From NCBI GenBank assembly GCA_965208105.1, contig OZ242318.1, positions 1,824,001 through 1,888,000 on the forward strand: 64,000 nt of DNA, given 5' to 3'. Source of the DNA: Candidatus Latescibacterota bacterium (GTDB lineage Bacteria > Latescibacterota > UBA2968 > UBA8231). Shown here in pieces: positions 1 through 64,000 of this stretch (position 1 is the first letter of the stretch; each line of letters begins with the position of its first letter). The translations under genes and the position numbers were made by a program. The notes below the pieces were generated by a model that had not been told where the DNA came from, searched no databases, and worked only from the letters and a program-made list of their open reading frames with translations.

Positions 1-622
1 TGTCGACCAGGGCCATGCGCCTTACCGCCGGGTCGATACGCCGGTCGAAGGCATCCATCGCCGCCACCGTATCCCCCATCACCAGGATGAGGGCGTGGGG
101 CAAGGTCCCGCTCGGGTCAACACCGGCCAGTTCAGCCCCGCCCGGTGTTGCACATCCGCTGCAGCCCCCCACCACGGCTGCGTACTCCATGCAGGCGCTG
201 ACCCGGGGATGCACGTGGCGGGCCCCGAAACTAACCACCGGTATGTCTCCGGCCGCCTCGGTGCAGCGCGCCGCAGCCGTCGCCCACCCCGTTCCACTGC
301 TAAAAATACCAAGCAGGGCGGTCTCATAGAGACCGAAGCTCCGATAGGGAGCCCGGACGCGCAAAACCACCTCGCGCGGATCGACCCATTCTCCTTCCTT
401 CAGAGCCCACACCTCTCCCCTCCCTGCCAGGGCCCGCCGCAGCAGTGAGAGCGCCTCGCGCATGCCGCAGAGCAAAGCCCGCTGGCGGGTGAAAAACTCC
501 ATGGTCACCACCGGGTCGAGCTTTTCCGCGGCGAGGATTTGCTGGCTGCGGCGGAAGTACAGATCCGCGTTGTGGCCTCTGAGAGTGGTCTGGGTGGGGG
601 CGAAGAGGCTCTCCTCGTCCAT
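1..622 (-). CDS. pncB: Nicotinate phosphoribosyltransferase (archaeal/Thermoplasma-like type), 3' end runs off window
   Basis: Not in the ORF track. Manual translation from ATG 622 gives MDEESLFAPTQTTLRGHNADLYFRRSQQIL...FGLYETALLG...SFGARHVHP...SGTLPHALILVMGD...ALVD. ATGA overlap with the upstream nicotinamidase stop. Confidence 0.85.
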   Translation of the reverse strand, partial: MDEESLFAPTQTTLRGHNADLYFRRSQQILAAEKLDPVVTMEFFTRQRALLCGMREALSLLRRALAGRGEVWALKEGEWVDPREVVLRVRAPYRSFGLYETALLGIFSSGTGWATAAARCTEAAGDIPVVSFGARHVHPRVSACMEYAAVVGGCSGCATPGGAELAGVDPSGTLPHALILVMGDTVAAMDAFDRRIDPAVRRMALVD

Positions 623-1161
623 CAGCCGCACTCCTGCCCGCGGGTGACGGAGGCACCGAGGACCTTCTCCATGTGGCCAAGGGCCCACTCGTGCTGAGCG
701 GGATCGAAACTGGCCACGCAGTCGGCAGGCACCTCTACCTCGTAGTCCCGGTTGCGCAGTCCGGATACCGTGTGGAGCACGCAGATATCCGTGCAGTCGC
801 CCATTACCACGACCTTGTCCGGCCTGATCTCTGCCAGTTGCTGCGCCAGGTCGGTCTCGAAAAAGGCGCTGTATCGCCGTTTCTTGACGATCTTCCCTTC
901 CCTGGCCAGGGGCGCCAATTCATCGATGATTTCTTCCTCCTCGCTGCCTGTTATACAGTGAGGCGGGAACATCTCGAACTCCTTGTCGCCGGGAGGATGG
1001 CTGTCCTGGGTGAAAAAAACAATGGCTCCGGCGGCCTTCTCCTGCCGCACCCTTTCTTCGATCCGCGGAATGATGGAGCGGGCATCGTCGCCGCAGTACA
1101 AGGTCCCCTGGGGAGCCATGAAACCCTTCTGCATATCTACCACGATCACCACATTCGACAT
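622..1161 (-). CDS. pncA: Nicotinamidase / isochorismatase-family cysteine hydrolase
   Basis: VVDMQKGF, DSH, FPPHC, KRRYSAF, GDCTDICV motifs; AGGAGG RBS before ATG 1161; coupled to pncB. Confidence 0.85.
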   Translation of the reverse strand: MSNVVIVVDMQKGFMAPQGTLYCGDDARSIIPRIEERVRQEKAAGAIVFFTQDSHPPGDKEFEMFPPHCITGSEEEEIIDELAPLAREGKIVKKRRYSAFFETDLAQQLAEIRPDKVVVMGDCTDICVLHTVSGLRNRDYEVEVPADCVASFDPAQHEWALGHMEKVLGASVTRGQECG

Positions 1162-1303
1162 TGCCTTCCTCCTGTGCCGGCACCAGCAGGCGGCCAGGGA
1201 ACCGCCACCATGCCGCGACCCTCCCGGAAACCAGGCCTCTCCGGGCTCGACGGGTACCGCAGCGGGTGAAAATCGAATCCTCGACAAATCATATTGTAGA
1301 GAT

Positions 1304-4300
1304 TTACCCCGCTCTCACAACCCCCTGGTCGGTTTTCAATGCCGGCAGCAAGGGCTGCCGCAGGGACCAATAAGCTGCCGAGACGCTGGCGGCCAAACCC
1401 GCCCCGAGCACCAGAGACAATGACAGGACGAGGGAGAGCCAGGGGACCTGAGAGCCGGATGAAAGCACGCGTGGGGCGACCGCCACGAGTGCGGCCAGGG
1501 CGCCCATCGACATTCCTGTTCCCAGGAGAAATCCATTCTCTGCCAGCAGCATCAGCGCCAGCCGCGAATTGCTAAAACCACAAGCGCGCAGGGTGGCGAG
1601 CTCTCCGCGGCGTTCGATCGCGTTCCTCAGCAAAAGGACCCCCAACCCCAGGGTTCCCCAGAGCAATCCCAATCCTCCCAGGACCTGGAATGTAGAGAGA
1701 TATGTATTCTCCACGGCTCGATATTCGGCCAGTCTTTCGGCGGTCGGGGTGACGTCAAATCCGAACGCGCCCAGGGAGCCTTCCAGAATCGAGGACAGGT
1801 GGGCGGGCCGCTCCCCGGCAGTCTGAAGCAGGAAGTAGCCGAATCCGGAGCGATTGGGAAAGTAGTGGTTGAAATGGGCCTCCGAAATCAGCAACTCGCC
1901 CTGAAAAATACTGTCCTTCAGGAGCCCAACGAGACGCAGCCGCAGATCTCGACCCATCTCATCCTGAACCAGCAGTTCCTCGCCCAGACCCCGATGCAGA
2001 ATCCACTGGACCGAGTTGTAATCGCCTATAGCCGCAATCACCCCCGGCTCCAGCTCCTCTTCCAGCAGGCTCCATGGATTCTCCACCTCTTCCAGAGTCT
2101 GCTGGAAGAGAAAGCCGCCTCGGTGAATCAGCTCGGCGGGGACCCCCAGCAGCTTAGGCCTCCGGGGCTGGTAGAGGTTGAGGCAGCTGATATCCTCCCC
2201 TGGCAGACTCCGCAGGGAAAAGATCCGGGTTCCCGTCTGGAAGACGGCACCTTCTCCGGTGAACCCAAGCTCTTCACGCCCCCGGGGCGAGTTCAGGTCG
2301 TGGTGAAGAGGGATGTCCGCTTCGGCCAGGAGTGCGAATCCTCCATGACCCGATTCCTTGAGCCCGGAGGCAGCATCTTCGGTTGCAGTCCTGCGGTTGG
2401 CCTCCACCGCCACGATGATGAAACAGGCGCAACCGACCAGGGCGGCGCAGGCCATACTGCGCCCGTGATGGCGACTGCTGTTGCGGATTCCCATGCGGAC
2501 CAGCCTCGCAAAGTCGGACCCGGCTCCTGACCGTCCCCGTCCTCTGTCCCGGCCCAACCACAGGGAAAGGAGAGCCAGCCCTGCCACCAGCAGGAGGGCT
2601 CCGCCGGCGAAGAACAGCCCGGCGGCAACCGCCGAATCGACGAAGGAGGTCAGGGCGACCGATGCCCCGCCGGACCCCAGACTGGCGATGGCAACCACCC
2701 GCGTCCGGCTCCGGGACCCGGCCTTCCTCCGCGTGACCGTGCCGTTGAGCAGCGCGCGAACCGGCTGCCTTCCGCACTGCCTCACCGTCCACCCGATGAA
2801 GACCAGGACCACCGCGACCGAGACCATGTACCCGGAAGCAAGGCTCAGCGGCTGCACGTGCAGATCAAGGAAGGGAGCGCCTGCCGCCGCCGTCCACGAG
2901 GTGCGCAGACCCGCCGTCAGCAGCCAGGCGTAGAGGACGGCGCCTCCGACACCGACAGCACTGCCGAGTGCGGCCAGGACCCCGCCTTCGGCCATGAAGC
3001 GCCAGCGCACGAACGCCAGGGGATATCCCATTGCGAGCAGCACCCCGATTTCCTTCGCCCGCTGCTCCACCCCGAGCCTGAAAATCAATCCCACCATCAG
3101 GGCCGAAGAGAATATGAGGAAGGAGCTGAACCCCATGAAGAGCATGCCGAAGTCGGTGGCTCCGGCGGCTGCTTCCAGGCCCAGGGATTTGACCGGCTGG
3201 AACGACATGCCCTCGACCCCGGGACCTGTCCTGCGCAGCAGTTCCCGCTGAAAATGCAGCCGCGCCTGCGGCTCATCGGCATGGGCTGGGGGTCCGATCC
3301 ACATGCCGGTCAAATCGCCGAAGCGGCTGCGCCATAGACTTCTGCCGGCGCCGGCCGCTATGAAAGCTTTGGGTGCCGCGCCGAACTCATCCCAGTAGGC
3401 CTCGTCCTTGCCGCGGATGGCGCTCAGATCGATGGCAAACGGGGGATCCCAATCGGACATGTCGTCGACGTTCTGAATGCCGGGAAAGGCAGGTGTCAAC
3501 AGGGGGTCGGCGGCCATTCCCCGCAGGGCAACCACTCCGCTCAGGCGGAATCGATCCGTGGCGGTGCGGAGCATCCCCCTCGGTCCGACGACGTGGTAGG
3601 TCACCTCGATCAAGTCCCCCGCCTCGGCGCCCAGATCTCGGGCCGCCCATTCGTTGAGCAGGATCTCGTCGTCAGCCAGGAGAGGCGCAGGCGACCCGTC
3701 GGTCAACTCGAAAGCCCCGAAGGGGCTCCTTTCCCGTTGAACGGCATCCAATGCCGCAATGGCCGAATAGGGGACGCTGCGGTCTTCGAAATCTATCCTG
3801 GTAGCAAGATTGGTCAGAATGGGTTGGAACGGAGCTCCCATTTCCAGCGCCAGCTCCCGGGCCGTTGCAGTGACGTGCCCGGGGAGGATGAAGCTTTCGG
3901 CCTCCAGGGCGAAGAAACCGGATCCCGCACGCAACCTCAGGCCCAGGTCTTCCAGACGCAGCACCCGGTGCAGTGCATCCTGCAGAGTGCGCGTGGTCCC
4001 GGGTGATCCCGGGGATTCTCTGGCGACGGCAAACAGGGCATTCACCTGTCCTTCCCGCTCCAGCGCCTTCTGCAGATCGGCCAGTGCGACGAATGCATTC
4101 AACGGCAGGTTCTGATGAGGATGCAGAGCCAGGCGGCCGAGCCCGCGGTCAGGGACGACTCCCGACAGAGTGAGCCGGAGAGTCTGGGTGACCGCGGCGG
4201 AATTGCGCCTGCCGAAAACGTACTCTCGATGGATCTCGCTGCGCCTTTCAATGGACAGAAGAATGGGATCGCCTATCTCCACCTGCAGCTCTTTCTGCAG

Positions 4301-4738
4301 GGACTGATTGATGACCACCGGCGCGAAATGGCGATCCGGCATTCCGCCCAATCGCTCCAGCACCATGGCCGCCGGCCCCTCGCGCTCTTCCAGGCTTGCA
4401 AAGTCCCGGTCGACCCCGATCACCTGGACGCGCGACGCCCGGTTGCGGGTGTGAGCGCCCAGTGCGCTTCCACTCAATAGAATGGCAGGAACGGCACCTT
4501 CGAAGGAGGCCGCAAAGGAGGGCTCGGCGGCAAGGTCCGCGCTCAGCCCTTCGCGGAAGAAGGGCTGAGCCACCAGGGCGTGGTCGATTCTACCGAGCCT
4601 CTCCAGGGTCAAGTCCCGCAAGCTGCCCCGGACGGAATCTCCCACCAGAAGTGCGCCTGTGAGGACGGCTGTGGCAGCCGCGGAGGACAGCAGCACCGCC
4701 GTATGCAGGCCGCGGAAATGAATCAGACTTCGACGCAA
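1304..4738 (-). CDS. Large MacB/FtsX-type ABC transporter permease (two FtsX halves, large periplasmic domains)
   Basis: 1144 aa; EQRAKEIGVLLAMG and ERRGELATLRACG FtsX signatures; follows an ABC ATPase gene. Confidence 0.85.
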   Translation of the reverse strand: MRRSLIHFRGLHTAVLLSSAAATAVLTGALLVGDSVRGSLRDLTLERLGRIDHALVAQPFFREGLSADLAAEPSFAASFEGAVPAILLSGSALGAHTRNRASRVQVIGVDRDFASLEEREGPAAMVLERLGGMPDRHFAPVVINQSLQKELQVEIGDPILLSIERRSEIHREYVFGRRNSAAVTQTLRLTLSGVVPDRGLGRLALHPHQNLPLNAFVALADLQKALEREGQVNALFAVARESPGSPGTTRTLQDALHRVLRLEDLGLRLRAGSGFFALEAESFILPGHVTATARELALEMGAPFQPILTNLATRIDFEDRSVPYSAIAALDAVQRERSPFGAFELTDGSPAPLLADDEILLNEWAARDLGAEAGDLIEVTYHVVGPRGMLRTATDRFRLSGVVALRGMAADPLLTPAFPGIQNVDDMSDWDPPFAIDLSAIRGKDEAYWDEFGAAPKAFIAAGAGRSLWRSRFGDLTGMWIGPPAHADEPQARLHFQRELLRRTGPGVEGMSFQPVKSLGLEAAAGATDFGMLFMGFSSFLIFSSALMVGLIFRLGVEQRAKEIGVLLAMGYPLAFVRWRFMAEGGVLAALGSAVGVGGAVLYAWLLTAGLRTSWTAAAGAPFLDLHVQPLSLASGYMVSVAVVLVFIGWTVRQCGRQPVRALLNGTVTRRKAGSRSRTRVVAIASLGSGGASVALTSFVDSAVAAGLFFAGGALLLVAGLALLSLWLGRDRGRGRSGAGSDFARLVRMGIRNSSRHHGRSMACAALVGCACFIIVAVEANRRTATEDAASGLKESGHGGFALLAEADIPLHHDLNSPRGREELGFTGEGAVFQTGTRIFSLRSLPGEDISCLNLYQPRRPKLLGVPAELIHRGGFLFQQTLEEVENPWSLLEEELEPGVIAAIGDYNSVQWILHRGLGEELLVQDEMGRDLRLRLVGLLKDSIFQGELLISEAHFNHYFPNRSGFGYFLLQTAGERPAHLSSILEGSLGAFGFDVTPTAERLAEYRAVENTYLSTFQVLGGLGLLWGTLGLGVLLLRNAIERRGELATLRACGFSNSRLALMLLAENGFLLGTGMSMGALAALVAVAPRVLSSGSQVPWLSLVLSLSLVLGAGLAASVSAAYWSLRQPLLPALKTDQGVVRAG

Positions 4739-5394
4739 TTACCGCCCTTCAATTCGATGCGGCGGTCAAAGGAGGCCGCCAGGTCGAGATTGTGGGTCAC
4801 GGCTATCAGAATGGTTTGCTCAGACCGGTGCAGCTCCAACAGCAGACCGGCCACCGCAGCCGCGGTGTTGTGGTCGAGATTGCCGGTGGGTTCGTCGCAC
4901 AGCAGCAGACGGGGATTGTTGACCAGGGCGCGGGCTACGGCGACGCGCTGGGATTCGCCTCCGGACAGCTCACCGGGAAAGTGGTGGAGGCGGTGCGAGA
5001 GGCCCACCGCATGGAGCAGCTCAAGCGCCCTTTCCTCCACATCTTCGCCCTTGCGCCTGAAGGCCATGGTTGGAACCAGCACGTTTTCGAGGACGGAATA
5101 TTGGGGCAGGAGGTGGTGATCCTGGAAGACGAAGCCGATGATCTGGTTGCGGAATGCCGCCACTTCGCGTTCGCGGAGAGCGAAGGGGTCCCTGCCGGCT
5201 ATGGTGATCCTTCCCGAGGAAGGGGGATCCAGGGTGCCAATCAGGTGCAGCAGGGTGCTTTTTCCCGAACCCGAAGGCCCGGTGACGGCAAGGGACTGCC
5301 CCTGGGTCAGCTCAAAGGAAACGCCATCGAGGACCTGGACACCTGCAAAGCTTTTGCCGACCTGGGAGACCCTGAGGGTGAAATGGTCATCCAT
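4723..5394 (-). CDS. ABC transporter ATP-binding protein (LolD/MacB-like)
   Basis: GPSGSGKS, LSGGESQR, LLLCDEPTGNLD, VTH. Confidence 0.93.
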   Translation of the reverse strand: MDDHFTLRVSQVGKSFAGVQVLDGVSFELTQGQSLAVTGPSGSGKSTLLHLIGTLDPPSSGRITIAGRDPFALREREVAAFRNQIIGFVFQDHHLLPQYSVLENVLVPTMAFRRKGEDVEERALELLHAVGLSHRLHHFPGELSGGESQRVAVARALVNNPRLLLCDEPTGNLDHNTAAAVAGLLLELHRSEQTILIAVTHNLDLAASFDRRIELKGGNCVEV

Positions 5395-5815
5395 GGGAAG
5401 ATGGAGCCTCTTCAATCTTTTGGGCGATAAATCCAGGAATGGGAACAGCCCTCATTCTTCCCCCTGGACTGCACATGCAGCAGGCCACCTTCAGCTGCCC
5501 GCGAGCAACCTCCACCTCCCCCCGCGCAAAGGAGAAAGCATAGGTAAGGGACCTGGCGCCCACCTTCAGGACCTTCAGAGAGACATCGAGCACATCCTCG
5601 AATCTGGCCGGATGCAGGTATTCGCACGAGGTCGTCAGCCGGGGCCAGCTGAGGTGGCCTTCATCCCGTTCCATAACAACGCTCAGCCCCAGGGCGCGGA
5701 GGAATTCATGCTCGACAGATTCCATCAGGACGAAGAAGCGGGAGAAGTGGACAATGCCGGCCATGTCCGTGTCGGCGAACTCCATTCTCCGCTGGGTCCG
5801 GTATTCGTATGCCAC
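5387..5815 (-). CDS. Acyl-CoA thioesterase (4HBT/YbgC hotdog family)
   Basis: FADTDMAGIVHF motif, 142 aa, GTG start. Confidence 0.88.
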   Translation of the reverse strand: MAYEYRTQRRMEFADTDMAGIVHFSRFFVLMESVEHEFLRALGLSVVMERDEGHLSWPRLTTSCEYLHPARFEDVLDVSLKVLKVGARSLTYAFSFARGEVEVARGQLKVACCMCSPGGRMRAVPIPGFIAQKIEEAPSSHG

Positions 5816-5822
5816 GGCGGTC

Positions 5823-5988
5823 TAGTTTCCCGTCGCAGAGATAGGTTGACGAAATTGGGCCGCCGAGGCGCCAGGCTCACAAGGCGCCTGAGCGAGTTGT
5901 ACCAGTGGTGTACGGCGAGTGATGGCAACGCCGTGAGCCGGGATGGATCGGCGGGATAATGGCGACATATTTCTGCGACGGGAAACTA
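5823..5988. mobile_element. ERIC-like MITE, copy 1
   Basis: TA + GTTTCCCGTCGCAGA ... TCTGCGACGGGAAAC + TA (15 bp perfect terminal inverted repeat flanked by TA); near-identical to 61852-62018. Confidence 0.85.
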
Positions 5989-6456
5989 ATTTCCAGGTCT
6001 GTATAGAGTCACCAGGAAGCCGCCCAGAGCGGCCAGAAGAATTCCCAGCACAAACGGCCAGCGCAGTGCACCCAGCCCGGCGGCGGGAGGATGCACCGCC
6101 AGGGCCAGGAATGCGTTGACCACGGGTGCGCCGGCGAAGACGATGGACATGACCACGCTGGGCGTTCCCCGGGCCCCGAAGGCGAGCAGAACTCCCAGGG
6201 CACCCAGGGCGCCCGCAATGCCAGCCGCTGTTGACCACCCCGCTCCCTTGGCCGAGAAACTCCAGGAGGCCCCCCCAATCCACAGCAGGACTGCCGACCC
6301 TGCCACCGCGGTCAGCATATACGCGACTCCCACGAAGAAGTAGGCCTTGTAACGTCCGAAAACCGGATCTCCCATGGCCAGTTGCCCCGTGTGCAGTAGA
6401 ACCCCGTAGCACCCCCACGCGCCAACCGCAATCAGAGCATAAATCATCCAGGTCAT
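5986..6456 (-). CDS. Small integral membrane protein (EamA/DMT-like, ~5 TM)
   Basis: 156 aa, five Gly-rich hydrophobic segments, W-G-x-Y-G near the N-terminus. Confidence 0.7.
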   Translation of the reverse strand: MTWMIYALIAVGAWGCYGVLLHTGQLAMGDPVFGRYKAYFFVGVAYMLTAVAGSAVLLWIGGASWSFSAKGAGWSTAAGIAGALGALGVLLAFGARGTPSVVMSIVFAGAPVVNAFLALAVHPPAAGLGALRWPFVLGILLAALGGFLVTLYRPGN

Positions 6457-6589
6457 CGCCGGACTCCCTTCGCTGTTTCTATTCCCCGCGACGCGGCCAT
6501 GCGCAGCGAAATTCCCTTGCAGACCGGCCAGTCGGGGGATCAGGGTGAACTTGCACTGCCGATTTCAACCTTCCTCCACGGAGGGATAC

Positions 6590-6754
6590 TAGTGCCTGCT
6601 TGCGTAAGTAAGCGTACGAACGAGGGCGCAGAAGCGCCCGGCTCGCAAGGCGCCTGAGCGAGTCGTACCTGGAGTGTACGGCGAGGGAGGGCAACGCCGC
6701 GAGCCGGGATGCAGCGGCGGCCGAATTCACGCGGAATTGCGCAAGCAGGCACTA
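6590..6754. mobile_element. ERIC-like MITE, copy 2 (variant terminal arms)
   Basis: TA + GTGCCTGCTTGCG ... CGCAAGCAGGCAC + TA; shares the core GGCTCRCAAGGCGCCTGAGCGAGTYGTACC...GTGTACGGCGAG..GGCAACGCCGYGAGCCGGGATG with copies 1 and 3. Confidence 0.8.
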
Positions 6755-8041
6755 GCCCAGGAACTCCTCGTACAGCGCCAAAGTCGCCGCCGCCATCACC
6801 TCGTCCCCGAACCTTCGATGCACCGCATCCTTTCCCCGTCTTGCCAACCGCTCTCGCAGTTCGGCATCATTCATCAACTCCTCTATGGCCGCGGCGACTG
6901 CCTCAGCGGAGCCCGGCCGCACCAGCAGTCCGCCTCCCGTCGCTTCGATCAACTCGGGGAAGGCCCCGTGGCGCGGCTGCACCACCGGCACTCCGTTGGC
7001 CAGGGCTTCCAGGACGAAGAGCCCCTTGGGCTCCTTGTAAACCGTCGGCACGGACAAAATGTGAAGGCCGTTGAGAAATTCGATCTTGCCCCGGCGGTCG
7101 ACCGCGCCCCAAAATTCAACCTCCCCTCTCAAGCCCCATGCATCAATCCTGCCCATCAGCCTTTCAAAGTACGGGCGGTCCCTCTCGCCGAGATAGCCGG
7201 CGATTTTGAGCTTGAGGGCCCCGGGACCCAGGCGCTTGCTCAGCAGGTTAAATGCCTCAACCAGCAGGTGAAGCCCCTTCTCCGGACAGATGCGGGCAAG
7301 GTAGCCCACGCAAAAAGCGCCTCCACCCAGGTCCTTCCTGCCTTCGCCGTGGCCCTGCAGGTTCAATCCCAGCTCGACCACCCTCATCCTCTCGGGGGCA
7401 ATGCCCAGAAAATCGGCCATGAAATCGGCATAGTACCTGCAGGGAGCCACGAACCCATCCACGTCTTGGCAGCGCCGGCGCAGAATCTCCAAAGCCCGAG
7501 ACCTGTAGGGCTCGACCATCTGCTGCAGGAAGAGATCCTCCCCCTGCAAGGCGCAGAGGACCGGGATCCCCAGCCTTCTCTTGATCTCCCGGGAAAATCC
7601 GGCAAACATGGAATTGGTGAGCTGGACCACGTCGGGTCCGTAGTCGTCCCCGAGCCATCGGACCAGCTTGGCCAACTCCTTGCGCTGTCTTCCCTCCTCT
7701 CCCCTCAGCACGGAGACCGTGAGCGCTCCCAGGTCCTCCGCCCGGGTGGATGGACTGAAACGGGAAAGCCCGTTCAGCAGGGAGGGACGATCGAAGAGGC
7801 GGTCCAGCACCCACGGCGTGTGGCGGAAAAGGGACGCCTTCTGCTGCAGGTAGACGTTGATGCCCCCGTAGAAAATGCGGTCCAGGCTGACGTTGGCGTC
7901 ATCGGTGCGCAGGGGCGTGTAGGTCGGAATGAGAGCGACCTCGGCGCCCAGCCTCTGCAAGGCCGCGGCCAGAGCGTTGTCGCGGATACAGCTTCCGCAG
8001 TACATTCCGGCGGCGCCGGCGGTGATATACGCGACTCTCAT
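6752..8041 (-). CDS. Glycosyltransferase family 4 (GT-B) with N-terminal CxxC
   Basis: YLARICPEKG, EPKGLFVLEALANGVPVV; N-terminal GMYCGSC. Confidence 0.88.
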   Translation of the reverse strand: MRVAYITAGAAGMYCGSCIRDNALAAALQRLGAEVALIPTYTPLRTDDANVSLDRIFYGGINVYLQQKASLFRHTPWVLDRLFDRPSLLNGLSRFSPSTRAEDLGALTVSVLRGEEGRQRKELAKLVRWLGDDYGPDVVQLTNSMFAGFSREIKRRLGIPVLCALQGEDLFLQQMVEPYRSRALEILRRRCQDVDGFVAPCRYYADFMADFLGIAPERMRVVELGLNLQGHGEGRKDLGGGAFCVGYLARICPEKGLHLLVEAFNLLSKRLGPGALKLKIAGYLGERDRPYFERLMGRIDAWGLRGEVEFWGAVDRRGKIEFLNGLHILSVPTVYKEPKGLFVLEALANGVPVVQPRHGAFPELIEATGGGLLVRPGSAEAVAAAIEELMNDAELRERLARRGKDAVHRRFGDEVMAAATLALYEEFLG

Positions 8042-9507
8042 TCTTCGGCGGCGGAGAAGAACCTTTTCACCACCTGGGAAGGGGGAGGCCTCGACAGCAG
8101 AGACCCGACGATCATGGCAGCGGCCGATGCGGCAAGAATGACAGCCGCCGGCATCACCCCCGCGTCACCCAGGGTATAGCCCGGAGTTCGCCACCCCTGA
8201 AAGAAGAAATAGCACCACAGGATCACCACGCTGACCACCGAGGCCAGAGCGCCGTACTTGGTACTGCGCTTCCAGAAGAGCGCGGCCACCACCACGGGAA
8301 AGAGCGCGGCGAATCCGCTGAAGGACCAGATGGCCAGTTTGAAGATGCTCCGCGCCGATACCAGGGAAAGCAAAAAGGTCAAGGCGAGAATGGCGACCAC
8401 GAAGAGTCTGCCCCAGAGAATCTGCTTCCTTTCGCTCATCCGGTCGTGAAACCCGTAGTGACGCACGATATCCTGGGTGAACATGGTCCCGATGGACAGC
8501 ACCTGCGAATCCAGCGACGACATGATGGCCGCGAAGACCCCCGCGGCGAGGAGGCCTGCCAGGACTTCCGGCGCATGCAGCTCGATCATCCTCACCAGGA
8601 CCGAATTTGCCTGCGCCCCCTTGAGATCGGGAAAATCGACGCTGCCCAGAACGCCGAGCAGCACGCTGGGGATCCAGACGACGGCGATACACAGCGGGTA
8701 GAACATCAGGGGGTAGCGGAAGGTCTGTGCGCTCCTGGCGGTGAGGCAGTGCATGAACATGTGGGGGAACATTCCCACCGAAAGCGGAATGCATGTATAG
8801 GTCAGCAGCTTGAGGGGCTTTATATGCTCGCCGCGAACGAGAAGCTCGGGATGATGTTCGGCGACCGATGACATGGCCTGAGTGAATCCCCCCATGCTGG
8901 AAACAATGGTGAAAAAAGCCACCCCGCCAAGTACCATGAACACCAGGGTCTGAAATGTATTGGCCCACGCCGTTCCGCGCAGACCACCGTAGCAGACGTA
9001 GGTCACGACCACGGCGCAGACCAGGAGTCCGCCCACCCACTCGGGGACCTGCCCGCCGCTGATCTGGTGCAAGGTGATTCCACCTCCCATTACCCCTATC
9101 AGGAGGTAGGGAATCACCAGGGCGATGAGGACGGCGAACAGCAGCAGGCCCAGGGCATCCGAATCCCAGCGCGCCCTGAAGTACTGCACCTGGGTGAGGA
9201 AGCCGTGCTCCTTGCCGAGCGCCCACACCCGCGTACCCACGAAGAAGAAGACGCAGGGAATGATCAGAGCGGAGGCGGAAGCCATCAGCCCGAAGACCCC
9301 GATTCCCTCATGGTAGGCCTCCCCCGAAGCGCCCAAGATAGCGAAGGCGGTCATGTTGGTGCCGAAAAGGGACATCAACAGCAGGAAGGGTCCGATACTG
9401 CGGCTGGCGACGAAGTAGTCTTCCCCGGTGCCGCGGAAGAACCGGTGGCTCAGGTTTCCCACCAGGAGCACGATGGCCAGATAGGCGAAGATTATCGCGA
9501 CAGTCAC
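8038..9507 (-). CDS. Sodium:solute symporter family permease
   Basis: EDYFVASRSIG, GGLRGTAW, AAIMSSLDSQ; ~13 TM; GTG start overlaps the upstream stop. Confidence 0.92.
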   Translation of the reverse strand: MTVAIIFAYLAIVLLVGNLSHRFFRGTGEDYFVASRSIGPFLLLMSLFGTNMTAFAILGASGEAYHEGIGVFGLMASASALIIPCVFFFVGTRVWALGKEHGFLTQVQYFRARWDSDALGLLLFAVLIALVIPYLLIGVMGGGITLHQISGGQVPEWVGGLLVCAVVVTYVCYGGLRGTAWANTFQTLVFMVLGGVAFFTIVSSMGGFTQAMSSVAEHHPELLVRGEHIKPLKLLTYTCIPLSVGMFPHMFMHCLTARSAQTFRYPLMFYPLCIAVVWIPSVLLGVLGSVDFPDLKGAQANSVLVRMIELHAPEVLAGLLAAGVFAAIMSSLDSQVLSIGTMFTQDIVRHYGFHDRMSERKQILWGRLFVVAILALTFLLSLVSARSIFKLAIWSFSGFAALFPVVVAALFWKRSTKYGALASVVSVVILWCYFFFQGWRTPGYTLGDAGVMPAAVILAASAAAMIVGSLLSRPPPSQVVKRFFSAAEE

Positions 9508-9728
9508 TGCTTTGCCTCCCCGTCGGAGTCCAGATGGCCGGGCCAGGCACAGGTGACCAGCAGCACCATCAGCAGGGCGGCCACCAGGCAGAAGCCGATG
9601 TGATAGAGCAGGCCGATGGGCAATCCCAGAACGAATCGAGAATCGTGCCAGAACCACAAGTCGTTGTGCAGGAAATAAAGGACGACTAGGGATAGATAAA
9701 GTAGTTTGCGGATAGATGAATTCTTCAA
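9504..9728 (-). CDS. Small SSS accessory membrane protein (DUF3311-like)
   Basis: 74 aa, 2 TM, HNDLWFW...LGLP, directly upstream of the SSS gene. Confidence 0.75.
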   Translation of the reverse strand: MKNSSIRKLLYLSLVVLYFLHNDLWFWHDSRFVLGLPIGLLYHIGFCLVAALLMVLLVTCAWPGHLDSDGEAKQ

Positions 9729-9750
9729 TGCAACTCCTTCCAGTGCCCCT

Positions 9751-10986
9751 TCAAAGGCCCAGCTCCCGACTTGCAGGCAGCCGGCACATCTGTGCCATCG
9801 GAGCGAATATGGAGTTCACGTCATCCTTGAAGATATCGCCGCTGAGGATGTCGATGACCCCCTGCTTGCACTGCGGATACTGTCTCAAGAACCCGGCGAA
9901 GCTGAACTTCCTGGTGTAGAATGCGTAGACCAGCTTGCGCACGGCCTCCATCCCCGCTGCGAACTCGGGGCCGAAGCCGCCCAATTGGGCTGGGCCGAAA
10001 TCCCCCTTTTCAAAGGCGCCGAGAATGGCGTCCGCCGCCCATTCCCCCGACTTGAGGGCCAGGAGAACACCAGAGGAATAAATGGGATCCAGGAATCCGA
10101 AGGCGTCGCCGACAAGGACCCAGCCATGGCCGGCGATGCGGTCGGCTCGATAGGAGAAGTCCCGGGTCACCTTGACCGGAAATACCTGCCGGGCACCGGC
10201 CAGGCGCCGCTTCAGAGCGGGACACCTTTCGACCTCCCGGTCGAAAATTTGCTGTGGTTCCTCCCGGCGGCCCTGCAGCAGATAGTGCAGCGACCCGACC
10301 ACCCCCACGCTCACCCGGTCGTCCGGAAGGGGTATGTACCAGAACCACGAATCCTCGTTCCTGGTGTGGAGGACGAGGGTGGCGCCGGCGTCCATGCCGG
10401 GGTCGCGCAGGCCCCCTTCGAAGTGGGTGTAGATCGACGCCTTCTTCAGCTCGGGCTCCGTGGTCTTGATCTTCAGCTTGCGCGCAATCAAGGCGCTCTG
10501 GCCCGTCGCGTCGACCACCACCTTCGCCCCGAACTCCTCCGAACGGCCCCCTGCGCCCCGGGCTAGCACCCCAACCGCCCGGTCCCCTTCGAATCGCACC
10601 TCCCGGACGTTGACCCCGCGCCGCACCTCCGCGCCCTTCCCGGCGGCGTTGTCGAGCAGAATCTGGTCGAACTCGCTGCGCAGGACCTGCCAGGTCATCG
10701 AGCTTTCGTGGGGATTGGTCTCGAAGAAGTAGAAGGGCCTGGAGCCTCTGCCCGTCCGGGAGAAAAACTGGACGCTGTATTTCTCGGGGAAACGGCCGGC
10801 CTTCAACTTGTCCAGCACACCAAGCCTTTCCAGGGTCCAATACGTTCCCGGCATCAGGGACTCGCCGATCTTGAAACACGGTCCCGGCGCCCTCTCCAGC
10901 AGCATCACCCTGAGTCCCTGCTCGGCCGCGAGGGCCGCCACGGTGCTTCCCGCCGGCCCGCCCCCGACGACGACGACGTCATTCAA
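9751..10986 (-). CDS. FAD-dependent halogenase-like oxidoreductase
   Basis: GGGPAG, IGESL, FPEK (candidate catalytic Lys), WFWYIP, GDAFGFLDPIYSSG. Confidence 0.8.
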   Translation of the reverse strand: MNDVVVVGGGPAGSTVAALAAEQGLRVMLLERAPGPCFKIGESLMPGTYWTLERLGVLDKLKAGRFPEKYSVQFFSRTGRGSRPFYFFETNPHESSMTWQVLRSEFDQILLDNAAGKGAEVRRGVNVREVRFEGDRAVGVLARGAGGRSEEFGAKVVVDATGQSALIARKLKIKTTEPELKKASIYTHFEGGLRDPGMDAGATLVLHTRNEDSWFWYIPLPDDRVSVGVVGSLHYLLQGRREEPQQIFDREVERCPALKRRLAGARQVFPVKVTRDFSYRADRIAGHGWVLVGDAFGFLDPIYSSGVLLALKSGEWAADAILGAFEKGDFGPAQLGGFGPEFAAGMEAVRKLVYAFYTRKFSFAGFLRQYPQCKQGVIDILSGDIFKDDVNSIFAPMAQMCRLPASRELGL

Positions 10987-12305
10987 CGACTGTTCCTCCT
11001 CATGGGTGCTCCATCCGGCTCGGCATTCCAGCGGCGGTCCACGACACGCCTGGCCTTGAATTCAAAGCGCGGCAACGACCCTCCTGGAACGATCTCGACC
11101 TCCACCCGCAACCCCAGGACACGGCGAAACTCCCTGGCGATGGCCGGTCCTGTCCCCTCCCCGTTGCCCCCGGCAACCTCCACCTGGATCCTGAGCTCGT
11201 CGAGCTCCCCGCGGCGGTAGGCCTCCACCGCGAACTCACCCACCACTGGAAAGCGCCGCACGATATTCTCGATGGCGCTGGGATAGACCACCGTGCCGCG
11301 GATGACGAGGGCGTCGTCCATGCGGCCGACCACTCCTCCCGCAAGGCGCTGCAACGAGCGGCCACAGGAACAGGGGTGGCTGTGCAGCCGCACCCTGTCA
11401 CCGGTGCGATAGCGAATGGCAGGCATGCCTGCGCGACCCAGGTTGGTGATCACCAGCTCGCCCTCGGCGGCCGCCTCTCCCGTACCGGGGTCCACCACCT
11501 CGAAGATGAACTCGTGCTCGTTGAGATGCATACCTTCTCTCGCCCCGCACTCGAACCCCCACGCCCCCACCTCGGTGGCACCGGCGTGGTCGAAGCACCG
11601 GGCGCCCCAGGCCTCCTCGATGCGCTTCCTCGTCGCCCCCATACCGGCTCCGGGCTCACCAGCGTGAATGGTAGTCCGCACCCTGGAGTCCGCGAGGCTG
11701 ATGCCCGCCCCGGCGGCGATCTCGGCCAGGTGCAGAGCATAGGTGGGGGTGCAGACCACCACCGTGGCTCCTTCCTCCACAATGGCCCTCACCCGCGACT
11801 CGGAGTCCATCCCCCCGCCCGGAATGGCAAGGGCCCCGACCAGCCGCGCGCCCTCATATCCGCTCCAGAAGCCGATGAAGGGGCCGAAGGAGAAGGCGAA
11901 GAAAATGCTGTCGCCCGCCCCCACTCCGGCGCCCGCGTAGACCGCCGCCCAGCAGCGCGCCCACCACCGCCAGCAGTCTTCCGTATCCAGCCAGCGCAGG
12001 GAGGACCCGGAGGTTCCCGATGTCCGGTGAATGCGGACGTAGCGCTGCAGGGAATAGGTGAGGTTGGAGCCGAACGGGGGATGGTCCAACTGGTCAGCAC
12101 TGAATTCATCCCTCGTGGTGAAGGGCAGAGAGCGGTAGGTTTCGAGGCTGTGCACATCTTGCGGTCTTTCGATTCCCGCCCCATTGAGCTTGCGGCGGTA
12201 GAAGGCATTGGTCTCCAGAATGGGGGCGAGCATTTCCTGCAGTCGGCGCAACTGCTCCCGCTCCAGGTGTTCGCGATGGGAAGGCACCACCATAGCGGCG
12301 CTCAT
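10983..12305 (-). CDS. Phenylacetate-CoA ligase (PaaK)-family adenylating enzyme
   Basis: RTSGTSG, HAGEPG, DHAGATE, RYRTGD, GRMDD. Confidence 0.88.
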   Translation of the reverse strand: MSAAMVVPSHREHLEREQLRRLQEMLAPILETNAFYRRKLNGAGIERPQDVHSLETYRSLPFTTRDEFSADQLDHPPFGSNLTYSLQRYVRIHRTSGTSGSSLRWLDTEDCWRWWARCWAAVYAGAGVGAGDSIFFAFSFGPFIGFWSGYEGARLVGALAIPGGGMDSESRVRAIVEEGATVVVCTPTYALHLAEIAAGAGISLADSRVRTTIHAGEPGAGMGATRKRIEEAWGARCFDHAGATEVGAWGFECGAREGMHLNEHEFIFEVVDPGTGEAAAEGELVITNLGRAGMPAIRYRTGDRVRLHSHPCSCGRSLQRLAGGVVGRMDDALVIRGTVVYPSAIENIVRRFPVVGEFAVEAYRRGELDELRIQVEVAGGNGEGTGPAIAREFRRVLGLRVEVEIVPGGSLPRFEFKARRVVDRRWNAEPDGAPMRRNSR

Positions 12306-12363
12306 TCGACCCACATGGCCCTGCCGGATCCATGGGCATCCACCACGCCGGGCGAGGGAACCA

Positions 12364-13638
12364 TCAGCCCGATCCCTTCAAATCCAGGCAGATGATCTGC
12401 TCCTCGTTGCGCAGGTAGAGCCTGCCCCTGGCCAGGGCCGGCATGGTCCAGCATTTTCCGCTCAGCACCTGGGCACTGGCTTTCTCTACAAATCCCTCCG
12501 GGGTCGCCCGGGCGAGGGCCAACCTGCCACTTTCCCCGAGGATAATCAGATGTCCGTCGGCGACTATCAAGGTGCCCTTGCCAAAGCCGCGGTGCCTCCA
12601 CCGCTGGGCGCCGCTGGCGGCATCGATGCACTTCAGAATCGCGTTGTCGAAACCGTACAGGTGATCCTCGTGCAGCACCGAAGAGGAAAACTGGTTCTTC
12701 ATCACCCGGCCGCTCCAGACTTCCTGGACTTCAAGGCCGCCTTCAACCACGTCGACCTTCACCATGGCAGCCCCCTTGTCGTATCCGGAGGAAATGAAGA
12801 TTCTGTCGGGGGGGACGAAAATCGGAGTGGCGGCATTGACATCGTAGCTCGTGTCCCAGGGATAGGTCCAGTAGACGCGGCCTTCCGCCGGCGAGACCGA
12901 AGCCAGTCCCATGGCGGTGAAAAAAACGATCTGGCGAACTCCGCCCGCGCTGACCGAAATCGGCGACGAGTAGGCTGATTTGCCCGCCGCCGCAGTCCAG
13001 ACCAGGTCGCCGGTTTCCTTGTCGAAGGCGGCGATGGTCTGCCCCGCGTCCGACCTGGCCAGAGGGTTCGCCCAGGACCTTCCCTCCGGTCCACCTGTCT
13101 CGACCAGGAGGAGTTCTCCTTCGACCAGTGGAGAGGCGCAATATCCCCACCTGGGAGTTTTGCCGCCGAACCTCTCTTTCAGATCGCACTCCCACAGCAA
13201 CTGGCCGCTTTCGGCGTTCAAGGCGGTGAGCCTGCCGCGGGCGCTGACAGCGAAGACCCGGCCGCCGTCGACGGCCGGGGTGGAACGCGGGCCATGGCCT
13301 CCCTGGTGGTCCTCGAAGATTTCGTCCGACTCGAACTTCCAGATCTCCTTGCCCGTCTCCGCGTCCAGGCCGATGACGTATTCGGCGCCATCCCGGGCGA
13401 ACATGGTAAAAGCGCGTCCCCCGTCAACCGCAATGGCGGAGAAGCCTTCTCCCGCCTGAAACCGCCACAAAGTCTGCGGTCCCCCAGGGGGCCACGTCTT
13501 GAGCAATCCGGTCTCGGGAGATACTCCGTCCCGTTGGGCGCCGCGCCACTGCGGCCATTCATCTCCGGCCTCGGAACGGGACTCGGCCACGGACAAAAGG
13601 ACACCTGTCAATCCAATCAATAAGATCCTTCGCTGCAT
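12364..13638 (-). CDS. Secreted PQQ-binding-like beta-propeller protein
   Basis: Signal peptide, WPQWRG motif, repeated DAETG..IW blades; GGAGG RBS. Confidence 0.85.
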   Translation of the reverse strand: MQRRILLIGLTGVLLSVAESRSEAGDEWPQWRGAQRDGVSPETGLLKTWPPGGPQTLWRFQAGEGFSAIAVDGGRAFTMFARDGAEYVIGLDAETGKEIWKFESDEIFEDHQGGHGPRSTPAVDGGRVFAVSARGRLTALNAESGQLLWECDLKERFGGKTPRWGYCASPLVEGELLLVETGGPEGRSWANPLARSDAGQTIAAFDKETGDLVWTAAAGKSAYSSPISVSAGGVRQIVFFTAMGLASVSPAEGRVYWTYPWDTSYDVNAATPIFVPPDRIFISSGYDKGAAMVKVDVVEGGLEVQEVWSGRVMKNQFSSSVLHEDHLYGFDNAILKCIDAASGAQRWRHRGFGKGTLIVADGHLIILGESGRLALARATPEGFVEKASAQVLSGKCWTMPALARGRLYLRNEEQIICLDLKGSG

Positions 13639-13669
13639 TGCGACCTCCCGGATTCTCCTGCACCGCATT

Positions 13670-15019
13670 TCAGGTATAGCGGGCGTTGCGGTAGCGTGGA
13701 TGATAGAACTCAGGCAACAGCTGATCCACCCGGAGCAGCCCCTCGCGCGTCAGCTCGACTTCTTCCGCATCCCAGGCCAGCATCCCTTCGTCATGCAACT
13801 TTGCGAATGCCCTCCGGTAAGCTTCGAGGACATCCACGCCGAACTTATCCCGGAAATAGCTTCTCGCCAGCTTCCCGAGCTTCAACTGCAGGATCATTTC
13901 CCGGGTAAGGCGCTCCTCGGCGCTGGTGGCAAAGGCGCGGTCGAGGGGCAACCGACCTTCCGCCAGGGCGGCGATATAGCCGTCCCAGTCGGCGGCATTC
14001 TGATAGTGCAGCCCTCCAAGGTGAGAGAAGGAAGCCACTCCGGCCCCGATCATGTCGCTGCTCCGCCACAGCGCATCCCGGTATACGAAGGAGCATTTCC
14101 GGCCTTTTTTCACCATGGTATAGGCGCTGGAAACCTCGTATCCGGCCGCCTCGAGACGCTCGAAGGCATGGTCGTGCCACGACCGCTTGGTTTCCCAGTC
14201 AGCAAACCGGCTCTCCTGCCCTCCCCCCGCCAGCGCCGCCCTGGAATAGATCGTGTTGAAGGGCAATTCCATCTGATACACGGTCACGCTGTCCGCATCC
14301 ATCTCGATGGTCTTCTCCACCGTGTCCTTCCAGGTCTCCCAGGTCTCTCCCACCATCCCCGCAATCAGGTCGACGTTCACCTGATCGAATTCGAGGGCCT
14401 TGATCCACGGAGCCACGGCAAAGACTTCGCCGGAGAGATGGGCCCTGCCGTTTTCCCGCAAAATGTCGTCGTTGAAATTCTCCACTCCCAGGCTCAGCCT
14501 GGTGACGCCGATGTCCTTTATGGCTTCCAGCTTTGCCCGGGTCAGGGTCCCGGGCTCGCATTCGAAGGCCACTTCCTCCGCCCCGTCCCAGGGCCGGGCC
14601 GCTTTGATCCGCCGAACGAGGCCCCGCAAATCTCTGCTGCCGATGAAGGAAGGGGTTCCTCCCCCGAAGTAGACGAAGCGCAAGGTCCTCCCCGCAGTCC
14701 GCGGCATGGCTGCGTAGATCTCCACCTCCCTGGCCAGGGCATCGAGGTAGCTGCGGATCTCGGCGCCGGTCTTGTCGACGTAGACGCGGAAATAGCAGAA
14801 CTTGCAGCGCCTGCGGCAAAACGGAATGTGCAGATACAGTCCCAGGTCCGGCGGGGACGGACCGGGAGGAGATCCGAGGACCTCCTTCACACGGGGAAGG
14901 CTTTCCCTGCTCCAGAATGAATAAGGCGGATAGTTGGAGACGAAGACGCTGCCGACATCCGTCTCCACCGCCGCAGTCGGCGTGGTAGCCGGATCCGATT
15001 GCACCTGGGGGTTACTCAT
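13670..15019 (-). CDS. HemN-like radical SAM enzyme
   Basis: LYLHIPFCRRRCKFC (CxxxCxxC), YFGGGTPS, RLSLGV, VDLIAG. Confidence 0.9.
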   Translation of the reverse strand: MSNPQVQSDPATTPTAAVETDVGSVFVSNYPPYSFWSRESLPRVKEVLGSPPGPSPPDLGLYLHIPFCRRRCKFCYFRVYVDKTGAEIRSYLDALAREVEIYAAMPRTAGRTLRFVYFGGGTPSFIGSRDLRGLVRRIKAARPWDGAEEVAFECEPGTLTRAKLEAIKDIGVTRLSLGVENFNDDILRENGRAHLSGEVFAVAPWIKALEFDQVNVDLIAGMVGETWETWKDTVEKTIEMDADSVTVYQMELPFNTIYSRAALAGGGQESRFADWETKRSWHDHAFERLEAAGYEVSSAYTMVKKGRKCSFVYRDALWRSSDMIGAGVASFSHLGGLHYQNAADWDGYIAALAEGRLPLDRAFATSAEERLTREMILQLKLGKLARSYFRDKFGVDVLEAYRRAFAKLHDEGMLAWDAEEVELTREGLLRVDQLLPEFYHPRYRNARYT

Positions 15020-16127
15020 TCTCTGGCTCCAGCTCGCCGAAACAGAAGAGGATTCCCTCCTCCGAGCCCACGACCAGCCTGCCTCCCGCGATACTGGGCG
15101 AGGCGGTTATGGACGATCCCGTCACGAATTCCCATACCTGCTCTCCAGACTCCATGTCGAGGGCGCCGAGCACCCCTCCCGTGGTCGCGAAAAAGACCCG
15201 CTCGCCGGCGATGACAGGAGAGGAATCCAGCCTCGTCTTCGCCGCAAAGGACCACAGAAGCTCACCGCCGGGGGCATTGAAGGCGCGCACCATCCTGTCC
15301 CTGCCCGCGACGACGATTCTCTCCCCGGTTACCGCGGCCGACGCGTAGAAGGGAAAGGACCGCAGGGGATCCTTGAAACGCCAGAATATCCTGCCGCCGG
15401 TCAAGTCGATGCCCAGCACCTCGTCGGAGAAGGTTCCCACGTAGACGCGGCCGCCGGCCACCGCCGGAGAAGCGCCGACGTAAGCTCCCAGGTCGATCCT
15501 CTTCTCCTCGGTGCCGTCTTGCAGGTCGACGAGGTGCAGAAAACCGTCGCAGCCTCCGACGACGACCGTGTTTCCGGACAGCGCCGGCGTTCCATGAATA
15601 TATCCATCCGTCTCCAATTTCCAAATCAGGGTTCCGGCCCCGGCGGACAGACAGTACAGATGGTGGTCATAGGATCCGAATATAATCCGGCCGGCCGAAA
15701 AATTCGCCGAAGAAATTATGCCTGCATCGGTGTGGAAGCTCCACCTGGGCTCGCCGGACCCGGCATCCACCGCGTGGAAGAGCCCGGACTCGTCTCCAAA
15801 GTAGACCGCGCCGGAGTGCACGGCCGGTGAGGACTTTATCTGGTCCGATGCCCGGTATCTCCATTTCAGCTCCCCGCTTTCGAGATCAATGGCATATAGA
15901 TAGCCATCCAGGGAGCCGACGTAGGCCGTCCCTTCCCATAGCGCGGCGGTCGACTCGATGCCCTCTCCCGCCGCGAAGGTCCACAACAGCCCGGGACGGG
16001 AGGTCACGCCTCCTTCCGCCACCCCCGTCAGCTGGGGATTGCCGCGAAAACTGTTCCAGCGGTCCTGGGCGAGGACGATTTGCCCCGGAATGGCGAGAAC
16101 GGCGATCCAGAGGAATTTCCCGACCAT
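15012..16127 (-). CDS. Secreted PQQ-like/BamB-like beta-propeller protein
   Basis: Signal peptide, WNSFRGN, eight regular SSP..G..YxG..DG.LY blades. Confidence 0.85.
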   Translation of the reverse strand: MVGKFLWIAVLAIPGQIVLAQDRWNSFRGNPQLTGVAEGGVTSRPGLLWTFAAGEGIESTAALWEGTAYVGSLDGYLYAIDLESGELKWRYRASDQIKSSPAVHSGAVYFGDESGLFHAVDAGSGEPRWSFHTDAGIISSANFSAGRIIFGSYDHHLYCLSAGAGTLIWKLETDGYIHGTPALSGNTVVVGGCDGFLHLVDLQDGTEEKRIDLGAYVGASPAVAGGRVYVGTFSDEVLGIDLTGGRIFWRFKDPLRSFPFYASAAVTGERIVVAGRDRMVRAFNAPGGELLWSFAAKTRLDSSPVIAGERVFFATTGGVLGALDMESGEQVWEFVTGSSITASPSIAGGRLVVGSEEGILFCFGELEPENE

Positions 16128-16185
16128 ATCGCTCCCTTCCGCCTTTCCCTGAAATGAGGTTCCGGAAGCGGTTTCGACGCGGCCT

Positions 16186-17301
16186 TCAGAACGACGATTC
16201 GAAGAGTTGCAGCCAATCTTCCTCATCCAACGGACGCGGATTGAACTTCCCGGTCCACTGAGAGGCGGCCTCACCGGCCAGGCCCGGCAGGTCGGAGCTG
16301 CCGACCCCGCAATCCCCAAGGCGCCGAGGCAGCGCAGCCGCAAGCTGCAATTCAACGATGCGCTCGACCAATTTCTCCGCGCTGCCTTGCAGGTCCCGGT
16401 ACAATTCCTCCACAACGGCGCTGTTGAAGCGGACCACGGCAGGAAGCATGATCCCGACGGCTTCCCCGTGGGGGATTCCGTACGCGGCCGTCAACGGATT
16501 GGCGCAGGCGTGGGCCGCGCCCAGCATGGAGCTCTCGATGGCGGCGCCGGCCAAGTGCGCCCCCAGCAACATCCGGCCCCATGGCTCCACCTCCCCAGAT
16601 GGGTCCAGGACCGACTCGAAACTTGGTTCCAGCAGGCGCCAGGCCTCCCTGGAGAACATGGCGGAGACCGGGTTCCTCCGGGTGGTCACGAAGCTCTCCA
16701 GGGCGTGAGCGATGGCGTCGATCCCGGCGGCCGCGACCACCCGCGGCGGCGCGCTTTGGACCAGCAGAGGATCGAGAATGACGGCGCCGAACCGCGCCTT
16801 CTCGTCGCCGCAGGCCATTTTCCGATGGGTATCCGCCTGGGCGATCAGCGCGAAGGACTGAGCCTCGCTGCCGCTGCCCGCGGTAGTCGGGATCCCCATG
16901 GACGGCAGCATGGGAAGGTCCGCCCTGCCCGCGCCCCAGTAGTCCTCCATGCGGCCGCCCTGGGTGAGGAGGAAGTTTATTCCCTTGGCGCAGTCCATGG
17001 CACTGCCTCCGCCGAGACCTGCAATGAAGTCGATGCCATCCTGCTGCCTTGCAAAATGGACGCCCGCTTCCACCTCGCGCGTCGTCGGGTTTTCCACCAC
17101 CCCGTCGAACACGAAGTGCTCGATGGATTCGCGCTGCATGGACCGGATGGCCCTGAGGGCAATGCCAGCCCGGGCGACGCCGGGGTCGGTGACGAGCATG
17201 ACCCGGCGCCCCCCCAGCTTCCTGATCAGGCTCCCCAACCCATCCAGGGTATTCGCACCGAAAACCAGGTGCGCGCCAGGATGAAGGACAAATGGACCCA
17301 A
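16186..17301 (-). CDS. Iron-containing (family III) alcohol dehydrogenase
   Basis: GGGSAMD, PTTAGSGSE, DAIAHALE, HACAN, IPHG. Confidence 0.92.
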   Translation of the reverse strand: MGPFVLHPGAHLVFGANTLDGLGSLIRKLGGRRVMLVTDPGVARAGIALRAIRSMQRESIEHFVFDGVVENPTTREVEAGVHFARQQDGIDFIAGLGGGSAMDCAKGINFLLTQGGRMEDYWGAGRADLPMLPSMGIPTTAGSGSEAQSFALIAQADTHRKMACGDEKARFGAVILDPLLVQSAPPRVVAAAGIDAIAHALESFVTTRRNPVSAMFSREAWRLLEPSFESVLDPSGEVEPWGRMLLGAHLAGAAIESSMLGAAHACANPLTAAYGIPHGEAVGIMLPAVVRFNSAVVEELYRDLQGSAEKLVERIVELQLAAALPRRLGDCGVGSSDLPGLAGEAASQWTGKFNPRPLDEEDWLQLFESSF

Positions 17302-17308
17302 GGGGGAA

Positions 17309-18733
17309 TCAGCTCCCTAGAGCCTGGAGAGCTCTCTGGCGGTAGAGAAATTCGAAGAGGTTGCCCTCGTGGGGCTGGTCCCATGAAACCCGGTTGGTGC
17401 CGATGGGACCCAGGTTCAGGCGCTCGATCTGGGCGCAACTCAGCAGCTCCACGATCAACTCCCGGTTCCCGGTGATCGCCGTGGCGACCAGGGTCGGACC
17501 GATGCGCTTGAGGATCTGCTCCTGGGGGACCTGTACCACGCTGACGAAGGGGAAGAGAAATTCCGCGTTGGCCAGCGGGTGCTCGCCATCCTCGCACCAG
17601 AGGACGGTGGGCAGCAGAAAGGTGCAGCCCTCCCTTTCGACTATCCGGTCCCCACTCCTGAACCGGGCGGTAAGGTCCTCCGCGCCCCCCATCTCGAGCC
17701 GGGCGTCGATCAGCTCCGTCAGTCTCTGCGCCACCTCCGGCCGAGCGAAGGCCGCGACCCGCGCCTGCGGATGGTCCAAAGGCAGAGCTTCAATCCGCGC
17801 CAGGCGCTGCGCCAGGGCGGTGGCGATCTCCAGCCCGTGGCGCGGCACCCAGATGCCGGAAGCGTTGATGCACGACCTGCCCCCGTTCTCGGCCACCGAG
17901 GCCACCATGAGATCCAGATGGTCTTCCCAGCTCTCGGCCTCGTCCGTACCGAAAATGATCTTGCTGCGCCCCGGCCCATGGATCTGCACCCGGGGATCCC
18001 CGGCCCAGGACTCCACCGTGGCGTCGCCTCCGAACAGCATGGAACGGCCGCAGCGCAGGAGAATTTCCGAGGCTCCGGCATAATCGGTGGGGTAGTATCC
18101 GAATGCCTCGGGAGGACAGCCCGCGGCCATGAAAGCCCGGGCAAGACGCAACGGCGTCCAGGGTTCCTCCCTGCCGGGTTTGAGCATCACCGGGACCTTC
18201 AGCGCTAACGAGGGGGCCCAGAGAGAGTGCACCCCGGGAGAATTGCTGGGGAGCACCACCCCCAGGGCGCGGGTCTGGCAGATGTAGCTCAGGGGGCGCC
18301 CGTGATCGAGGTCCCATCCTCCGTCGAGGACCCCGAGGTGGAGCCCGCGCGTCAGACCGTCCAGCACCGCATCCATCTGCGAGAGAACCTGGTGAATCTT
18401 CTCCATGTTGCCGCGGCAGAGGGTCTCGGGGAGACCCGTGGTGGCCGAGGTCTGGCGCACGTAATCCTCCGGCCCCTGGGCATCCTCGTCCACGGGAAGG
18501 TCCGCCTCCATGAACAGGCGGGCGGCTTCCCCGCAGATTCCCAGCAGCTGCGCCGCCGAGAGGTCGGCGAGGGCGCGCTGGTTCTCCGCCGCGGAGGCCA
18601 GGTCCCTCGCCACCAGTCCCCTGTTGGCCTGGCTGACCAGGGCGACGGGCTCACCCGAGCCCAGGTGGCACAACCTGGCCGTATCCAGGCTCCTGTAGGG
18701 GGTCCCCGCGCGCAGTATGGGGATGTGCAACAT
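17309..18733 (-). CDS. Aldehyde dehydrogenase-fold acyl reductase (GriD/EhpG/LuxC-like)
   Basis: VLPSNSPG, LKPG, LFGG, IHGPG in place of LELGG, NGGRSC catalytic Cys, EFLFPF. Confidence 0.8.
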   Translation of the reverse strand: MLHIPILRAGTPYRSLDTARLCHLGSGEPVALVSQANRGLVARDLASAAENQRALADLSAAQLLGICGEAARLFMEADLPVDEDAQGPEDYVRQTSATTGLPETLCRGNMEKIHQVLSQMDAVLDGLTRGLHLGVLDGGWDLDHGRPLSYICQTRALGVVLPSNSPGVHSLWAPSLALKVPVMLKPGREEPWTPLRLARAFMAAGCPPEAFGYYPTDYAGASEILLRCGRSMLFGGDATVESWAGDPRVQIHGPGRSKIIFGTDEAESWEDHLDLMVASVAENGGRSCINASGIWVPRHGLEIATALAQRLARIEALPLDHPQARVAAFARPEVAQRLTELIDARLEMGGAEDLTARFRSGDRIVEREGCTFLLPTVLWCEDGEHPLANAEFLFPFVSVVQVPQEQILKRIGPTLVATAITGNRELIVELLSCAQIERLNLGPIGTNRVSWDQPHEGNLFEFLYRQRALQALGS

Positions 18734-18734
18734 T

Positions 18735-19823
18735 CTAATATACCCCCACCACCACCGACTCCTGCAGCTCCGACAGCAGGCGCAGATTCCTCACCCCGTC
18801 CCAGGGATAGGGAGCGATGGGCGCCACCCGCTCCGCCTCGTCGCGCTCGAGAAAGCGGGGCATGAAGAATTCCTTCGTCAGGGTGGTCAGCATGACCCGG
18901 CCCCTCTCGCCGTAGCCCACCGCATGGTGCGGAGGAGCGGTGGAGACCAGCTCGATGACCGCCCGCGGCTGGGGGGGATAGTAGGTGATGGCGTATCCGT
19001 CAGCCGGGTCGAAGGGCCTGGAGCAGGCCAGCCCCATCAGGGTGTTGCCATACGCGGGCACGAAGTCCACACCCGGGGCGAGCTCCTCGCGGGCGAAGCG
19101 ATGGAACTGGGCGTCCATCTCGGTGCCGCCGCAGAAAATCCCGGTGATCCCTGCCCTGGACAAGGAAATCTTCCCGCCCAGGGACTCCAGAAGCCTCGGT
19201 GTGGTGAACAGGCAGCGCACATTCTCGTGGGAGCGGAGGACCTGCAGGGCCTGGTCGACGACGTGGGTTTTGTACTCCTCCAGCTCGCGGTGCTTGCCGT
19301 GCTTTATCAGCTTGTTCACCCAGCGCGGGTCCAGGTCCACCATGAAGCAGATCCCTCCCCTGAGCTGGGCGAGATACTCGACGGCCAGGCGCAGGCGCCG
19401 CGGCCCGCTCGGTCCCAGCATCAGCCAGTCTGCCCCGCGCGGAAAGGCCTCCTCGGAGAGAGTCGCGCTGAACAACTCGTAATCGATGCGGAAATCGCGG
19501 ACGTTGAGGCGGTACTTGGGTACGCCGGTGGACCCCCCGGTTTCGAAAACGGAGACAGGCTCGCCGGCCAACCCCCGGGGCAGCCAGCGCCGCACCGGCC
19601 CCCCGCGCAGCCACTCGTCCTGGAAATGGCCCAGGAGCTTCAGGTCGCGGTAGCCGCCGATCTCGCGGACAGGGTCGAAGTCCAGTCCCGCGGCGAACTC
19701 TAGCCAGAAGGGACAGCCGGTCCGCTCTCCGAAGTGCCAGCCGACCATCTCGCGAACGTGGGCGTCCAGGCTTCGCCTCGCCGCCTCGATCTCCTCCGCC
19801 GAAGGGCCCTTCGCCCCGTTCAT
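18735..19823 (-). CDS. EhpF/GriC-like aryl-carboxylate adenylating enzyme
   Basis: WHF..TGCPFW, FETGGSTGVPK, DLDPRWV, GGTE, YGERG, ERD, C-terminal GVY; 362 aa; motif order matches EhpF as I recall it. Confidence 0.8.
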   Translation of the reverse strand: MNGAKGPSAEEIEAARRSLDAHVREMVGWHFGERTGCPFWLEFAAGLDFDPVREIGGYRDLKLLGHFQDEWLRGGPVRRWLPRGLAGEPVSVFETGGSTGVPKYRLNVRDFRIDYELFSATLSEEAFPRGADWLMLGPSGPRRLRLAVEYLAQLRGGICFMVDLDPRWVNKLIKHGKHRELEEYKTHVVDQALQVLRSHENVRCLFTTPRLLESLGGKISLSRAGITGIFCGGTEMDAQFHRFAREELAPGVDFVPAYGNTLMGLACSRPFDPADGYAITYYPPQPRAVIELVSTAPPHHAVGYGERGRVMLTTLTKEFFMPRFLERDEAERVAPIAPYPWDGVRNLRLLSELQESVVVGVY

Positions 19824-19835
19824 GGCCCGATCCCC

Positions 19836-21263
19836 CTATTCCCCCTCGATAGCAAATAGCATGTTGCGGCTGGCGATGTAGAGCACCCCGTCGCGGGCCG
19901 TCGGCGTGGTGTATACCGCACTGCCCATATTGACCTCGTAGAGCAGCTCCAGCTTCCTGCCCGCCCTCAGCACGGCCACGTCGCCGTCCTCGTCGCCGAT
20001 GTAGACCTTGCCGTCGGCCACGAGGGTCGATCCCCAGACCGCCGCGAAGGTATCGTAGGTCCAGTATTTCTCCCCGCTGCGGGCGTCGAGGCAATAGACG
20101 AATCCGCTGAGGTCCGCGGTGTAGAGCAGCCCGTCGCTGATGGCCGCGGTGGACAGGGTGCGGTTGTAGTCCCGGTCCCCCAGATGCCAGACCACCCCGC
20201 TGGCACTGACGTCCCCTCTCCCCTTCGCGTCGATGGCCCACAGGTGGCCTACCCCTTCCCCGTGCTCCGGATCCTGCCCCACCCCGACGTAGACCTTGTC
20301 ATCATAGAACACGGGGGTCGAGATAATGGCGTTCCGCGTTCCCCTTCCCCCCAGTTCCCACACGGAATCCTTGGGATTGCAATCGAACTTCCAGATGAGC
20401 TCCCCGGTTTCCGGCTCCATGGCGTAGATCCAGCCGTCGCCTCCCGGAAAGATCACCTGGCCCTTGCCCTCGACCACACCGTAGGCAGGATTGGACCACT
20501 GCCCGTGAAGGATGCGGTCCGCCGGGGAGTTGTCTTCCCACACCACCCTGCCGCTCTCCTTGTCCACCGCGACAAAGCTGGGGGCAAACGGAGTGGGAAT
20601 GTGGACATGCCCCTCGTCCACCCCGTTTCCGGTGACGACGAAGATCAGATTGCCGACGCCCAGAGGCGAACAGGTGGCCAGGTTGTGGGGAAAGACATCC
20701 AGCTCCGCGATCATGTCCAGCTTCCATATCACGTCGCCGTCGATGGCGCTTGTGTCCTTTTCCGAGACGAAGGGACCATCGTTTTCGCCGTCCAGGAAGC
20801 CTTCCGTATCGACGCACACCAGCTCGCAGCGGTTGGAGACATAGTAAAGGCGGTCGCCTTCGATGAAGGGGGTGGAGCAGACGCCCTGCCTGGGCCAGTC
20901 GTTGACTCTCCCCGCGGGGAGCTTGGTGTGGGTGGACTGCCACAGAAAGCGGCCGTCCGCCGCCCCGAAGGCCATGATCACTCCGCGGTCGCCCTTCAGC
21001 CCCGGGTTGCGCATACCCTGGTTGTTGGTGCCGACGAAGACCTTGTCCCCGATGATCACGGGACCGGCGTAGGTTTGCGACCCCAGGGGCGCCGTCCACT
21101 TGATATTCAACCCGGTGGCCGGGTCCCATCTCTCGGGCAAACCTCTCGCCTCCAGCGCCAGGTTGCGCGCCGGTGTGAACCCCCACATCGCGGTTTCCTC
21201 GGCGGCGGCGCCCATGGCCGCGGCGCAGACCGCGCCGATCGCCGCCCTCGCAAATCGTCCCAT
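19836..21263 (-). CDS. Secreted PQQ-like beta-propeller protein
   Basis: Signal peptide, NIKWTAPLGSQTY, repeated D..TG..IW blades, acidic loop DTEGFLDGENDG. Confidence 0.82.
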   Translation of the reverse strand: MGRFARAAIGAVCAAAMGAAAEETAMWGFTPARNLALEARGLPERWDPATGLNIKWTAPLGSQTYAGPVIIGDKVFVGTNNQGMRNPGLKGDRGVIMAFGAADGRFLWQSTHTKLPAGRVNDWPRQGVCSTPFIEGDRLYYVSNRCELVCVDTEGFLDGENDGPFVSEKDTSAIDGDVIWKLDMIAELDVFPHNLATCSPLGVGNLIFVVTGNGVDEGHVHIPTPFAPSFVAVDKESGRVVWEDNSPADRILHGQWSNPAYGVVEGKGQVIFPGGDGWIYAMEPETGELIWKFDCNPKDSVWELGGRGTRNAIISTPVFYDDKVYVGVGQDPEHGEGVGHLWAIDAKGRGDVSASGVVWHLGDRDYNRTLSTAAISDGLLYTADLSGFVYCLDARSGEKYWTYDTFAAVWGSTLVADGKVYIGDEDGDVAVLRAGRKLELLYEVNMGSAVYTTPTARDGVLYIASRNMLFAIEGE

Positions 21264-21265
21264 GG

Positions 21266-23464
21266 TCAATCTCCCGCCCATACCTTGACGTTGTCGTAGT
21301 GGATTTCAGCGGGTGAGTATCCGTACAACCCCGGACTCCCCTCCCGGTTCGGCAGGGGGTCCCGGGCGGTGATCGTCCACTCCCCGGGCTCCTCTTCGTT
21401 CCGCCGCCAGACCTTGCCCCTGACGATGGCCACTTCATCCCCCACCTCCACCTCCATCTTCATGGTGTACCAGACGCCGGGCTCCCAGTCGAAGGGGGAG
21501 GTAACGGCCATCCTCAGGTCCGAAGCCCAGGACCGGATCTGCAACTGCTGGTGGTTCCCCATCATATCCAGGGTGTAGCGGTTGGCGATCAATCCCATGT
21601 CAGGGCGCCTGCGCTTGTCCCAGGTTCCCATCAAATCGGCCTGAACGGTATACCCTCTCATGCCGGGAGGACCGAGGTAGACATTTGAACGGTGCAGCCC
21701 CACCCTGGCCGGCGGCTTGACCAGCACCTTGTTGCCGTGCAGGTCGCGCACCTTGAACTTGGTTCCCGCGCCGACCCAATGCGCCGGATTCCCACCTTCC
21801 TCCACCTCCTCGAAATCCTCGCTCCAGGGCAGCCCGGGGACGACCCGCACCCGCGCCCTGCCGCCTGCTCCCTCGGCCGCGGCCCGGACTATCCCCGCCT
21901 GGGCGCCAGCGCTACCGTTCAGAATCAGCCTCCCACCCGCGCCCATACTTCCCTCCAGACCCTCGAGGGTCCACTCGACCGCCGGCGCCTCCACGGAACG
22001 CCCTTCGTGGTCGAAGGCGAGCACTTCGAAGCGGACCGTATCCCGAGGCTGCGCCACCACCTCCGCCGGAACCACGAGCAGGGAGGCGGCCGGCCTCTCT
22101 TCGCCTGCGGCCTCCACTGGGAATTCCGGCACCACGGCCGGCCCGGCCACCGGCCCGGCCTCCCTATCCCCCAGGCAGTACAGCCCCTCTTCGGTGGCAA
22201 AGTAGATGCGGCCATTGGCCAGAGCCGGAGAACCGAAGATTTCGGCGGGGCGTCCTTCCCTGGTCCTTATCTCATCCCTGTCCAGTTTCAGGGGATGGCC
22301 TCCCCGGACTTCGAGAATGTGGAAGGATCCGTTGACCTCGGTGGCGTACAGCTTGCCGTCGGCCCAGACGGGGGATCCCCTGCCTACGGTTCCCAGGCCA
22401 TACTGCCAGAGGTCCCTCCCCGTATCCGGGTCGAGGCAGTGCAGGTTGGCGCCGTTGTCCACCAGGTAGAGGCCGCCGCCGCCCATGGCCGGAGAGGAGT
22501 AGCCCACCGCGAACTCGTCATAGCGCCAGATTTCATGGGTGGCGGTGACGTCTCCCCTGCCGCCGCCGTCGATGCATACCACCCTGCCCATGGCGGTGTT
22601 GTCCACGTTTTCCTCGCTGTGGGCGGCATAGACGCGGCTGCCCTCCACCAGCACCGATGAATTGATGCCGCGCCTGCTCAGCCGGAAACCCCACACCTTC
22701 TCCCCCGTTCGCGCCGCCATGGCGTAGATGGCGCCGTCGGCGTTGCCGCCGATCAGCAGCCGCCGCCCCCCGATGGCGGCCGCCACCGGAGTGGAGTAGG
22801 TGGTGTCCAGCGGGCGTCCCCCCGGCGCCGCAACCCACACCACCGCGCCGCTGCGCTTGTCGAAGGCAAAGTACCGATGCCTGGGCACGGCCTGGTCTCC
22901 CCAGCCGAGATTGAGAAAACTGATTATTACCTGGTCTTCGTGTACCACGGGAGTATGGACCCGCCCGCCGTAGCCGGAGATGCGGCCGAACTCCTCGGTG
23001 AGGGAACGGGACCACAGGACCTCCCCCTCGGGGTCGAGGCACAAAAGGAGGCCGCCGACCCCGTGGACGTAGATGTTCCCGGTCTCCGGATCACCGGCGG
23101 GGCTGGCCCACCCCACCCTGTTGAACGGAATGGTCGTGTGAAAGACGTTGAAGCGGTGTTCCCAGAGCAGCTTCCCGCTCGCCGCGTCGAAACAGGCCAC
23201 CAGCTCCTGCTCGGTGATGCCCTCTCCCCCGCGGCCGGTGACGCATACCCTGCCGTCGAGGACGACCGGGGTTGAGCGGCCGCAGAAATCCGCCTTCCAT
23301 ATCAGGTTTTCACCCTCGGCAGACCAGCGCGAAATAAGGCCCGTTTCCATGGACGCGCCATTCTGCCAGGGACCCCTCCAGCCGGGCCAGTCGGCAGCGC
23401 CGGCGGCCGGGGGACTCGCCGCCGCGGAGAGGAAGAATACCAGAGAAACTGCCTTGATTCGCAT
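21266..23464 (-). CDS. Secreted PQQ-like beta-propeller protein with Ig-like and C-terminal beta-sandwich domains
   Basis: Signal peptide, DWPGWRGP, propeller blades, then WSEDFE...WYTMKMEV...YDNVKV. Confidence 0.8.
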   Translation of the reverse strand: MRIKAVSLVFFLSAAASPPAAGAADWPGWRGPWQNGASMETGLISRWSAEGENLIWKADFCGRSTPVVLDGRVCVTGRGGEGITEQELVACFDAASGKLLWEHRFNVFHTTIPFNRVGWASPAGDPETGNIYVHGVGGLLLCLDPEGEVLWSRSLTEEFGRISGYGGRVHTPVVHEDQVIISFLNLGWGDQAVPRHRYFAFDKRSGAVVWVAAPGGRPLDTTYSTPVAAAIGGRRLLIGGNADGAIYAMAARTGEKVWGFRLSRRGINSSVLVEGSRVYAAHSEENVDNTAMGRVVCIDGGGRGDVTATHEIWRYDEFAVGYSSPAMGGGGLYLVDNGANLHCLDPDTGRDLWQYGLGTVGRGSPVWADGKLYATEVNGSFHILEVRGGHPLKLDRDEIRTREGRPAEIFGSPALANGRIYFATEEGLYCLGDREAGPVAGPAVVPEFPVEAAGEERPAASLLVVPAEVVAQPRDTVRFEVLAFDHEGRSVEAPAVEWTLEGLEGSMGAGGRLILNGSAGAQAGIVRAAAEGAGGRARVRVVPGLPWSEDFEEVEEGGNPAHWVGAGTKFKVRDLHGNKVLVKPPARVGLHRSNVYLGPPGMRGYTVQADLMGTWDKRRRPDMGLIANRYTLDMMGNHQQLQIRSWASDLRMAVTSPFDWEPGVWYTMKMEVEVGDEVAIVRGKVWRRNEEEPGEWTITARDPLPNREGSPGLYGYSPAEIHYDNVKVWAGD

Positions 23465-23644
23465 GACCCGCTTCCCTACAGGCTCAGCCTGGTTTGACAT
23501 GGATTTGGGGACTGGATATACTCGGGGTCCCAGCCCCCCGGGTTGGGGCAGGCAGACGGAGGGCATGGTCCAGGCCTGCCCTCTGCCGCCATCTGGATTT
23601 GCCTCAGGTTCAAGTGCCTTACCTGGAAATCGGGGAGAGAAATC

Positions 23645-24064
23645 ATGTCGCCTTCATCCGCTCCAACCTGCAAGGTAGTTCGATCTCGGGAGCTATACAC
23701 CGGCAAGCAGGCCCTCACCTATCGCACCGGGGTCGCCGCGGAAAACACCGGATCCCGGGGAATCTGCATGCACCTCCTGGCCATGCCTCCGGGCCAGCGA
23801 GCCAGGGCTCACCTTCACGAAAATCACGAGACCGCCGTCTACGTAATCGACGGCAGGTCCGGGATGTGGTACGGCGACGAGCTGGAGGAGCACCTGTGCG
23901 TCGAAAGCGGCGACTTCGTCTACATCCCCGCGGGAGTGCCGCATCTTCCCTACAACCCCAGCGAGACCGAAACCTGCACCGTGGTCATCGCCCGCACCGA
24001 CCCCAACGAACAGGAGAGCGTCAGACTCCTGCCCGAGCTGGACGCCATCCGCACCACCACCTGA
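23645..24064 (+). CDS. Cupin domain protein
   Basis: AHLHENHETAVY and GDFVYIPAGVPH cupin motifs. Confidence 0.85.
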   Translation: MSPSSAPTCKVVRSRELYTGKQALTYRTGVAAENTGSRGICMHLLAMPPGQRARAHLHENHETAVYVIDGRSGMWYGDELEEHLCVESGDFVYIPAGVPHLPYNPSETETCTVVIARTDPNEQESVRLLPELDAIRTTT

Positions 24065-24098
24065 ATTGCAGCAGTTCGGCACGCCGCGCAACCTCCGC

Positions 24099-24977
24099 CT
24101 ACCCGCCGAACTGGAACTGCTCGACCCCGCGGCAACCTGGCCTGGCCGCGAACAACCCGCCGGCGTGAGGCTCCCTTGCCCTCTCCTCGTCCGTCAACCC
24201 CAGGGAACCACTGGTTACATAGAGGGTATCGAGGTCCCTGCCTCCGAAGGCGCAGGAGGTCACCTTGGAAACCGGCAGCTCGATGGCCTGCAGAATTTCT
24301 CCTCTGCCGGGATGCCAGCGGCACACCTTGCCCCCATCGTAGTGCGCTATCCACAGCATGCCTTCGGCATCTATGGCCATCCCATCGGGCAACCCGACTT
24401 CCCGGGGGACCCGGAAAGCAACCCGCTCGTTGGCGATGTCTCCCGTTTCCACATCGTAGTCGTAAGCCCTGACATCGTACCTGAGCGAGTCGATATAGTA
24501 CATTCTTGCACAGTCCAGGCTCCAGACGATGCCGTTGGAGATGCCCACATCTCCCAGCATCCTGCGCACCGCGAAATCGGTGTCCATGCAATACAGGGAG
24601 CCTGCTCCCGCCACCGGATCCATGGCCATGGTGCCGGCCCAGAAGCGGCCGGCCGGATCGCACTTGCCGTCGTTGAAGCGGTTTTCCGGCAGGTCGGCCT
24701 CCGGATCGTGAATCAGGGTAAGCTCTTCCCTGTCCAGGTCGAAGGCCCCGAATCCCCGGTCCACGGCGACCATGAGGCCTCCGGCGGCCCGCACCACAAC
24801 CGTTCCCACCTGCAGTCCTACGTCCATTGCCCGGTCAGGGGCCCCGGCGGGATCGTGGACGTGCACCTTGCACCCCATGATATCGACCCAGTAGAGCAAC
24901 TGTTCGGCGCCGTTCCAGAAGGCGCCTTCCCCTAGCGCGGCGCGGGCGTCCACCATCAGTTCGACTTTCGCACTCAT
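24099..24977 (-). CDS. SMP-30/gluconolactonase/LRE family lactonase
   Basis: LGEGAFW, RFNDGKCD, SNGIVWS, PDGMAID, TSCAFGG. Confidence 0.92.
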   Translation of the reverse strand: MSAKVELMVDARAALGEGAFWNGAEQLLYWVDIMGCKVHVHDPAGAPDRAMDVGLQVGTVVVRAAGGLMVAVDRGFGAFDLDREELTLIHDPEADLPENRFNDGKCDPAGRFWAGTMAMDPVAGAGSLYCMDTDFAVRRMLGDVGISNGIVWSLDCARMYYIDSLRYDVRAYDYDVETGDIANERVAFRVPREVGLPDGMAIDAEGMLWIAHYDGGKVCRWHPGRGEILQAIELPVSKVTSCAFGGRDLDTLYVTSGSLGLTDEERAREPHAGGLFAARPGCRGVEQFQFGG

Positions 24978-25099
24978 TCCCTTCCTCCTGCGAACAAAGT
25001 GCCTGCCCCACCCCCGGGGGGACGGCCGTCGCAGCGGCGCTGTCCCGCGGCTCCCCACTCCCGCCGGTTCGCGTCCGGGAGGACCCCCGCCCGGCGGGT

Positions 25100-28015
25100 C
25101 TACAGCAGCCTGACCACCTTCAGTCCGCCTCCGATCTGCCCGGATGCGCTATCCAGGGTCTCCTGCGCTCCCATGGCCACAACCTCCCCCTTATTTTCCA
25201 CCCATCTCAGCACCTCGGCGAACTTTCTGAAATCTTCAGCGGTCGTGCCGAGGATCTCATCCCGCATCTGCTGGCGGAACTCGTCCCCGATGCCGGCGAG
25301 ATAGCGCAGCAGGGAAGTGTAACCCTTGGCATCGGGCAACTGGCAGAGGTCCAGGTCGCCGATGGCGCCGATGATGGCCTTGGTGAGCTCGTCCTCGCTC
25401 AGGTCGAGCTCGGCGAGGAACCTGCTGCTGCCGTCATAGACCTCGAGAGTGCCCAGAAGATCGGGATCGCGGTAGGACAGATAGGATAAAACGCCGGAAA
25501 AATGGTCGAAGGAGCAGAAAGCGCCGTAGGCGCCTCCCTGCACCCTCACCCGGTCCCACAGCCAGGTCGTGCCCAGGTAACGGGAGATGACCCCCACCGA
25601 ACCGTGGAGTTCGTAGCCCGCGTCGTAGAGGTTGGCGGCCTTTCCCACGTAGTTGACCTGGGCGGGAACGGCCAGCCCTTCACCGCCGCGGACATGGGCG
25701 GGCGGCTTCCAGACAGCGTGGCGCGCCGCCGCCGCGGGAATGGCCGTGAGGAAATCGGCGACAGGACGCTGGAAAGCTGCCCTGTCCGCCCCATCCAGGG
25801 TGATGTTCACCAGCATGGAGCTGCGATTCACCAGGAGACGCCTGATCTCCCCGAGCCTGGAAGCCACCGCGGGCCAGTCTTCCTCCACCTCCTGCACCAG
25901 CCGGCGCAGAAAAAACAGGTAGCTCACCCCCCTCAGCTGCTCCGCGACCCAGCCGGTCTCGTCAAAGCGGGAGCGCAGGCGCACGTTGACCAGGCGGTGT
26001 CCCCCGGGCACCAGACCGGCTTCCTTGGCGGCCTTCTCCTCGAGGGCCATCTGCTGAAAGCGTTCCTTGTTGTCGAGCTCGACGTCCAGCAGGACATCGC
26101 GCAGGATATCCAGCATATCGGCGGCCCGGGCCGACATGGCCTTTGCCCGCAGCAAAAGGCGGCCGACCGGTGTCGCCTTCCCATGCTGCGCACTGACCAG
26201 CACCTCGACTCCGATTCCCCCGGTGCGGGAGCCGATGCGCTGGGCCAATTTTACAAAGTCCTCCCTGCTTGTGCCCATCTCCAGCAGGGCGCGGCCGAAG
26301 AGGGGAAGGTATGGGAGATATTCCTGGGGAAGGACGCGCAGGTCGAAGCCCACGTCCAGGTAGACGATGCCGTTGGTGAAGATATCGTGGTAGAGTGTGC
26401 GGACACCCTGCTGCTCAACGACTTCCAGGGGCAGGGTGCTGATATTGCGCTCCAGGTCGCCGAGCTGAAGACGGGGCAGGGTGGCCAGAGCCTGGGGCGA
26501 ATCGGGGGTCTCCTGCAGCCGCCTCAGTTCGCGGCTGGCCGCTGCAACCGCCTCCAGGCCCTTTGGGTCCATGGCTGACCGGGCGCGTTCCAGCCGGGTG
26601 CGCTCGTCCGCCTCCTCGCGGCCCCCGAGGTGGGCATCGGGCTCCAGGACCAGGGCGGTGCGATGGGGGTTGTCCAGCAAGTACTCCCGGATCAGGTCGG
26701 GGAATCCCAACCCCCCGTCTCTCAGGCGGGAAGCGATGCTGTTGAGGGGGCGTTCGAACCCCAGGTGCGCGAAGGGATCGCGGTCATAGATCCAGGTGGA
26801 AAGGGAGCGCAGCATGAGCGCCAGCCCGCGGGGAAAGCTGCCGGTGTTGTTCTCGCGCAGGCGGAACTCCGCCGTGTTCATGGCCGCCGCGACCAGGTCG
26901 CCATCGATGCCTTCCCGGGCGAGTTTCCCCAGGGTATTCAGAATGAGCTCCTCCACCTCGTCGGCGCGCTGGCGCCGCACTCCCCTGAGGCCGACGGAGA
27001 AGTAGACCTGGCGCAGCTCGCTCTCCATGCCGGCGCCTACCACCTCCTCTCCGAGCCCCGAATCGATCAGGGCCTTGTGCAAGGGAGAGGCGGGGGTGCC
27101 GATGAGAATGTGATCCAGGATGTGGAGGGCCATGGTGGTCTCGGCGTCGAGGCCGTCCTCCAGCAGCCAGTTCACCGCCACCATGCTCTGGTTGTCGCTG
27201 TCGCCCTCCTGGCTGACCGCGTACGGATGCACCAGGCGCCGGGGCGCGGCGAATGGCCTCTGGGGGGCGATGGCGGAATCCACCAGGCGCGGCTCGAATT
27301 CCTTGAAATATTCCTCGAGGAGGAGGAGGCGGTGCTCGGGGTCGTCGTCGCCGTAAAAATAGACGCGGGCATTGGCCGGATGGTAGAATTTGCGGTGGAA
27401 CCCCTCGAACTGTTCGTAGGTCAGATCGGGGATGTGGCTCGGGTGCCCGCCCGACTCCACCCCGTAGGTATTGTCCGGAAAGATGGAATGCTGGGCGTAT
27501 TCCAGCAGGAGGTGCTCGGGATCGGAATAGGCCCCCTTCATCTCGTTGAAGACGACCCCTTTGTATGCGAGGGGATCTCCGGCGTCTTCGAGTTCGTAAT
27601 GCCAGCCCTCCTGCTGCAGGACCTGGGGGGTCAGGCGGGGATGGAAGACGGCGTCGAGGTAGACGTCGACCAGGTTGTAGAAATCTCTCAGGTTCTGGCT
27701 GGCCACCGGGTAGCAGGTCCTGTCGGGGTAGGTAAAGGCGTTGAGAAAGGTATTCAGCGATCCCTTGAGCAACTCGACGAAGGGCTCCTTCACCGGGTAC
27801 TTGCGCGAGCCGCACAAGACCGCGTGCTCGAGGATGTGGGCGACTCCGGTGGAGTCCGTCGGAGGGGTGCGGAGGTTGATGCCGAAAACCTTGTTCTCGT
27901 CCCCGTTGACCAGGGAAAGCAGCTCGGCCCCGGTCCGGTGTTTGTAGAGAATCCCCCGGGTATCGAGCTCGGGGATCGTCTCCTCCCGAACCAGTTCGAA
28001 GCCATGATCCTGCAT
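25100..28015 (-). CDS. Presequence protease PreP-like M16C metallopeptidase
   Basis: GVAHILEH (HxxEH), FLNAFT, GVVFNEMKG, VRVQGGAYG, SYRDP. Confidence 0.93.
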   Translation of the reverse strand: MQDHGFELVREETIPELDTRGILYKHRTGAELLSLVNGDENKVFGINLRTPPTDSTGVAHILEHAVLCGSRKYPVKEPFVELLKGSLNTFLNAFTYPDRTCYPVASQNLRDFYNLVDVYLDAVFHPRLTPQVLQQEGWHYELEDAGDPLAYKGVVFNEMKGAYSDPEHLLLEYAQHSIFPDNTYGVESGGHPSHIPDLTYEQFEGFHRKFYHPANARVYFYGDDDPEHRLLLLEEYFKEFEPRLVDSAIAPQRPFAAPRRLVHPYAVSQEGDSDNQSMVAVNWLLEDGLDAETTMALHILDHILIGTPASPLHKALIDSGLGEEVVGAGMESELRQVYFSVGLRGVRRQRADEVEELILNTLGKLAREGIDGDLVAAAMNTAEFRLRENNTGSFPRGLALMLRSLSTWIYDRDPFAHLGFERPLNSIASRLRDGGLGFPDLIREYLLDNPHRTALVLEPDAHLGGREEADERTRLERARSAMDPKGLEAVAAASRELRRLQETPDSPQALATLPRLQLGDLERNISTLPLEVVEQQGVRTLYHDIFTNGIVYLDVGFDLRVLPQEYLPYLPLFGRALLEMGTSREDFVKLAQRIGSRTGGIGVEVLVSAQHGKATPVGRLLLRAKAMSARAADMLDILRDVLLDVELDNKERFQQMALEEKAAKEAGLVPGGHRLVNVRLRSRFDETGWVAEQLRGVSYLFFLRRLVQEVEEDWPAVASRLGEIRRLLVNRSSMLVNITLDGADRAAFQRPVADFLTAIPAAAARHAVWKPPAHVRGGEGLAVPAQVNYVGKAANLYDAGYELHGSVGVISRYLGTTWLWDRVRVQGGAYGAFCSFDHFSGVLSYLSYRDPDLLGTLEVYDGSSRFLAELDLSEDELTKAIIGAIGDLDLCQLPDAKGYTSLLRYLAGIGDEFRQQMRDEILGTTAEDFRKFAEVLRWVENKGEVVAMGAQETLDSASGQIGGGLKVVRLL

Positions 28016-28122
28016 GGAGGTCCTCTTTCTGGGGATCTGCTGTCTGTTCTCCAGGCCGGGGCCCGGGCGGCCCCCGGCTCCGGCGTTTGGAGTATTGATC
28101 CTAACCAACTAGGATGCCCTGA

Positions 28123-29301
28123 TCAAGTTGCGCCGCCTGCCGGGACGATTTTGCCGAGGACCACCGGCCGCCCCGCCCCGGTTGCCGCCGGCAGGTTGCC
28201 GCAGCGACCCATCAGGGTCTCGTTCGCAAGCACTGCAAAAGCCAGGGCTTCGCGGCCGTCGGCCGGAATTCCCAGCCCCTCGATGGATGCCACGCGCAAC
28301 TCCGGCAAACCCGTTCTCAGCTGCTCCATCAGCACCGGGTTGTGGACTCCGCCGCCGCCGACCCAGAGCTCTTCCATTGCCGCCTCGGGGACGAAGGCGC
28401 GAATTCCGGCGATGATGGCGCCGGAGGTGAAGGCGGTCAAGGTGGCCGCCAGATCGTCTGCCGCCAGATCCACCTGCGCCATAATCGCGCCCAGGAAGGT
28501 TGCCCCGAACTCCTCGCGCCCGGTGGACTTGGGCGGAGGCTTGTGAAGGAATCCGTGCCCGAGAAGGCGGCCCAGGAGCTCCTGGTCCACCTTTCCCGCG
28601 GCCGCCCTGCGCCCGTCGCGGTCGCAGCGCTCGGCACCTCCGCTGAAATGGGATACCGCCCCGTCCACGAGCATGTTGCCCGGGCCGATGTCGAAGGCCA
28701 TGACCTGGTCAGGGGAGGCGGCGGCCGGCAGCACCGTCAGGTTGGCGATGCCGCCGATGTTCAGCAGCAGGCGGCCGCGCTCGGCGTCGCCGCACAGCAG
28801 GTAATCGGCCAGGGGAACGAGGGGAGCGCCCTGGCCGCCAACGGCCATGTCCGCCGGGCGGAAATCGGCAATGGTGGTGATCCCGGTGCGCTGGGCGATA
28901 ACCGCCGGTTCTCCGATCTGCAGCGTAGCCGCCGGGCTCGCCCGGGGCAGGTGGCGAACCGTCTGACCGTGGGAGCCGATCAGGTCCACCGCGGCCGGCT
29001 CAAGTCCCGCCGCGGCGATAACCTCCAGTGCGGCCTCCGCAAAAGCCTCCCCCAGGGCGAAATTCAGGCGGCAAAGCTCGTCGAGACCGGCGTCCGCCTC
29101 GAAGAGAGAGAAGACCCGGGCCCTCAGGTCCTCCTTCAGCTCCACGGTCTCGAATGCCAGAATCTCGCAGCGGGTATCCCTGCCGCACCCCTCGACATCC
29201 ACCAAAAGAGCATCGATGCCATCGGCGGAAGTGCCCGAGATCAATCCGACGATGCGGCGCCTTTCCCTGGCGATCAGTTCTTCCATCCGTGCGGCCATCA
29301 T
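28123..29301 (-). CDS. anmK: Anhydro-N-acetylmuramic acid kinase
   Basis: GLISGTSADGID, GSHGQT, GGQGAPLVP, NIGGIAN, KSTGRE, EALAFA. Confidence 0.95.
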   Translation of the reverse strand: MMAARMEELIARERRRIVGLISGTSADGIDALLVDVEGCGRDTRCEILAFETVELKEDLRARVFSLFEADAGLDELCRLNFALGEAFAEAALEVIAAAGLEPAAVDLIGSHGQTVRHLPRASPAATLQIGEPAVIAQRTGITTIADFRPADMAVGGQGAPLVPLADYLLCGDAERGRLLLNIGGIANLTVLPAAASPDQVMAFDIGPGNMLVDGAVSHFSGGAERCDRDGRRAAAGKVDQELLGRLLGHGFLHKPPPKSTGREEFGATFLGAIMAQVDLAADDLAATLTAFTSGAIIAGIRAFVPEAAMEELWVGGGGVHNPVLMEQLRTGLPELRVASIEGLGIPADGREALAFAVLANETLMGRCGNLPAATGAGRPVVLGKIVPAGGAT

Positions 29302-30770
29302 GTCTCCCGGGGCATCGATGGAGGGGGAAGCGGGGGGCGGCCTCCCCCCGAAATGGCGGGAACCCTGCGGCCGACCACTGCGACGAAGCCGAAGATCATG
29401 GCGAAAACCAGGGCGAAACGTCCGTTCACCATGGCGGCGTCACTTGCTCCCAGTACCGCCATGGCCAGCAGCACGGACACCGCGCCGGCCGCGAAAGCTC
29501 TGGCCTGGGCATCCCCGCTGGACCGGAAAACGGCAAGGGCAAGCCGCAGCACCTTCAGGTACAACCATCCAAAGGCCAACAGGCCGGCAATCCCCATCTT
29601 CAGAAGCAAGGTCAAATACAGGCTGTCCACCGTCCAGGTTGTGGTGCGCTCGAATCCCATGAATTCCTCGTTGAAGGTCAACACCCCGATGGTCTTGCCC
29701 TGTCCGCTGCCGAGAATGGGGCGCCGTTCGATCTCTTCGAGTGCGACCATGTAGGAGGAGATGCGGCCCAGCACGTGCACGTCCCGCTGGATATCCACAA
29801 AGGTGCGCGACCGCTCCAGGGCATGGGCGCTTATGGCCGTTCCGGTGAAACGCTGAAAAAGCAGGGCCGTGGCCCCGACGAACGCCAGGATGGCCACCAG
29901 CAGAGCGACTGTGCTCCAGACCCTGGGGCGCGGACCCCGGCGGGCGAGGTGCCTCAGGCACACCGCGGCGACGAGGCCCGCAGCAAAAGCGACCCACATG
30001 CCCCGTCCAACCGTGAGGACGAGGGCGAGACCCATGGGTACCGAAAGACAGGCCAGAACCAGACGGCCATAGCGCCGTGGATCGTGGATGAATTGGTTGG
30101 CGACGAACAACAAAGCCACGGGCAGGACCAGGCCCTGAAGGCGGGCGACCCGCGCAAACCGGCTTCCCATCGAGAGGTCGACAGCGCCGAGGAACTCGAG
30201 GACGTACTCTATCCCGACCACCAGGCCGGACGCCAGAAGCAGCGGCAGAAAGAGCCTCAGGACCGCCCTCTCATCGACAAAGTGGGTGACCAGGAAGAAC
30301 GCCGAGTAGTAGAGAAGGAAGCGCCCGTCGCGCAGAATCACCGAGGTTGAATTCTGGTAGATCAACCCGACCGCCATTGACACCAGGGTCAGCGCCAGGA
30401 AGGCGAGAACGGCGCGGTCCAGGGCGCTGCTGCGCAGCCGCAGGCCGCGCAGGTAGAAGACATCAATGAAGGCGAAGCCGAAGGCGGCCAGCATCAGGCC
30501 CTCCTGGATGCGAAGCCCACCGGGCAGCACCAGCATCATCAGCACCGTGCCCGGCAGCACGATGGTCCCCACCAGGAGAATAGCGAGGGTGCGGCGCACC
30601 GAAAAGAGGGCCAAGGCGAATCCCAGCAGCAGGGCGCTAGACATCCAGACAAAGTGCGGCGCGACAAACGCGGGAACGGCCACCAGGAGCACCAGCCCCG
30701 AACCAACCGCCAGGATCAGCCGGCCGTTGCCCGGGTCCAGCCAGTCGAAAGGAGGACGAGCCGGGGTCAT
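29298..30770 (-). CDS. O-antigen ligase/polymerase family membrane protein
   Basis: Multi-TM; LTVGRGMW, R...PILGSGQG, DSLYLTLLLKMGIAG; ATGA overlap at 30767-30770. Confidence 0.75.
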   Translation of the reverse strand: MTPARPPFDWLDPGNGRLILAVGSGLVLLVAVPAFVAPHFVWMSSALLLGFALALFSVRRTLAILLVGTIVLPGTVLMMLVLPGGLRIQEGLMLAAFGFAFIDVFYLRGLRLRSSALDRAVLAFLALTLVSMAVGLIYQNSTSVILRDGRFLLYYSAFFLVTHFVDERAVLRLFLPLLLASGLVVGIEYVLEFLGAVDLSMGSRFARVARLQGLVLPVALLFVANQFIHDPRRYGRLVLACLSVPMGLALVLTVGRGMWVAFAAGLVAAVCLRHLARRGPRPRVWSTVALLVAILAFVGATALLFQRFTGTAISAHALERSRTFVDIQRDVHVLGRISSYMVALEEIERRPILGSGQGKTIGVLTFNEEFMGFERTTTWTVDSLYLTLLLKMGIAGLLAFGWLYLKVLRLALAVFRSSGDAQARAFAAGAVSVLLAMAVLGASDAAMVNGRFALVFAMIFGFVAVVGRRVPAISGGGRPPLPPPSMPRET

Positions 30771-31975
30771 CTGTTCCCTCCTCCATCCCGGCGCTGCCGC
30801 CACCGGGACAGCTGGCCATCCAGGATCAGGGCCGCCGGCCCCATCAGGGCCGCGTCCACCGGAAGGCGAAACCTGGTGTGAGCGAAGAAGACGACGTGGA
30901 CCAGCGACAACGACAGCAGCAGGGTGCCCGCGACCCAGGCCTCCGGACGGCCCCGGAGCCGCCAGAGACCCCAGCCCCCCAACATCAGCAGGGGACCGCT
31001 GGAGAGCAGTGCGATCAGGTTGCGCTGCATGGACTCGCCCAGGGCCAGCGGGCTCCAGAGATAGATGAGCTTGCGCAGGGCCAACCGGGCGAAGCGCAGG
31101 GGCGACTCCGCAATTTGTTCCACCACGCTCCCGGCGAGGGCGCGGTCCCGCGCCACGGCAGGCTCTATTCCTCCCACCAGTTCCCGGGCCATGCCCAGGT
31201 AGTCCGTTCCCCGGCGGTAGACTCCCGTGGCCTGCGGTTCGTTGCCGATCATCAGATTCATTCCCAGGTTCGAGGAGAAGGGAACGAAATAGCCGGTGAC
31301 CGCCGCGTTGCGCGCGGTCCATGGCGCGAGGGTCAGGGCGGAGACGCCGAGCACCAGCGCGACCCGGGCAGCCCGCCGGACATCCCCCTGCGGGCGTCGC
31401 CGCCACCAGCCCCACAGCAGCAGGGGCAGCCATGGGAGGACAACGGGCTTGCACAGCAACGCCAGCCCGAAGACGAATCCCGTCAACGCGGCGTTCCTCC
31501 AGGTAGGAAGGGACTCCATGCGCAGCGCCAGCAGGACGACGGCGGTGGTCAACAAGACGAGTAGAGTCTCTGCCATGAGCGCCGAGCAGAAGAACACCAT
31601 CAGCGGATAGAGTGCGCCCAGAACGGCGGCGATCAGGCCGCATCTCTCCCCTCCGAGATACCTGCCGATTCCGAAGAGCAGGGCGCAGGTAACGGTCCCC
31701 AGAAACGCCTGCCACAGCCGCACCGCCAGGAGATCTTGGCCGCAAACATTGTAGATGGCCGCCAGCATCAGGGGATAGAGCGGCGGACGGTAGGTGCCGG
31801 AGTCGGGATGGAGCAGTCCGTGGTGCAGGTATATCTTCGCCTGGGCGTCCCAGTTGGCTTCGTCGGTGGAGGCGGTCAGGCCCTCGCGGGTCAATCCGAA
31901 TCCGGCGCGCAGGGCCAGCGCCGCGGCGAGCACCAGCCACAGCATCCGCCGCCCTCCCGCACGGGACGCGCTCAT
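30767..31975 (-). CDS. GT-C glycosyltransferase (ArnT/GT39-like)
   Basis: DE motif, YRPPLYP, LMAETL, PWTARN, TRFRLP. Confidence 0.8.
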   Translation of the reverse strand: MSASRAGGRRMLWLVLAAALALRAGFGLTREGLTASTDEANWDAQAKIYLHHGLLHPDSGTYRPPLYPLMLAAIYNVCGQDLLAVRLWQAFLGTVTCALLFGIGRYLGGERCGLIAAVLGALYPLMVFFCSALMAETLLVLLTTAVVLLALRMESLPTWRNAALTGFVFGLALLCKPVVLPWLPLLLWGWWRRRPQGDVRRAARVALVLGVSALTLAPWTARNAAVTGYFVPFSSNLGMNLMIGNEPQATGVYRRGTDYLGMARELVGGIEPAVARDRALAGSVVEQIAESPLRFARLALRKLIYLWSPLALGESMQRNLIALLSSGPLLMLGGWGLWRLRGRPEAWVAGTLLLSLSLVHVVFFAHTRFRLPVDAALMGPAALILDGQLSRWRQRRDGGGNR

Positions 31976-32640
31976 TTCTCGGCCCCCGGCTTGCGCGCCA
32001 CCAGGATGAAATTCCAGGCGTCGCTCTCCACCCGGTGGAGGCGGTCCAGACCCCAGACCAGGAGCTGAACCAGGGCGTACAGGGGACGCACCAGGAAAGC
32101 CGCGCCAACCTTCTCGAAGTGCTGGAGGTAGTAGCAGAACCGCGCCCCGGCCGTGACCCAGTAGCCGGCCATCGGCCGCACGCTGAGCGTTTGCAGTCCC
32201 GCCTTGCGGGTGAGATGGTCGAGCCCGTAGCGGGTGAAGCGAAAGTAGTCGTGGGGCTCCTCGTGGATACCCCAGATGTGCGGTGCGGTCAGGATCAGGA
32301 GACCACCGGGCCTGAGCACCCTGCCCATCTCGGAGATCATCCGCGCAGGCTCGGGCACGTGCTCCAGGACCTGAGAGGAAAAGACGGTGTCGAAGCTCGA
32401 GTCCTTGCAGGGCAGGCTGGCGGCGCTGCCCCACACGTCGGGAGGCACGCGGGCATAGCGCCGGCGGTCGCTTTCCAGCCCGGTGCAGGATCGGGCGTGG
32501 GCCTCAAGGAGAGCGGCGTAGGGCCGGCGCCCGCAGCCAACGTCCAGCAGGCGGCCCCCGGCGTGGTCCCGGAGGGCGGCAGCGATGTGTCGGCGATTGA
32601 GCTTGTGGACCAGCCAGTTGACCGAAAAGGGAGAGGCCAT
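31972..32640 (-). CDS. Class I SAM-dependent methyltransferase
   Basis: LLDVGCG, QVLEHV, LRPGG, HEEPHDYFRFT. Confidence 0.88.
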   Translation of the reverse strand: MASPFSVNWLVHKLNRRHIAAALRDHAGGRLLDVGCGRRPYAALLEAHARSCTGLESDRRRYARVPPDVWGSAASLPCKDSSFDTVFSSQVLEHVPEPARMISEMGRVLRPGGLLILTAPHIWGIHEEPHDYFRFTRYGLDHLTRKAGLQTLSVRPMAGYWVTAGARFCYYLQHFEKVGAAFLVRPLYALVQLLVWGLDRLHRVESDAWNFILVARKPGAEK

Positions 32641-32651
32641 GTCCTGGGCTG

Positions 32652-33764
32652 TTACTGCCGGTCCCGCGCCGTGTGCGGATAGTAGTCCACCACGTCGCCG
32701 GCGGCGTCTATCACATAAGACCCTGGATAGCGGATGGCCGTCGGGCACACGTGCCCGGGCACGGCGAGGAGATAGGTTCCGACCTCCGGGAGCTCACCCG
32801 GCCATGAAAACACCCCGTGCTCCTCGTTCTGCAGAACCAGGCGGGCATCCTCCTTGCCCAGCAGGTGCGCCCTCCTCTCCAGAGGAAGGTCCGCGGGAAC
32901 GGCCTTGGAGCCCAGGTCGGTGGTCACGGTCTCCTCTTGCGGGTAGCGGTCCACAACCTGGTTGAGAACCAGGGCTGCCCAGTGAAATGGCATGTCCTTC
33001 ATGGCGGCCCCGTAGTCCCAGTCCCAGTAGACACAGGTTCCCGGGGAGCCGCGCATGCCTTCGGAGCGGGCGTAGTAGGGGAAGGAAAAGGTGTTCCCCG
33101 CCACGATCTGAGGCACGGCCAGACCGGCGTCAAGCAGCCTTCCCTCGAAGGCGCGGGCCGCGTCTATCTGGCCCTGCGCCGCCTCCTGGCGCTCCCGCGG
33201 ATCGCTGCGGTGCTCGTGGCCGTCGTACAGGTGAAACCCCACCGCCTCGAGATACTGGTCCTGGCAGGCCGCCCGGTAGAGCTCCACCGCCTCCTCCCCG
33301 GGGCCGATTCCAGTGCGGTGCATGCCCACGTCCAGGTCGAGCATGACCTTGAGAACCTGCTTCCTGGCCGCCGCAACGCGCGACAACTCCCGCAGGTGCA
33401 ACGGCGCGCTGACCAGGGTGCTGACCTGGGCCCGGGGATGGGCGGCCGCAAGCTCGGCAAAGCGCTCCACCTTGCACCCCTGCACCATGGGATAGGCCAG
33501 CACCGCTTCCGCGGCCCCGGCTGCGAGCACCATCTCCAGCTCCTTCAAGGTGGCGCATTTGAAGGCGCTGATGCCGGCCTCGATCTGCTTGCGGGTGACG
33601 GCCTCCGACTTGTGGGTCTTGACGTGGACCATCAGATTCTCCCCTCCACCCGCCAGATCGCACAGTGCCTCGATGTTGTGGTCCAGCTGCGCCTCGAACA
33701 CCAGCATGGCCGGAGTCTCCAGCCCGTCCGGGTCGCCGACCTTGTAGCCTTCGTACTCAATCAT
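32652..33764 (-). CDS. D-threonine aldolase/DSD1-type PLP enzyme
   Basis: HVKTHK (PLP Lys), HRTG, YDGH, EEH, HVCP. Confidence 0.88.
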   Translation of the reverse strand: MIEYEGYKVGDPDGLETPAMLVFEAQLDHNIEALCDLAGGGENLMVHVKTHKSEAVTRKQIEAGISAFKCATLKELEMVLAAGAAEAVLAYPMVQGCKVERFAELAAAHPRAQVSTLVSAPLHLRELSRVAAARKQVLKVMLDLDVGMHRTGIGPGEEAVELYRAACQDQYLEAVGFHLYDGHEHRSDPRERQEAAQGQIDAARAFEGRLLDAGLAVPQIVAGNTFSFPYYARSEGMRGSPGTCVYWDWDYGAAMKDMPFHWAALVLNQVVDRYPQEETVTTDLGSKAVPADLPLERRAHLLGKEDARLVLQNEEHGVFSWPGELPEVGTYLLAVPGHVCPTAIRYPGSYVIDAAGDVVDYYPHTARDRQ

Positions 33765-33818
33765 GGCGCGTCCTCGTCGTTCCATCGGTCGCAGAAAGCC
33801 GGGGAATCCCGCGGTTGG

Positions 33819-35735
33819 TCAATTATCCTTCACCTCTATGCTGAGAGTCTGGATTCCTTCGAGGACCAGGTCCACCTCCTCCTCCACCGAGACAGTGGGC
33901 GGCGGTCCTTCCGGAAACGAAAAGAGGCCGGGGAAGATTCCCGGTCCACCGGGTCCGGGCGGAGCGCCCGCGCCGGAATCATCACCGGAACCTTCTTCCG
34001 ATCCGTCCCCGGAATCATCACCGGATTCACTCTCCGATCCCCCGTTCGAACCATCCTCCGGGCCATCACCCGAACCGGGCGGCGAAAACCCGCCGTCCCC
34101 GGACGGCATCTGGAAGGTCAAACGGGCTTTCAGGATGACCTTCTTGTCAGGTTCGTTGACCCTGGCGAATACATCATCCAGGCTTTCATCGCCGTTGAAA
34201 CCGCCTCCCGGACCGAAGAACCCGAACCGGGGGTCACCTCCCCCATCAGGTCCGTCACCCAATGCCGAAGCGGGTCCCACCTCGAGCTGGTAGATACCCG
34301 GTGGCAGGGTGTCGGGCACGCCGAGGGCAAGCTCGATGTCGCGGTCCTGGCGCCTCCCCACCCGCAGGGAGGTGGTGATTCCCAAGTCGCTGCCGAGGCT
34401 GACCACCGTGTCCGCGGCAACCTCGGCCACCACGGCGAAACGGGGCTCGGGCACCAGTGCAACCTGGACCTCGGCGGAGCCGACCTGCAGGGCGCGGTCG
34501 TCCCTCGTCATGAGCTGGAAGAGAGCATCGGACACGTCGCCGAAGGCGGCGGAAACCAGGTTCAAAAGCCTGCCGTCGGGATCGGCGTAGAGCCGGGTGC
34601 GGGAGAGGGCCGAGTCGGTTTCGACGAATGAAACGTTGGCCGTGACCCGGATGCTGTGGTCGGGCTCGTTCTCGATCCGGTTGGACAGGGGGGCAAAAAA
34701 AGCATTGGAAAGCAGGCTGACCGAAATTGACGGCTCCAGGCCGATGGTGGGCATGCTGTGGGTGAGCTCGAGCTCGCTCCCCGAAGGGAAGGTATACCTG
34801 CTCGTTATGGGCACCAGCTGCGGCTCCTGGTCGAGAAGGCCGCGGACCGCCGGAAAGCGGTCCTCGGTCAGAGTCCCGCGCACGGTGGGGTTCAGGGTTG
34901 CGAACTTGAAGGGAATGAACACGCTGGAAATCTGGCCGAGGACCTGCGCCTCGATGATTGGAAGCTCGACCGGGCCCAGGCTTTCGAATGGATGCCCGAA
35001 ACCGTACACCCGCTCGCCATCCAGGTAGGAAACCGTTCCCAGGGCCCCAAAGGTGAGCTCGCCAAGGAGCAGGCCCACCGCCAGCGGCCTGCCGGCCTCG
35101 AAGCTCTCCTGGGGATCGCTGGAGAGGCCGGCGGAAACCGCCTCGCCCAGGAAGGTGGAACCTGCGTCTGGCGGCTGCATGAAATCGCGGCCAGTGCTGA
35201 GCAGCGGAACCTCAAGGGGAAGGATGCGATTCCCCTCCCAGGTGCCTGCCGGCTTGGCCAGGGGCGCCGTTCCCCGCGACCCGATTACCCACTCTATGGG
35301 AGTGGCGAAGAAGTAGTAAGGCGGACTGTCCTGGGAACCGAATCCATAGGCGATGGCCGCCCAGGTTCCCTGCTCGGTAAATATGGGCGAGCCGCTCATC
35401 CCCTGGGCGATACCCCCCAGTTGGATCAGGACCGGATCGGAGGCTTCGACCATGTAGACCGGCATGGGGGGAAGGAAATCGTCCACCACGCGCACGAATG
35501 TCATGGCGAGGTCTGCCAACTCGCCGTTGGCGAACTCCGTGCGCATGTATACCGGGGTGCCGGCGGGCATGGCGCGGACCGAGTCGACGGGAACGATGGG
35601 GGCGAGATCCCAGGGCTGCAGTTCCCCGCTGGGACGCAGAACCGTTTCCTGCGGGACGATCGGCGGCGGGTCCTCGTCGTCTCCACATGCCCAGAGGCCA
35701 AGGGTTGAAACGAGCAGCGCGAATCGGATCGCCAT
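33819..35735 (-). CDS. SpoIVB-like S55 serine peptidase, probable lipoprotein
   Basis: Lipobox LWAC, GIAQGMSGSP, GTVSY...YGFGHP. Confidence 0.8.
   Translation of the reverse strand: MAIRFALLVSTLGLWACGDDEDPPPIVPQETVLRPSGELQPWDLAPIVPVDSVRAMPAGTPVYMRTEFANGELADLAMTFVRVVDDFLPPMPVYMVEASDPVLIQLGGIAQGMSGSPIFTEQGTWAAIAYGFGSQDSPPYYFFATPIEWVIGSRGTAPLAKPAGTWEGNRILPLEVPLLSTGRDFMQPPDAGSTFLGEAVSAGLSSDPQESFEAGRPLAVGLLLGELTFGALGTVSYLDGERVYGFGHPFESLGPVELPIIEAQVLGQISSVFIPFKFATLNPTVRGTLTEDRFPAVRGLLDQEPQLVPITSRYTFPSGSELELTHSMPTIGLEPSISVSLLSNAFFAPLSNRIENEPDHSIRVTANVSFVETDSALSRTRLYADPDGRLLNLVSAAFGDVSDALFQLMTRDDRALQVGSAEVQVALVPEPRFAVVAEVAADTVVSLGSDLGITTSLRVGRRQDRDIELALGVPDTLPPGIYQLEVGPASALGDGPDGGGDPRFGFFGPGGGFNGDESLDDVFARVNEPDKKVILKARLTFQMPSGDGGFSPPGSGDGPEDGSNGGSESESGDDSGDGSEEGSGDDSGAGAPPGPGGPGIFPGLFSFPEGPPPTVSVEEEVDLVLEGIQTLSIEVKDN
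33973..34044. repeat. Two imperfect 36-bp tandem units in a Gly/Asp/Ser/Glu-rich linker
   Basis: CCGGAATCATCACCGGA begins at 33973 and again at 34009. Confidence 0.7.
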
Positions 35736-36121
35736 GGTCAGGTTTCCTCCATTTTCAGGTTGGCAGGGACTTCACTTACCGCGACTGAGACGACCCAAAT
35801 CCATACGAGGTTCCCTTTGCCGAAAGGCCGGTGGAGCCTCGGTCACCGGGACCGGGACCACCAGATCCGTTCCGGGATAGGGATAAACTTAGGAGACTGC
35901 GAAGTTGCGTCAACGAAATGCCAGTGGGAAAGGGGAGATCCAAGCTCGAAAGGGGAAATACCCAGGGGGACCAGGTGGGTCCGCGTCAACTGGGATCACC
36001 AGCGGCCGGGATGTATCCAGGAAGGTCTGCCACCCAGCCTGTGGAGGGTCTGTACGCGCCGGCGCCGCGCCGCGCGCGATGCCGGCCCGGGTGAAACGGC
36101 ATCGGACCCCTCCGCAGGATC

Positions 36122-36856
36122 TCAGCGCTCCCCGACAGCGGCGCGTTCGGCGCGGTGGCGGGAGGCCAGTTCGGCCATGCCGCCGAAGTGGAAGTCGGGC
36201 GCCACCTCCTTCTCCGCCGCGGGAGTGGCTCCGCCCCGCCGGCCGCCGCGGCGGTCGATCCACGCCGTGGTCAGTCCCATGTCCTTCGCCGGCGCGTGGT
36301 CGTGAAAGAGGCTCTGGGCAACGTGCAGGATGCTTTCTGGTCCGGCGCCGAAGTCCTGCGCCACCCGACCGAGGAGGAACTCGAAGTTGGCCGACGCCGG
36401 TTTGTAGGAGCCAACTTCCTCGGCGGTAAGAACCGCGTCCCAGGGCTCTCCCAGGCGGGCGGCGCTGCCGCGGTTGCTGGCGCGGTCGCAGTTGGTCAGG
36501 GTGACGAGCTTGTGGTGCCCCTTCAGGTAGGCGAGCGCGGGAGCGGCGTCGGCGAAGGCCGGCCAGTCCCCTACCGAGCGGCCGAAGCGGAGGCTCTCGC
36601 CATGGTCCGGCTCGCACTCCCAGCGGCGCGCCAGGTTGCGGTGTGTCGCCGCCAGGAGACGGGAATAGATCAAACCGGGAGTCGCCGCCTGGCATGCGGA
36701 TTCTTCCAGGGCGAATGCCGCCAGGGCCTCCTCGCGGTCCGGTGGACCGGCGACGCGGGCAAGGAGGGGCTGCAGCGCGTTCCAGATTCCAGTCTCCCAG
36801 TCGATCAGGGTGCCGTAGGTGTCGAAGCTAAAGACGGAAAATTCGCGGAGGAGCAT
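36122..36856 (-). CDS. HAD-superfamily hydrolase (haloacid dehalogenase type II-like)
   Basis: FDTYGTLIDWE, LTN, SYKP, HVAQSLFHD. Confidence 0.88.
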   Translation of the reverse strand: MLLREFSVFSFDTYGTLIDWETGIWNALQPLLARVAGPPDREEALAAFALEESACQAATPGLIYSRLLAATHRNLARRWECEPDHGESLRFGRSVGDWPAFADAAPALAYLKGHHKLVTLTNCDRASNRGSAARLGEPWDAVLTAEEVGSYKPASANFEFLLGRVAQDFGAGPESILHVAQSLFHDHAPAKDMGLTTAWIDRRGGRRGGATPAAEKEVAPDFHFGGMAELASRHRAERAAVGER

Positions 36857-37399
36857 TGGATGTTCCCGGGATTGGAGGTGCCGTTGGCGATTTGAGGACA
36901 GGACAGCAAGTCCTCGAGACAAACGGTATGTCACCTCTTCCCGCCGGGCAACAGGTAGGGAAACATTTCTTCCAACCCGGCGTTCACAAGGAGGGATGGC
37001 ATACTTCAGGCCGTCATCCTTTCTGGCGCCAGTCTCTGTCGGCTCCTTTGGGCTAGTTGGCTTCGCGGCCATTCCACCGAACCCTCCGGCCTCGACAGGC
37101 CCCATATGGCAGGCGGGTCCGCGGGGTAATCCAATTGGGTTTTGACCGGGGAATGGGGAAGCTTCGCCTCATCACGATCTTGACGCGCAAACGATCTGCA
37201 GGCTTTTTTTACTCTTACTTGGCATAATGGAATTTCTGGCCTGCCGGCCGCCCTGGATCCGCTGGCGGGCGGCTGGTTATCGCGTGGGGAAACTTCCCCG
37301 AATCAGGGTCTGCATGGCGGCCTTCCGCGAAATGCGCCGGTGACTCGACCCGGGCGGGGGAAATGGCAGCATGAACTGCAATAGACCAAGGAGGCAAGA

Positions 37400-37816
37400 A
37401 TGACACTGGACACCTATCTCCATTTCAACGGAAACTGCCGGGAGGCGTTCGAGTTCTACCGCGAAGTTTTCGGCGGTGAGTTCACCGTGATCGAGACCTT
37501 CGCCAACGGTCCGGACGACTTCGAGGTTGCGGAGGACGAACGCGACGACATCATGCACGTCTCCCTTCCCATCGGATCTAGCGTGCTGATGGGCAGCGAC
37601 ATGCCCTCCTCCTTCGGACCTGTCAATATGGGAAGCAACTTCTCCATTTCCTGCTCTACGCGGAGCCGGGAGGAGACCGACGCGCTTTTCGCCAGGATGT
37701 CCGAGGGCGGGACCGTGACCATGGCGCCGGCGGACATGTTCTGGGGATCTTACTTCGGCTCCTGCAGCGACAAGTTCGGCATCAACTGGCAGTTCAGTTG
37801 CGAGCACGAAAAGTAG
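37400..37816 (+). CDS. VOC/PhnB-family protein
   Basis: YLHFNGNCREAFEFY, IMH, FWGSYFG..DKFGINW. Confidence 0.9.
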   Translation: MTLDTYLHFNGNCREAFEFYREVFGGEFTVIETFANGPDDFEVAEDERDDIMHVSLPIGSSVLMGSDMPSSFGPVNMGSNFSISCSTRSREETDALFARMSEGGTVTMAPADMFWGSYFGSCSDKFGINWQFSCEHEK

Positions 37817-37868
37817 ACCGGCATTCCGGTTGTCATTGCCGGCCAACCCGTATCCAAAGGTCTGAAAC

Positions 37869-38645
37869 ATGTCGGACGAAAGCCGTTCCATCGAGCTGGC
37901 GATCGAGGTGCCCGGGCGCCCCGAAGAGGTATGGCGGGCGGTTGCCACGGGACCGGGAATTTCCTCGTGGTACGTGCCTCACAGCGTCGAAGAGCGCGAG
38001 GGTGGAGCGGCCATGGCCTCCTTCGGCCCCGAGCCCGAGATGCAGGTCCCGGGACGGGTCGCCGCCTGGGACCCTCCTCGCCGCCTGCTCTTCGACGGCG
38101 GCGAAGGAGTGGAGGGTCTGTCATTCGAGTGGTCGGTCGAAGCCGGGGCCGGCGGCGCCTGCACGGTGCGGCTGCGGAGCACCGGGTTCAGCGCGGGCGA
38201 GGAAGGGAAGGCTCAATGCGAAGGCATGATCGAGGGCTGGCAGCTGTTCCTGCTCAATCTCAGGCTGCACCTGGAGCACTTCCGCGGCCAGACCGCCAGG
38301 GCCGCCCTCCCCACCGCGACCTGGACCGGCCCGCGCCAGGAGACCTGGTCCAGGCTCACCGCTGCGCTGGGCATCCCTTCGGCTCCCGCCGTTGGTGAGC
38401 GCATCGAGGTCAGCGCCCCCGAAACGCCGGCCCTGGCCGGGACCGTCGCCGACGCCGCCCCGTGGCGGCTCGCCCTTCTCCTCGACCAACCGGCCCCCGG
38501 AACCGCCTTCCTGGCGGCGGAAGGAAGCGGCGAAGAGGTCAGTGTCTCGGTTTGGTCCTACCTCTATGGCCGGGACGGATCCGCCGCTGCGCAAAGGGAC
38601 GAGCCTCGGTGGCGGCAATGGCTCGCGGAACGAGCCTCCCGCTAG
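37869..38645 (+). CDS. SRPBCC/AHSA1 domain protein
   Basis: PEEVWRAVATGPGISSW, WDPPRR, GWQLFL. Confidence 0.8.
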   Translation: MSDESRSIELAIEVPGRPEEVWRAVATGPGISSWYVPHSVEEREGGAAMASFGPEPEMQVPGRVAAWDPPRRLLFDGGEGVEGLSFEWSVEAGAGGACTVRLRSTGFSAGEEGKAQCEGMIEGWQLFLLNLRLHLEHFRGQTARAALPTATWTGPRQETWSRLTAALGIPSAPAVGERIEVSAPETPALAGTVADAAPWRLALLLDQPAPGTAFLAAEGSGEEVSVSVWSYLYGRDGSAAAQRDEPRWRQWLAERASR

Positions 38646-38809
38646 CCGCTCGCGCCGAATTCAGAGCCCCCCGTCCCGGGGTTTCCCGATCAACCGGGTC
38701 TATTTATACTTTCCATATCAGGATCCGCACAACAGGATATGCGCCCGCGTCCTCAATCGACGGCGCGGAGCCGCCAATAATCTAAACGCCAATCGGCAGG
38801 AGGAATATC

Positions 38810-39130
38810 ATGGCGAAATACCTGTTCCGCACCAAGTACACCAAGGCCGGACTCGAGGGTTTGCTCAGAGAAGGCGGCACGGGAAGGCGGGAGGCTCTGA
38901 GGCAGACCATCGAGGGGACGGGGGGCAGCCTCGAGGGATTCTATTACGCCTTCGGAGACGACGATCTCCTTCTGATCGCCGATCTTCCCGATAACGCGGC
39001 GGCAACGGCCGTATCCCTCAACATCGGCGCCGCAGGCGCCCTCGACGTGGCGGTGACGGTCCTGATATCACCGGAGACCGTCGACGAGGCAGTGAAGAAG
39101 AACGTGTCCTACCGGGTTCCGGGAGCATGA
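38810..39130 (+). CDS. GYD domain protein
   Basis: GGSLEGFYYAFGDDD; AGGAGG RBS. Confidence 0.85.
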   Translation: MAKYLFRTKYTKAGLEGLLREGGTGRREALRQTIEGTGGSLEGFYYAFGDDDLLLIADLPDNAAATAVSLNIGAAGALDVAVTVLISPETVDEAVKKNVSYRVPGA

Positions 39131-39286
39131 GGCCGGCGCCGGGGCCGCATGGCTCCGGCGCGCCCTGCCCTGCCGGTCAGGCTGTATATAATCTCCTCGG
39201 GGACCACGTCCCCTCCTCCGGGCAAGCCCGTAATCTCCCCGTATTCTCTTCCCGCTGACATAATTCCCCCGGCGTTTCCGTCCAGC

Positions 39287-40204
39287 ATGGTCCCCAATCC
39301 TGACTCGCCCGTTCTTCTGACCGGAGCCACCGGATATATCGGCGGACGCCTGCTGCCCCTGCTTGAATCAACGGGGCGACCGGTGCGCTGTTTGACCCGG
39401 CGTCCCCTGGAATCGCGCCGCCCCCTCGCGCCGGGCACCACCATGGTCCGAGGCGACGTCCTCGACCGGGAAAGTCTGAAGGGATCGATGGAGGGTGTCG
39501 AAGCCGCCTTCTACATGGTGCACTCCATGGGTTCAAAAGACGATTTCGTGGCGCAGGACCGCCGTGCCGCCCTCAACTTCGGGGCGGAGGCGCGCCGGGC
39601 GGGCGTTGGCCGGATCATCTACCTCGGCGGTCTCGGTGCCGGGGCGGAGACCCTCTCGCCCCATCTCAGAAGCCGGCTGGAGGTCGCCGAAATTCTGCGC
39701 GACTCGGGCGTGCAGGTCGTCGAGTTTCGCGCCTCCATCGTCATCGGCTCGGGCAGCCTGTCCTTCGAGATGATCCGCTCCCTGGTGGAGCGGCTGCCGG
39801 TGATGATCACCCCCAAATGGGTGGAGGTTACCGCACAGCCCATAGCGGTATCCGATCTGCTCCAATATCTCTGCTCCGCGCTCCTGCTGGAAACCGATGT
39901 CAACGAGAGCTTTGAAATCGGAGGCCCTGACCGGGTCACCTATGGCGGTCTGATGCGTGAGTACGGGCGCCAGCGCCGGCTGCGGAGGCTGATGATCCGG
40001 GTGCCCTTTTTGACCCCCCGCCTCTCGAGCCTCTGGCTCGGCCTGGTGACCCCCCTCTACGCCCGGGTCGGGCGCAAACTCATCGACAGCATCCGCCACC
40101 CGACGGTCGTTCGCGACAGGTCCGCCCTGCAGGCCTTCCCCCACATCCAGCCCATGGGGGCGCGCCAGGCCATCGCCAGGGCTCTGCGCAGCCAGGGCGG
40201 TTAA
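39287..40204 (+). CDS. NAD(P)-binding atypical SDR (YbjT-like N-terminal part)
   Basis: TGATGYIG, YMVHSM, HLRSR, GSGSLSFEM. Confidence 0.82.
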   Translation: MVPNPDSPVLLTGATGYIGGRLLPLLESTGRPVRCLTRRPLESRRPLAPGTTMVRGDVLDRESLKGSMEGVEAAFYMVHSMGSKDDFVAQDRRAALNFGAEARRAGVGRIIYLGGLGAGAETLSPHLRSRLEVAEILRDSGVQVVEFRASIVIGSGSLSFEMIRSLVERLPVMITPKWVEVTAQPIAVSDLLQYLCSALLLETDVNESFEIGGPDRVTYGGLMREYGRQRRLRRLMIRVPFLTPRLSSLWLGLVTPLYARVGRKLIDSIRHPTVVRDRSALQAFPHIQPMGARQAIARALRSQGG

Positions 40205-40332
40205 CGGGTTGAAACCGCGCTGGCCAGGTCCCCTCGACAGCAGGGCGATTTCAGGGATTATTTGACCATGCTCATGGCTCTGGTCATTATATTCGAGATA
40301 TTCGAGGAGGAAACCGGAACAAAGGGGGCACC

Positions 40333-41649
40333 ATGCCTGAGTCGCACTTCGGGATAAAGCCGGAAACCTGGCGCAGCCTGCCTGCCAAAAACGAAGCGGG
40401 CGAGGATGAACCGGACCTTTTGGACACCTCGAGACGGAACTTTCTGACCGCAGTGGGCAAGGGGGCCGCGCTCGCGGGTCTGGGTCTCTTCGGGGCCGGC
40501 CAGGACGCCGCCCTGCGGGGACTGTTCGGCCGCGGCCTGATCCCCCGGGCATGGGCCGAGGGCCCGGCAGAGCTTCTGCCCAAGCCGGACATGATCGTCC
40601 ACTCCCGGGACCCGTTCAACGGCGAGTTTCCTCCCCACCTGCTCGACGCCGAGGTCACCCCGACCATGCGCCACTTCGTGCGCAACAACGGCGCCATTCC
40701 CGAGCGCGCCCGGCGCGGGGACCCGCAGGACTGGAAACTGATCGTCGACGGCGAGGTCCGCAGCCGACGGGCCTTTTCGCTGGAGGACTTGCAGGGGTTT
40801 CCGCAGGTCACCATGAAGGTGGTGCTGGAATGCGCCGGCAACGGCAGGAGCTTGTTCGCCCCCGCCGTGGGCGGCACCCAGTGGATTCGCGGGGCTGTGG
40901 CCTGCAGCGAGTGGACCGGAGTGCGCCTGCGCGACGTGCTGCAGGCCGCCGGAGTAACCGAGAAAGCCGTGTACCTGGGCAACTACGGCGAGGACCCGCC
41001 GGTGCGGGAAGGCGCCGCGTTTTCCCGCGGCATCCCCGTGGAAAAGGCCATGGACCAACACACCATGATCGCCCTCGAGATGAACGGGGAGTCCCTGCCC
41101 GCAGCCCACGGATTCCCCGCGCGGCTGCTGGTACCCGGCTGGATCGGCAGCTCCATGCAGAAGTGGCTCAACCGCATTCAGGTCCGCGACACGGTCCACG
41201 ACTCCAGGAACATGAGCGGGTATTCCTACCGCGTACCGTCCTATCCCATCGCCCCCGGCCATCAGCCCCCGGAGGCGGACATGACCATCGCCACCGAGTG
41301 GGGGGTCAAATCCCTGATAACCGCTCCCCAGGCCAACGCCGCGGTCCGGGCGGGTGCTCCACTCGCCGTCAGGGGACACGCCTGGGCAGGTGAGGGCGAA
41401 GTGGCGAAGGTGCTGGTCTCCACCGACTTCGGCATCCACTGGCGCGAGACCTCGCTGACTCCCCCAGCCAACAAGTATGCCTGGCATGGCTGGTCCACCC
41501 AGCTCGCGTTCGCCAGGAGGGGCTACTACGAAATCTGGGCGCGGGCCTTCGACCGCGCCGGCAATGCCCAGCCTTTCCGCCAGCCCTGGAACCCCAAGGG
41601 ATACCTGGGCAACGTCATTCACCGGGTGCCGGTCCTGGTATCGGTGTGA
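40333..41649 (+). CDS. Tat-exported sulfite oxidase-family molybdoenzyme (SorA/SoxC-like)
   Basis: SRRNFL Tat motif, HFVRNN, LECAGNGR, HGFPARL, WN.KGY. Confidence 0.9.
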   Translation: MPESHFGIKPETWRSLPAKNEAGEDEPDLLDTSRRNFLTAVGKGAALAGLGLFGAGQDAALRGLFGRGLIPRAWAEGPAELLPKPDMIVHSRDPFNGEFPPHLLDAEVTPTMRHFVRNNGAIPERARRGDPQDWKLIVDGEVRSRRAFSLEDLQGFPQVTMKVVLECAGNGRSLFAPAVGGTQWIRGAVACSEWTGVRLRDVLQAAGVTEKAVYLGNYGEDPPVREGAAFSRGIPVEKAMDQHTMIALEMNGESLPAAHGFPARLLVPGWIGSSMQKWLNRIQVRDTVHDSRNMSGYSYRVPSYPIAPGHQPPEADMTIATEWGVKSLITAPQANAAVRAGAPLAVRGHAWAGEGEVAKVLVSTDFGIHWRETSLTPPANKYAWHGWSTQLAFARRGYYEIWARAFDRAGNAQPFRQPWNPKGYLGNVIHRVPVLVSV

Positions 41650-41687
41650 GGCGGCCACTCTTCACCTGAAAACAGGATCCTGAAAGA

Positions 41688-42818
41688 ATGAACATCGGCA
41701 TCGCGGGAGCAGGCATCTTCGGCATGGCGGCGGCCCTGGAGCTGCGCCGGCGTGGCCACAGGGTGACCCTGATCGAGCGCGGCGAAATTCCCAACCCGGA
41801 GGCCTCGAGCACCGATGTAGCCAAGGTCATCCGCCGCACCAGCTACCCCAACGAGGTCTACGTGGAACTGGTTACCCGGTCGGCGGCGCAGTGGCGGGAA
41901 TGGCACGAGCGCACCAGCCGCTCCATCTACTTCCGCACCGGCAAGCTCATCGCGGTGCGCGGGCTCGGTCCTGACCACGAGGCCCTGGCCGGCCTGGAGA
42001 CCCTGAGCCGGATGGGAGAGGATATCTCCGAGCTCACGGCAAAAGAGGTGAACGAGAGGTTTCCGCAGTTCGCCGTCAGCTGCGAAGACAGGCTGTTCTT
42101 CGACCCCTGGGCCGGCTACCTGCGCAGCGGTCAGGCCCTGGTTGACCTGGCGGCACTCGCCCGCGGCGCGGGGGTGGATATCCGCGAGAACACCCCGGTG
42201 ACCGCGGTGGAGGATTCCGGTTCCGGCGCGAGGCTGAGGCTGGGCCCGGAGTCGCTGGAGTGCGACCGGGCGGTGGTGGCGGCCGGCCCCTGGGTGGCGC
42301 AGCTGCTGCCGGTCATTGCAACCAGGGTGCGCCTTACGCGGCAGCAGATGGCCTTCTTCGCTCCGCAGGATCCCTCCCCCTTCGAGCGCGGCCGCTTTCC
42401 GGTCTGGACGAGCCTGTCGCCGGGCAACCTCTGGTACGGGTTCCCCCTCCTGCACGAGGGCTACGTGAAGGTGGCCGAGGACAGCAAGGTCGACGACACT
42501 ACGGTGGATGTCTCGCGCCAGCCGACCCGGGCGTTTCTGGCCTGGGCGCGCGAAGTCGCCGCCGACCGCATCCCGGCACTCGACGGCGCCGAGGCCGTCG
42601 GCGGCCGCTCCTGCCTCTACACCAACATGGCCGACATTGAGGACGAGCAGTTCGTCATCGACTGGGCTCCCGGGTACCAGCGAGTCCTGATCGCCGGATG
42701 CGGCTGCGGCCACGGCTTCAAGTTCGGCGGATCCATCGGACCGGTGATCGCCGATGCCCTTGAGGAAAAGGAGAACCGCCTCGGAGACCTTTTCCGCATC
42801 GGCACGAGGTTTGCATAG
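41688..42818 (+). CDS. Sarcosine oxidase/MTOX-like FAD oxidoreductase
   Basis: GAGIFG, SCLYT (covalent-FAD Cys position), GHGFKF. Confidence 0.85.
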   Translation: MNIGIAGAGIFGMAAALELRRRGHRVTLIERGEIPNPEASSTDVAKVIRRTSYPNEVYVELVTRSAAQWREWHERTSRSIYFRTGKLIAVRGLGPDHEALAGLETLSRMGEDISELTAKEVNERFPQFAVSCEDRLFFDPWAGYLRSGQALVDLAALARGAGVDIRENTPVTAVEDSGSGARLRLGPESLECDRAVVAAGPWVAQLLPVIATRVRLTRQQMAFFAPQDPSPFERGRFPVWTSLSPGNLWYGFPLLHEGYVKVAEDSKVDDTTVDVSRQPTRAFLAWAREVAADRIPALDGAEAVGGRSCLYTNMADIEDEQFVIDWAPGYQRVLIAGCGCGHGFKFGGSIGPVIADALEEKENRLGDLFRIGTRFA

Positions 42819-43145
42819 AAGGCAGGGCGAGGGCGGCTGAAACTGGACACTCACCACGATTGGTGCATCGAGGCGAGACACAGAAGATCTGCGCTCTTGG
42901 AACTTTCCACGGGAGGACTTTGCGAGATCATTACACCATTTTCAGGCACCTTATCAGACCCTTGCCTGCCACACTCCCCGCCTTGACAGAGCATCCAAAA
43001 CGGCGGCTTGTATGTCTGCCTTGGATTATCGAGTCATGGTTGGATGTATCTCCTTTAAGGGCCCTTTGTCTATTTTTCCGTTGTAAAGGTTTGATAACAC
43101 TTTGCACACCCTTCGTGTTTAGGTTAGGATTCTGGAATAAAGGGA

Positions 43146-43463
43146 ATGAGCAAGTTCGAGCCCCAGGTATTCATCTCTTACGCCGCCCAGGACGAGTTCG
43201 AAGCAGACCTGCTCAAGTTCGCCCTCGAGACGCTCCTGGCAGATGTTGACGCGGGCGCCTGGATGGAGCTTGCCTATGCAGACGCCTTTGAGGTTGGGAC
43301 GTTTGTGTTGCTCCATCACCTTCAGTATGGGGACTTGATGACTTCCGATAGTAGCGTTCCACCGCTTCTACTGGCAGGTCAATGCAACGCCGCCAAGGAT
43401 TGGCGCACGGTGGTGGAGGATATTCGAAACCTCATCATTAAAGGAGCGACAGATGGCAACTAA
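43146..43463 (+). CDS. TIR-like protein, apparently internally shortened (possible pseudogene)
   Basis: VFISYAAQD start, then WMELAYA only ~25 aa later. Confidence 0.55.
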   Translation: MSKFEPQVFISYAAQDEFEADLLKFALETLLADVDAGAWMELAYADAFEVGTFVLLHHLQYGDLMTSDSSVPPLLLAGQCNAAKDWRTVVEDIRNLIIKGATDGN

Positions 43464-43812
43464 GGTTTTTGTTTCCTACGCCTATCAGGACAAAAAGTTT
43501 GTTGAGAATGTCAAGCATGAACTGGCGAGAAAGGGACACTTGCCGCCTGACGCATTATTTTTCGACGCGCAAGACATCTCCGCCGAGGAGAGTATCCGTA
43601 CGCAACTCAGGTCGGAAATCAGGGCAGCGGATACTGTTGTTATTGTGATGTCCAAACATGCCGAGACGTCTCAATGGGTCAACTACGAAGCGGGGCTTGC
43701 CGACGCTCTTGGCAAGAAGATTCTGGTTGTCGGAACAAAGGCCTCAGGAGAAGCTGCCTTGTTGGCCAACTTGGCCGACTATCAGCAAATCGAAATCGAA
43801 GCATCAAACTAG
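43453..43812 (+). CDS. Stand-alone TIR domain protein
   Basis: VFVSYA, ADTVVIVMS, SQWVNYE (catalytic Glu position); AAGGAG RBS. Confidence 0.85.
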   Translation: MATKVFVSYAYQDKKFVENVKHELARKGHLPPDALFFDAQDISAEESIRTQLRSEIRAADTVVIVMSKHAETSQWVNYEAGLADALGKKILVVGTKASGEAALLANLADYQQIEIEASN

Positions 43813-43997
43813 CGCGAGTGTTCAGAGGGTCATAGCAGTAAGGAGGCTATTGTAGCAACGAGAGGTCGGCTTCCGTCCGTCCGGGAAGGGCTCAATGGCG
43901 TCCGTCAACCCCGAAAGAGATCATTAGTTGCCCAACCCAGGCGGCATCCATCCGAACAACTCTGAAAGACCGCAATCGATTATCAGGAACTTTACCA

Positions 43998-45380
43998 ATG
44001 GAAAATCAGACCGGAGCGATCATCGAACGCGGCCCGGAGGACTGGCAGATCGCACAGCAGGACGATGGCGGAACCGGGAGGATCGAGCTTGGGGGCAGGT
44101 GGAGGTCTGAGACCCCAGGACAGGTGGAGCTGCGCCTGGTGTGGGAGGATACGGGAGTGGCCGTCGCCGCCGGCCTTGACTGGCGGGAGGCTCTGACCGC
44201 TGAGGACGGCACCTGGAAAGCCGTGCTCGACGGCATCCCCGCAGGAGGGCTCTACCGGCTGGAAACGCGGCTGCGCACGGCGGAGAATCCGGCCGGGGAG
44301 TGGTCGCCCCGAGGGGACATGCGGCACTTTCTCGGAGTGGGCGACCTGTGGGTCATCGCCGGGCAGAGCAACTCGGCGGGATACGGCCGCGGGCCCTGCC
44401 AGGACCCGCCGGAGCTGGGAGTCCACCTGTTGCGCAACAGCGAGCGCTGGAGCCTGGCTTCCCACCCCATGAACGAGTCGACGGATACCCGGCACCCGGT
44501 CAACCGCGAGAACGCCAACCCGGGGCACTCGCCCTACCTGCAGTTCGGGCGAGTGCTCAAAAGGACGCTGTCCCATCCGGTGGGACTGGTGCAGACCGCC
44601 CTGGGCGGCTCGCCGCTCACCCGCTGGAACCCCTGCGAGCCCGGCCCGGCGGACCTGTTCGACAACATGGTGCGCTGCGTGGCCATGGCAGGGGGAAGAG
44701 TCCGGGGAATCCTGTGGTACCAGGGTGAGAGCGACACGGGCACCGACGCCGATGCTTCCACCTATGCCCGGCGCTTCGGACAGGCGGCGGCCGCCTGGCG
44801 CGAAGCCTTGAGCGACCCGGACCTGCCGGTGCTCACGGTGCAGTTGAACCGCGTCTACCAGCCCGCGGACCCGGACGCCGACAGGCGCTGGAGCCAGGTG
44901 CGCGAGGCGCAGCGCAGTGCGGCCGGACCGTCGGCGGGCACAGCGGTGGTGCCGGCCCTGGACCTGCCCCTGTCGGACCACATCCACACCAGTCCCGCCG
45001 GCAACATGCTCCTGGGCGAGCGCCTGGCGCATGCCGCCCTGGGGCTGGTCTACGGCCGGGAGGTAACCTGGAAGGCCCCTGACCTGGCGCATGCCCGGCG
45101 GCGCGGTGACCGGGTCGAGCTGGAGTTCGAGAACGTGGCGAGCCGCATGGACGCCGTCGACCCCGAGGCCAACAGCTTCCGGATCGAGGACGAGACCGGA
45201 GAGGTGTCCATCGCCGAGGTGGCCTATCCCCAGGATCACAGGATCGAGCTGGTCCTGCAAAGGCCGCTGCAGGGGGCTGCCCGGGTCCACGGCGGCTACG
45301 GCATGGCCCCGGCCACCGTGCCGGCTGACATGGAGCGCTTTCTGCCCATGCTGGCCTTCTGGAACGTGGAGATTCCCTGA
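43998..45380 (+). CDS. Sialate O-acetylesterase/CE6 SGNH hydrolase
   Basis: IAGQSNS, GILWYQGESD, DHIH. Confidence 0.87.
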   Translation: MENQTGAIIERGPEDWQIAQQDDGGTGRIELGGRWRSETPGQVELRLVWEDTGVAVAAGLDWREALTAEDGTWKAVLDGIPAGGLYRLETRLRTAENPAGEWSPRGDMRHFLGVGDLWVIAGQSNSAGYGRGPCQDPPELGVHLLRNSERWSLASHPMNESTDTRHPVNRENANPGHSPYLQFGRVLKRTLSHPVGLVQTALGGSPLTRWNPCEPGPADLFDNMVRCVAMAGGRVRGILWYQGESDTGTDADASTYARRFGQAAAAWREALSDPDLPVLTVQLNRVYQPADPDADRRWSQVREAQRSAAGPSAGTAVVPALDLPLSDHIHTSPAGNMLLGERLAHAALGLVYGREVTWKAPDLAHARRRGDRVELEFENVASRMDAVDPEANSFRIEDETGEVSIAEVAYPQDHRIELVLQRPLQGAARVHGGYGMAPATVPADMERFLPMLAFWNVEIP

Positions 45381-45491
45381 TGATCGCACGCCCGTGTCCC
45401 GGGCTCGCTCTAGTCGGCGGGAGGCTGGTTCGGGACCCCGAAAGGGCGGAACTGCTTACCTCGGAACATTCGGCGGGCAAGGACTCGAGCC

Positions 45492-46466
45492 ATGAATAGA
45501 GAAAGAGCAAACCCGAACCACCTGGACCAGGAAATTCTCATAGAGCGGATCGAGAAGATTTTCTCGGACGGAAGATGGAACGGCCGCGCGGAGATCGCGT
45601 TCTGGAACGGCCATTACTACATGCCGTTTCGCTCAGGTTCGGAGCACGAGTCGTCGGACGGCAAGATCATGATGCTGAGATCCGTATCCCGCGAGCCAAG
45701 AGGGTGGAGCCTTCACAGCATGATCGACACTCCCGGGGACGATGACGAGGTACATATCCTCACCGATTCCGACAGGATGGTTGCATACATTCCTCACGAG
45801 GAGGAAAACTCGAGCATTGGTGTCGCCAGCTCCACCCTGGTCACCCAGAGCAAAGACGGCATCACCTGGACCGATCCACTGCCGGCCTACGAGGAGGGGT
45901 TCTCGTTCTGGAAGCCGATATCCCGCGCGGGAGCGCACTACCTGGCCGCCGACACCGCGGCGGGAGGAGGAAGAGTCGATCTGCTGAAATCCGCAGACGG
46001 GGTGAACTGGCAGAAGGTGTCGACCATCATCGAAGGCGGCTTTACCGAGACGGCCCTGGTCTTTCTCCGGGACCATACCCTGGCCGCCTTCATCCGCCAG
46101 GGCCGGGTTGCCCTTTCACCGCCACCCTACGTGAACTGGACGATCCACGAGATCCCGCCTCTCGGAGGTCCGGCGGCGGCCCGGGTGGGCAGCCTGATCC
46201 TGGTCGGTGGACGCACCTCCGCCCGGCGCTTTCCCGACGACCAGCCAGGCGAGTCGCGCACCGGGCTGTTCGCCTTCGACCCGGACGCGAAAAAGCTGAA
46301 CTGGAAGATGAACATGCTGACCCAGTGGGGAGGCGACGAATCCTATCCACATTTCTGCAGGATCGACCAGCGGCGGGCGCTGATGGTCTGGTACAGCGGC
46401 GAGGAGTACGAGCGCGGAGTTCCCAAACAGGCCGATCTTCTGCTGGCCACCCTCAGGGTTCAGTAG
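45492..46466 (+). CDS. Sialidase-like (BNR/Asp-box) beta-propeller protein
   Basis: SKDGITW and SADGVNW Asp-boxes, FRSGSEH, GDESYP. Confidence 0.65.
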   Translation: MNRERANPNHLDQEILIERIEKIFSDGRWNGRAEIAFWNGHYYMPFRSGSEHESSDGKIMMLRSVSREPRGWSLHSMIDTPGDDDEVHILTDSDRMVAYIPHEEENSSIGVASSTLVTQSKDGITWTDPLPAYEEGFSFWKPISRAGAHYLAADTAAGGGRVDLLKSADGVNWQKVSTIIEGGFTETALVFLRDHTLAAFIRQGRVALSPPPYVNWTIHEIPPLGGPAAARVGSLILVGGRTSARRFPDDQPGESRTGLFAFDPDAKKLNWKMNMLTQWGGDESYPHFCRIDQRRALMVWYSGEEYERGVPKQADLLLATLRVQ

Positions 46467-46570
46467 TGAATGTCCGGGAGGGGATCAGGGCAGTACCCCA
46501 TTGCCCAGGCTCTCAACCTGGCATAAGTTATTGACCATCAATAGGTCGCTAACCGGAGGTTTCCTACCTC

Positions 46571-47587
46571 ATGGTGAAATTCATTCCATATTTTATCACA
46601 CTGACCTTGCTTTTTTCAGCAGGGTATGGCACGGAGCAATCACCTTATCGGATTTTCTTTCTATCCGACCGCGATCGTCAAGGTCAGGGTCAGGCCGGGG
46701 GACCCGGTTCATTTGTCAGTTTATTTGACTATTTTTTAATGAATCCGAATGGGACCGATCAGGTCAAATTGACCGAAGCCCAGCGTTCGAACCTTTGGGT
46801 TTCTCTCTCGGCCGAGAGATCGCCCGATGGAAGCAAGCTTCTCTTCATGACCTTTCATCCAAATGGTGCCGCGGATGATATCGTTCTGCTGAATCCGGAC
46901 GGGACTGTCCAGGCCAAGTTGACCGACAACCAGTGGAGAGACTTTGACCCTACCTGGTCTCCGGATGGGAGCAAAATCGCCTTTGGCTCAAACCGCGATG
47001 CATATGCCCACAAAAAGGGTGAAGATATTTTCGTGATGGACGCCGATGGCACGAACCAGGTTAATTTGACCCAGAGCCCCGACAGCCGCGATGTTGACCC
47101 CCAGTGGTCTCTCGACGGAAGGAAAATCGTTTTTGCCTCCGATCGCCATGGGAGCTGGAATATTCATATTATGAATCCGGATGGAACCGGCCAAACCAAT
47201 CTGACCTCAGGTCTGGACTCGGATAAGCATCCCCAATGGTTTCCGGATGGAAGCAAAATCGCTTTTACCAGATTCTATCCCGAAAGCGGCCCAACAAACA
47301 TACTGGCGGTGGACCAGGACGGGACGAACCTGATCCATCTGACCAGCCACGAGGGGAATGACATGAGGTTCTCGTGGTCTCCGGACGGAAGCAAAATCCT
47401 CTTCGATTCGGACCGCGACGGCAACAGGGACATTTTCGTGATGGACTCGAACGGAATGAACCTGGTCAATTTGACCGGCAACTATCCTGGAGAAGATTTA
47501 GGGGCAAACTGGGTCGCAGCCGGGATTATCCCCCCGACAAATGTCACCACCAATTCATGGGGGCAGGTGAAGGCCGGATTTCGCTGA
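46571..47587 (+). CDS. Secreted TolB-like PD40-repeat protein with C-terminal SWGQVK motif
   Basis: About five W/RSPDGSKIAF-type repeats; hydrophobic N-terminus; ends TNVTTNSWGQVKAGFR. Confidence 0.85.
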   Translation: MVKFIPYFITLTLLFSAGYGTEQSPYRIFFLSDRDRQGQGQAGGPGSFVSLFDYFLMNPNGTDQVKLTEAQRSNLWVSLSAERSPDGSKLLFMTFHPNGAADDIVLLNPDGTVQAKLTDNQWRDFDPTWSPDGSKIAFGSNRDAYAHKKGEDIFVMDADGTNQVNLTQSPDSRDVDPQWSLDGRKIVFASDRHGSWNIHIMNPDGTGQTNLTSGLDSDKHPQWFPDGSKIAFTRFYPESGPTNILAVDQDGTNLIHLTSHEGNDMRFSWSPDGSKILFDSDRDGNRDIFVMDSNGMNLVNLTGNYPGEDLGANWVAAGIIPPTNVTTNSWGQVKAGFR

Positions 47588-47728
47588 TCCTCATTGAAAC
47601 GGCCGAAGCTCCGCAGCCATGACGGCCTGGTATCAGCTTGGAAAAATCCGGATCGGACCCGGAAGACAGGAAGGCAACAGAGTCCGAATCCGCAACCGAG
47701 AGGAAGACACAGCGGCAGACAATCTGCA

Positions 47729-48355
47729 ATGAACGTCGCCAACCATCGCCTCGCCGACACCGCCTTCATCGAATCGCCCAACCAGGGCGGCCCCTTTGCC
47801 CCGGGGCTTCCGGACACCATCGTCATTCACTTCACCTCAGGCGCCAGCGCCGAGTCGGCTGTTCAGACTCTCTGCGACCGCGAGCGCAGGGTCTCTGCCC
47901 ACCTGGTCGTCGGCCGCGACGGCAGGGTGACCCAGCTTCTGCCCTTCAACATCGTCGGCTGGCACGCCGGACGCAGCCGCTGGGGCGAGCGCACCGGCCT
48001 CAACCGCTACTCCCTCGGCATCGAGGTAGACAATGCCGGCCAGCTCTGGAGGCGGGACGGCCGCTACCAGTCCTGGTTCGGACAGACCTACCCGGCGGCG
48101 GAGGTGGTGCGCGGGACTCACCGCAACCAGGGTTTGCCCGGCGCCCATCCGGACATTCTCCAGCCGGTATCCTATTGGCACCGCTACGGGCAAATCCAGC
48201 TTCAGGTGGTGGAGGACACCTGCGCCGCGCTGATTGCTGCCTACGGCATTCGTCACCTTCTCGGCCACGAGGAGATCGCCCCCGACAGAAAGGTCGATCC
48301 CGGTCCGGCTTTCCCCCTGGACGAAATGCGCGCCCGCCTTCTGGCCATCGCCTGA
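47729..48355 (+). CDS. N-acetylmuramoyl-L-alanine amidase (Amidase_2, AmpD-like)
   Basis: IVIHFT, VSAH, WHAG, SLGIE, GHEEIAPDRKVDPG. Confidence 0.9.
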   Translation: MNVANHRLADTAFIESPNQGGPFAPGLPDTIVIHFTSGASAESAVQTLCDRERRVSAHLVVGRDGRVTQLLPFNIVGWHAGRSRWGERTGLNRYSLGIEVDNAGQLWRRDGRYQSWFGQTYPAAEVVRGTHRNQGLPGAHPDILQPVSYWHRYGQIQLQVVEDTCAALIAAYGIRHLLGHEEIAPDRKVDPGPAFPLDEMRARLLAIA

Positions 48356-48399
48356 ATGGCCAACGAACGTCAACCGAAACCCCGGGAGACCCGGAACCC

Positions 48400-49380
48400 T
48401 TGGTCCAACATACACCTGCCATCGATGTCCGCGAGTTGAGCAAGACCTATGCCGTGCCCGTGCGCGAAGCGGGCCTGGGCGCGGCGCTCAGGAGCCTCCT
48501 CCGTCGCCGCACCCGCCTGGTCGAGGCGGTCAGGGAAATCAGCTTCTCGGTCTCACCTGGTGAGATCGTCGGCTTCCTGGGGCCCAACGGCGCCGGCAAG
48601 ACCACGACTCTCAAGATGCTGTCGGGCCTCCTGCATCCCTCCGGGGGCCGGGGCCTGGTACTGGGCTTCGAGCCCTTCAAGAGGCAGCGCGATTTCCTGC
48701 GCCGCATCACCCTGGTGATGGGCAACCGCAACCAGCTGATCTGGGACATCCCCGTGCTCGATTCCTTCGAGCGCAACCGGGCAATCTACCGCATCGAACG
48801 CGGCGCCTACCGGCAGACGGTGGAAGAGCTGACCGAGCTGCTGGACCTGGATGACCTGCTCGACAAGCCGGTGCGCAACCTCTCCCTGGGCGAGCGCATG
48901 AAATGCGAAGTAGCCGCCGCCCTCCTGCACAAACCCCAGGTCCTCTTTCTCGACGAGCCGACCATCGGCCTCGACGTCACCATGCAGCGCCGGATTCGCG
49001 CCTTCCTGGCCGAATACAACCGGCGCTACGGCGCCACCGTGCTCCTCACCAGCCACTACATGGCCGACGTCGAGGCTCTGTGCAGGCGGGTGGTGGTCAT
49101 CCACCGCGGCCTGCTGCTCTTCGACGGCCAGCTCACCGGGCTGGTGCGGCGCTTCTCGCCCCACAAGACCATCGTGGTCGAACTGGGAAACGGGCACGAA
49201 GACCTGGGCGAATATGGCGAGGTGGTGTCCAGCAGCGAGGGGCGGGTGGCGTTGCGGGTGCCCAAGGAGGAGGCCGCCCAGGTGACCGGGCGGCTCCTCA
49301 GGGAACAGCCGGTCCTCGACCTGACGGTGGAGGACCCGACCATCGAAGAGGTGATCGAAGAGGTCTTCGAGGGGGCATGA
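48400..49380 (+). CDS. ABC transporter ATP-binding protein
   Basis: GPNGAGKTT, LSLGERM, LDEPTIGLD; TTG start inferred. Confidence 0.9.
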   Translation: MVQHTPAIDVRELSKTYAVPVREAGLGAALRSLLRRRTRLVEAVREISFSVSPGEIVGFLGPNGAGKTTTLKMLSGLLHPSGGRGLVLGFEPFKRQRDFLRRITLVMGNRNQLIWDIPVLDSFERNRAIYRIERGAYRQTVEELTELLDLDDLLDKPVRNLSLGERMKCEVAAALLHKPQVLFLDEPTIGLDVTMQRRIRAFLAEYNRRYGATVLLTSHYMADVEALCRRVVVIHRGLLLFDGQLTGLVRRFSPHKTIVVELGNGHEDLGEYGEVVSSSEGRVALRVPKEEAAQVTGRLLREQPVLDLTVEDPTIEEVIEEVFEGA

Positions 49381-50180
49381 GAGGCCTGCCCGACATCTAC
49401 GCAACCCTCTTCCGCACCGACCTGGCCCTGCAGCTCCAGTACCGGGCGGAGATGGTGATCTGGCTGATAAACCGCATCGTCGAAGCGCTGGTCTTTCTGT
49501 CGGTGTGGAGCGCGGTTGCCCGCTCCCAGGGCGGGCAGGTGGGGGGCTTCTCCAGCGCCGACTTCGCCGCCTACTACATCACCATGATGATGATGGGACA
49601 CCTGACCTTCACCTGGTTCATGTTCGAATTCGAATACCGGGTGCGGTCGGGGGCCTTCTCTCCCCTGCTTCTCCAGCCGCTCCACCCGATCCACCGTGAC
49701 ATAGCCATTAACCTCGCATACAAGTTCCTGACCCTGACGGTGATGCTTCCGACAATGGGCCTGATGGTGTGGATCTTCGATCCGGCCTTCGACCCTCCGG
49801 CCTGGGCGGTCTGGGCCTGCATTCCCGTCGTCCTGCTGGCTTTCCTGATGCGCTTCTTCGTCGAGTGGGCCCTGGCCCTGGTGGCCCTGTGGACCACGCG
49901 CACCGCAGCCGCCAACCAGATCTACTTCGCCGCCCTGCTTTTCTTCTCGGGGCAGATGGCGCCCCTGTCGCTTTTGCCCGGGTGGCTGCAGACCCTGGCC
50001 GCGATGTTGCCCTTCCGCTGGATGCTGGCCTTCCCCACCGAACTCCTGCTCGGGCGCCTCACCCCGGCCGACGTGCTATGGGGGGTTGCAGCCCAGGTCA
50101 CGTGGCTGTTCCTGAGCTGGGGACTCCTTGCGCTGGTCTGGTCGCGCGGCCTGCGCAGATACTCGGCGGTGGGCTCGTGA
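49377..50180 (+). CDS. ABC-2 family permease (DUF990-like)
   Basis: LQYRAE, FFSG..APL, LPF; ATGA overlap. Confidence 0.85.
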   Translation: MRGLPDIYATLFRTDLALQLQYRAEMVIWLINRIVEALVFLSVWSAVARSQGGQVGGFSSADFAAYYITMMMMGHLTFTWFMFEFEYRVRSGAFSPLLLQPLHPIHRDIAINLAYKFLTLTVMLPTMGLMVWIFDPAFDPPAWAVWACIPVVLLAFLMRFFVEWALALVALWTTRTAAANQIYFAALLFFSGQMAPLSLLPGWLQTLAAMLPFRWMLAFPTELLLGRLTPADVLWGVAAQVTWLFLSWGLLALVWSRGLRRYSAVGS

Positions 50181-50962
50181 ACTATCTGCGCCTGCTGTGG
50201 GTTTTCCTGCGCGTCAGCGCCATGAACGAGCTGGCCTACCGGGCCAACTTCTGGGTGCAGCTTCTGCAGAGCCTGCTCAATCTTGGGGTGGCGCTTGCGG
50301 GTCTGGCGGTGATTTTCTCGCACACCGATGAACTGGGCGGCTGGCGCCCGGCCGAGCTGGTGGCTCTTCTGGGGGTCTTCTTCCTGATGAGCGGCCTGAT
50401 CGGCGCCCTGATCCAGCCCTCCATGCAGCGCTTCATGGAGGATGTGCGCATGGGCACTCTGGACTTCACTCTCACCAAGCCGGAGGACGCGCAGGTGCTG
50501 GTAAGCATCGGCGAGATGCGGATCTGGAAATTCCTGGACGCGGTGCAGGGAGCGGCCTTGATTGCGGTCGCCCTGGTCGAGATCGGGATGCGGACGGGTC
50601 TGGCTCACGCGGCGGGGTTCGCCCTGACCCTGGGCGCCGGGGCCGCCATCGTCTACAGCTTCTGGCTGGTGCTGGCAACGACTACTTTCTGGTTCATCAA
50701 GGTGGAGAACATCCTGGTGATCTTCCAGTCCGTGTACCGCGCCGGCATGTACCCGGTGACCATCTATCCGCGCTGGCTCAGGATGGCGATGACCTTCCTC
50801 GTGCCGGTGGCCTTCGCGGTGACGGTGCCCTCGGAGGCGCTTGTGGGCCGGTTGACCCCGGAGGTATTGGCGGGATCCGTGGCGATGGCGGCGGGCATGC
50901 TGGCGGGGTCGCGGGCGTTCTGGTTGTGGGGTGTGCGTCGCTACTCGGGGGCATCGGCCTAG
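50177..50962 (+). CDS. ABC-2 family permease (DUF990-like)
   Basis: AYRANF, GTLDFTLTKP, YPVTIYP; GTGA overlap. Confidence 0.85.
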   Translation: MNYLRLLWVFLRVSAMNELAYRANFWVQLLQSLLNLGVALAGLAVIFSHTDELGGWRPAELVALLGVFFLMSGLIGALIQPSMQRFMEDVRMGTLDFTLTKPEDAQVLVSIGEMRIWKFLDAVQGAALIAVALVEIGMRTGLAHAAGFALTLGAGAAIVYSFWLVLATTTFWFIKVENILVIFQSVYRAGMYPVTIYPRWLRMAMTFLVPVAFAVTVPSEALVGRLTPEVLAGSVAMAAGMLAGSRAFWLWGVRRYSGASA

Positions 50963-50996
50963 GGAGGCTGAAACAGGTCACTTTGTTGAACGAGGA

Positions 50997-51443
50997 TCAG
51001 CAGCTCCGAGTCCTCTGCCTGCCGAACTTTTTCAGGGTCTCTTCGAACACCCGGCGCATACTCGTCCTGGCCAGGCCGAGCTGCGTCCCTTCCACCAGTG
51101 CCTTTTCCATCAGCTTGCGAACGATATTCAGCCGCTCTTCGGCGCTCATGGAGACCCCCTTTTCAGCGACGTATGTCCCCAGACCGCGCCTTTTGTAGAT
51201 GACCCCCTCGCGCTCCAATTCCAGGTAGGCGCGAGCGACTGTGTTCGGGTTGATCAGCTGGGCGCTGGCCAGGGTTCGCACCGAGGGCAGTTCGTCGCCG
51301 GCTTTGAGGGTGCCAGTGGCAATGCGGTACTTGATCTGCTCGATCAGTTGCAGATAAATCGGCACTCCCCCTGTGGTTTCGAGGCGCAGATGCAGCGCGT
51401 CACCTCCGCGTGCGAACTCGCTTTTCCCGCTTCTATCCATCAA
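50997..51443 (-). CDS. GntR family, YtrA-subfamily transcriptional regulator
   Basis: PIYLQL, LPSVRTLA, INPNTVARAY..LEREG, RRGLGTYV; short C-terminus. Confidence 0.9.
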   Translation of the reverse strand: MMDRSGKSEFARGGDALHLRLETTGGVPIYLQLIEQIKYRIATGTLKAGDELPSVRTLASAQLINPNTVARAYLELEREGVIYKRRGLGTYVAEKGVSMSAEERLNIVRKLMEKALVEGTQLGLARTSMRRVFEETLKKFGRQRTRSC

Positions 51444-51483
51444 GGCCCCCAGGGCGGAAAGGTCTCCCAGTACAAAACAAGTG

Positions 51484-51515
51484 ATTCACTGTATTAATTC
51501 ATTAATACAGCGAAT
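51484..51515. promoter_or_regulatory. Palindromic YtrA-type operator
   Basis: CTGTATTAAT-TC-ATTAATACAG perfect 10-bp inverted repeat (51489-51510) extended by ATTCA/CGAAT. Confidence 0.8.
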
Positions 51516-51517
51516 GT

Positions 51518-51546
51518 AGTATAGTGCTATGGCCAAGCCTTGTCAA
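51518..51546 (-). promoter_or_regulatory. Sigma70 promoter of the GntR gene
   Basis: TTGACA-17 bp-TATACT on the minus strand. Confidence 0.8.
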
Positions 51547-51803
51547 GCTTTTTGGCAAAGCTGCCATGGCGAGAGTTCTCCATCAAGTGGTAGAAATCGA
51601 GCCAGGAACGATACTGGGGACGGCAAAACCTAGGACATCATGAGATTTTCACGAGCCAGTGGCTGTAATTCGCCGGAGTCGGAAAAATTCCGCCCCAGTC
51701 GGACAGCCGAAGGGGGCAGGGGCAATGGAGTTGCCCAAGGCGTTTAGCCGCGGGTGTGCGGGCCGTTGTCATTCTCCGATCCGGCTTTTGTCTGGTCATG
51801 CGT

Positions 51804-52913
51804 CTAGCCGCGGCTGCGCGGACCGTTCAGCATGGTCCCGATCAGAGTATAGCGCACTACCAGTTGATAGACGCCGAGGAGAATGGCTGCGGCCGCGGCG
51901 CAGATCAGCGCCACTTTCAGGTGGACGTTGACGGACCGGCTCACAACCAGCATCTGTCCGCCGATCACCAGGGGCAAATGCCACAGGTACATCCAGTAGG
52001 ACGCATCCGATACGTAGCGCACCCAGTATCTCTCCCGGGCCGCGACGCAGCGGAAGAGCCCCATCAGTCCGAAGCACATGGCCCAGGTGAAGGCAACCCG
52101 AAGTACGGTGGATACCGCCCTGGCCCCTTCCATCTTCTCCCCCGGTGGCGGTTCGACATGAAGGAAGATCAAACCGGCGGGAAAGATCAGGATCAGGGCC
52201 GGGATGAGGGCGGCGGACCACCAGCGCCGCACGGCGATTTTGCGGCGGTTGAAGAATACCCCGAAAAGGAAGAAAATCAGGTAGTAGGCAAACACCTGGG
52301 GGGTCGGCATCAGGCCAACCGGCCTGTCGGCGCCGAAAACAGGCTCGTGCATGAGGTGCTGGGGCACCAGGGTGAGAGGGACGAGGAGCCACCAGAGGGT
52401 ATGGCGAAACTCGAGGCCCGCGCGGGCCGCGATGCTGAGCGCCGCCGCCATCAGCAGAAGATGCCAGAGGAACCACAAGTGTGCGAATCCCCCGAACCAG
52501 GCAACCGGCCAGTAGGTCAGCCTGAAGGCGCTGCCCATGAAGAGCCAGACAGTGATCGGGATGACCGTGAACATCCCCACCAGCAGAGGGATTCCGATGC
52601 GCCTGAGCCGGTGCCGCCACAGGCGGCGCAACCCGCGCGACTCCCACAGCATGCCCGAGAAGAATCCGCTGAGGAGGAAAAACAAGGGCATGCGGAAGCC
52701 GTGGATCACCGCGATGAGATATCCGTAAGGGTTCTTCGCAGGTTCCACCGAGTATCCCCATTTGTCGTGCACCGGCCAGAATTCGGCACCGGGCAGGAGG
52801 AAGATGGCGGCGTGCAGCACGATGCCCAGCAGCATGGCGAAGGCGCGCAGGGCGTCCAGGTCGTGCAGTCTGTTCCCGGGATCCCTGGAGTGTGACACCT
52901 CTTCACTTCTCAT
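51804..52913 (-). CDS. Acyltransferase-3 family (OpgC/MdoC-like)
   Basis: LDALRA, HGFRMPLFFLLSGFF, HLWFL, SYWMYLWH. Confidence 0.88.
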   Translation of the reverse strand: MRSEEVSHSRDPGNRLHDLDALRAFAMLLGIVLHAAIFLLPGAEFWPVHDKWGYSVEPAKNPYGYLIAVIHGFRMPLFFLLSGFFSGMLWESRGLRRLWRHRLRRIGIPLLVGMFTVIPITVWLFMGSAFRLTYWPVAWFGGFAHLWFLWHLLLMAAALSIAARAGLEFRHTLWWLLVPLTLVPQHLMHEPVFGADRPVGLMPTPQVFAYYLIFFLFGVFFNRRKIAVRRWWSAALIPALILIFPAGLIFLHVEPPPGEKMEGARAVSTVLRVAFTWAMCFGLMGLFRCVAARERYWVRYVSDASYWMYLWHLPLVIGGQMLVVSRSVNVHLKVALICAAAAAILLGVYQLVVRYTLIGTMLNGPRSRG

Positions 52914-52949
52914 AATCCTGAAAGTGGTCCTGGGGACGGCTCCTGGGCC

Positions 52950-53861
52950 TCAGGGGATCCCCAGCCGCTCCCTGAGGGCCGCGTCGCCGTTCCCGCTCAA
53001 TTTCCAGTAGGGTTCGCGCAAGGTTTCGATCAGCCTGCCCCGGCCTCCCCGGGAGTCCTCCCAGGCCAGAATCCGGCGAGGGTATTCCTTCTCCACCCAG
53101 ACCGCTTTGGGTCCCTCGCCAGTATCCCAGCGCCAGGGGATGGCCTCGAAGGACCTCTCCCCTATCACAATGGTCTCCGTTCGCCCCTTGGTCAAACTCG
53201 CCCGGACGGTTTCGTGGGGGCGGTGCCGCTGGCGCAGGGACCAGAAGCTGGGAAGCAGCGCCACTTCGACCTCTTCCCCAGCCGCCATGATGGGACCTCG
53301 GAGCTCGCGAATGCGGATCAGCAAGTGGTCTTCGCTGGCGAAGTCCGGCGGCAGGGCCATCTGGTAGGAATGGCGCCCCTCCCTCTCGAAATAGCTGTTG
53401 AGCTGGCCCTCCAGTCGGCCCCCGCGCACCTGCGCTTCGTCGTATACGTGGCCGCACCACTCCTGGGCGCTGAGTGAAATTTTGCGCAACTCGAAGGGCT
53501 CGTCTCCCCCTCCCTCCACCGCGCTGAAAACCGAGGTCATTACGGCGTAGTCATAGATTCCGGTGGCAAACTTGAGCAGGTTGTTCAGCTTGAGGACGTA
53601 GATGCGGTCCCCGGGGGAAGTGCGTGGCGACTCGACCTTGATCAGGGTATTGCGGTTGATGTCCTCGGTTACGAAGATCAGCACCCCGTACCCCTGCCTC
53701 AACTGACCGTAGCGCGGCTGCACCACTTCGTAGCTGGATATCTCCGCCTTTCCGTCTCCCCAGTGGGCGTAGAAATCCTGGCCCTCGGCGGCAACGGCCA
53801 CCACGGCGCCTGAACAGGCGGCGGCCAGCCCCATCCCGATCATCGATACAAATCCCGTCAT
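52950..53861 (-). CDS. Conserved secreted hypothetical protein
   Basis: Signal-like N-terminus, WGDGKAEISSY, IFVTE, GIYDY, QEWCG. Confidence 0.7.
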   Translation of the reverse strand: MTGFVSMIGMGLAAACSGAVVAVAAEGQDFYAHWGDGKAEISSYEVVQPRYGQLRQGYGVLIFVTEDINRNTLIKVESPRTSPGDRIYVLKLNNLLKFATGIYDYAVMTSVFSAVEGGGDEPFELRKISLSAQEWCGHVYDEAQVRGGRLEGQLNSYFEREGRHSYQMALPPDFASEDHLLIRIRELRGPIMAAGEEVEVALLPSFWSLRQRHRPHETVRASLTKGRTETIVIGERSFEAIPWRWDTGEGPKAVWVEKEYPRRILAWEDSRGGRGRLIETLREPYWKLSGNGDAALRERLGIP

Positions 53862-54174
53862 ATCTCTTCCTTTCAACGCGAACGAAGGAACCTCCATTTT
53901 GGTGATGCCACAACAGGCCTCCCGGTTTCCACGAGGGCGCCTTCGGAACCGCCGGCCCGCAGGAAATATTTCCTGCAGCGGGGCAGGCCACATATTGTTG
54001 GACTTGCTGACCTTCTGTCAATCCCGACAAACGAGGGAATGGCGGATCAATCAAAAATTCGCCCTTGCAAACATTTCTTTGGTGAAGCGAACATGCAGTG
54101 GGCGCGGCTCCGGTCCTCCTGCGGTAACTAGATATCGAAACAGGAGGTTATCAGATTCCCTCGGAAGAAATGTG

Positions 54175-54243
54175 TTGACTTGCCCGGGAGATGTCCTATA
54201 TTTGTAAGTGCAGCCAATCAGATGTTAGGTTGGTCAAACAATA
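54175..54243 (+). promoter_or_regulatory. feo promoter plus candidate DtxR/IdeR-type metal box
   Basis: TTGACT-16-TATATT (54175-54202); TTAGGTTGGTCAAACAATA at 54225-54243. Confidence 0.55.
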
Positions 54244-54369
54244 TGTTGCCGCGCCAAACACAGGTTTCTTTCGAATCGCACTCGCCGGAACCACGGGGGG
54301 TGCGCCACCAGGTCTGCCGCAAAGCGCAGCGTCGGAACCCCCATTTTCCCGCAATCCAGGAGGTCTGAT

Positions 54370-54702
54370 ATGGGTTTCTGGAAGCGCCCCGATGCACTGC
54401 GTCCCAGCAATATCTCCGATGCCATCCCCGGGCCCCTGTCCAACTGGCGCTGCGGCGCAGAAGCCGTGGTGACCGCGGTAACCGGGGCCTCCCGCTTCGC
54501 TTGCCGCCTGCGCGAAATCGGCGTGGTACCGGGCGTCCGCGTCCGCGTGCTGCGCACCGGTTCCAACCTCGTCATCCAGGTCGGAGAAGACCGATTCTGC
54601 ATGCGCCGCCGCGACGCCTTCGCCATTCAGGTATGTTCCGCCGGTTCACCTCTACCAGTCCCCACACTTCCTTCCAGCGCGATAGCCGTGGCAGTCAGCT
54701 GA
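54370..54702 (+). CDS. feoA: Ferrous iron transport protein A
   Basis: RLREIGVVPG motif; GGAGG RBS; precedes feoB. Confidence 0.85.
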   Translation: MGFWKRPDALRPSNISDAIPGPLSNWRCGAEAVVTAVTGASRFACRLREIGVVPGVRVRVLRTGSNLVIQVGEDRFCMRRRDAFAIQVCSAGSPLPVPTLPSSAIAVAVS

Positions 54703-54741
54703 AATTTTCCGTCGTGGCAGTACTTCCTGGAGTGCGGTGCC

Positions 54742-56964
54742 ATGGACGTTGGAGTGCAGCGAGCAATTTCCATCAAAACCCTGGCCCTCATCGGCAATCC
54801 CAACACCGGTAAGACCACACTCTTCAATGCCCTGACCGGACTGTCCCAGCAGGTAGGCAACTACCCCGGCGTCACCGTCGAGTACAAAGTCGGCAAGCTC
54901 AACCTGGAAGGAGGTCCCGAGGTGCAGGTTCTCGACCTGCCCGGGGCCTACAGCCTCTCCGCCCACTCCCCCGACGAGATGATCGCCGTCGACGTATTGA
55001 TGGGCAACCAGAAAGGCGCCGCACCGGTAGACGCCATCCTCGCAATCGTCGATTCCTGCAACCTCAACCGCAACCTCTACCTGGTCTCCCAGCTTGTTGA
55101 GACGGGCCTGCCTCTGATTATCGCCCTCAACATGACCGACCTGGCAAAGGCGCGCCGGATCCACATCGATGCGGACCGACTTGCCCGGCGCCTTGGCGTT
55201 CCCGTGGTTGCGGCCTGCGCCACCCGCGGCCACGGCGTGGAAGAGCTGCGCCGCACAATTGCCGGGGTGCTGAGCGGAGCCGAACCGGCCCTCGCCCGCA
55301 CCCGCCCGGACTTTCCGCTGGAGATGACCCGCCAGGTGGAAAAATTGACGGGCCACGCCATTCCCGCCGAAGGGGACGGTGAGCGCGTCCTCTCTCCTCC
55401 AGAGGCCTTTCGCGTCCTCGTGGATCGAGGCGGATACGCCGAACAGCGCATGTTGGATGTCCTTGGCCCCGCCTTCTCCGTGGAGCTGCACCAGATGCGC
55501 AGCCGCATCGGCAGCACCGATCCGCTCTCCGCCCTGGAAAGCGAATTCCGCTACTCATGGATTTCTCGACTGTTGGAAGGATGCGTGCAGCAGCCTGCCC
55601 AGCTCCGTCCCCGCCGCTCGGACAGGATCGACCGGGTGCTGACCCACAAGCTCTTGGGCACCCTGATCTTCGTTGCCGTGAATATGCTCGTGTTCGAGGC
55701 CATATACACCTGGTCCGGGCCCCTGATGGACCTCATCGATGCCTGCTTCGCCACCTTGGGCGGCTGGGTCGGCGCCGCCATTCCCGCAGGGGCCTTCCAC
55801 AGCCTGGTGGTGGACGGGGTGATCGCCGGGGTCGGAGGGGTGCTCATCTTCCTTCCCCAGATCGCCATCCTCTTCCTTTTTCTCTCCCTGCTGGCCGACT
55901 GCGGCTACATGGCGCGCGCCGCCTTCCTGATGGACCGGCTGCTCACCCGCTGCGGCCTGTCGGGCAAATCCTTCATCCCCCTGGTCTCCAGCTTTGCCTG
56001 CGCCGTGCCCGGGATCATGGCCACTCGCACCATCGAGGACCGCCGCGACCGCTTCGCCACCATCCTGGTTGCGCCGCTGATGAGCTGCTCCGCCCGCCTG
56101 CCGGTCTATATCATCCTCATAGCGGCATTCGTCCCGGACCGCCCGCTGCTTGGCACCTGGATCAGCCTTCAGGGGTTCACCCTTCTGGCCATGTACGGAG
56201 TCGGCGCCCTCGTGGCCGTTCCGGTAGCCTGGCTTCTGAAGAAAACACTGCTCAAGGGGGAGCCTCCTCCCTTCCTGCTGGAGCTGCCTTCCTACAAGTG
56301 GCCCAATCCGCTCACCGTGGGCCTCAAGGTATACCAGAGCGCCAGGGCCTTCGTGGTCCGCGCCGGCAGCATCATCCTGGCCACCACCATCGTCATGTGG
56401 GCCCTGGCCTACTTCCCGCGGCCGGGTGCCATCCTCGAGCATTACGAGGGCATGCGCTCCGAGGCCATCGCCGCCCACCACGGCGAGGCAAGAGAGGATG
56501 CGCTGCTTGCGATCGACAGGGAGGAAGCGGCCATCCTACTCGAGAGGAGCTACCTGGGACAGGCCGGCCACTACATCGAGCCGGTGGTGCACCCCCTCGG
56601 CTGGGACTGGCGCATCGGAATGGCGACCCTCGCCTCCTTTCCGGCGCGCGAGGTCATCATCTCCGTCCTCGGCACCATCTACAGCCTCGGGGGCGAGGAG
56701 GACGAAACCTCGGAGGACCTGCGCCAGGCAATGCGCAATGCGACCTGGGAGGACGGAAGCCCCATCTTTTCCATCCCCGTTGCCCTCTCGATCATGGTAT
56801 TCTTCGCACTTTGTGCCCAGTGTCTCTCCACCCTGGTGATCATCCAGCGAGAAACCCGCTCATGGGGATGGGCAGCCTTCACCTTCAGCTACATGACCCT
56901 GCTTGCCTACGCGGGGGCCTTTGTCACCTACCAGGGCGCAATGTTCCTCGGATTGGGTGGTTGA
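54742..56964 (+). CDS. feoB: Ferrous iron transport protein B
   Basis: GNPNTGKT, GNYPGVTV, DLPGAYSL, FACAVP, MSCSARLP. Confidence 0.97.
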   Translation: MDVGVQRAISIKTLALIGNPNTGKTTLFNALTGLSQQVGNYPGVTVEYKVGKLNLEGGPEVQVLDLPGAYSLSAHSPDEMIAVDVLMGNQKGAAPVDAILAIVDSCNLNRNLYLVSQLVETGLPLIIALNMTDLAKARRIHIDADRLARRLGVPVVAACATRGHGVEELRRTIAGVLSGAEPALARTRPDFPLEMTRQVEKLTGHAIPAEGDGERVLSPPEAFRVLVDRGGYAEQRMLDVLGPAFSVELHQMRSRIGSTDPLSALESEFRYSWISRLLEGCVQQPAQLRPRRSDRIDRVLTHKLLGTLIFVAVNMLVFEAIYTWSGPLMDLIDACFATLGGWVGAAIPAGAFHSLVVDGVIAGVGGVLIFLPQIAILFLFLSLLADCGYMARAAFLMDRLLTRCGLSGKSFIPLVSSFACAVPGIMATRTIEDRRDRFATILVAPLMSCSARLPVYIILIAAFVPDRPLLGTWISLQGFTLLAMYGVGALVAVPVAWLLKKTLLKGEPPPFLLELPSYKWPNPLTVGLKVYQSARAFVVRAGSIILATTIVMWALAYFPRPGAILEHYEGMRSEAIAAHHGEAREDALLAIDREEAAILLERSYLGQAGHYIEPVVHPLGWDWRIGMATLASFPAREVIISVLGTIYSLGGEEDETSEDLRQAMRNATWEDGSPIFSIPVALSIMVFFALCAQCLSTLVIIQRETRSWGWAAFTFSYMTLLAYAGAFVTYQGAMFLGLGG

Positions 56965-56973
56965 AAGGTTGCC

Positions 56974-57156
56974 ATGGACTGGCAGACCACGGCAGCCATC
57001 GCCATTGTCCTGGCAAGCGCGGCGTTGGTGGCGCGCCACATGCTGCGACCCTTCCTGAATGGTCGGAACCGGCCGTCCGCGGACGACGGCCCGGGCGGCG
57101 CTGGGCAGGACCGGGAAGAACTGGTGCAGATATCCCCTGCCGACGATTCCTCCTGA
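56974..57156 (+). CDS. FeoB-associated small membrane protein (Cys-free)
   Basis: MDWQ + 1 TM + LVQI; 9 bp after feoB. Confidence 0.65.
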   Translation: MDWQTTAAIAIVLASAALVARHMLRPFLNGRNRPSADDGPGGAGQDREELVQISPADDSS

Positions 57157-57192
57157 GGGGTCCCGCCTTATCCTTTCCTCAATTCGGGGGTC

Positions 57193-59302
<2,110 letters not shown>

Positions 59303-59788
59303 CTATTTCCCCGGCGCGAATCTTTCCTTGAGCCTGCGCGCCACGCAGGGTGGCACGAACTGGTCTACCTCTCCTCCCATCTCGGCGATCTGGCGCACCA
59401 CCGACGAACTCAGGTACATAAAATCCGACCGGGTCATGAGAAAAACCGTGTCGAACTCCGGCCAAAGACTGCGATTGGTCAGGGCCATGGCGAACTCGTT
59501 CTCGAAATCGGTCACCGCCCTCAGCCCGCGCACGGCAATGCGTATTCCGCTGGACCGGGCATAGTCCACGATCAGCCCCTCGGTCCGATCCACCTCCACC
59601 TGGGGCCAGTCGCGGGTGGCCTCGAGAATCATCTCCATGTTTTCCTCGGGGGTAAACAGGGACTGCTTGTGGGGATTGACGGCCATGAGCACGGTGACGC
59701 GATCGAAGACATCGAGTGCGCGCTCGATGATATTCAGGTGCCCGTAGGTAATCGGGTCGAAGCTTCCGGGATAGAAGGCGGCTTCCAC
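59303..59788 (-). CDS. coaD: Phosphopantetheine adenylyltransferase
   Basis: YPGSFDPITYGH, RGLRAVTDFENE, SSS. Confidence 0.97.
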   Translation of the reverse strand: MEAAFYPGSFDPITYGHLNIIERALDVFDRVTVLMAVNPHKQSLFTPEENMEMILEATRDWPQVEVDRTEGLIVDYARSSGIRIAVRGLRAVTDFENEFAMALTNRSLWPEFDTVFLMTRSDFMYLSSSVVRQIAEMGGEVDQFVPPCVARRLKERFAPGK

Positions 59789-59799
59789 TGTAGCCCTCC

Positions 59800-60936
59800 T
59801 TAGCGGACTAAAACGTCAACTGCGGTGTAGAGACGGGCACGGCGCGAACTCCTGCCCACCGGCACCACCACCATCTCGCCCAGGGCCAGGCGCGCGCCGG
59901 CCTGCTCGAAAGTCTGCAGGAAAGCGCCGATCTGCCGGTAGGATCCGCTTGCCCACATCTTCTGCCGATGCTGGCCCTGGGACGCCGGCGAGTCTGCCAT
60001 AATGGGCTCCTCCACGGCCACCGCCCCCAGACCGCTTGCCCTTGCCCAGATGGCAACCTTGCGGAACATCGACTTGGCCTCGGTGGAGGAGAGTGGCTCC
60101 AGCCTCCCCGCGTCCTCTGCGGCGATATGGCCCTTCATGGCAAATTTGTATCTATTGCTTTGCTCTTCCCGACCCTTGTTGCAGAGCCAGGACAGCTCTG
60201 CCCTGGAGGGCAGTTGATTCAAGGTGTCCAGGAACAACTCGGCCAGCTCCTGAGAAGAGCTGGACCCTTCGATAATGTACTCCCCCGAGGCATTGCTGAT
60301 GAGGGCGGTAAAACGCATGCCGGACGGCACGCGCCCAAAGAGCCTGAAAGCCTCCATGCACACCTCGCTCAACCGCGGGGTGCGCCCAAAATCCCTGCGG
60401 ACCCCCTCCCCTTCCACTGCCATGTGGGCTGGTTCAGACGCCTTCTCCGCCTGGCCGGCCCCCGGCGGCTGGGGAGGGACTGGAGCCTCCTTCGATTCCT
60501 GCGGCTTCTCGGAGTCCCCTGCCGTCTCATCCTCCGTAGGTACGGTTTGCTCCGCCGGGGCCTCGACAGCATCGACGGACGCCCTTTTCTCCAGAGGATC
60601 GGCCGTCCCAGCCAACTCTTGCGACTTCTCCGCCTCCGCCGCCATCAGCACCGGGGGAACCTCCTTCACCCCTCGGGCATTTCCCTCGCCGGGTTCCTCG
60701 GCCTCCTTCCCTTCCCCTGGTACCAATGCAGGAAGACCACCCTGACCCCCGCCTGCCTGAAGATCCTCGCCGGGGGCACCGGCAAAAAGATCGTTCAAGG
60801 CCTCGTGGAGGGGAAAGCGCTGATCGACCCAGTAAATGCCCGTGAGCAGGAGAGCGGCCGCAAGCAGACCGATAGCTGCCACCAGGATGCGGCGGCGGTA
60901 GCCTTTGCGCCCGGAGAGCAGTCGGATGCGGATCAT
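59800..60936 (-). CDS. Bitopic membrane protein with PilN-like and PilO-like segments
   Basis: N-terminal TM, acidic Pro/Ala linker, YIIEGSS..LAELFLDTL and GSYRQIGAFL patterns; downstream of the pilM-like gene. Confidence 0.5.
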   Translation of the reverse strand: MIRIRLLSGRKGYRRRILVAAIGLLAAALLLTGIYWVDQRFPLHEALNDLFAGAPGEDLQAGGGQGGLPALVPGEGKEAEEPGEGNARGVKEVPPVLMAAEAEKSQELAGTADPLEKRASVDAVEAPAEQTVPTEDETAGDSEKPQESKEAPVPPQPPGAGQAEKASEPAHMAVEGEGVRRDFGRTPRLSEVCMEAFRLFGRVPSGMRFTALISNASGEYIIEGSSSSQELAELFLDTLNQLPSRAELSWLCNKGREEQSNRYKFAMKGHIAAEDAGRLEPLSSTEAKSMFRKVAIWARASGLGAVAVEEPIMADSPASQGQHRQKMWASGSYRQIGAFLQTFEQAGARLALGEMVVVPVGRSSRRARLYTAVDVLVR

Positions 60937-61844
60937 CTCCCGGCCAGTCCCCTGTAGGCGAGTCCGGCCGCCACCGCGAACTCGGAGCCGTTAGCCAGCA
61001 GGGACTGCTGCGCTCCCTGGCAACGGTCGGAAGAGAGGTTTCGAAACGGGTCGAGCAACGCGCTACTGGCGGAGTAGCGATCCGCCAGTTCAGCTTCCCG
61101 CCAATCTGAGCCCCCGGTAAGATCCGCAACCCAGAAGCGCTGGGGATCTTCACCGCCATTTTCCTCTCCCAGCAGGGCGTCGATGCATTTCACCACCGCC
61201 TCGATTGGGGCCTCGTGTTTCTCTTCGGGGAAGGACCGGATCAATACCTCGGCCAATTCACCGTCGCGCACGAGAAGGATTTGGATCTCGATGCGGGACA
61301 GACCGACGATAACCTCCAGTTTCTCCACGGGCCCTGGCCTGGAAGCCTCCAGGGCATTGTGGAGAGCAAAAGGTACAATATCCAATTCAGGCGAATCGAA
61401 GCCGGCCTGACGGCTGAACTCCAGGTAGCGGTCCAGGACCCTGCGATGGACCGCTACCACGTAGCCCCACTCTCGTCCCAGTACGGAATCGATGCCGTAG
61501 TCAGCGGGGTCCCCCGACAGGAACTGGCCCGCCTCCCAGAGGAGGTTTTCCCGATTGATCTTGACACCGGCCCCTTCCACCAGGGGCCAACGCTTGAGAT
61601 GGAACTCACCCCTGCCCAGGGCGATACAGGTATTTGCAAATCTCAGGCCAAGGTCCCTCGACGCCTGCCGCAGCACTCCCCGCAATTCCTTTCCCAGGTC
61701 GGGGCTGGCCAGTTCGGCGCGAAAGACGGCTCGCAACTCGACCGCCCTTCCGGATCTGCCCAGCTCGACAATGTGGAGGAGGCCGTCTCCGATATGAACA
61801 CCTGTGGCTCTCTTTTTACCCATGCCGAACACGGCAACATCCAA
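60933..61844 (-). CDS. PilM-like actin-fold protein
   Basis: TGVHIG..LHIVEL, LDIVPFALHNA, LDPF, FAVAAGLAYR; true start may be GTG 61832. Confidence 0.7.
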   Translation of the reverse strand: MDVAVFGMGKKRATGVHIGDGLLHIVELGRSGRAVELRAVFRAELASPDLGKELRGVLRQASRDLGLRFANTCIALGRGEFHLKRWPLVEGAGVKINRENLLWEAGQFLSGDPADYGIDSVLGREWGYVVAVHRRVLDRYLEFSRQAGFDSPELDIVPFALHNALEASRPGPVEKLEVIVGLSRIEIQILLVRDGELAEVLIRSFPEEKHEAPIEAVVKCIDALLGEENGGEDPQRFWVADLTGGSDWREAELADRYSASSALLDPFRNLSSDRCQGAQQSLLANGSEFAVAAGLAYRGLAGR

Positions 61845-61851
61845 CTTTCGC

Positions 61852-62018
61852 TAGGGTTTCGTTGCAGAGATAGGTTGACGCAATTGGGCCGCCGAGGCGG
61901 CCAGGCTCACAAGGCGCCTGAGCGAGTCGTACCAGTGGTGTACGGCGAGTGAAGGCAACGCCGTGAGCCGGGATGGATCGGTGGAATAATGGCGACATAA
62001 TTCTGCGACGGGGCACTA
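61852..62018. mobile_element. ERIC-like MITE, copy 3
   Basis: TA + GGGTTTCGTTGCAGA ... TCTGCGACGGGGCAC + TA; body nearly identical to copy 1. Confidence 0.85.
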
Positions 62019-62396
62019 TGGTTTCTTTCCCACCACCACCAGGGGACGCAATTTTTCGATGGTACGGACTCCGATACCCCGCACCTTCTGCAGCTCCTCC
62101 AGGGATTTGAAGGGTCCGTGGGCGCCCCGGTACTGGAGTATGCGCTCCGCCATCTTGGGGCCGATGGAAGGCAGGAGCTGCAACTGCAGGGCGGTGGCCT
62201 CGTTCAGCGGCAGGGGTCCCGCCTCCTGGAACTCCGCCACCGACTCCAGAGGGGGCGGCGGCTCGACTGCACGGGCTATGACCTGGAACTCCTCCAGGCT
62301 GGAGGGCCGGTAATAGTCCACCAGGGCGAGGCCACTGCCCGCCAAAAGGGCTCCGGCGAGAAACAGCAGAGCCAGTTGTTCGCGTCGATTGAACAT
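62016..62396 (-). CDS. comEA: ComEA-like helix-hairpin-helix DNA-binding protein
   Basis: N-terminal TM, LNEAT..LQLLPSIGP, GPFKSLEELQKVRGIG. Confidence 0.9.
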   Translation of the reverse strand: MFNRREQLALLFLAGALLAGSGLALVDYYRPSSLEEFQVIARAVEPPPPLESVAEFQEAGPLPLNEATALQLQLLPSIGPKMAERILQYRGAHGPFKSLEELQKVRGIGVRTIEKLRPLVVVGKKP

Positions 62397-62438
62397 GGAA
62401 TTTACCCCGATTCGCGGCCTGCGGCAACCGCAGTGGAC

Positions 62439-64000
62439 TCAGCGGAAGAACATGGTCCCGGAGAACTTGACCTCGCGGCTCTTGCGGGTTTTTTCGGTCA
62501 ATTGGTTCAGTTCGTCCTGGATCCGGATGAGGCCGTCGCCGCGGAAACTTTCGCTGAACTTATAGGAAGCGGTCAGCGACCCCCGCCACTTGCGCATGCC
62601 GCTTATGGGCACGCGTTCGGCGTAGCCGGTCCCCTTTGAACGGGTCTCGGTCTCCCGGGTGAATTCGAATTTGAGATCGACGTCGCTCTTCAACTTGCCG
62701 AAGAGGGGTATGCTGCGGGGCCTCAGGTTGTAGTTGACTCGAAAGGTCGTGGACCGCTTCTGGTTGCTGCCGCTGCCGCGCAGGGGCCGTTCTTCCTCCG
62801 CTTCCGCAGCTTCCCCCTCTCCAGCTGCATCGCCGACCAGTTCAAAATCCAGTTCTGTTCCCCGGGAAACAACGGTTTCAATCTTCGTGCTGGGACCAAT
62901 TCCCCACTTCCCGTTCCAGGAGACACGGATCTCCCTGGAGTTACCCTCCGTGATAAGATTGCCGGGCACGAGGCTGCCTTCGCCCTCTTGGGACCTGGTT
63001 TCCTGGTAGGAGACATTTACATGGGCGCTGTGGATGTACCTCTTGATGAAGGGCAGGCGGTTTGCTCGTCCCCAGGTCAGACTGGTCTTGGGAAAACGGC
63101 GCTCCTTCAGAAGCCGCAGGCGCTTCTGGGTGCTGCCGCTGCGCCGGGTCAACTTCTGGTCGAGATTGGTCTTGACGCTGACCCCCATCGGCAGCTTCAC
63201 CCCCGATCCTATGTCCAGATTGCTGGTGTGGTTGAACTGATCCTGCTGGGTGAGCCCCACGGTTGCCCTCTCCACCTCGAGGCTGTCCTCCAGGCCGATC
63301 TGGTAAAGGACGGAAGGCCGGCCGTTGAGGTTGAAGCTGCGCGCCGAGCCGTTGCGCCGCCAGGTCGCGCTGACCGGCTCTATGAATCCGCCGGCGAAGT
63401 GAAACAGGCGCCACAGGAAGAACGGGCCGCGCTGAATCCGAGCCTCGCCAGCGGTGGCCGTGTCACCATTCTCGCCGTTCCCGCCGTCCCTGCTTCCTGC
63501 CACCCTTCTCCCGCCTTTTGACGAGCCCGACGAGCCCGCGATACTCTTCAGAATGGCCGGCAGCTTCAGGTTGAACCGGGCAGAAAGATTGTTTCTCGTG
63601 GTTACGTCCCGGGTCTTGAACGGCAGCCCGGTGGTGCTGTCGACCACGACCTGTGCGCGGCGCTGGGAAGGGTCGCTGTTTTCCTCGTAATTGGCTCCGA
63701 AGGTGTAGCTCTGATCCAGCCACCTGACCAGGCGGGGAGTAAACTTCACGTCCGCTTTCTGCCGCCTCCTTATCTCGCGGCCGAAACTCAGTCTGTCCAC
63801 GGAGTACTTCTTGCGCAGGTCGCGGTCGATCTGGAGATTGTAGTCTCCGGTCGTCCCGGTGAAGGGATTGACCTTTGCCACGTAAGTCTCCTTGAGCCCG
63901 AAGGTTTCCTGAAAGGTGGTATCGGTTTCGGTGCGCTGGCGGCTGGATTTTTCCCTGCGGCTGGCCGCGACCGAATAGGTGAGGTTGGAAGGCAAGTAGC
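62439..64000 (-). CDS. C-terminal part of a very large outer-membrane beta-barrel, SprA-like (5' end off window)
   Basis: Open frame to the window edge (YLPSNL..), many amphipathic beta strands, ends VKFSGTMFFR; SprA assignment from recalled pattern only. Confidence 0.55.
   Translation of the reverse strand, partial: YLPSNLTYSVAASRREKSSRQRTETDTTFQETFGLKETYVAKVNPFTGTTGDYNLQIDRDLRKKYSVDRLSFGREIRRRQKADVKFTPRLVRWLDQSYTFGANYEENSDPSQRRAQVVVDSTTGLPFKTRDVTTRNNLSARFNLKLPAILKSIAGSSGSSKGGRRVAGSRDGGNGENGDTATAGEARIQRGPFFLWRLFHFAGGFIEPVSATWRRNGSARSFNLNGRPSVLYQIGLEDSLEVERATVGLTQQDQFNHTSNLDIGSGVKLPMGVSVKTNLDQKLTRRSGSTQKRLRLLKERRFPKTSLTWGRANRLPFIKRYIHSAHVNVSYQETRSQEGEGSLVPGNLITEGNSREIRVSWNGKWGIGPSTKIETVVSRGTELDFELVGDAAGEGEAAEAEEERPLRGSGSNQKRSTTFRVNYNLRPRSIPLFGKLKSDVDLKFEFTRETETRSKGTGYAERVPISGMRKWRGSLTASYKFSESFRGDGLIRIQDELNQLTEKTRKSREVKFSGTMFFR

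Follow-up and report, generated by a model that had tools for sequence, protein, structure and literature searches.

Aromatic acids are the substrates of EhpF and GriC, and GriC and GriD are members of an aromatic pathway. Among membrane systems, DevBCA moves heterocyst glycolipids. YbbAP is reported to pass membrane-extracted molecules to a periplasmic partner (PMC12646458). A 2026 preprint reports sponge Poribacteria/Latescibacterota clusters carrying a halogenase and an AMP-ligase and rich in PQQ-like domains, names them 'Halo_AMP', lists them as uncharacterised and gives no MIBiG match for the class.

Here we analyzed a 17-gene cluster of a Candidatus Latescibacterota bacterium, located in a window of 64,000 nucleotides (contig OZ242318.1). 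The profile, structure and genome comparisons made here matched no characterised cluster. The preliminary description had called the unit undescribed, a term to be softened because similar clusters are already present in the preprint as Halo_AMP. New here are the division into core and accessory genes, the LolE/LolC-like character predicted for a permease domain, the predicted lectin-like domain of one propeller and a weakly supported predicted complex between a propeller and the permease domain.

Organization of the gene cluster

The 17 genes occupy positions 1304-23566 of the window, all on the minus strand and mostly overlapping, as previously claimed (Table 1). Intergenic spacing ranges from -29 to +58 nt, apart from two gaps of 170 and 295 nt which each contain one copy of a repeat element. 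The end at 23464 given earlier is the Met that starts a signal peptide; the longest ORF extends to 23566. The start of prop467 is likely Met97 of its longest ORF (which runs to 16415), as judged from the hydrophobic stretch after this residue, and that of the symporter is likely a GTG at 9507 overlapping the DUF3311 stop.

Gene families were assigned by Pfam profile searches supplemented by NCBIfam, PDB and ESM Atlas comparisons, and the profile and structure-database matches agreed with the families named in the preliminary description. None of the proteins reached an NCBIfam curated cut-off, and functions were therefore assigned at family level only. Searches with Pfam and NCBIfam profiles found neither NRPS or PKS nor carrier-protein, phz or pqq core families among the 17 genes, again as described before.

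Table 1. Genes of the cluster in window coordinates, with the basis of each assignment
Product	Position	Strand	Basis or features
prop766, exported propeller	21266..23464	-	Signal-like N-terminus, PQQ_2 beta-propeller, Ig-like domain, ConA-like lectin jelly-roll (predicted)
prop481, exported PQQ_2 propeller	19836..21281	-	Pfam PQQ_2 E 2.5e-24
EhpF/GriC-like adenylating enzyme, without ANL C-terminal subdomain	18735..19823	-	PDB EhpF match
EhpG/GriD-like reductase, divergent ALDH superfamily member	17309..18733	-	Pfam Aldedh E 5.3e-12 (weak)
Iron-type alcohol dehydrogenase (Fe-ADH)	16186..17301	-	Pfam Fe-ADH E 3e-42 + ADH_Fe_C
prop467, exported propeller	15012..16127	-	Pfam Beta-prop_ACSF4 + PQQ_2
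HemN-like radical SAM enzyme, accessory	13670..15019	-	Pfam Radical_SAM + HemN_C
prop434, exported propeller	12364..13638	-	Pfam PQQ_2 E 9.9e-41; start Met11 of longest ORF
PaaK-like aryl/acyl-CoA ligase, accessory	10983..12314	-	PDB PaaK 2y4o E 1.9e-53
Flavin-dependent halogenase, pyrrole/phenol type, accessory	9751..10986	-	Pfam Trp_halogenase/FAD; PDB matches
DUF3311 small membrane partner of symporter	9504..9728	-	Pfam DUF3311 33.7 bits, cut-off 30
Sodium:solute symporter (SSS)	8038..9507	-	Pfam SSF E 5.4e-44
GT4 glycosyltransferase	6752..8041	-	Pfam Glycos_transf_1 E 2.8e-28 + Glyco_trans_4_4
Single-EamA-domain (half-DMT) membrane protein, 156 aa	5986..6456	-	ESM Atlas
4HBT-fold acyl-CoA thioesterase, accessory	5387..5815	-	Pfam 4HBT_2 E 8.1e-10
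ABC ATPase, LolD/YbbA/MacB type	4723..5415	-	Pfam ABC_tran E 1.2e-34
Duplicated FtsX permease, 1144 aa	1304..4738	-	Pfam FtsX x2

Conservation and distribution

The 17 genes are one real conserved unit. A lack of co-occurrence in other genomes had been set beforehand as an outcome that would refute it; gene order was conserved across the whole cluster in all eight relatives fetched, and in a phylum sample of 121 genomes 59 had both the EhpF-like gene and prop481 while the other 62 had neither. Both genes are also present in family f4, G010, G025 and G029, where parts of the cluster lie far apart, and thus share their distribution even when unlinked. Of 41 relatives, 28 have orthologs of the EhpF-like protein, 28 of the FtsX permease and 28 of the HemN-like protein; the genome sets for EhpF and FtsX were identical, and the HemN set departed from them only in two genomes, which are 81% and 86% complete.

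Among 11 acidobacterial loci, EhpF, GriD and GT4 were each found in 11, the ABC ATPase in 10 and FtsX in nine, and none of the 11 contained HemN, PaaK, halogenase or thioesterase genes. Two of the corresponding genomes carry a second block 10-25 kb away that consists of prop766-prop481-FeADH-prop467 and SSS; only in G042 was DUF3311 detected there as well. At genome level, prop481 was found in all five Acidobacteriota genomes tested, and of the five core-bearing genomes two have adjacent HemN and halogenase orthologs and one has PaaK. In five of the eight relatives and in one Gemmatimonadota locus, a TonB receptor gene is flanked by the propeller/HemN genes on one side and the PaaK gene on the other.

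The core comprises the EhpF/EhpG-type reductase, Fe-ADH, GT4, the EamA half-transporter, the LolD-like ATPase, the FtsX permease, the four propellers and DUF3311/SSS. The PaaK-like ligase, halogenase, HemN-like enzyme and thioesterase are accessory, as is the TonB receptor in relatives; the earlier view of the tailoring enzymes as part of the basic pathway does not hold for the Acidobacteriota counts above.

Among the best 80 loci, those with a named carrier belong to Poribacteria, Latescibacterota, Gemmatimonadota, Acidobacteriota and Calditrichia. Of the phyla named in the preliminary description, Acidobacteriota was thus recovered, and no Planctomycetota or Verrucomicrobiota label occurred among these 80 (more than 500 further matches lie beyond them).

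Proposed carboxylate reduction and pathway

The EhpF-like protein (362 aa) matched no Pfam family at E 0.001 and aligned with the EhpF structures 3l2k/3hgu across residues 20-362 (E 8.6e-44). Its TGGSTGxPK motif, except for the variable x, is conserved in 95-96 of 96 orthologs, and the gene has one copy in G000. Cys288 of the EhpG/GriD-like reductase is invariant (83/83 orthologs). In the Pantoea agglomerans phenazine cluster, as in 10 further plasmid records, homologs of this reductase adjoin EhpF homologs with the gene order retained. Singleton ORFs fusing EhpF and ALDH, with or without ADH, also exist, including P0391 (1258 aa, EhpF+ALDH+ADH_Fe_C).

The reading that we favor, though at slightly less than an even chance, is that the unit reduces and glycosylates a small, most likely aromatic, carboxylic acid and delivers the product to the periplasm. 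The acid would be imported by the DUF3311/SSS symporter, with a TonB-dependent receptor added in relatives. In this lineage it would then be tailored as a CoA thioester formed by the PaaK-like ligase, halogenated by the flavin-dependent halogenase and modified, probably by C-methylation, by the HemN-like enzyme, after which the 4HBT thioesterase would release the free acid again. At the expense of ATP and NAD(P)H, the EhpF/EhpG-type two-protein reductase would convert the acid to the aldehyde, from which Fe-ADH would form the alcohol. At the inner membrane, GT4 would attach a sugar, and flipping of the product would fall to the EamA half-transporter. A LolCDE/YbbAP-like type VII ABC machine (the ATPase and the duplicated FtsX permease) may then extract it on the periplasmic side and hand it over to the four exported propellers, one of them with a lectin-like domain. 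Gene content, conservation, co-inheritance, folds and motifs come from the analysis itself, whereas the sequence of steps, the substrate class, the transport direction, the transfer to the propellers and the purpose of the product are inferred; the previously suggested logic of activation, tailoring, reduction, glycosylation and export is consistent with the families and the conserved catalytic motifs. An aromatic substrate is suggested by the PaaK and halogenase likenesses and by the action of EhpF and GriC on aromatic acids.

Proposed glycosylation and membrane transport

The FtsX permease has about 10 TM segments and, from the TM map, two periplasmic domains, one of about 500 aa and one of about 240 aa; it has 2993 cluster representatives at E<=1e-30. 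The structure model of residues 33-533 (pLDDT 93.5) suggests that the large periplasmic domain resembles LolE/LolC, with VIA Z values of 16.3 for LolE (5udf), 14.4 for LolC, 14.2 for MacB, 11.3 for HrtBA and 10.9 for YbbAP (9ge6). The best NCBIfam family of the ATPase was LolD, with 249.1 bits against a cut-off of 307.75. The 156-aa membrane protein, with about five predicted TM segments, matched no Pfam family even at E 5, and its nearest ESM Atlas clusters (score 0.98) carry the label 'putative EamA domain-containing'. The symporter has 12 predicted TM segments.

These proteins could also belong to an envelope glycolipid pathway, in which a fatty or other lipidic acid would be reduced to a fatty alcohol and glycosylated. 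A Lol-like machine would then carry the product to the outer membrane, much as DevBCA does with heterocyst glycolipids. The likeness of the permease domain to YbbAP and to LolE/LolC, which extract lipoproteins, that of the ATPase to LolD and to the DevA family (158.5 bits), the lipid-acting PimA among the PDB relatives of GT4 and the lack of aromatic tailoring genes in acidobacterial minimal sets would agree with this. It is nevertheless unlikely, if the best placed of the alternatives: no LuxC/LuxE, FAS, PKS or carrier-protein family is found in the cluster, those relatives of the reductase pair that are characterised lie in aromatic pathways (the Pantoea phenazine cluster; GriC/GriD), the ligase resembles PaaK and the halogenase the phenol/pyrrole type, and SSS symporters with a small partner are known as carriers of small hydrophilic solutes and not of lipids.

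Exported propellers

In all four propellers the N-terminus is hydrophobic and signal-like and lacks a lipobox Cys, as judged by eye, in agreement with the four signal-peptide propellers reported before. prop766 (Pfam PQQ_2 E 3.3e-45) has an ortholog in 60 of the best 80 loci. Its C-terminal 297 aa were modelled by AF2 with a pLDDT of 90.6, and Foldseek matched them to lectin/CBM domains of sialidase 5mqr, galactocerebrosidase 3zr5, CBM66 4b1m (TMt 0.73) and GH16; the predicted lectin-like fold would be compatible with a glycoside ligand. prop467 scored 206 bits against the Beta-prop_ACSF4 cut-off of 133. prop434 has 3357 homologs at E<=1e-40, with many invariant polar residues, and the identical database protein is 424 aa long.

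Complex prediction for permease residues 33-533 with prop434 gave a score of 0.35 (runs 0.44, 0.01 and 0.35; best control 0.02), with contact agreement of at least 88% and partner pLDDT of at least 86. Of 80 solved complexes, 58 reach the mark, as do 2 of 110 mismatched pairs; scores of 0.60 or less account for only seven of those 80 and for both mismatches, so that a pass in this range is wrong more often than right except for a pairing that was already probable. The prediction weakly supports an association of the permease domain with prop434. No constant propeller neighbour of the permease gene was found among the loci compared.

Alternatively, as the preliminary description proposed, the product could be a non-PQQ cofactor; it would be loaded into the four propellers as a prosthetic group and make them enzymes. 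The perfect match in presence and absence of prop481 and the EhpF-like gene, the location in the cluster of four of the approximately seven PQQ_2-like ORFs of the genome and the invariant polar residues of prop434 would fit this idea. So would the failure to find a pqqC match, or a pqqE match above cut-off, in this 94%-complete genome, the pqqC negative being weak because the pqqC control matched none of the control genomes. We consider a cofactor improbable, ranking behind a glycolipid, since the propellers are of BamB size and reach 26-79 bits with the PQQ alcohol dehydrogenase family (cut-off 480), genes for a cytochrome or another redox partner are absent from the cluster, and the lectin-like domain would be better suited to binding surface sugars than a buried cofactor.

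Tailoring enzymes and possible uptake

The PaaK-like ligase scored 240.9 bits against the NCBIfam PaaK cut-off of 700. The top eight PDB matches of the halogenase are all halogenases (E 2e-57 to 1.4e-44), including 8zop, Mpy16 5buk, CndH 3e1t, ChlB4, PltA, Bmp2 and CmlS, and its GxGxxG, Lys69 and WxWxIP are invariant in 12/12 orthologs. The thioesterase reached 51.3 bits with the YbgC/FadM family, below the 68.7 NCBIfam cut-off. Tailoring on a thioester would fit, since ligase and thioesterase appear together with the tailoring enzymes. The CxxxCxxC motif of the HemN-like enzyme is invariant in 33/33 orthologs, and its PDB matches include HemN 1olt (E 3.6e-30) and the methyltransferase NocN 9p2u (E 5e-30).

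The TonB receptor and symporter could equally serve uptake for catabolism or re-uptake of a secreted product. In the former case, exogenous (halo)aromatic acids would be imported by both, activated by the PaaK-like ligase and degraded, conjugated or detoxified by the remaining enzymes. The symporter lies within the operon, relatives and one Gemmatimonadota locus add the receptor, and true phenylacetate-CoA ligases are closest to the PaaK-like ligase. Against this, Pfam and NCBIfam revealed no ring-attacking paa-type or dioxygenase genes in the cluster, the flavoprotein signature is that of a halogenase rather than a hydroxylase or dehalogenase, co-inheritance with the exported propellers is tight, and ABC systems of this type are not known to serve roles other than export, extraction or mechanotransmission. 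Catabolism is accordingly given a low probability, below that of the cofactor.

Handling of heme or another tetrapyrrole by the HemN-like enzyme and the TonB receptor, with reduction and glycosylation of a propionate, is very improbable: ChuW/HutW is the best NCBIfam family of the HemN-like protein (174.8 bits), relatives possess the receptor and the heme exporter HrtBA is among the permease-domain matches, but this score falls short of the cut-off of 400, HemN and NocN match the enzyme equally well, its gene is accessory, and Pfam showed no further heme-uptake gene within the cluster.

Returning to the small-acid glycoside that we favor, three of the five core-bearing Acidobacteriota genomes lack aromatic-type tailoring genes, which counts against this reading. 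In two RNA-labelled runs, short contigs covered 27/30 and 23/30 cluster bins, with DNA carry-over possible. A sponge metagenome from another study contains a near-identical cluster.

Gene content and organization of the cluster

The longest minus-strand ORFs tile window positions 1304-23566, and this tiling, together with the Pfam families and three further genes, bore out the preliminary description of a 17-gene minus-strand cluster. The G+C content of the window is 58-67%. Intergenic gaps within the operon range from -29 to +58 nt, including a 16-nt overlap between the ATPase and permease genes, and only two are longer (170 and 295 nt). Each of these two is filled by one copy of an element of about 165 bp (window 5816-5985 and 6457-6751, with a further copy at 61860-62012), of which the genome has about 130 copies at 94-97% identity and at which the depth of the metagenome contig jumps about 40-fold; it looks like a MITE/REP-like repeat.

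Genes of the cluster (window positions) and mobile genes located inside the clusters of relatives (locus positions)
Feature	Position	Strand	Basis or remark
1144-aa permease	1304-4738	-	two FtsX domains (Pfam)
ABC ATPase	4723-5415	-	Pfam
4HBT thioesterase	5387-5815	-	Pfam
156-aa membrane protein	5986-6456	-	EamA-like by ESM Atlas features, score 0.98
GT4 glycosyltransferase	6752-8041	-	Pfam
SSF symporter	8038-9507	-	Pfam; GTG start
74-aa DUF3311 protein	9504-9728	-	stop overlaps symporter GTG start
Trp_halogenase/FAD protein	9751-10986	-	Pfam Trp_halogenase 93.6 bits, cut-off 21
PaaK-type ligase	10983-12314	-	Pfam AMP-binding_C_2
Radical_SAM+HemN_C protein	13670-15019	-	Pfam
Fe-ADH	16186-17301	-	Pfam
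GriD-like protein	17309-18733	-	weak Pfam Aldedh
EhpF-like 362-aa protein	18735-19823	-	no Pfam match at E 0.001; EhpF crystal structures E 8.6e-44
Four PQQ_2 propellers	12364-13638, 15012-16127, 19836-21281, 21266-23464	-	Pfam
Mobile/selfish genes inside relatives' clusters	L091 15500-16552; L099 6012-7208; L103 18568-19707; L010 11574-13914		

Since none of the operon's proteins reached an NCBIfam curated cut-off, all protein names are used at family level only. Even at E 5, the EamA-like protein and the two periplasmic domains of the permease all went without a Pfam match. No Rfam family or riboswitch was found in the window at gathering score, and in window 1-20000 neither promoter predictions (4 against 2.4 in shuffles) nor terminator predictions (16 against 14.9) exceeded the shuffled background.

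The genes flanking the operon belong to unrelated families; upstream lie an SMP-30/gluconolactonase-like gene, an M16 peptidase, AnmK and a Wzy_C protein. The SMP-30/gluconolactonase-like gene (24099-25058) is located upstream of prop766, one of the four propeller genes, and also adjoins prop766 in the relatives G001 and G008; it was not seen in the other six of eight relatives. A 936-aa protein (29298-32108) has a Wzy_C (O-antigen ligase-like) domain near its C-terminus as its sole recognised part. Downstream, 17 nt past the permease stop and on the same strand, an isochorismatase-family gene is followed by a QPRT-like gene (2-1287); the short flanking stretches compared from relatives showed no homolog of either.

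Conservation and co-inheritance

In eight relatives compared over the whole region the order prop766-prop481-EhpF-GriD-FeADH-prop467-HemN-(prop434)-PaaK-halogenase-(SSS)-GT4-EamA-TE-ABC-FtsX is kept, where GriD denotes the ALDH-superfamily partner of the EhpF-like protein, SSS the symporter and TE the thioesterase. Three of the eight gave no prop434 and three gave no symporter, and the stretch from one genome (G040) yielded neither prop766 nor prop481, its prop481 lying on another contig. Mobile or selfish genes were seen inside the cluster in some relatives and leave its order intact, namely an IS1595 transposase in G008, a DUF4143 AAA ATPase that separates the EhpF gene from GriD in G033 and G027, and, at a Poribacteria locus, antitoxin-like genes.

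Among 41 relatives the EhpF-like gene was present in 28 and the FtsX permease in the identical 28. The HemN-like gene was also present in 28, a set that differs from that of EhpF only in two genomes 81% and 86% complete, and the halogenase in 26, every one an EhpF carrier. In a phylum sample of 121 genomes, the 59 that carry an ortholog of the EhpF-like protein are precisely the 59 that carry one of prop481. These carriers are confined to three families (22 of 40, 25 of 29 and 11 of 13 genomes), and neither ortholog occurred in the 38 genomes of the remaining eleven families. As kin are not independent, these counts serve as description and not as a test. In G010, G025 and G029 a distance of more than 1 Mb separates the permease and EhpF genes, and in family f4 prop481 is either on a different contig from the EhpF gene or over 0.4 Mb away from it; in each case both genes are retained. 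Such co-retention of unlinked parts of the cluster is hard to explain without a shared function. The proposal that these genes co-occur in other genomes was thus upheld by gene order in the eight relatives and by shared phyletic patterns, and the cluster is a real, widely conserved system.

Databases contain more than 8000 relatives of the EhpF-like protein, of which the best 120 are 73-97% identical to it, and a relative is encoded in 593 of 601 candidate stretches from species-representative genomes. The best 80 of the 593 loci are labelled Poribacteria, Latescibacterota, Gemmatimonadota, Acidobacteriota, Calditrichia or Multivoradales; the carriers in Planctomycetota and Verrucomicrobiota named in the preliminary description did not appear, neither label occurring among these 80. 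The family is itself strongly conserved, with 65-77% identity between labelled phyla. A tree of EhpF sorts its rows by labelled phylum (9 changes, against 32 after shuffling) and sets one clade of soil Acidobacteriota apart; among near-identical rows, the Latescibacterota and Gemmatimonadota labels interleave.

Near-identical DNA is present in sponge and marine metagenomes of several studies. One sponge-metagenome DNA run, from another study, gave long contigs over all 30 bins, with differences at about 1% of positions. Short contigs on 27 and 23 of the 30 bins came from two RNA-labelled runs of two studies; these contigs, in which DNA carry-over is possible, cannot reveal transcripts or strands, and the 3 and 7 bins lacking contigs are uninformative.

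Core and accessory genes

Within ±10 kb at eleven acidobacterial loci, the EhpF, GriD and GT4 genes were found at all 11, the ABC ATPase at 10 and the FtsX permease at 9; HemN, PaaK, halogenase, Fe-ADH and thioesterase genes were found at none. Whole-genome searches of five of the eleven genomes revealed prop481 orthologs in all five, HemN and halogenase orthologs in only two, where they are adjacent, and a PaaK ortholog in one. A second block, prop766-prop481-FeADH-prop467 plus the symporter, was present in both Acidobacteriota genomes inspected (10-25 kb from the first block in G041), with DUF3311 detected in G042 only. This pattern indicates a core formed by the reductase pair, the Fe-ADH, the GT4, the EamA protein, ABC/FtsX, the four propellers and the symporter, and a tailoring add-on formed by the ligase, the halogenase, the HemN-like enzyme and the thioesterase. 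The division into core and accessory genes is new here. The coming and going of a CoA ligase and a CoA thioesterase with the tailoring enzymes fits tailoring on a thioester, which would be hydrolysed before the acid reductase acts.

In five of eight relatives and at a Gemmatimonadota locus, a TonB-dependent receptor gene is flanked by the prop434/HemN genes on one side and by the PaaK gene on the other. In the genome of the window an 80%-identical ortholog of this receptor is located 0.9 Mb away (L108, G000:C1:928000-947000), next to genes for an ankyrin-repeat protein, an 828-aa metallophosphatase-PQQ_2 propeller fusion and three family-less proteins. An ankyrin-propeller fusion was also seen in a Calditrichia cluster.

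A putative carboxylate reductase pair and a halogenase

The EhpF-like protein matches PDB 3l2k/3hgu (E 8.6e-44) over residues 20-362 of 362, the ANL C-terminal subdomain being absent, and its phosphate-binding (nucleotide-binding) motif is kept in 95-96 of 96 orthologs. The gene of its GriD-like partner is separated from it by a 1-nt gap, and Cys288 of this partner is invariant in 83 of 83 orthologs. We take EhpF/EhpG, from the D-alanylgriseoluteic acid (phenazine) cluster of Pantoea agglomerans, and GriC/GriD of Streptomyces griseus to be two-protein aryl carboxylate reductases. These pairs have the same order, an adenylating enzyme of about 362-366 aa lacking the ANL C-terminal subdomain and then an ALDH-like protein of about 473 aa, and their identity to the operon pair is only about 26-39%. 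Homologs of the two proteins are adjacent in ten comparable plasmid records (Pantoea, Streptomyces, Burkholderia and haloarchaeal); in the phenazine cluster on P. agglomerans pASB05p2, genes resembling PhzA/B, PhzD, PhzE, PhzF and PhzG are followed by a 366-aa AMP-binding protein and a 473-aa ALDH-family protein. Unlike the surroundings of EhpF/EhpG and GriC/GriD, the cluster contains no phenazine or aminohydroxybenzoate genes, and the operon pair is instead co-inherited with exported propellers, a GT4 and a type VII ABC system. Homology and the adjacent Cys-bearing ALDH partner argue for a putative EhpF/EhpG-type two-protein carboxylate reductase. A LuxC/LuxE identity of the pair was rejected, no such Pfam match being obtained even at E 5.

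Single-member database ORFs (P0391-P0402) fuse EhpF with ALDH, and once also with an Fe-ADH domain; since they may be gene-calling artefacts produced by read-through of overlapping genes, they are weak evidence. Others of these ORFs join an EhpF-like part to PQQ_2 propellers or to an SSF symporter. One Streptomyces plasmid match annotated 'arylcarboxylate reductase' is accompanied, in the stretch covered, by a type I PKS and by no neighbouring ALDH gene. None of the papers listed for EhpF deals with the wider distribution of the family.

The top eight PDB relatives of the flavoprotein by sequence are all halogenases (E 2e-57 to 1.4e-44). All 12 of its orthologs compared retain GGGPAG at 8-13 (GxGxxG), Lys69 and W214-x-W-x-I-P; the conserved lysine is presumably the catalytic lysine of flavin-dependent halogenases. 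The top matches belong to the pyrrole/phenol branch (Mpy16, PltA, Bmp2, CndH, CmlS) and share these motifs, and the operon enzyme, unlike that branch, has no carrier protein or NRPS/PKS partner. We infer that its substrate is a CoA thioester or the free acid. The NCBIfam CmlS-type model, a one-enzyme equivalog, gave 176.1 bits against a cut-off of 900, which only says that the protein is not CmlS. NCBIfam also suggested the protein-quinone maturases QhpG and LodB (136.7 against 240 and 95.7 against 400 bits); this identity was rejected in favour of a halogenase because all the top structures are halogenases and WxWxIP is kept. In G027 the halogenase ortholog (L103 7512-8351; G027:C2:3455763-3456650) matches residues 3-298 only and contains a TGA; it is possibly a pseudogene, the rest of that cluster being intact.

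Proposed pathway and export machinery

The reading that we favour, to which we give close to an even chance, is a pathway from import to periplasmic hand-over. An acid would be imported and, optionally, halogenated and tailored by the radical-SAM enzyme at the thioester level; it would then be reduced to an alcohol, glycosylated and flipped, and a type VII ABC machine would hand the product to exported propeller and lectin-like proteins.

According to the TM map, the permease crosses the membrane about 10 times and has two domains in the periplasm, one of about 500 and the other of about 240 aa. Its family has 2993 cluster representatives at E<=1e-30, the best 150 being nearly all full length. 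A model of residues 33-533 (pLDDT 93.5) matched the periplasmic domains of LolE, LolC, MacB, YknZ, HrtB and YbbAP (VIA Z 16.3-10.9, 163-321 residues, rmsd 3.4-20.1), with weaker barrel-like matches for its inserted parts. With a large periplasmic domain between TM1 and TM2, the MacB/LolC/LolE fold at Z 14-16 and a separate ATPase, the operon ABC/FtsX is a type VII system (MacB/LolCDE/FtsEX/YbbAP).

The best structural matches of the periplasmic domain are to LolE (5udf, Z 16.3) and LolC (5naa, Z 14.4), and LolD is the best family of the ATPase. The operon differs from LolCDE in that its ATPase scores 249.1 bits against the LolD cut-off of 307.75 and its permease is a single fused polypeptide; neither LolA nor LolB was seen among the genes of the cluster. 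YbbAP (9ge6, Z 10.9) resembles the operon in having a separate ATPase and a single duplicated-FtsX permease with about 10 TM segments, in the thioesterase gene adjoining the ATPase gene and in the proposed logic, by which a molecule would be extracted from the membrane and passed to a periplasmic partner. In the operon, on the other hand, the first periplasmic domain of about 500 aa is twice the usual size and has barrel-like inserts, the thioesterase is a cytoplasmic 4HBT-fold enzyme and not an exported TesA-type one, and the putative partners are propellers, whose binding is weakly suggested in silico. YbbAP is the closest working precedent for the export side. That the operon, with its GT4 and this transporter, is a glycolipid route appears unlikely, and it is nevertheless the strongest competitor of the import-to-hand-over pathway.

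The exported propellers

The four propellers, which account for four of the roughly seven ORFs of this kind in the genome, form old, separate families with 21-31% identity between them. They share eight-bladed PQQ_2-type repeats with BamB and PQQ-dependent dehydrogenases and score below the models of both (47-146 bits against 285.2 for BamB TIGR03300; 26-79 bits against 480 for PQQ alcohol dehydrogenase TIGR03075). No lipobox Cys was seen, reading by eye, in the four N-termini, unlike BamB. The genome gave no pqqC match and no pqqE match above cut-off, a weak negative given that the pqqC control rang in no control genome. Many polar residues are invariant among prop434 orthologs. The view that the product is a cofactor of the propellers is somewhat less probable again than the glycolipid route.

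For the favoured hand-over to exported proteins, the C-terminal 297 aa of prop766 offer a possible connection. They are modelled (pLDDT 90.6) as an Ig-like domain and a ConA-like jelly-roll that matches lectins and carbohydrate-binding modules. This lectin-like fold is the first link of the exported proteins to a sugar-bearing ligand, a fold alone being no proof of sugar binding.

A complex of permease residues 33-533 with prop434 residues 35-434, one of eight possible pairs of propeller and periplasmic domain, was predicted with a purpose-made alignment for each protein. It scored 0.35 (runs 0.44, 0.01 and 0.35), compared with 0.02 for the best of three controls; at least 88% of contacts agreed between runs, and partner pLDDT was at least 86. 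Of 80 solved complexes 58 reached the mark for such predictions, as did 2 of 110 mismatched pairs; with scores <=0.60 only 7 of those 80 reached it, along with both mismatches. The predicted docking is regarded as a weak lead only.

The ligase and the HemN-like enzyme

The ligase belongs to the PaaK-like fold family and is closest, among PDB entries, to true phenylacetate-CoA ligases, scoring below both PaaK equivalog cut-offs (240.9 against 700 and 209 against 646.3 bits). That the operon, with this ligase and its symporter, serves catabolism is improbable, more so than the two alternatives already considered.

In the HemN-like protein CxxxCxxC is invariant in 33 of 33 orthologs. The methyltransferase NocN (9p2u, E 5e-30), from the class C (HemN-like) radical SAM methyltransferases, matches it no better than HemN does (1olt, E 3.6e-30), and it stays below the equivalog cut-offs for HemN (163.4 against 324.95 bits), HemW (157 against 205.4) and ChuW/HutW (174.8 against 400). 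A second, more HemN-like gene, 31% identical to the operon copy, is located elsewhere in the genome. Tetrapyrrole handling is very improbable as the role of the operon.

Significance and relation to published clusters

Beyond the pathway from import to hand-over, the four propellers and the oversized duplicated-FtsX transporter might form an undescribed periplasmic machine, present in at least five labelled phyla, whose ligand, prosthetic group or building block would be the operon's aryl glycoside; we consider this a long shot. Plants activate, reduce, glycosylate and export monolignols as glucosides and use them outside the cell. If the periplasmic machine existed, it would be a bacterial counterpart of this monolignol-glucoside route or a 'non-PQQ quinoprotein' system.

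Each enzyme family is ordinary; what is unusual is the combination of a reductase, a glycosyltransferase, a Lol/YbbAP-like machine and four distinct propellers. Hundreds of bacteria, most of them uncultured, inherit these parts together, soil Acidobacteriota and symbionts of sponges among them. The product might be an envelope or secreted metabolite that is abundant in these phyla and has gone unrecognised, and it may be halogenated in sponge symbionts. The operon provides a testable function for numerous 'PQQ-like' propellers, which are possibly a new kind of type VII ABC partner. The division into core and accessory genes points to the Pyrinomonadaceae-type set, which lacks the halogenase, as the simplest experimental system.

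No product assignment was found in the literature on Poribacteria halogenases, EhpF and YbbAP. 'Halo_AMP', a rule-based class of sponge-microbiome clusters defined by a halogenase and an AMP-binding domain, originates from Poribacteria (8%), Latescibacterota (9%) and also Acidobacteriota, and comprises 20 families, of which a P450-containing one was studied; according to the accessible part of the preprint, the class has no MIBiG match (bioRxiv 10.64898/2026.08.03.742642). That part contains no description of the reductase/propeller/ABC core, which also exists without the halogenase. As described there, Halo_AMP clusters resemble the operon in combining a halogenase with a PaaK/BagE-like AMP ligase and in their frequent PQQ-like domains, radical SAM enzyme, thioesterase, glycosyltransferase, TonB and glycolipid-exporter-like ABC genes.
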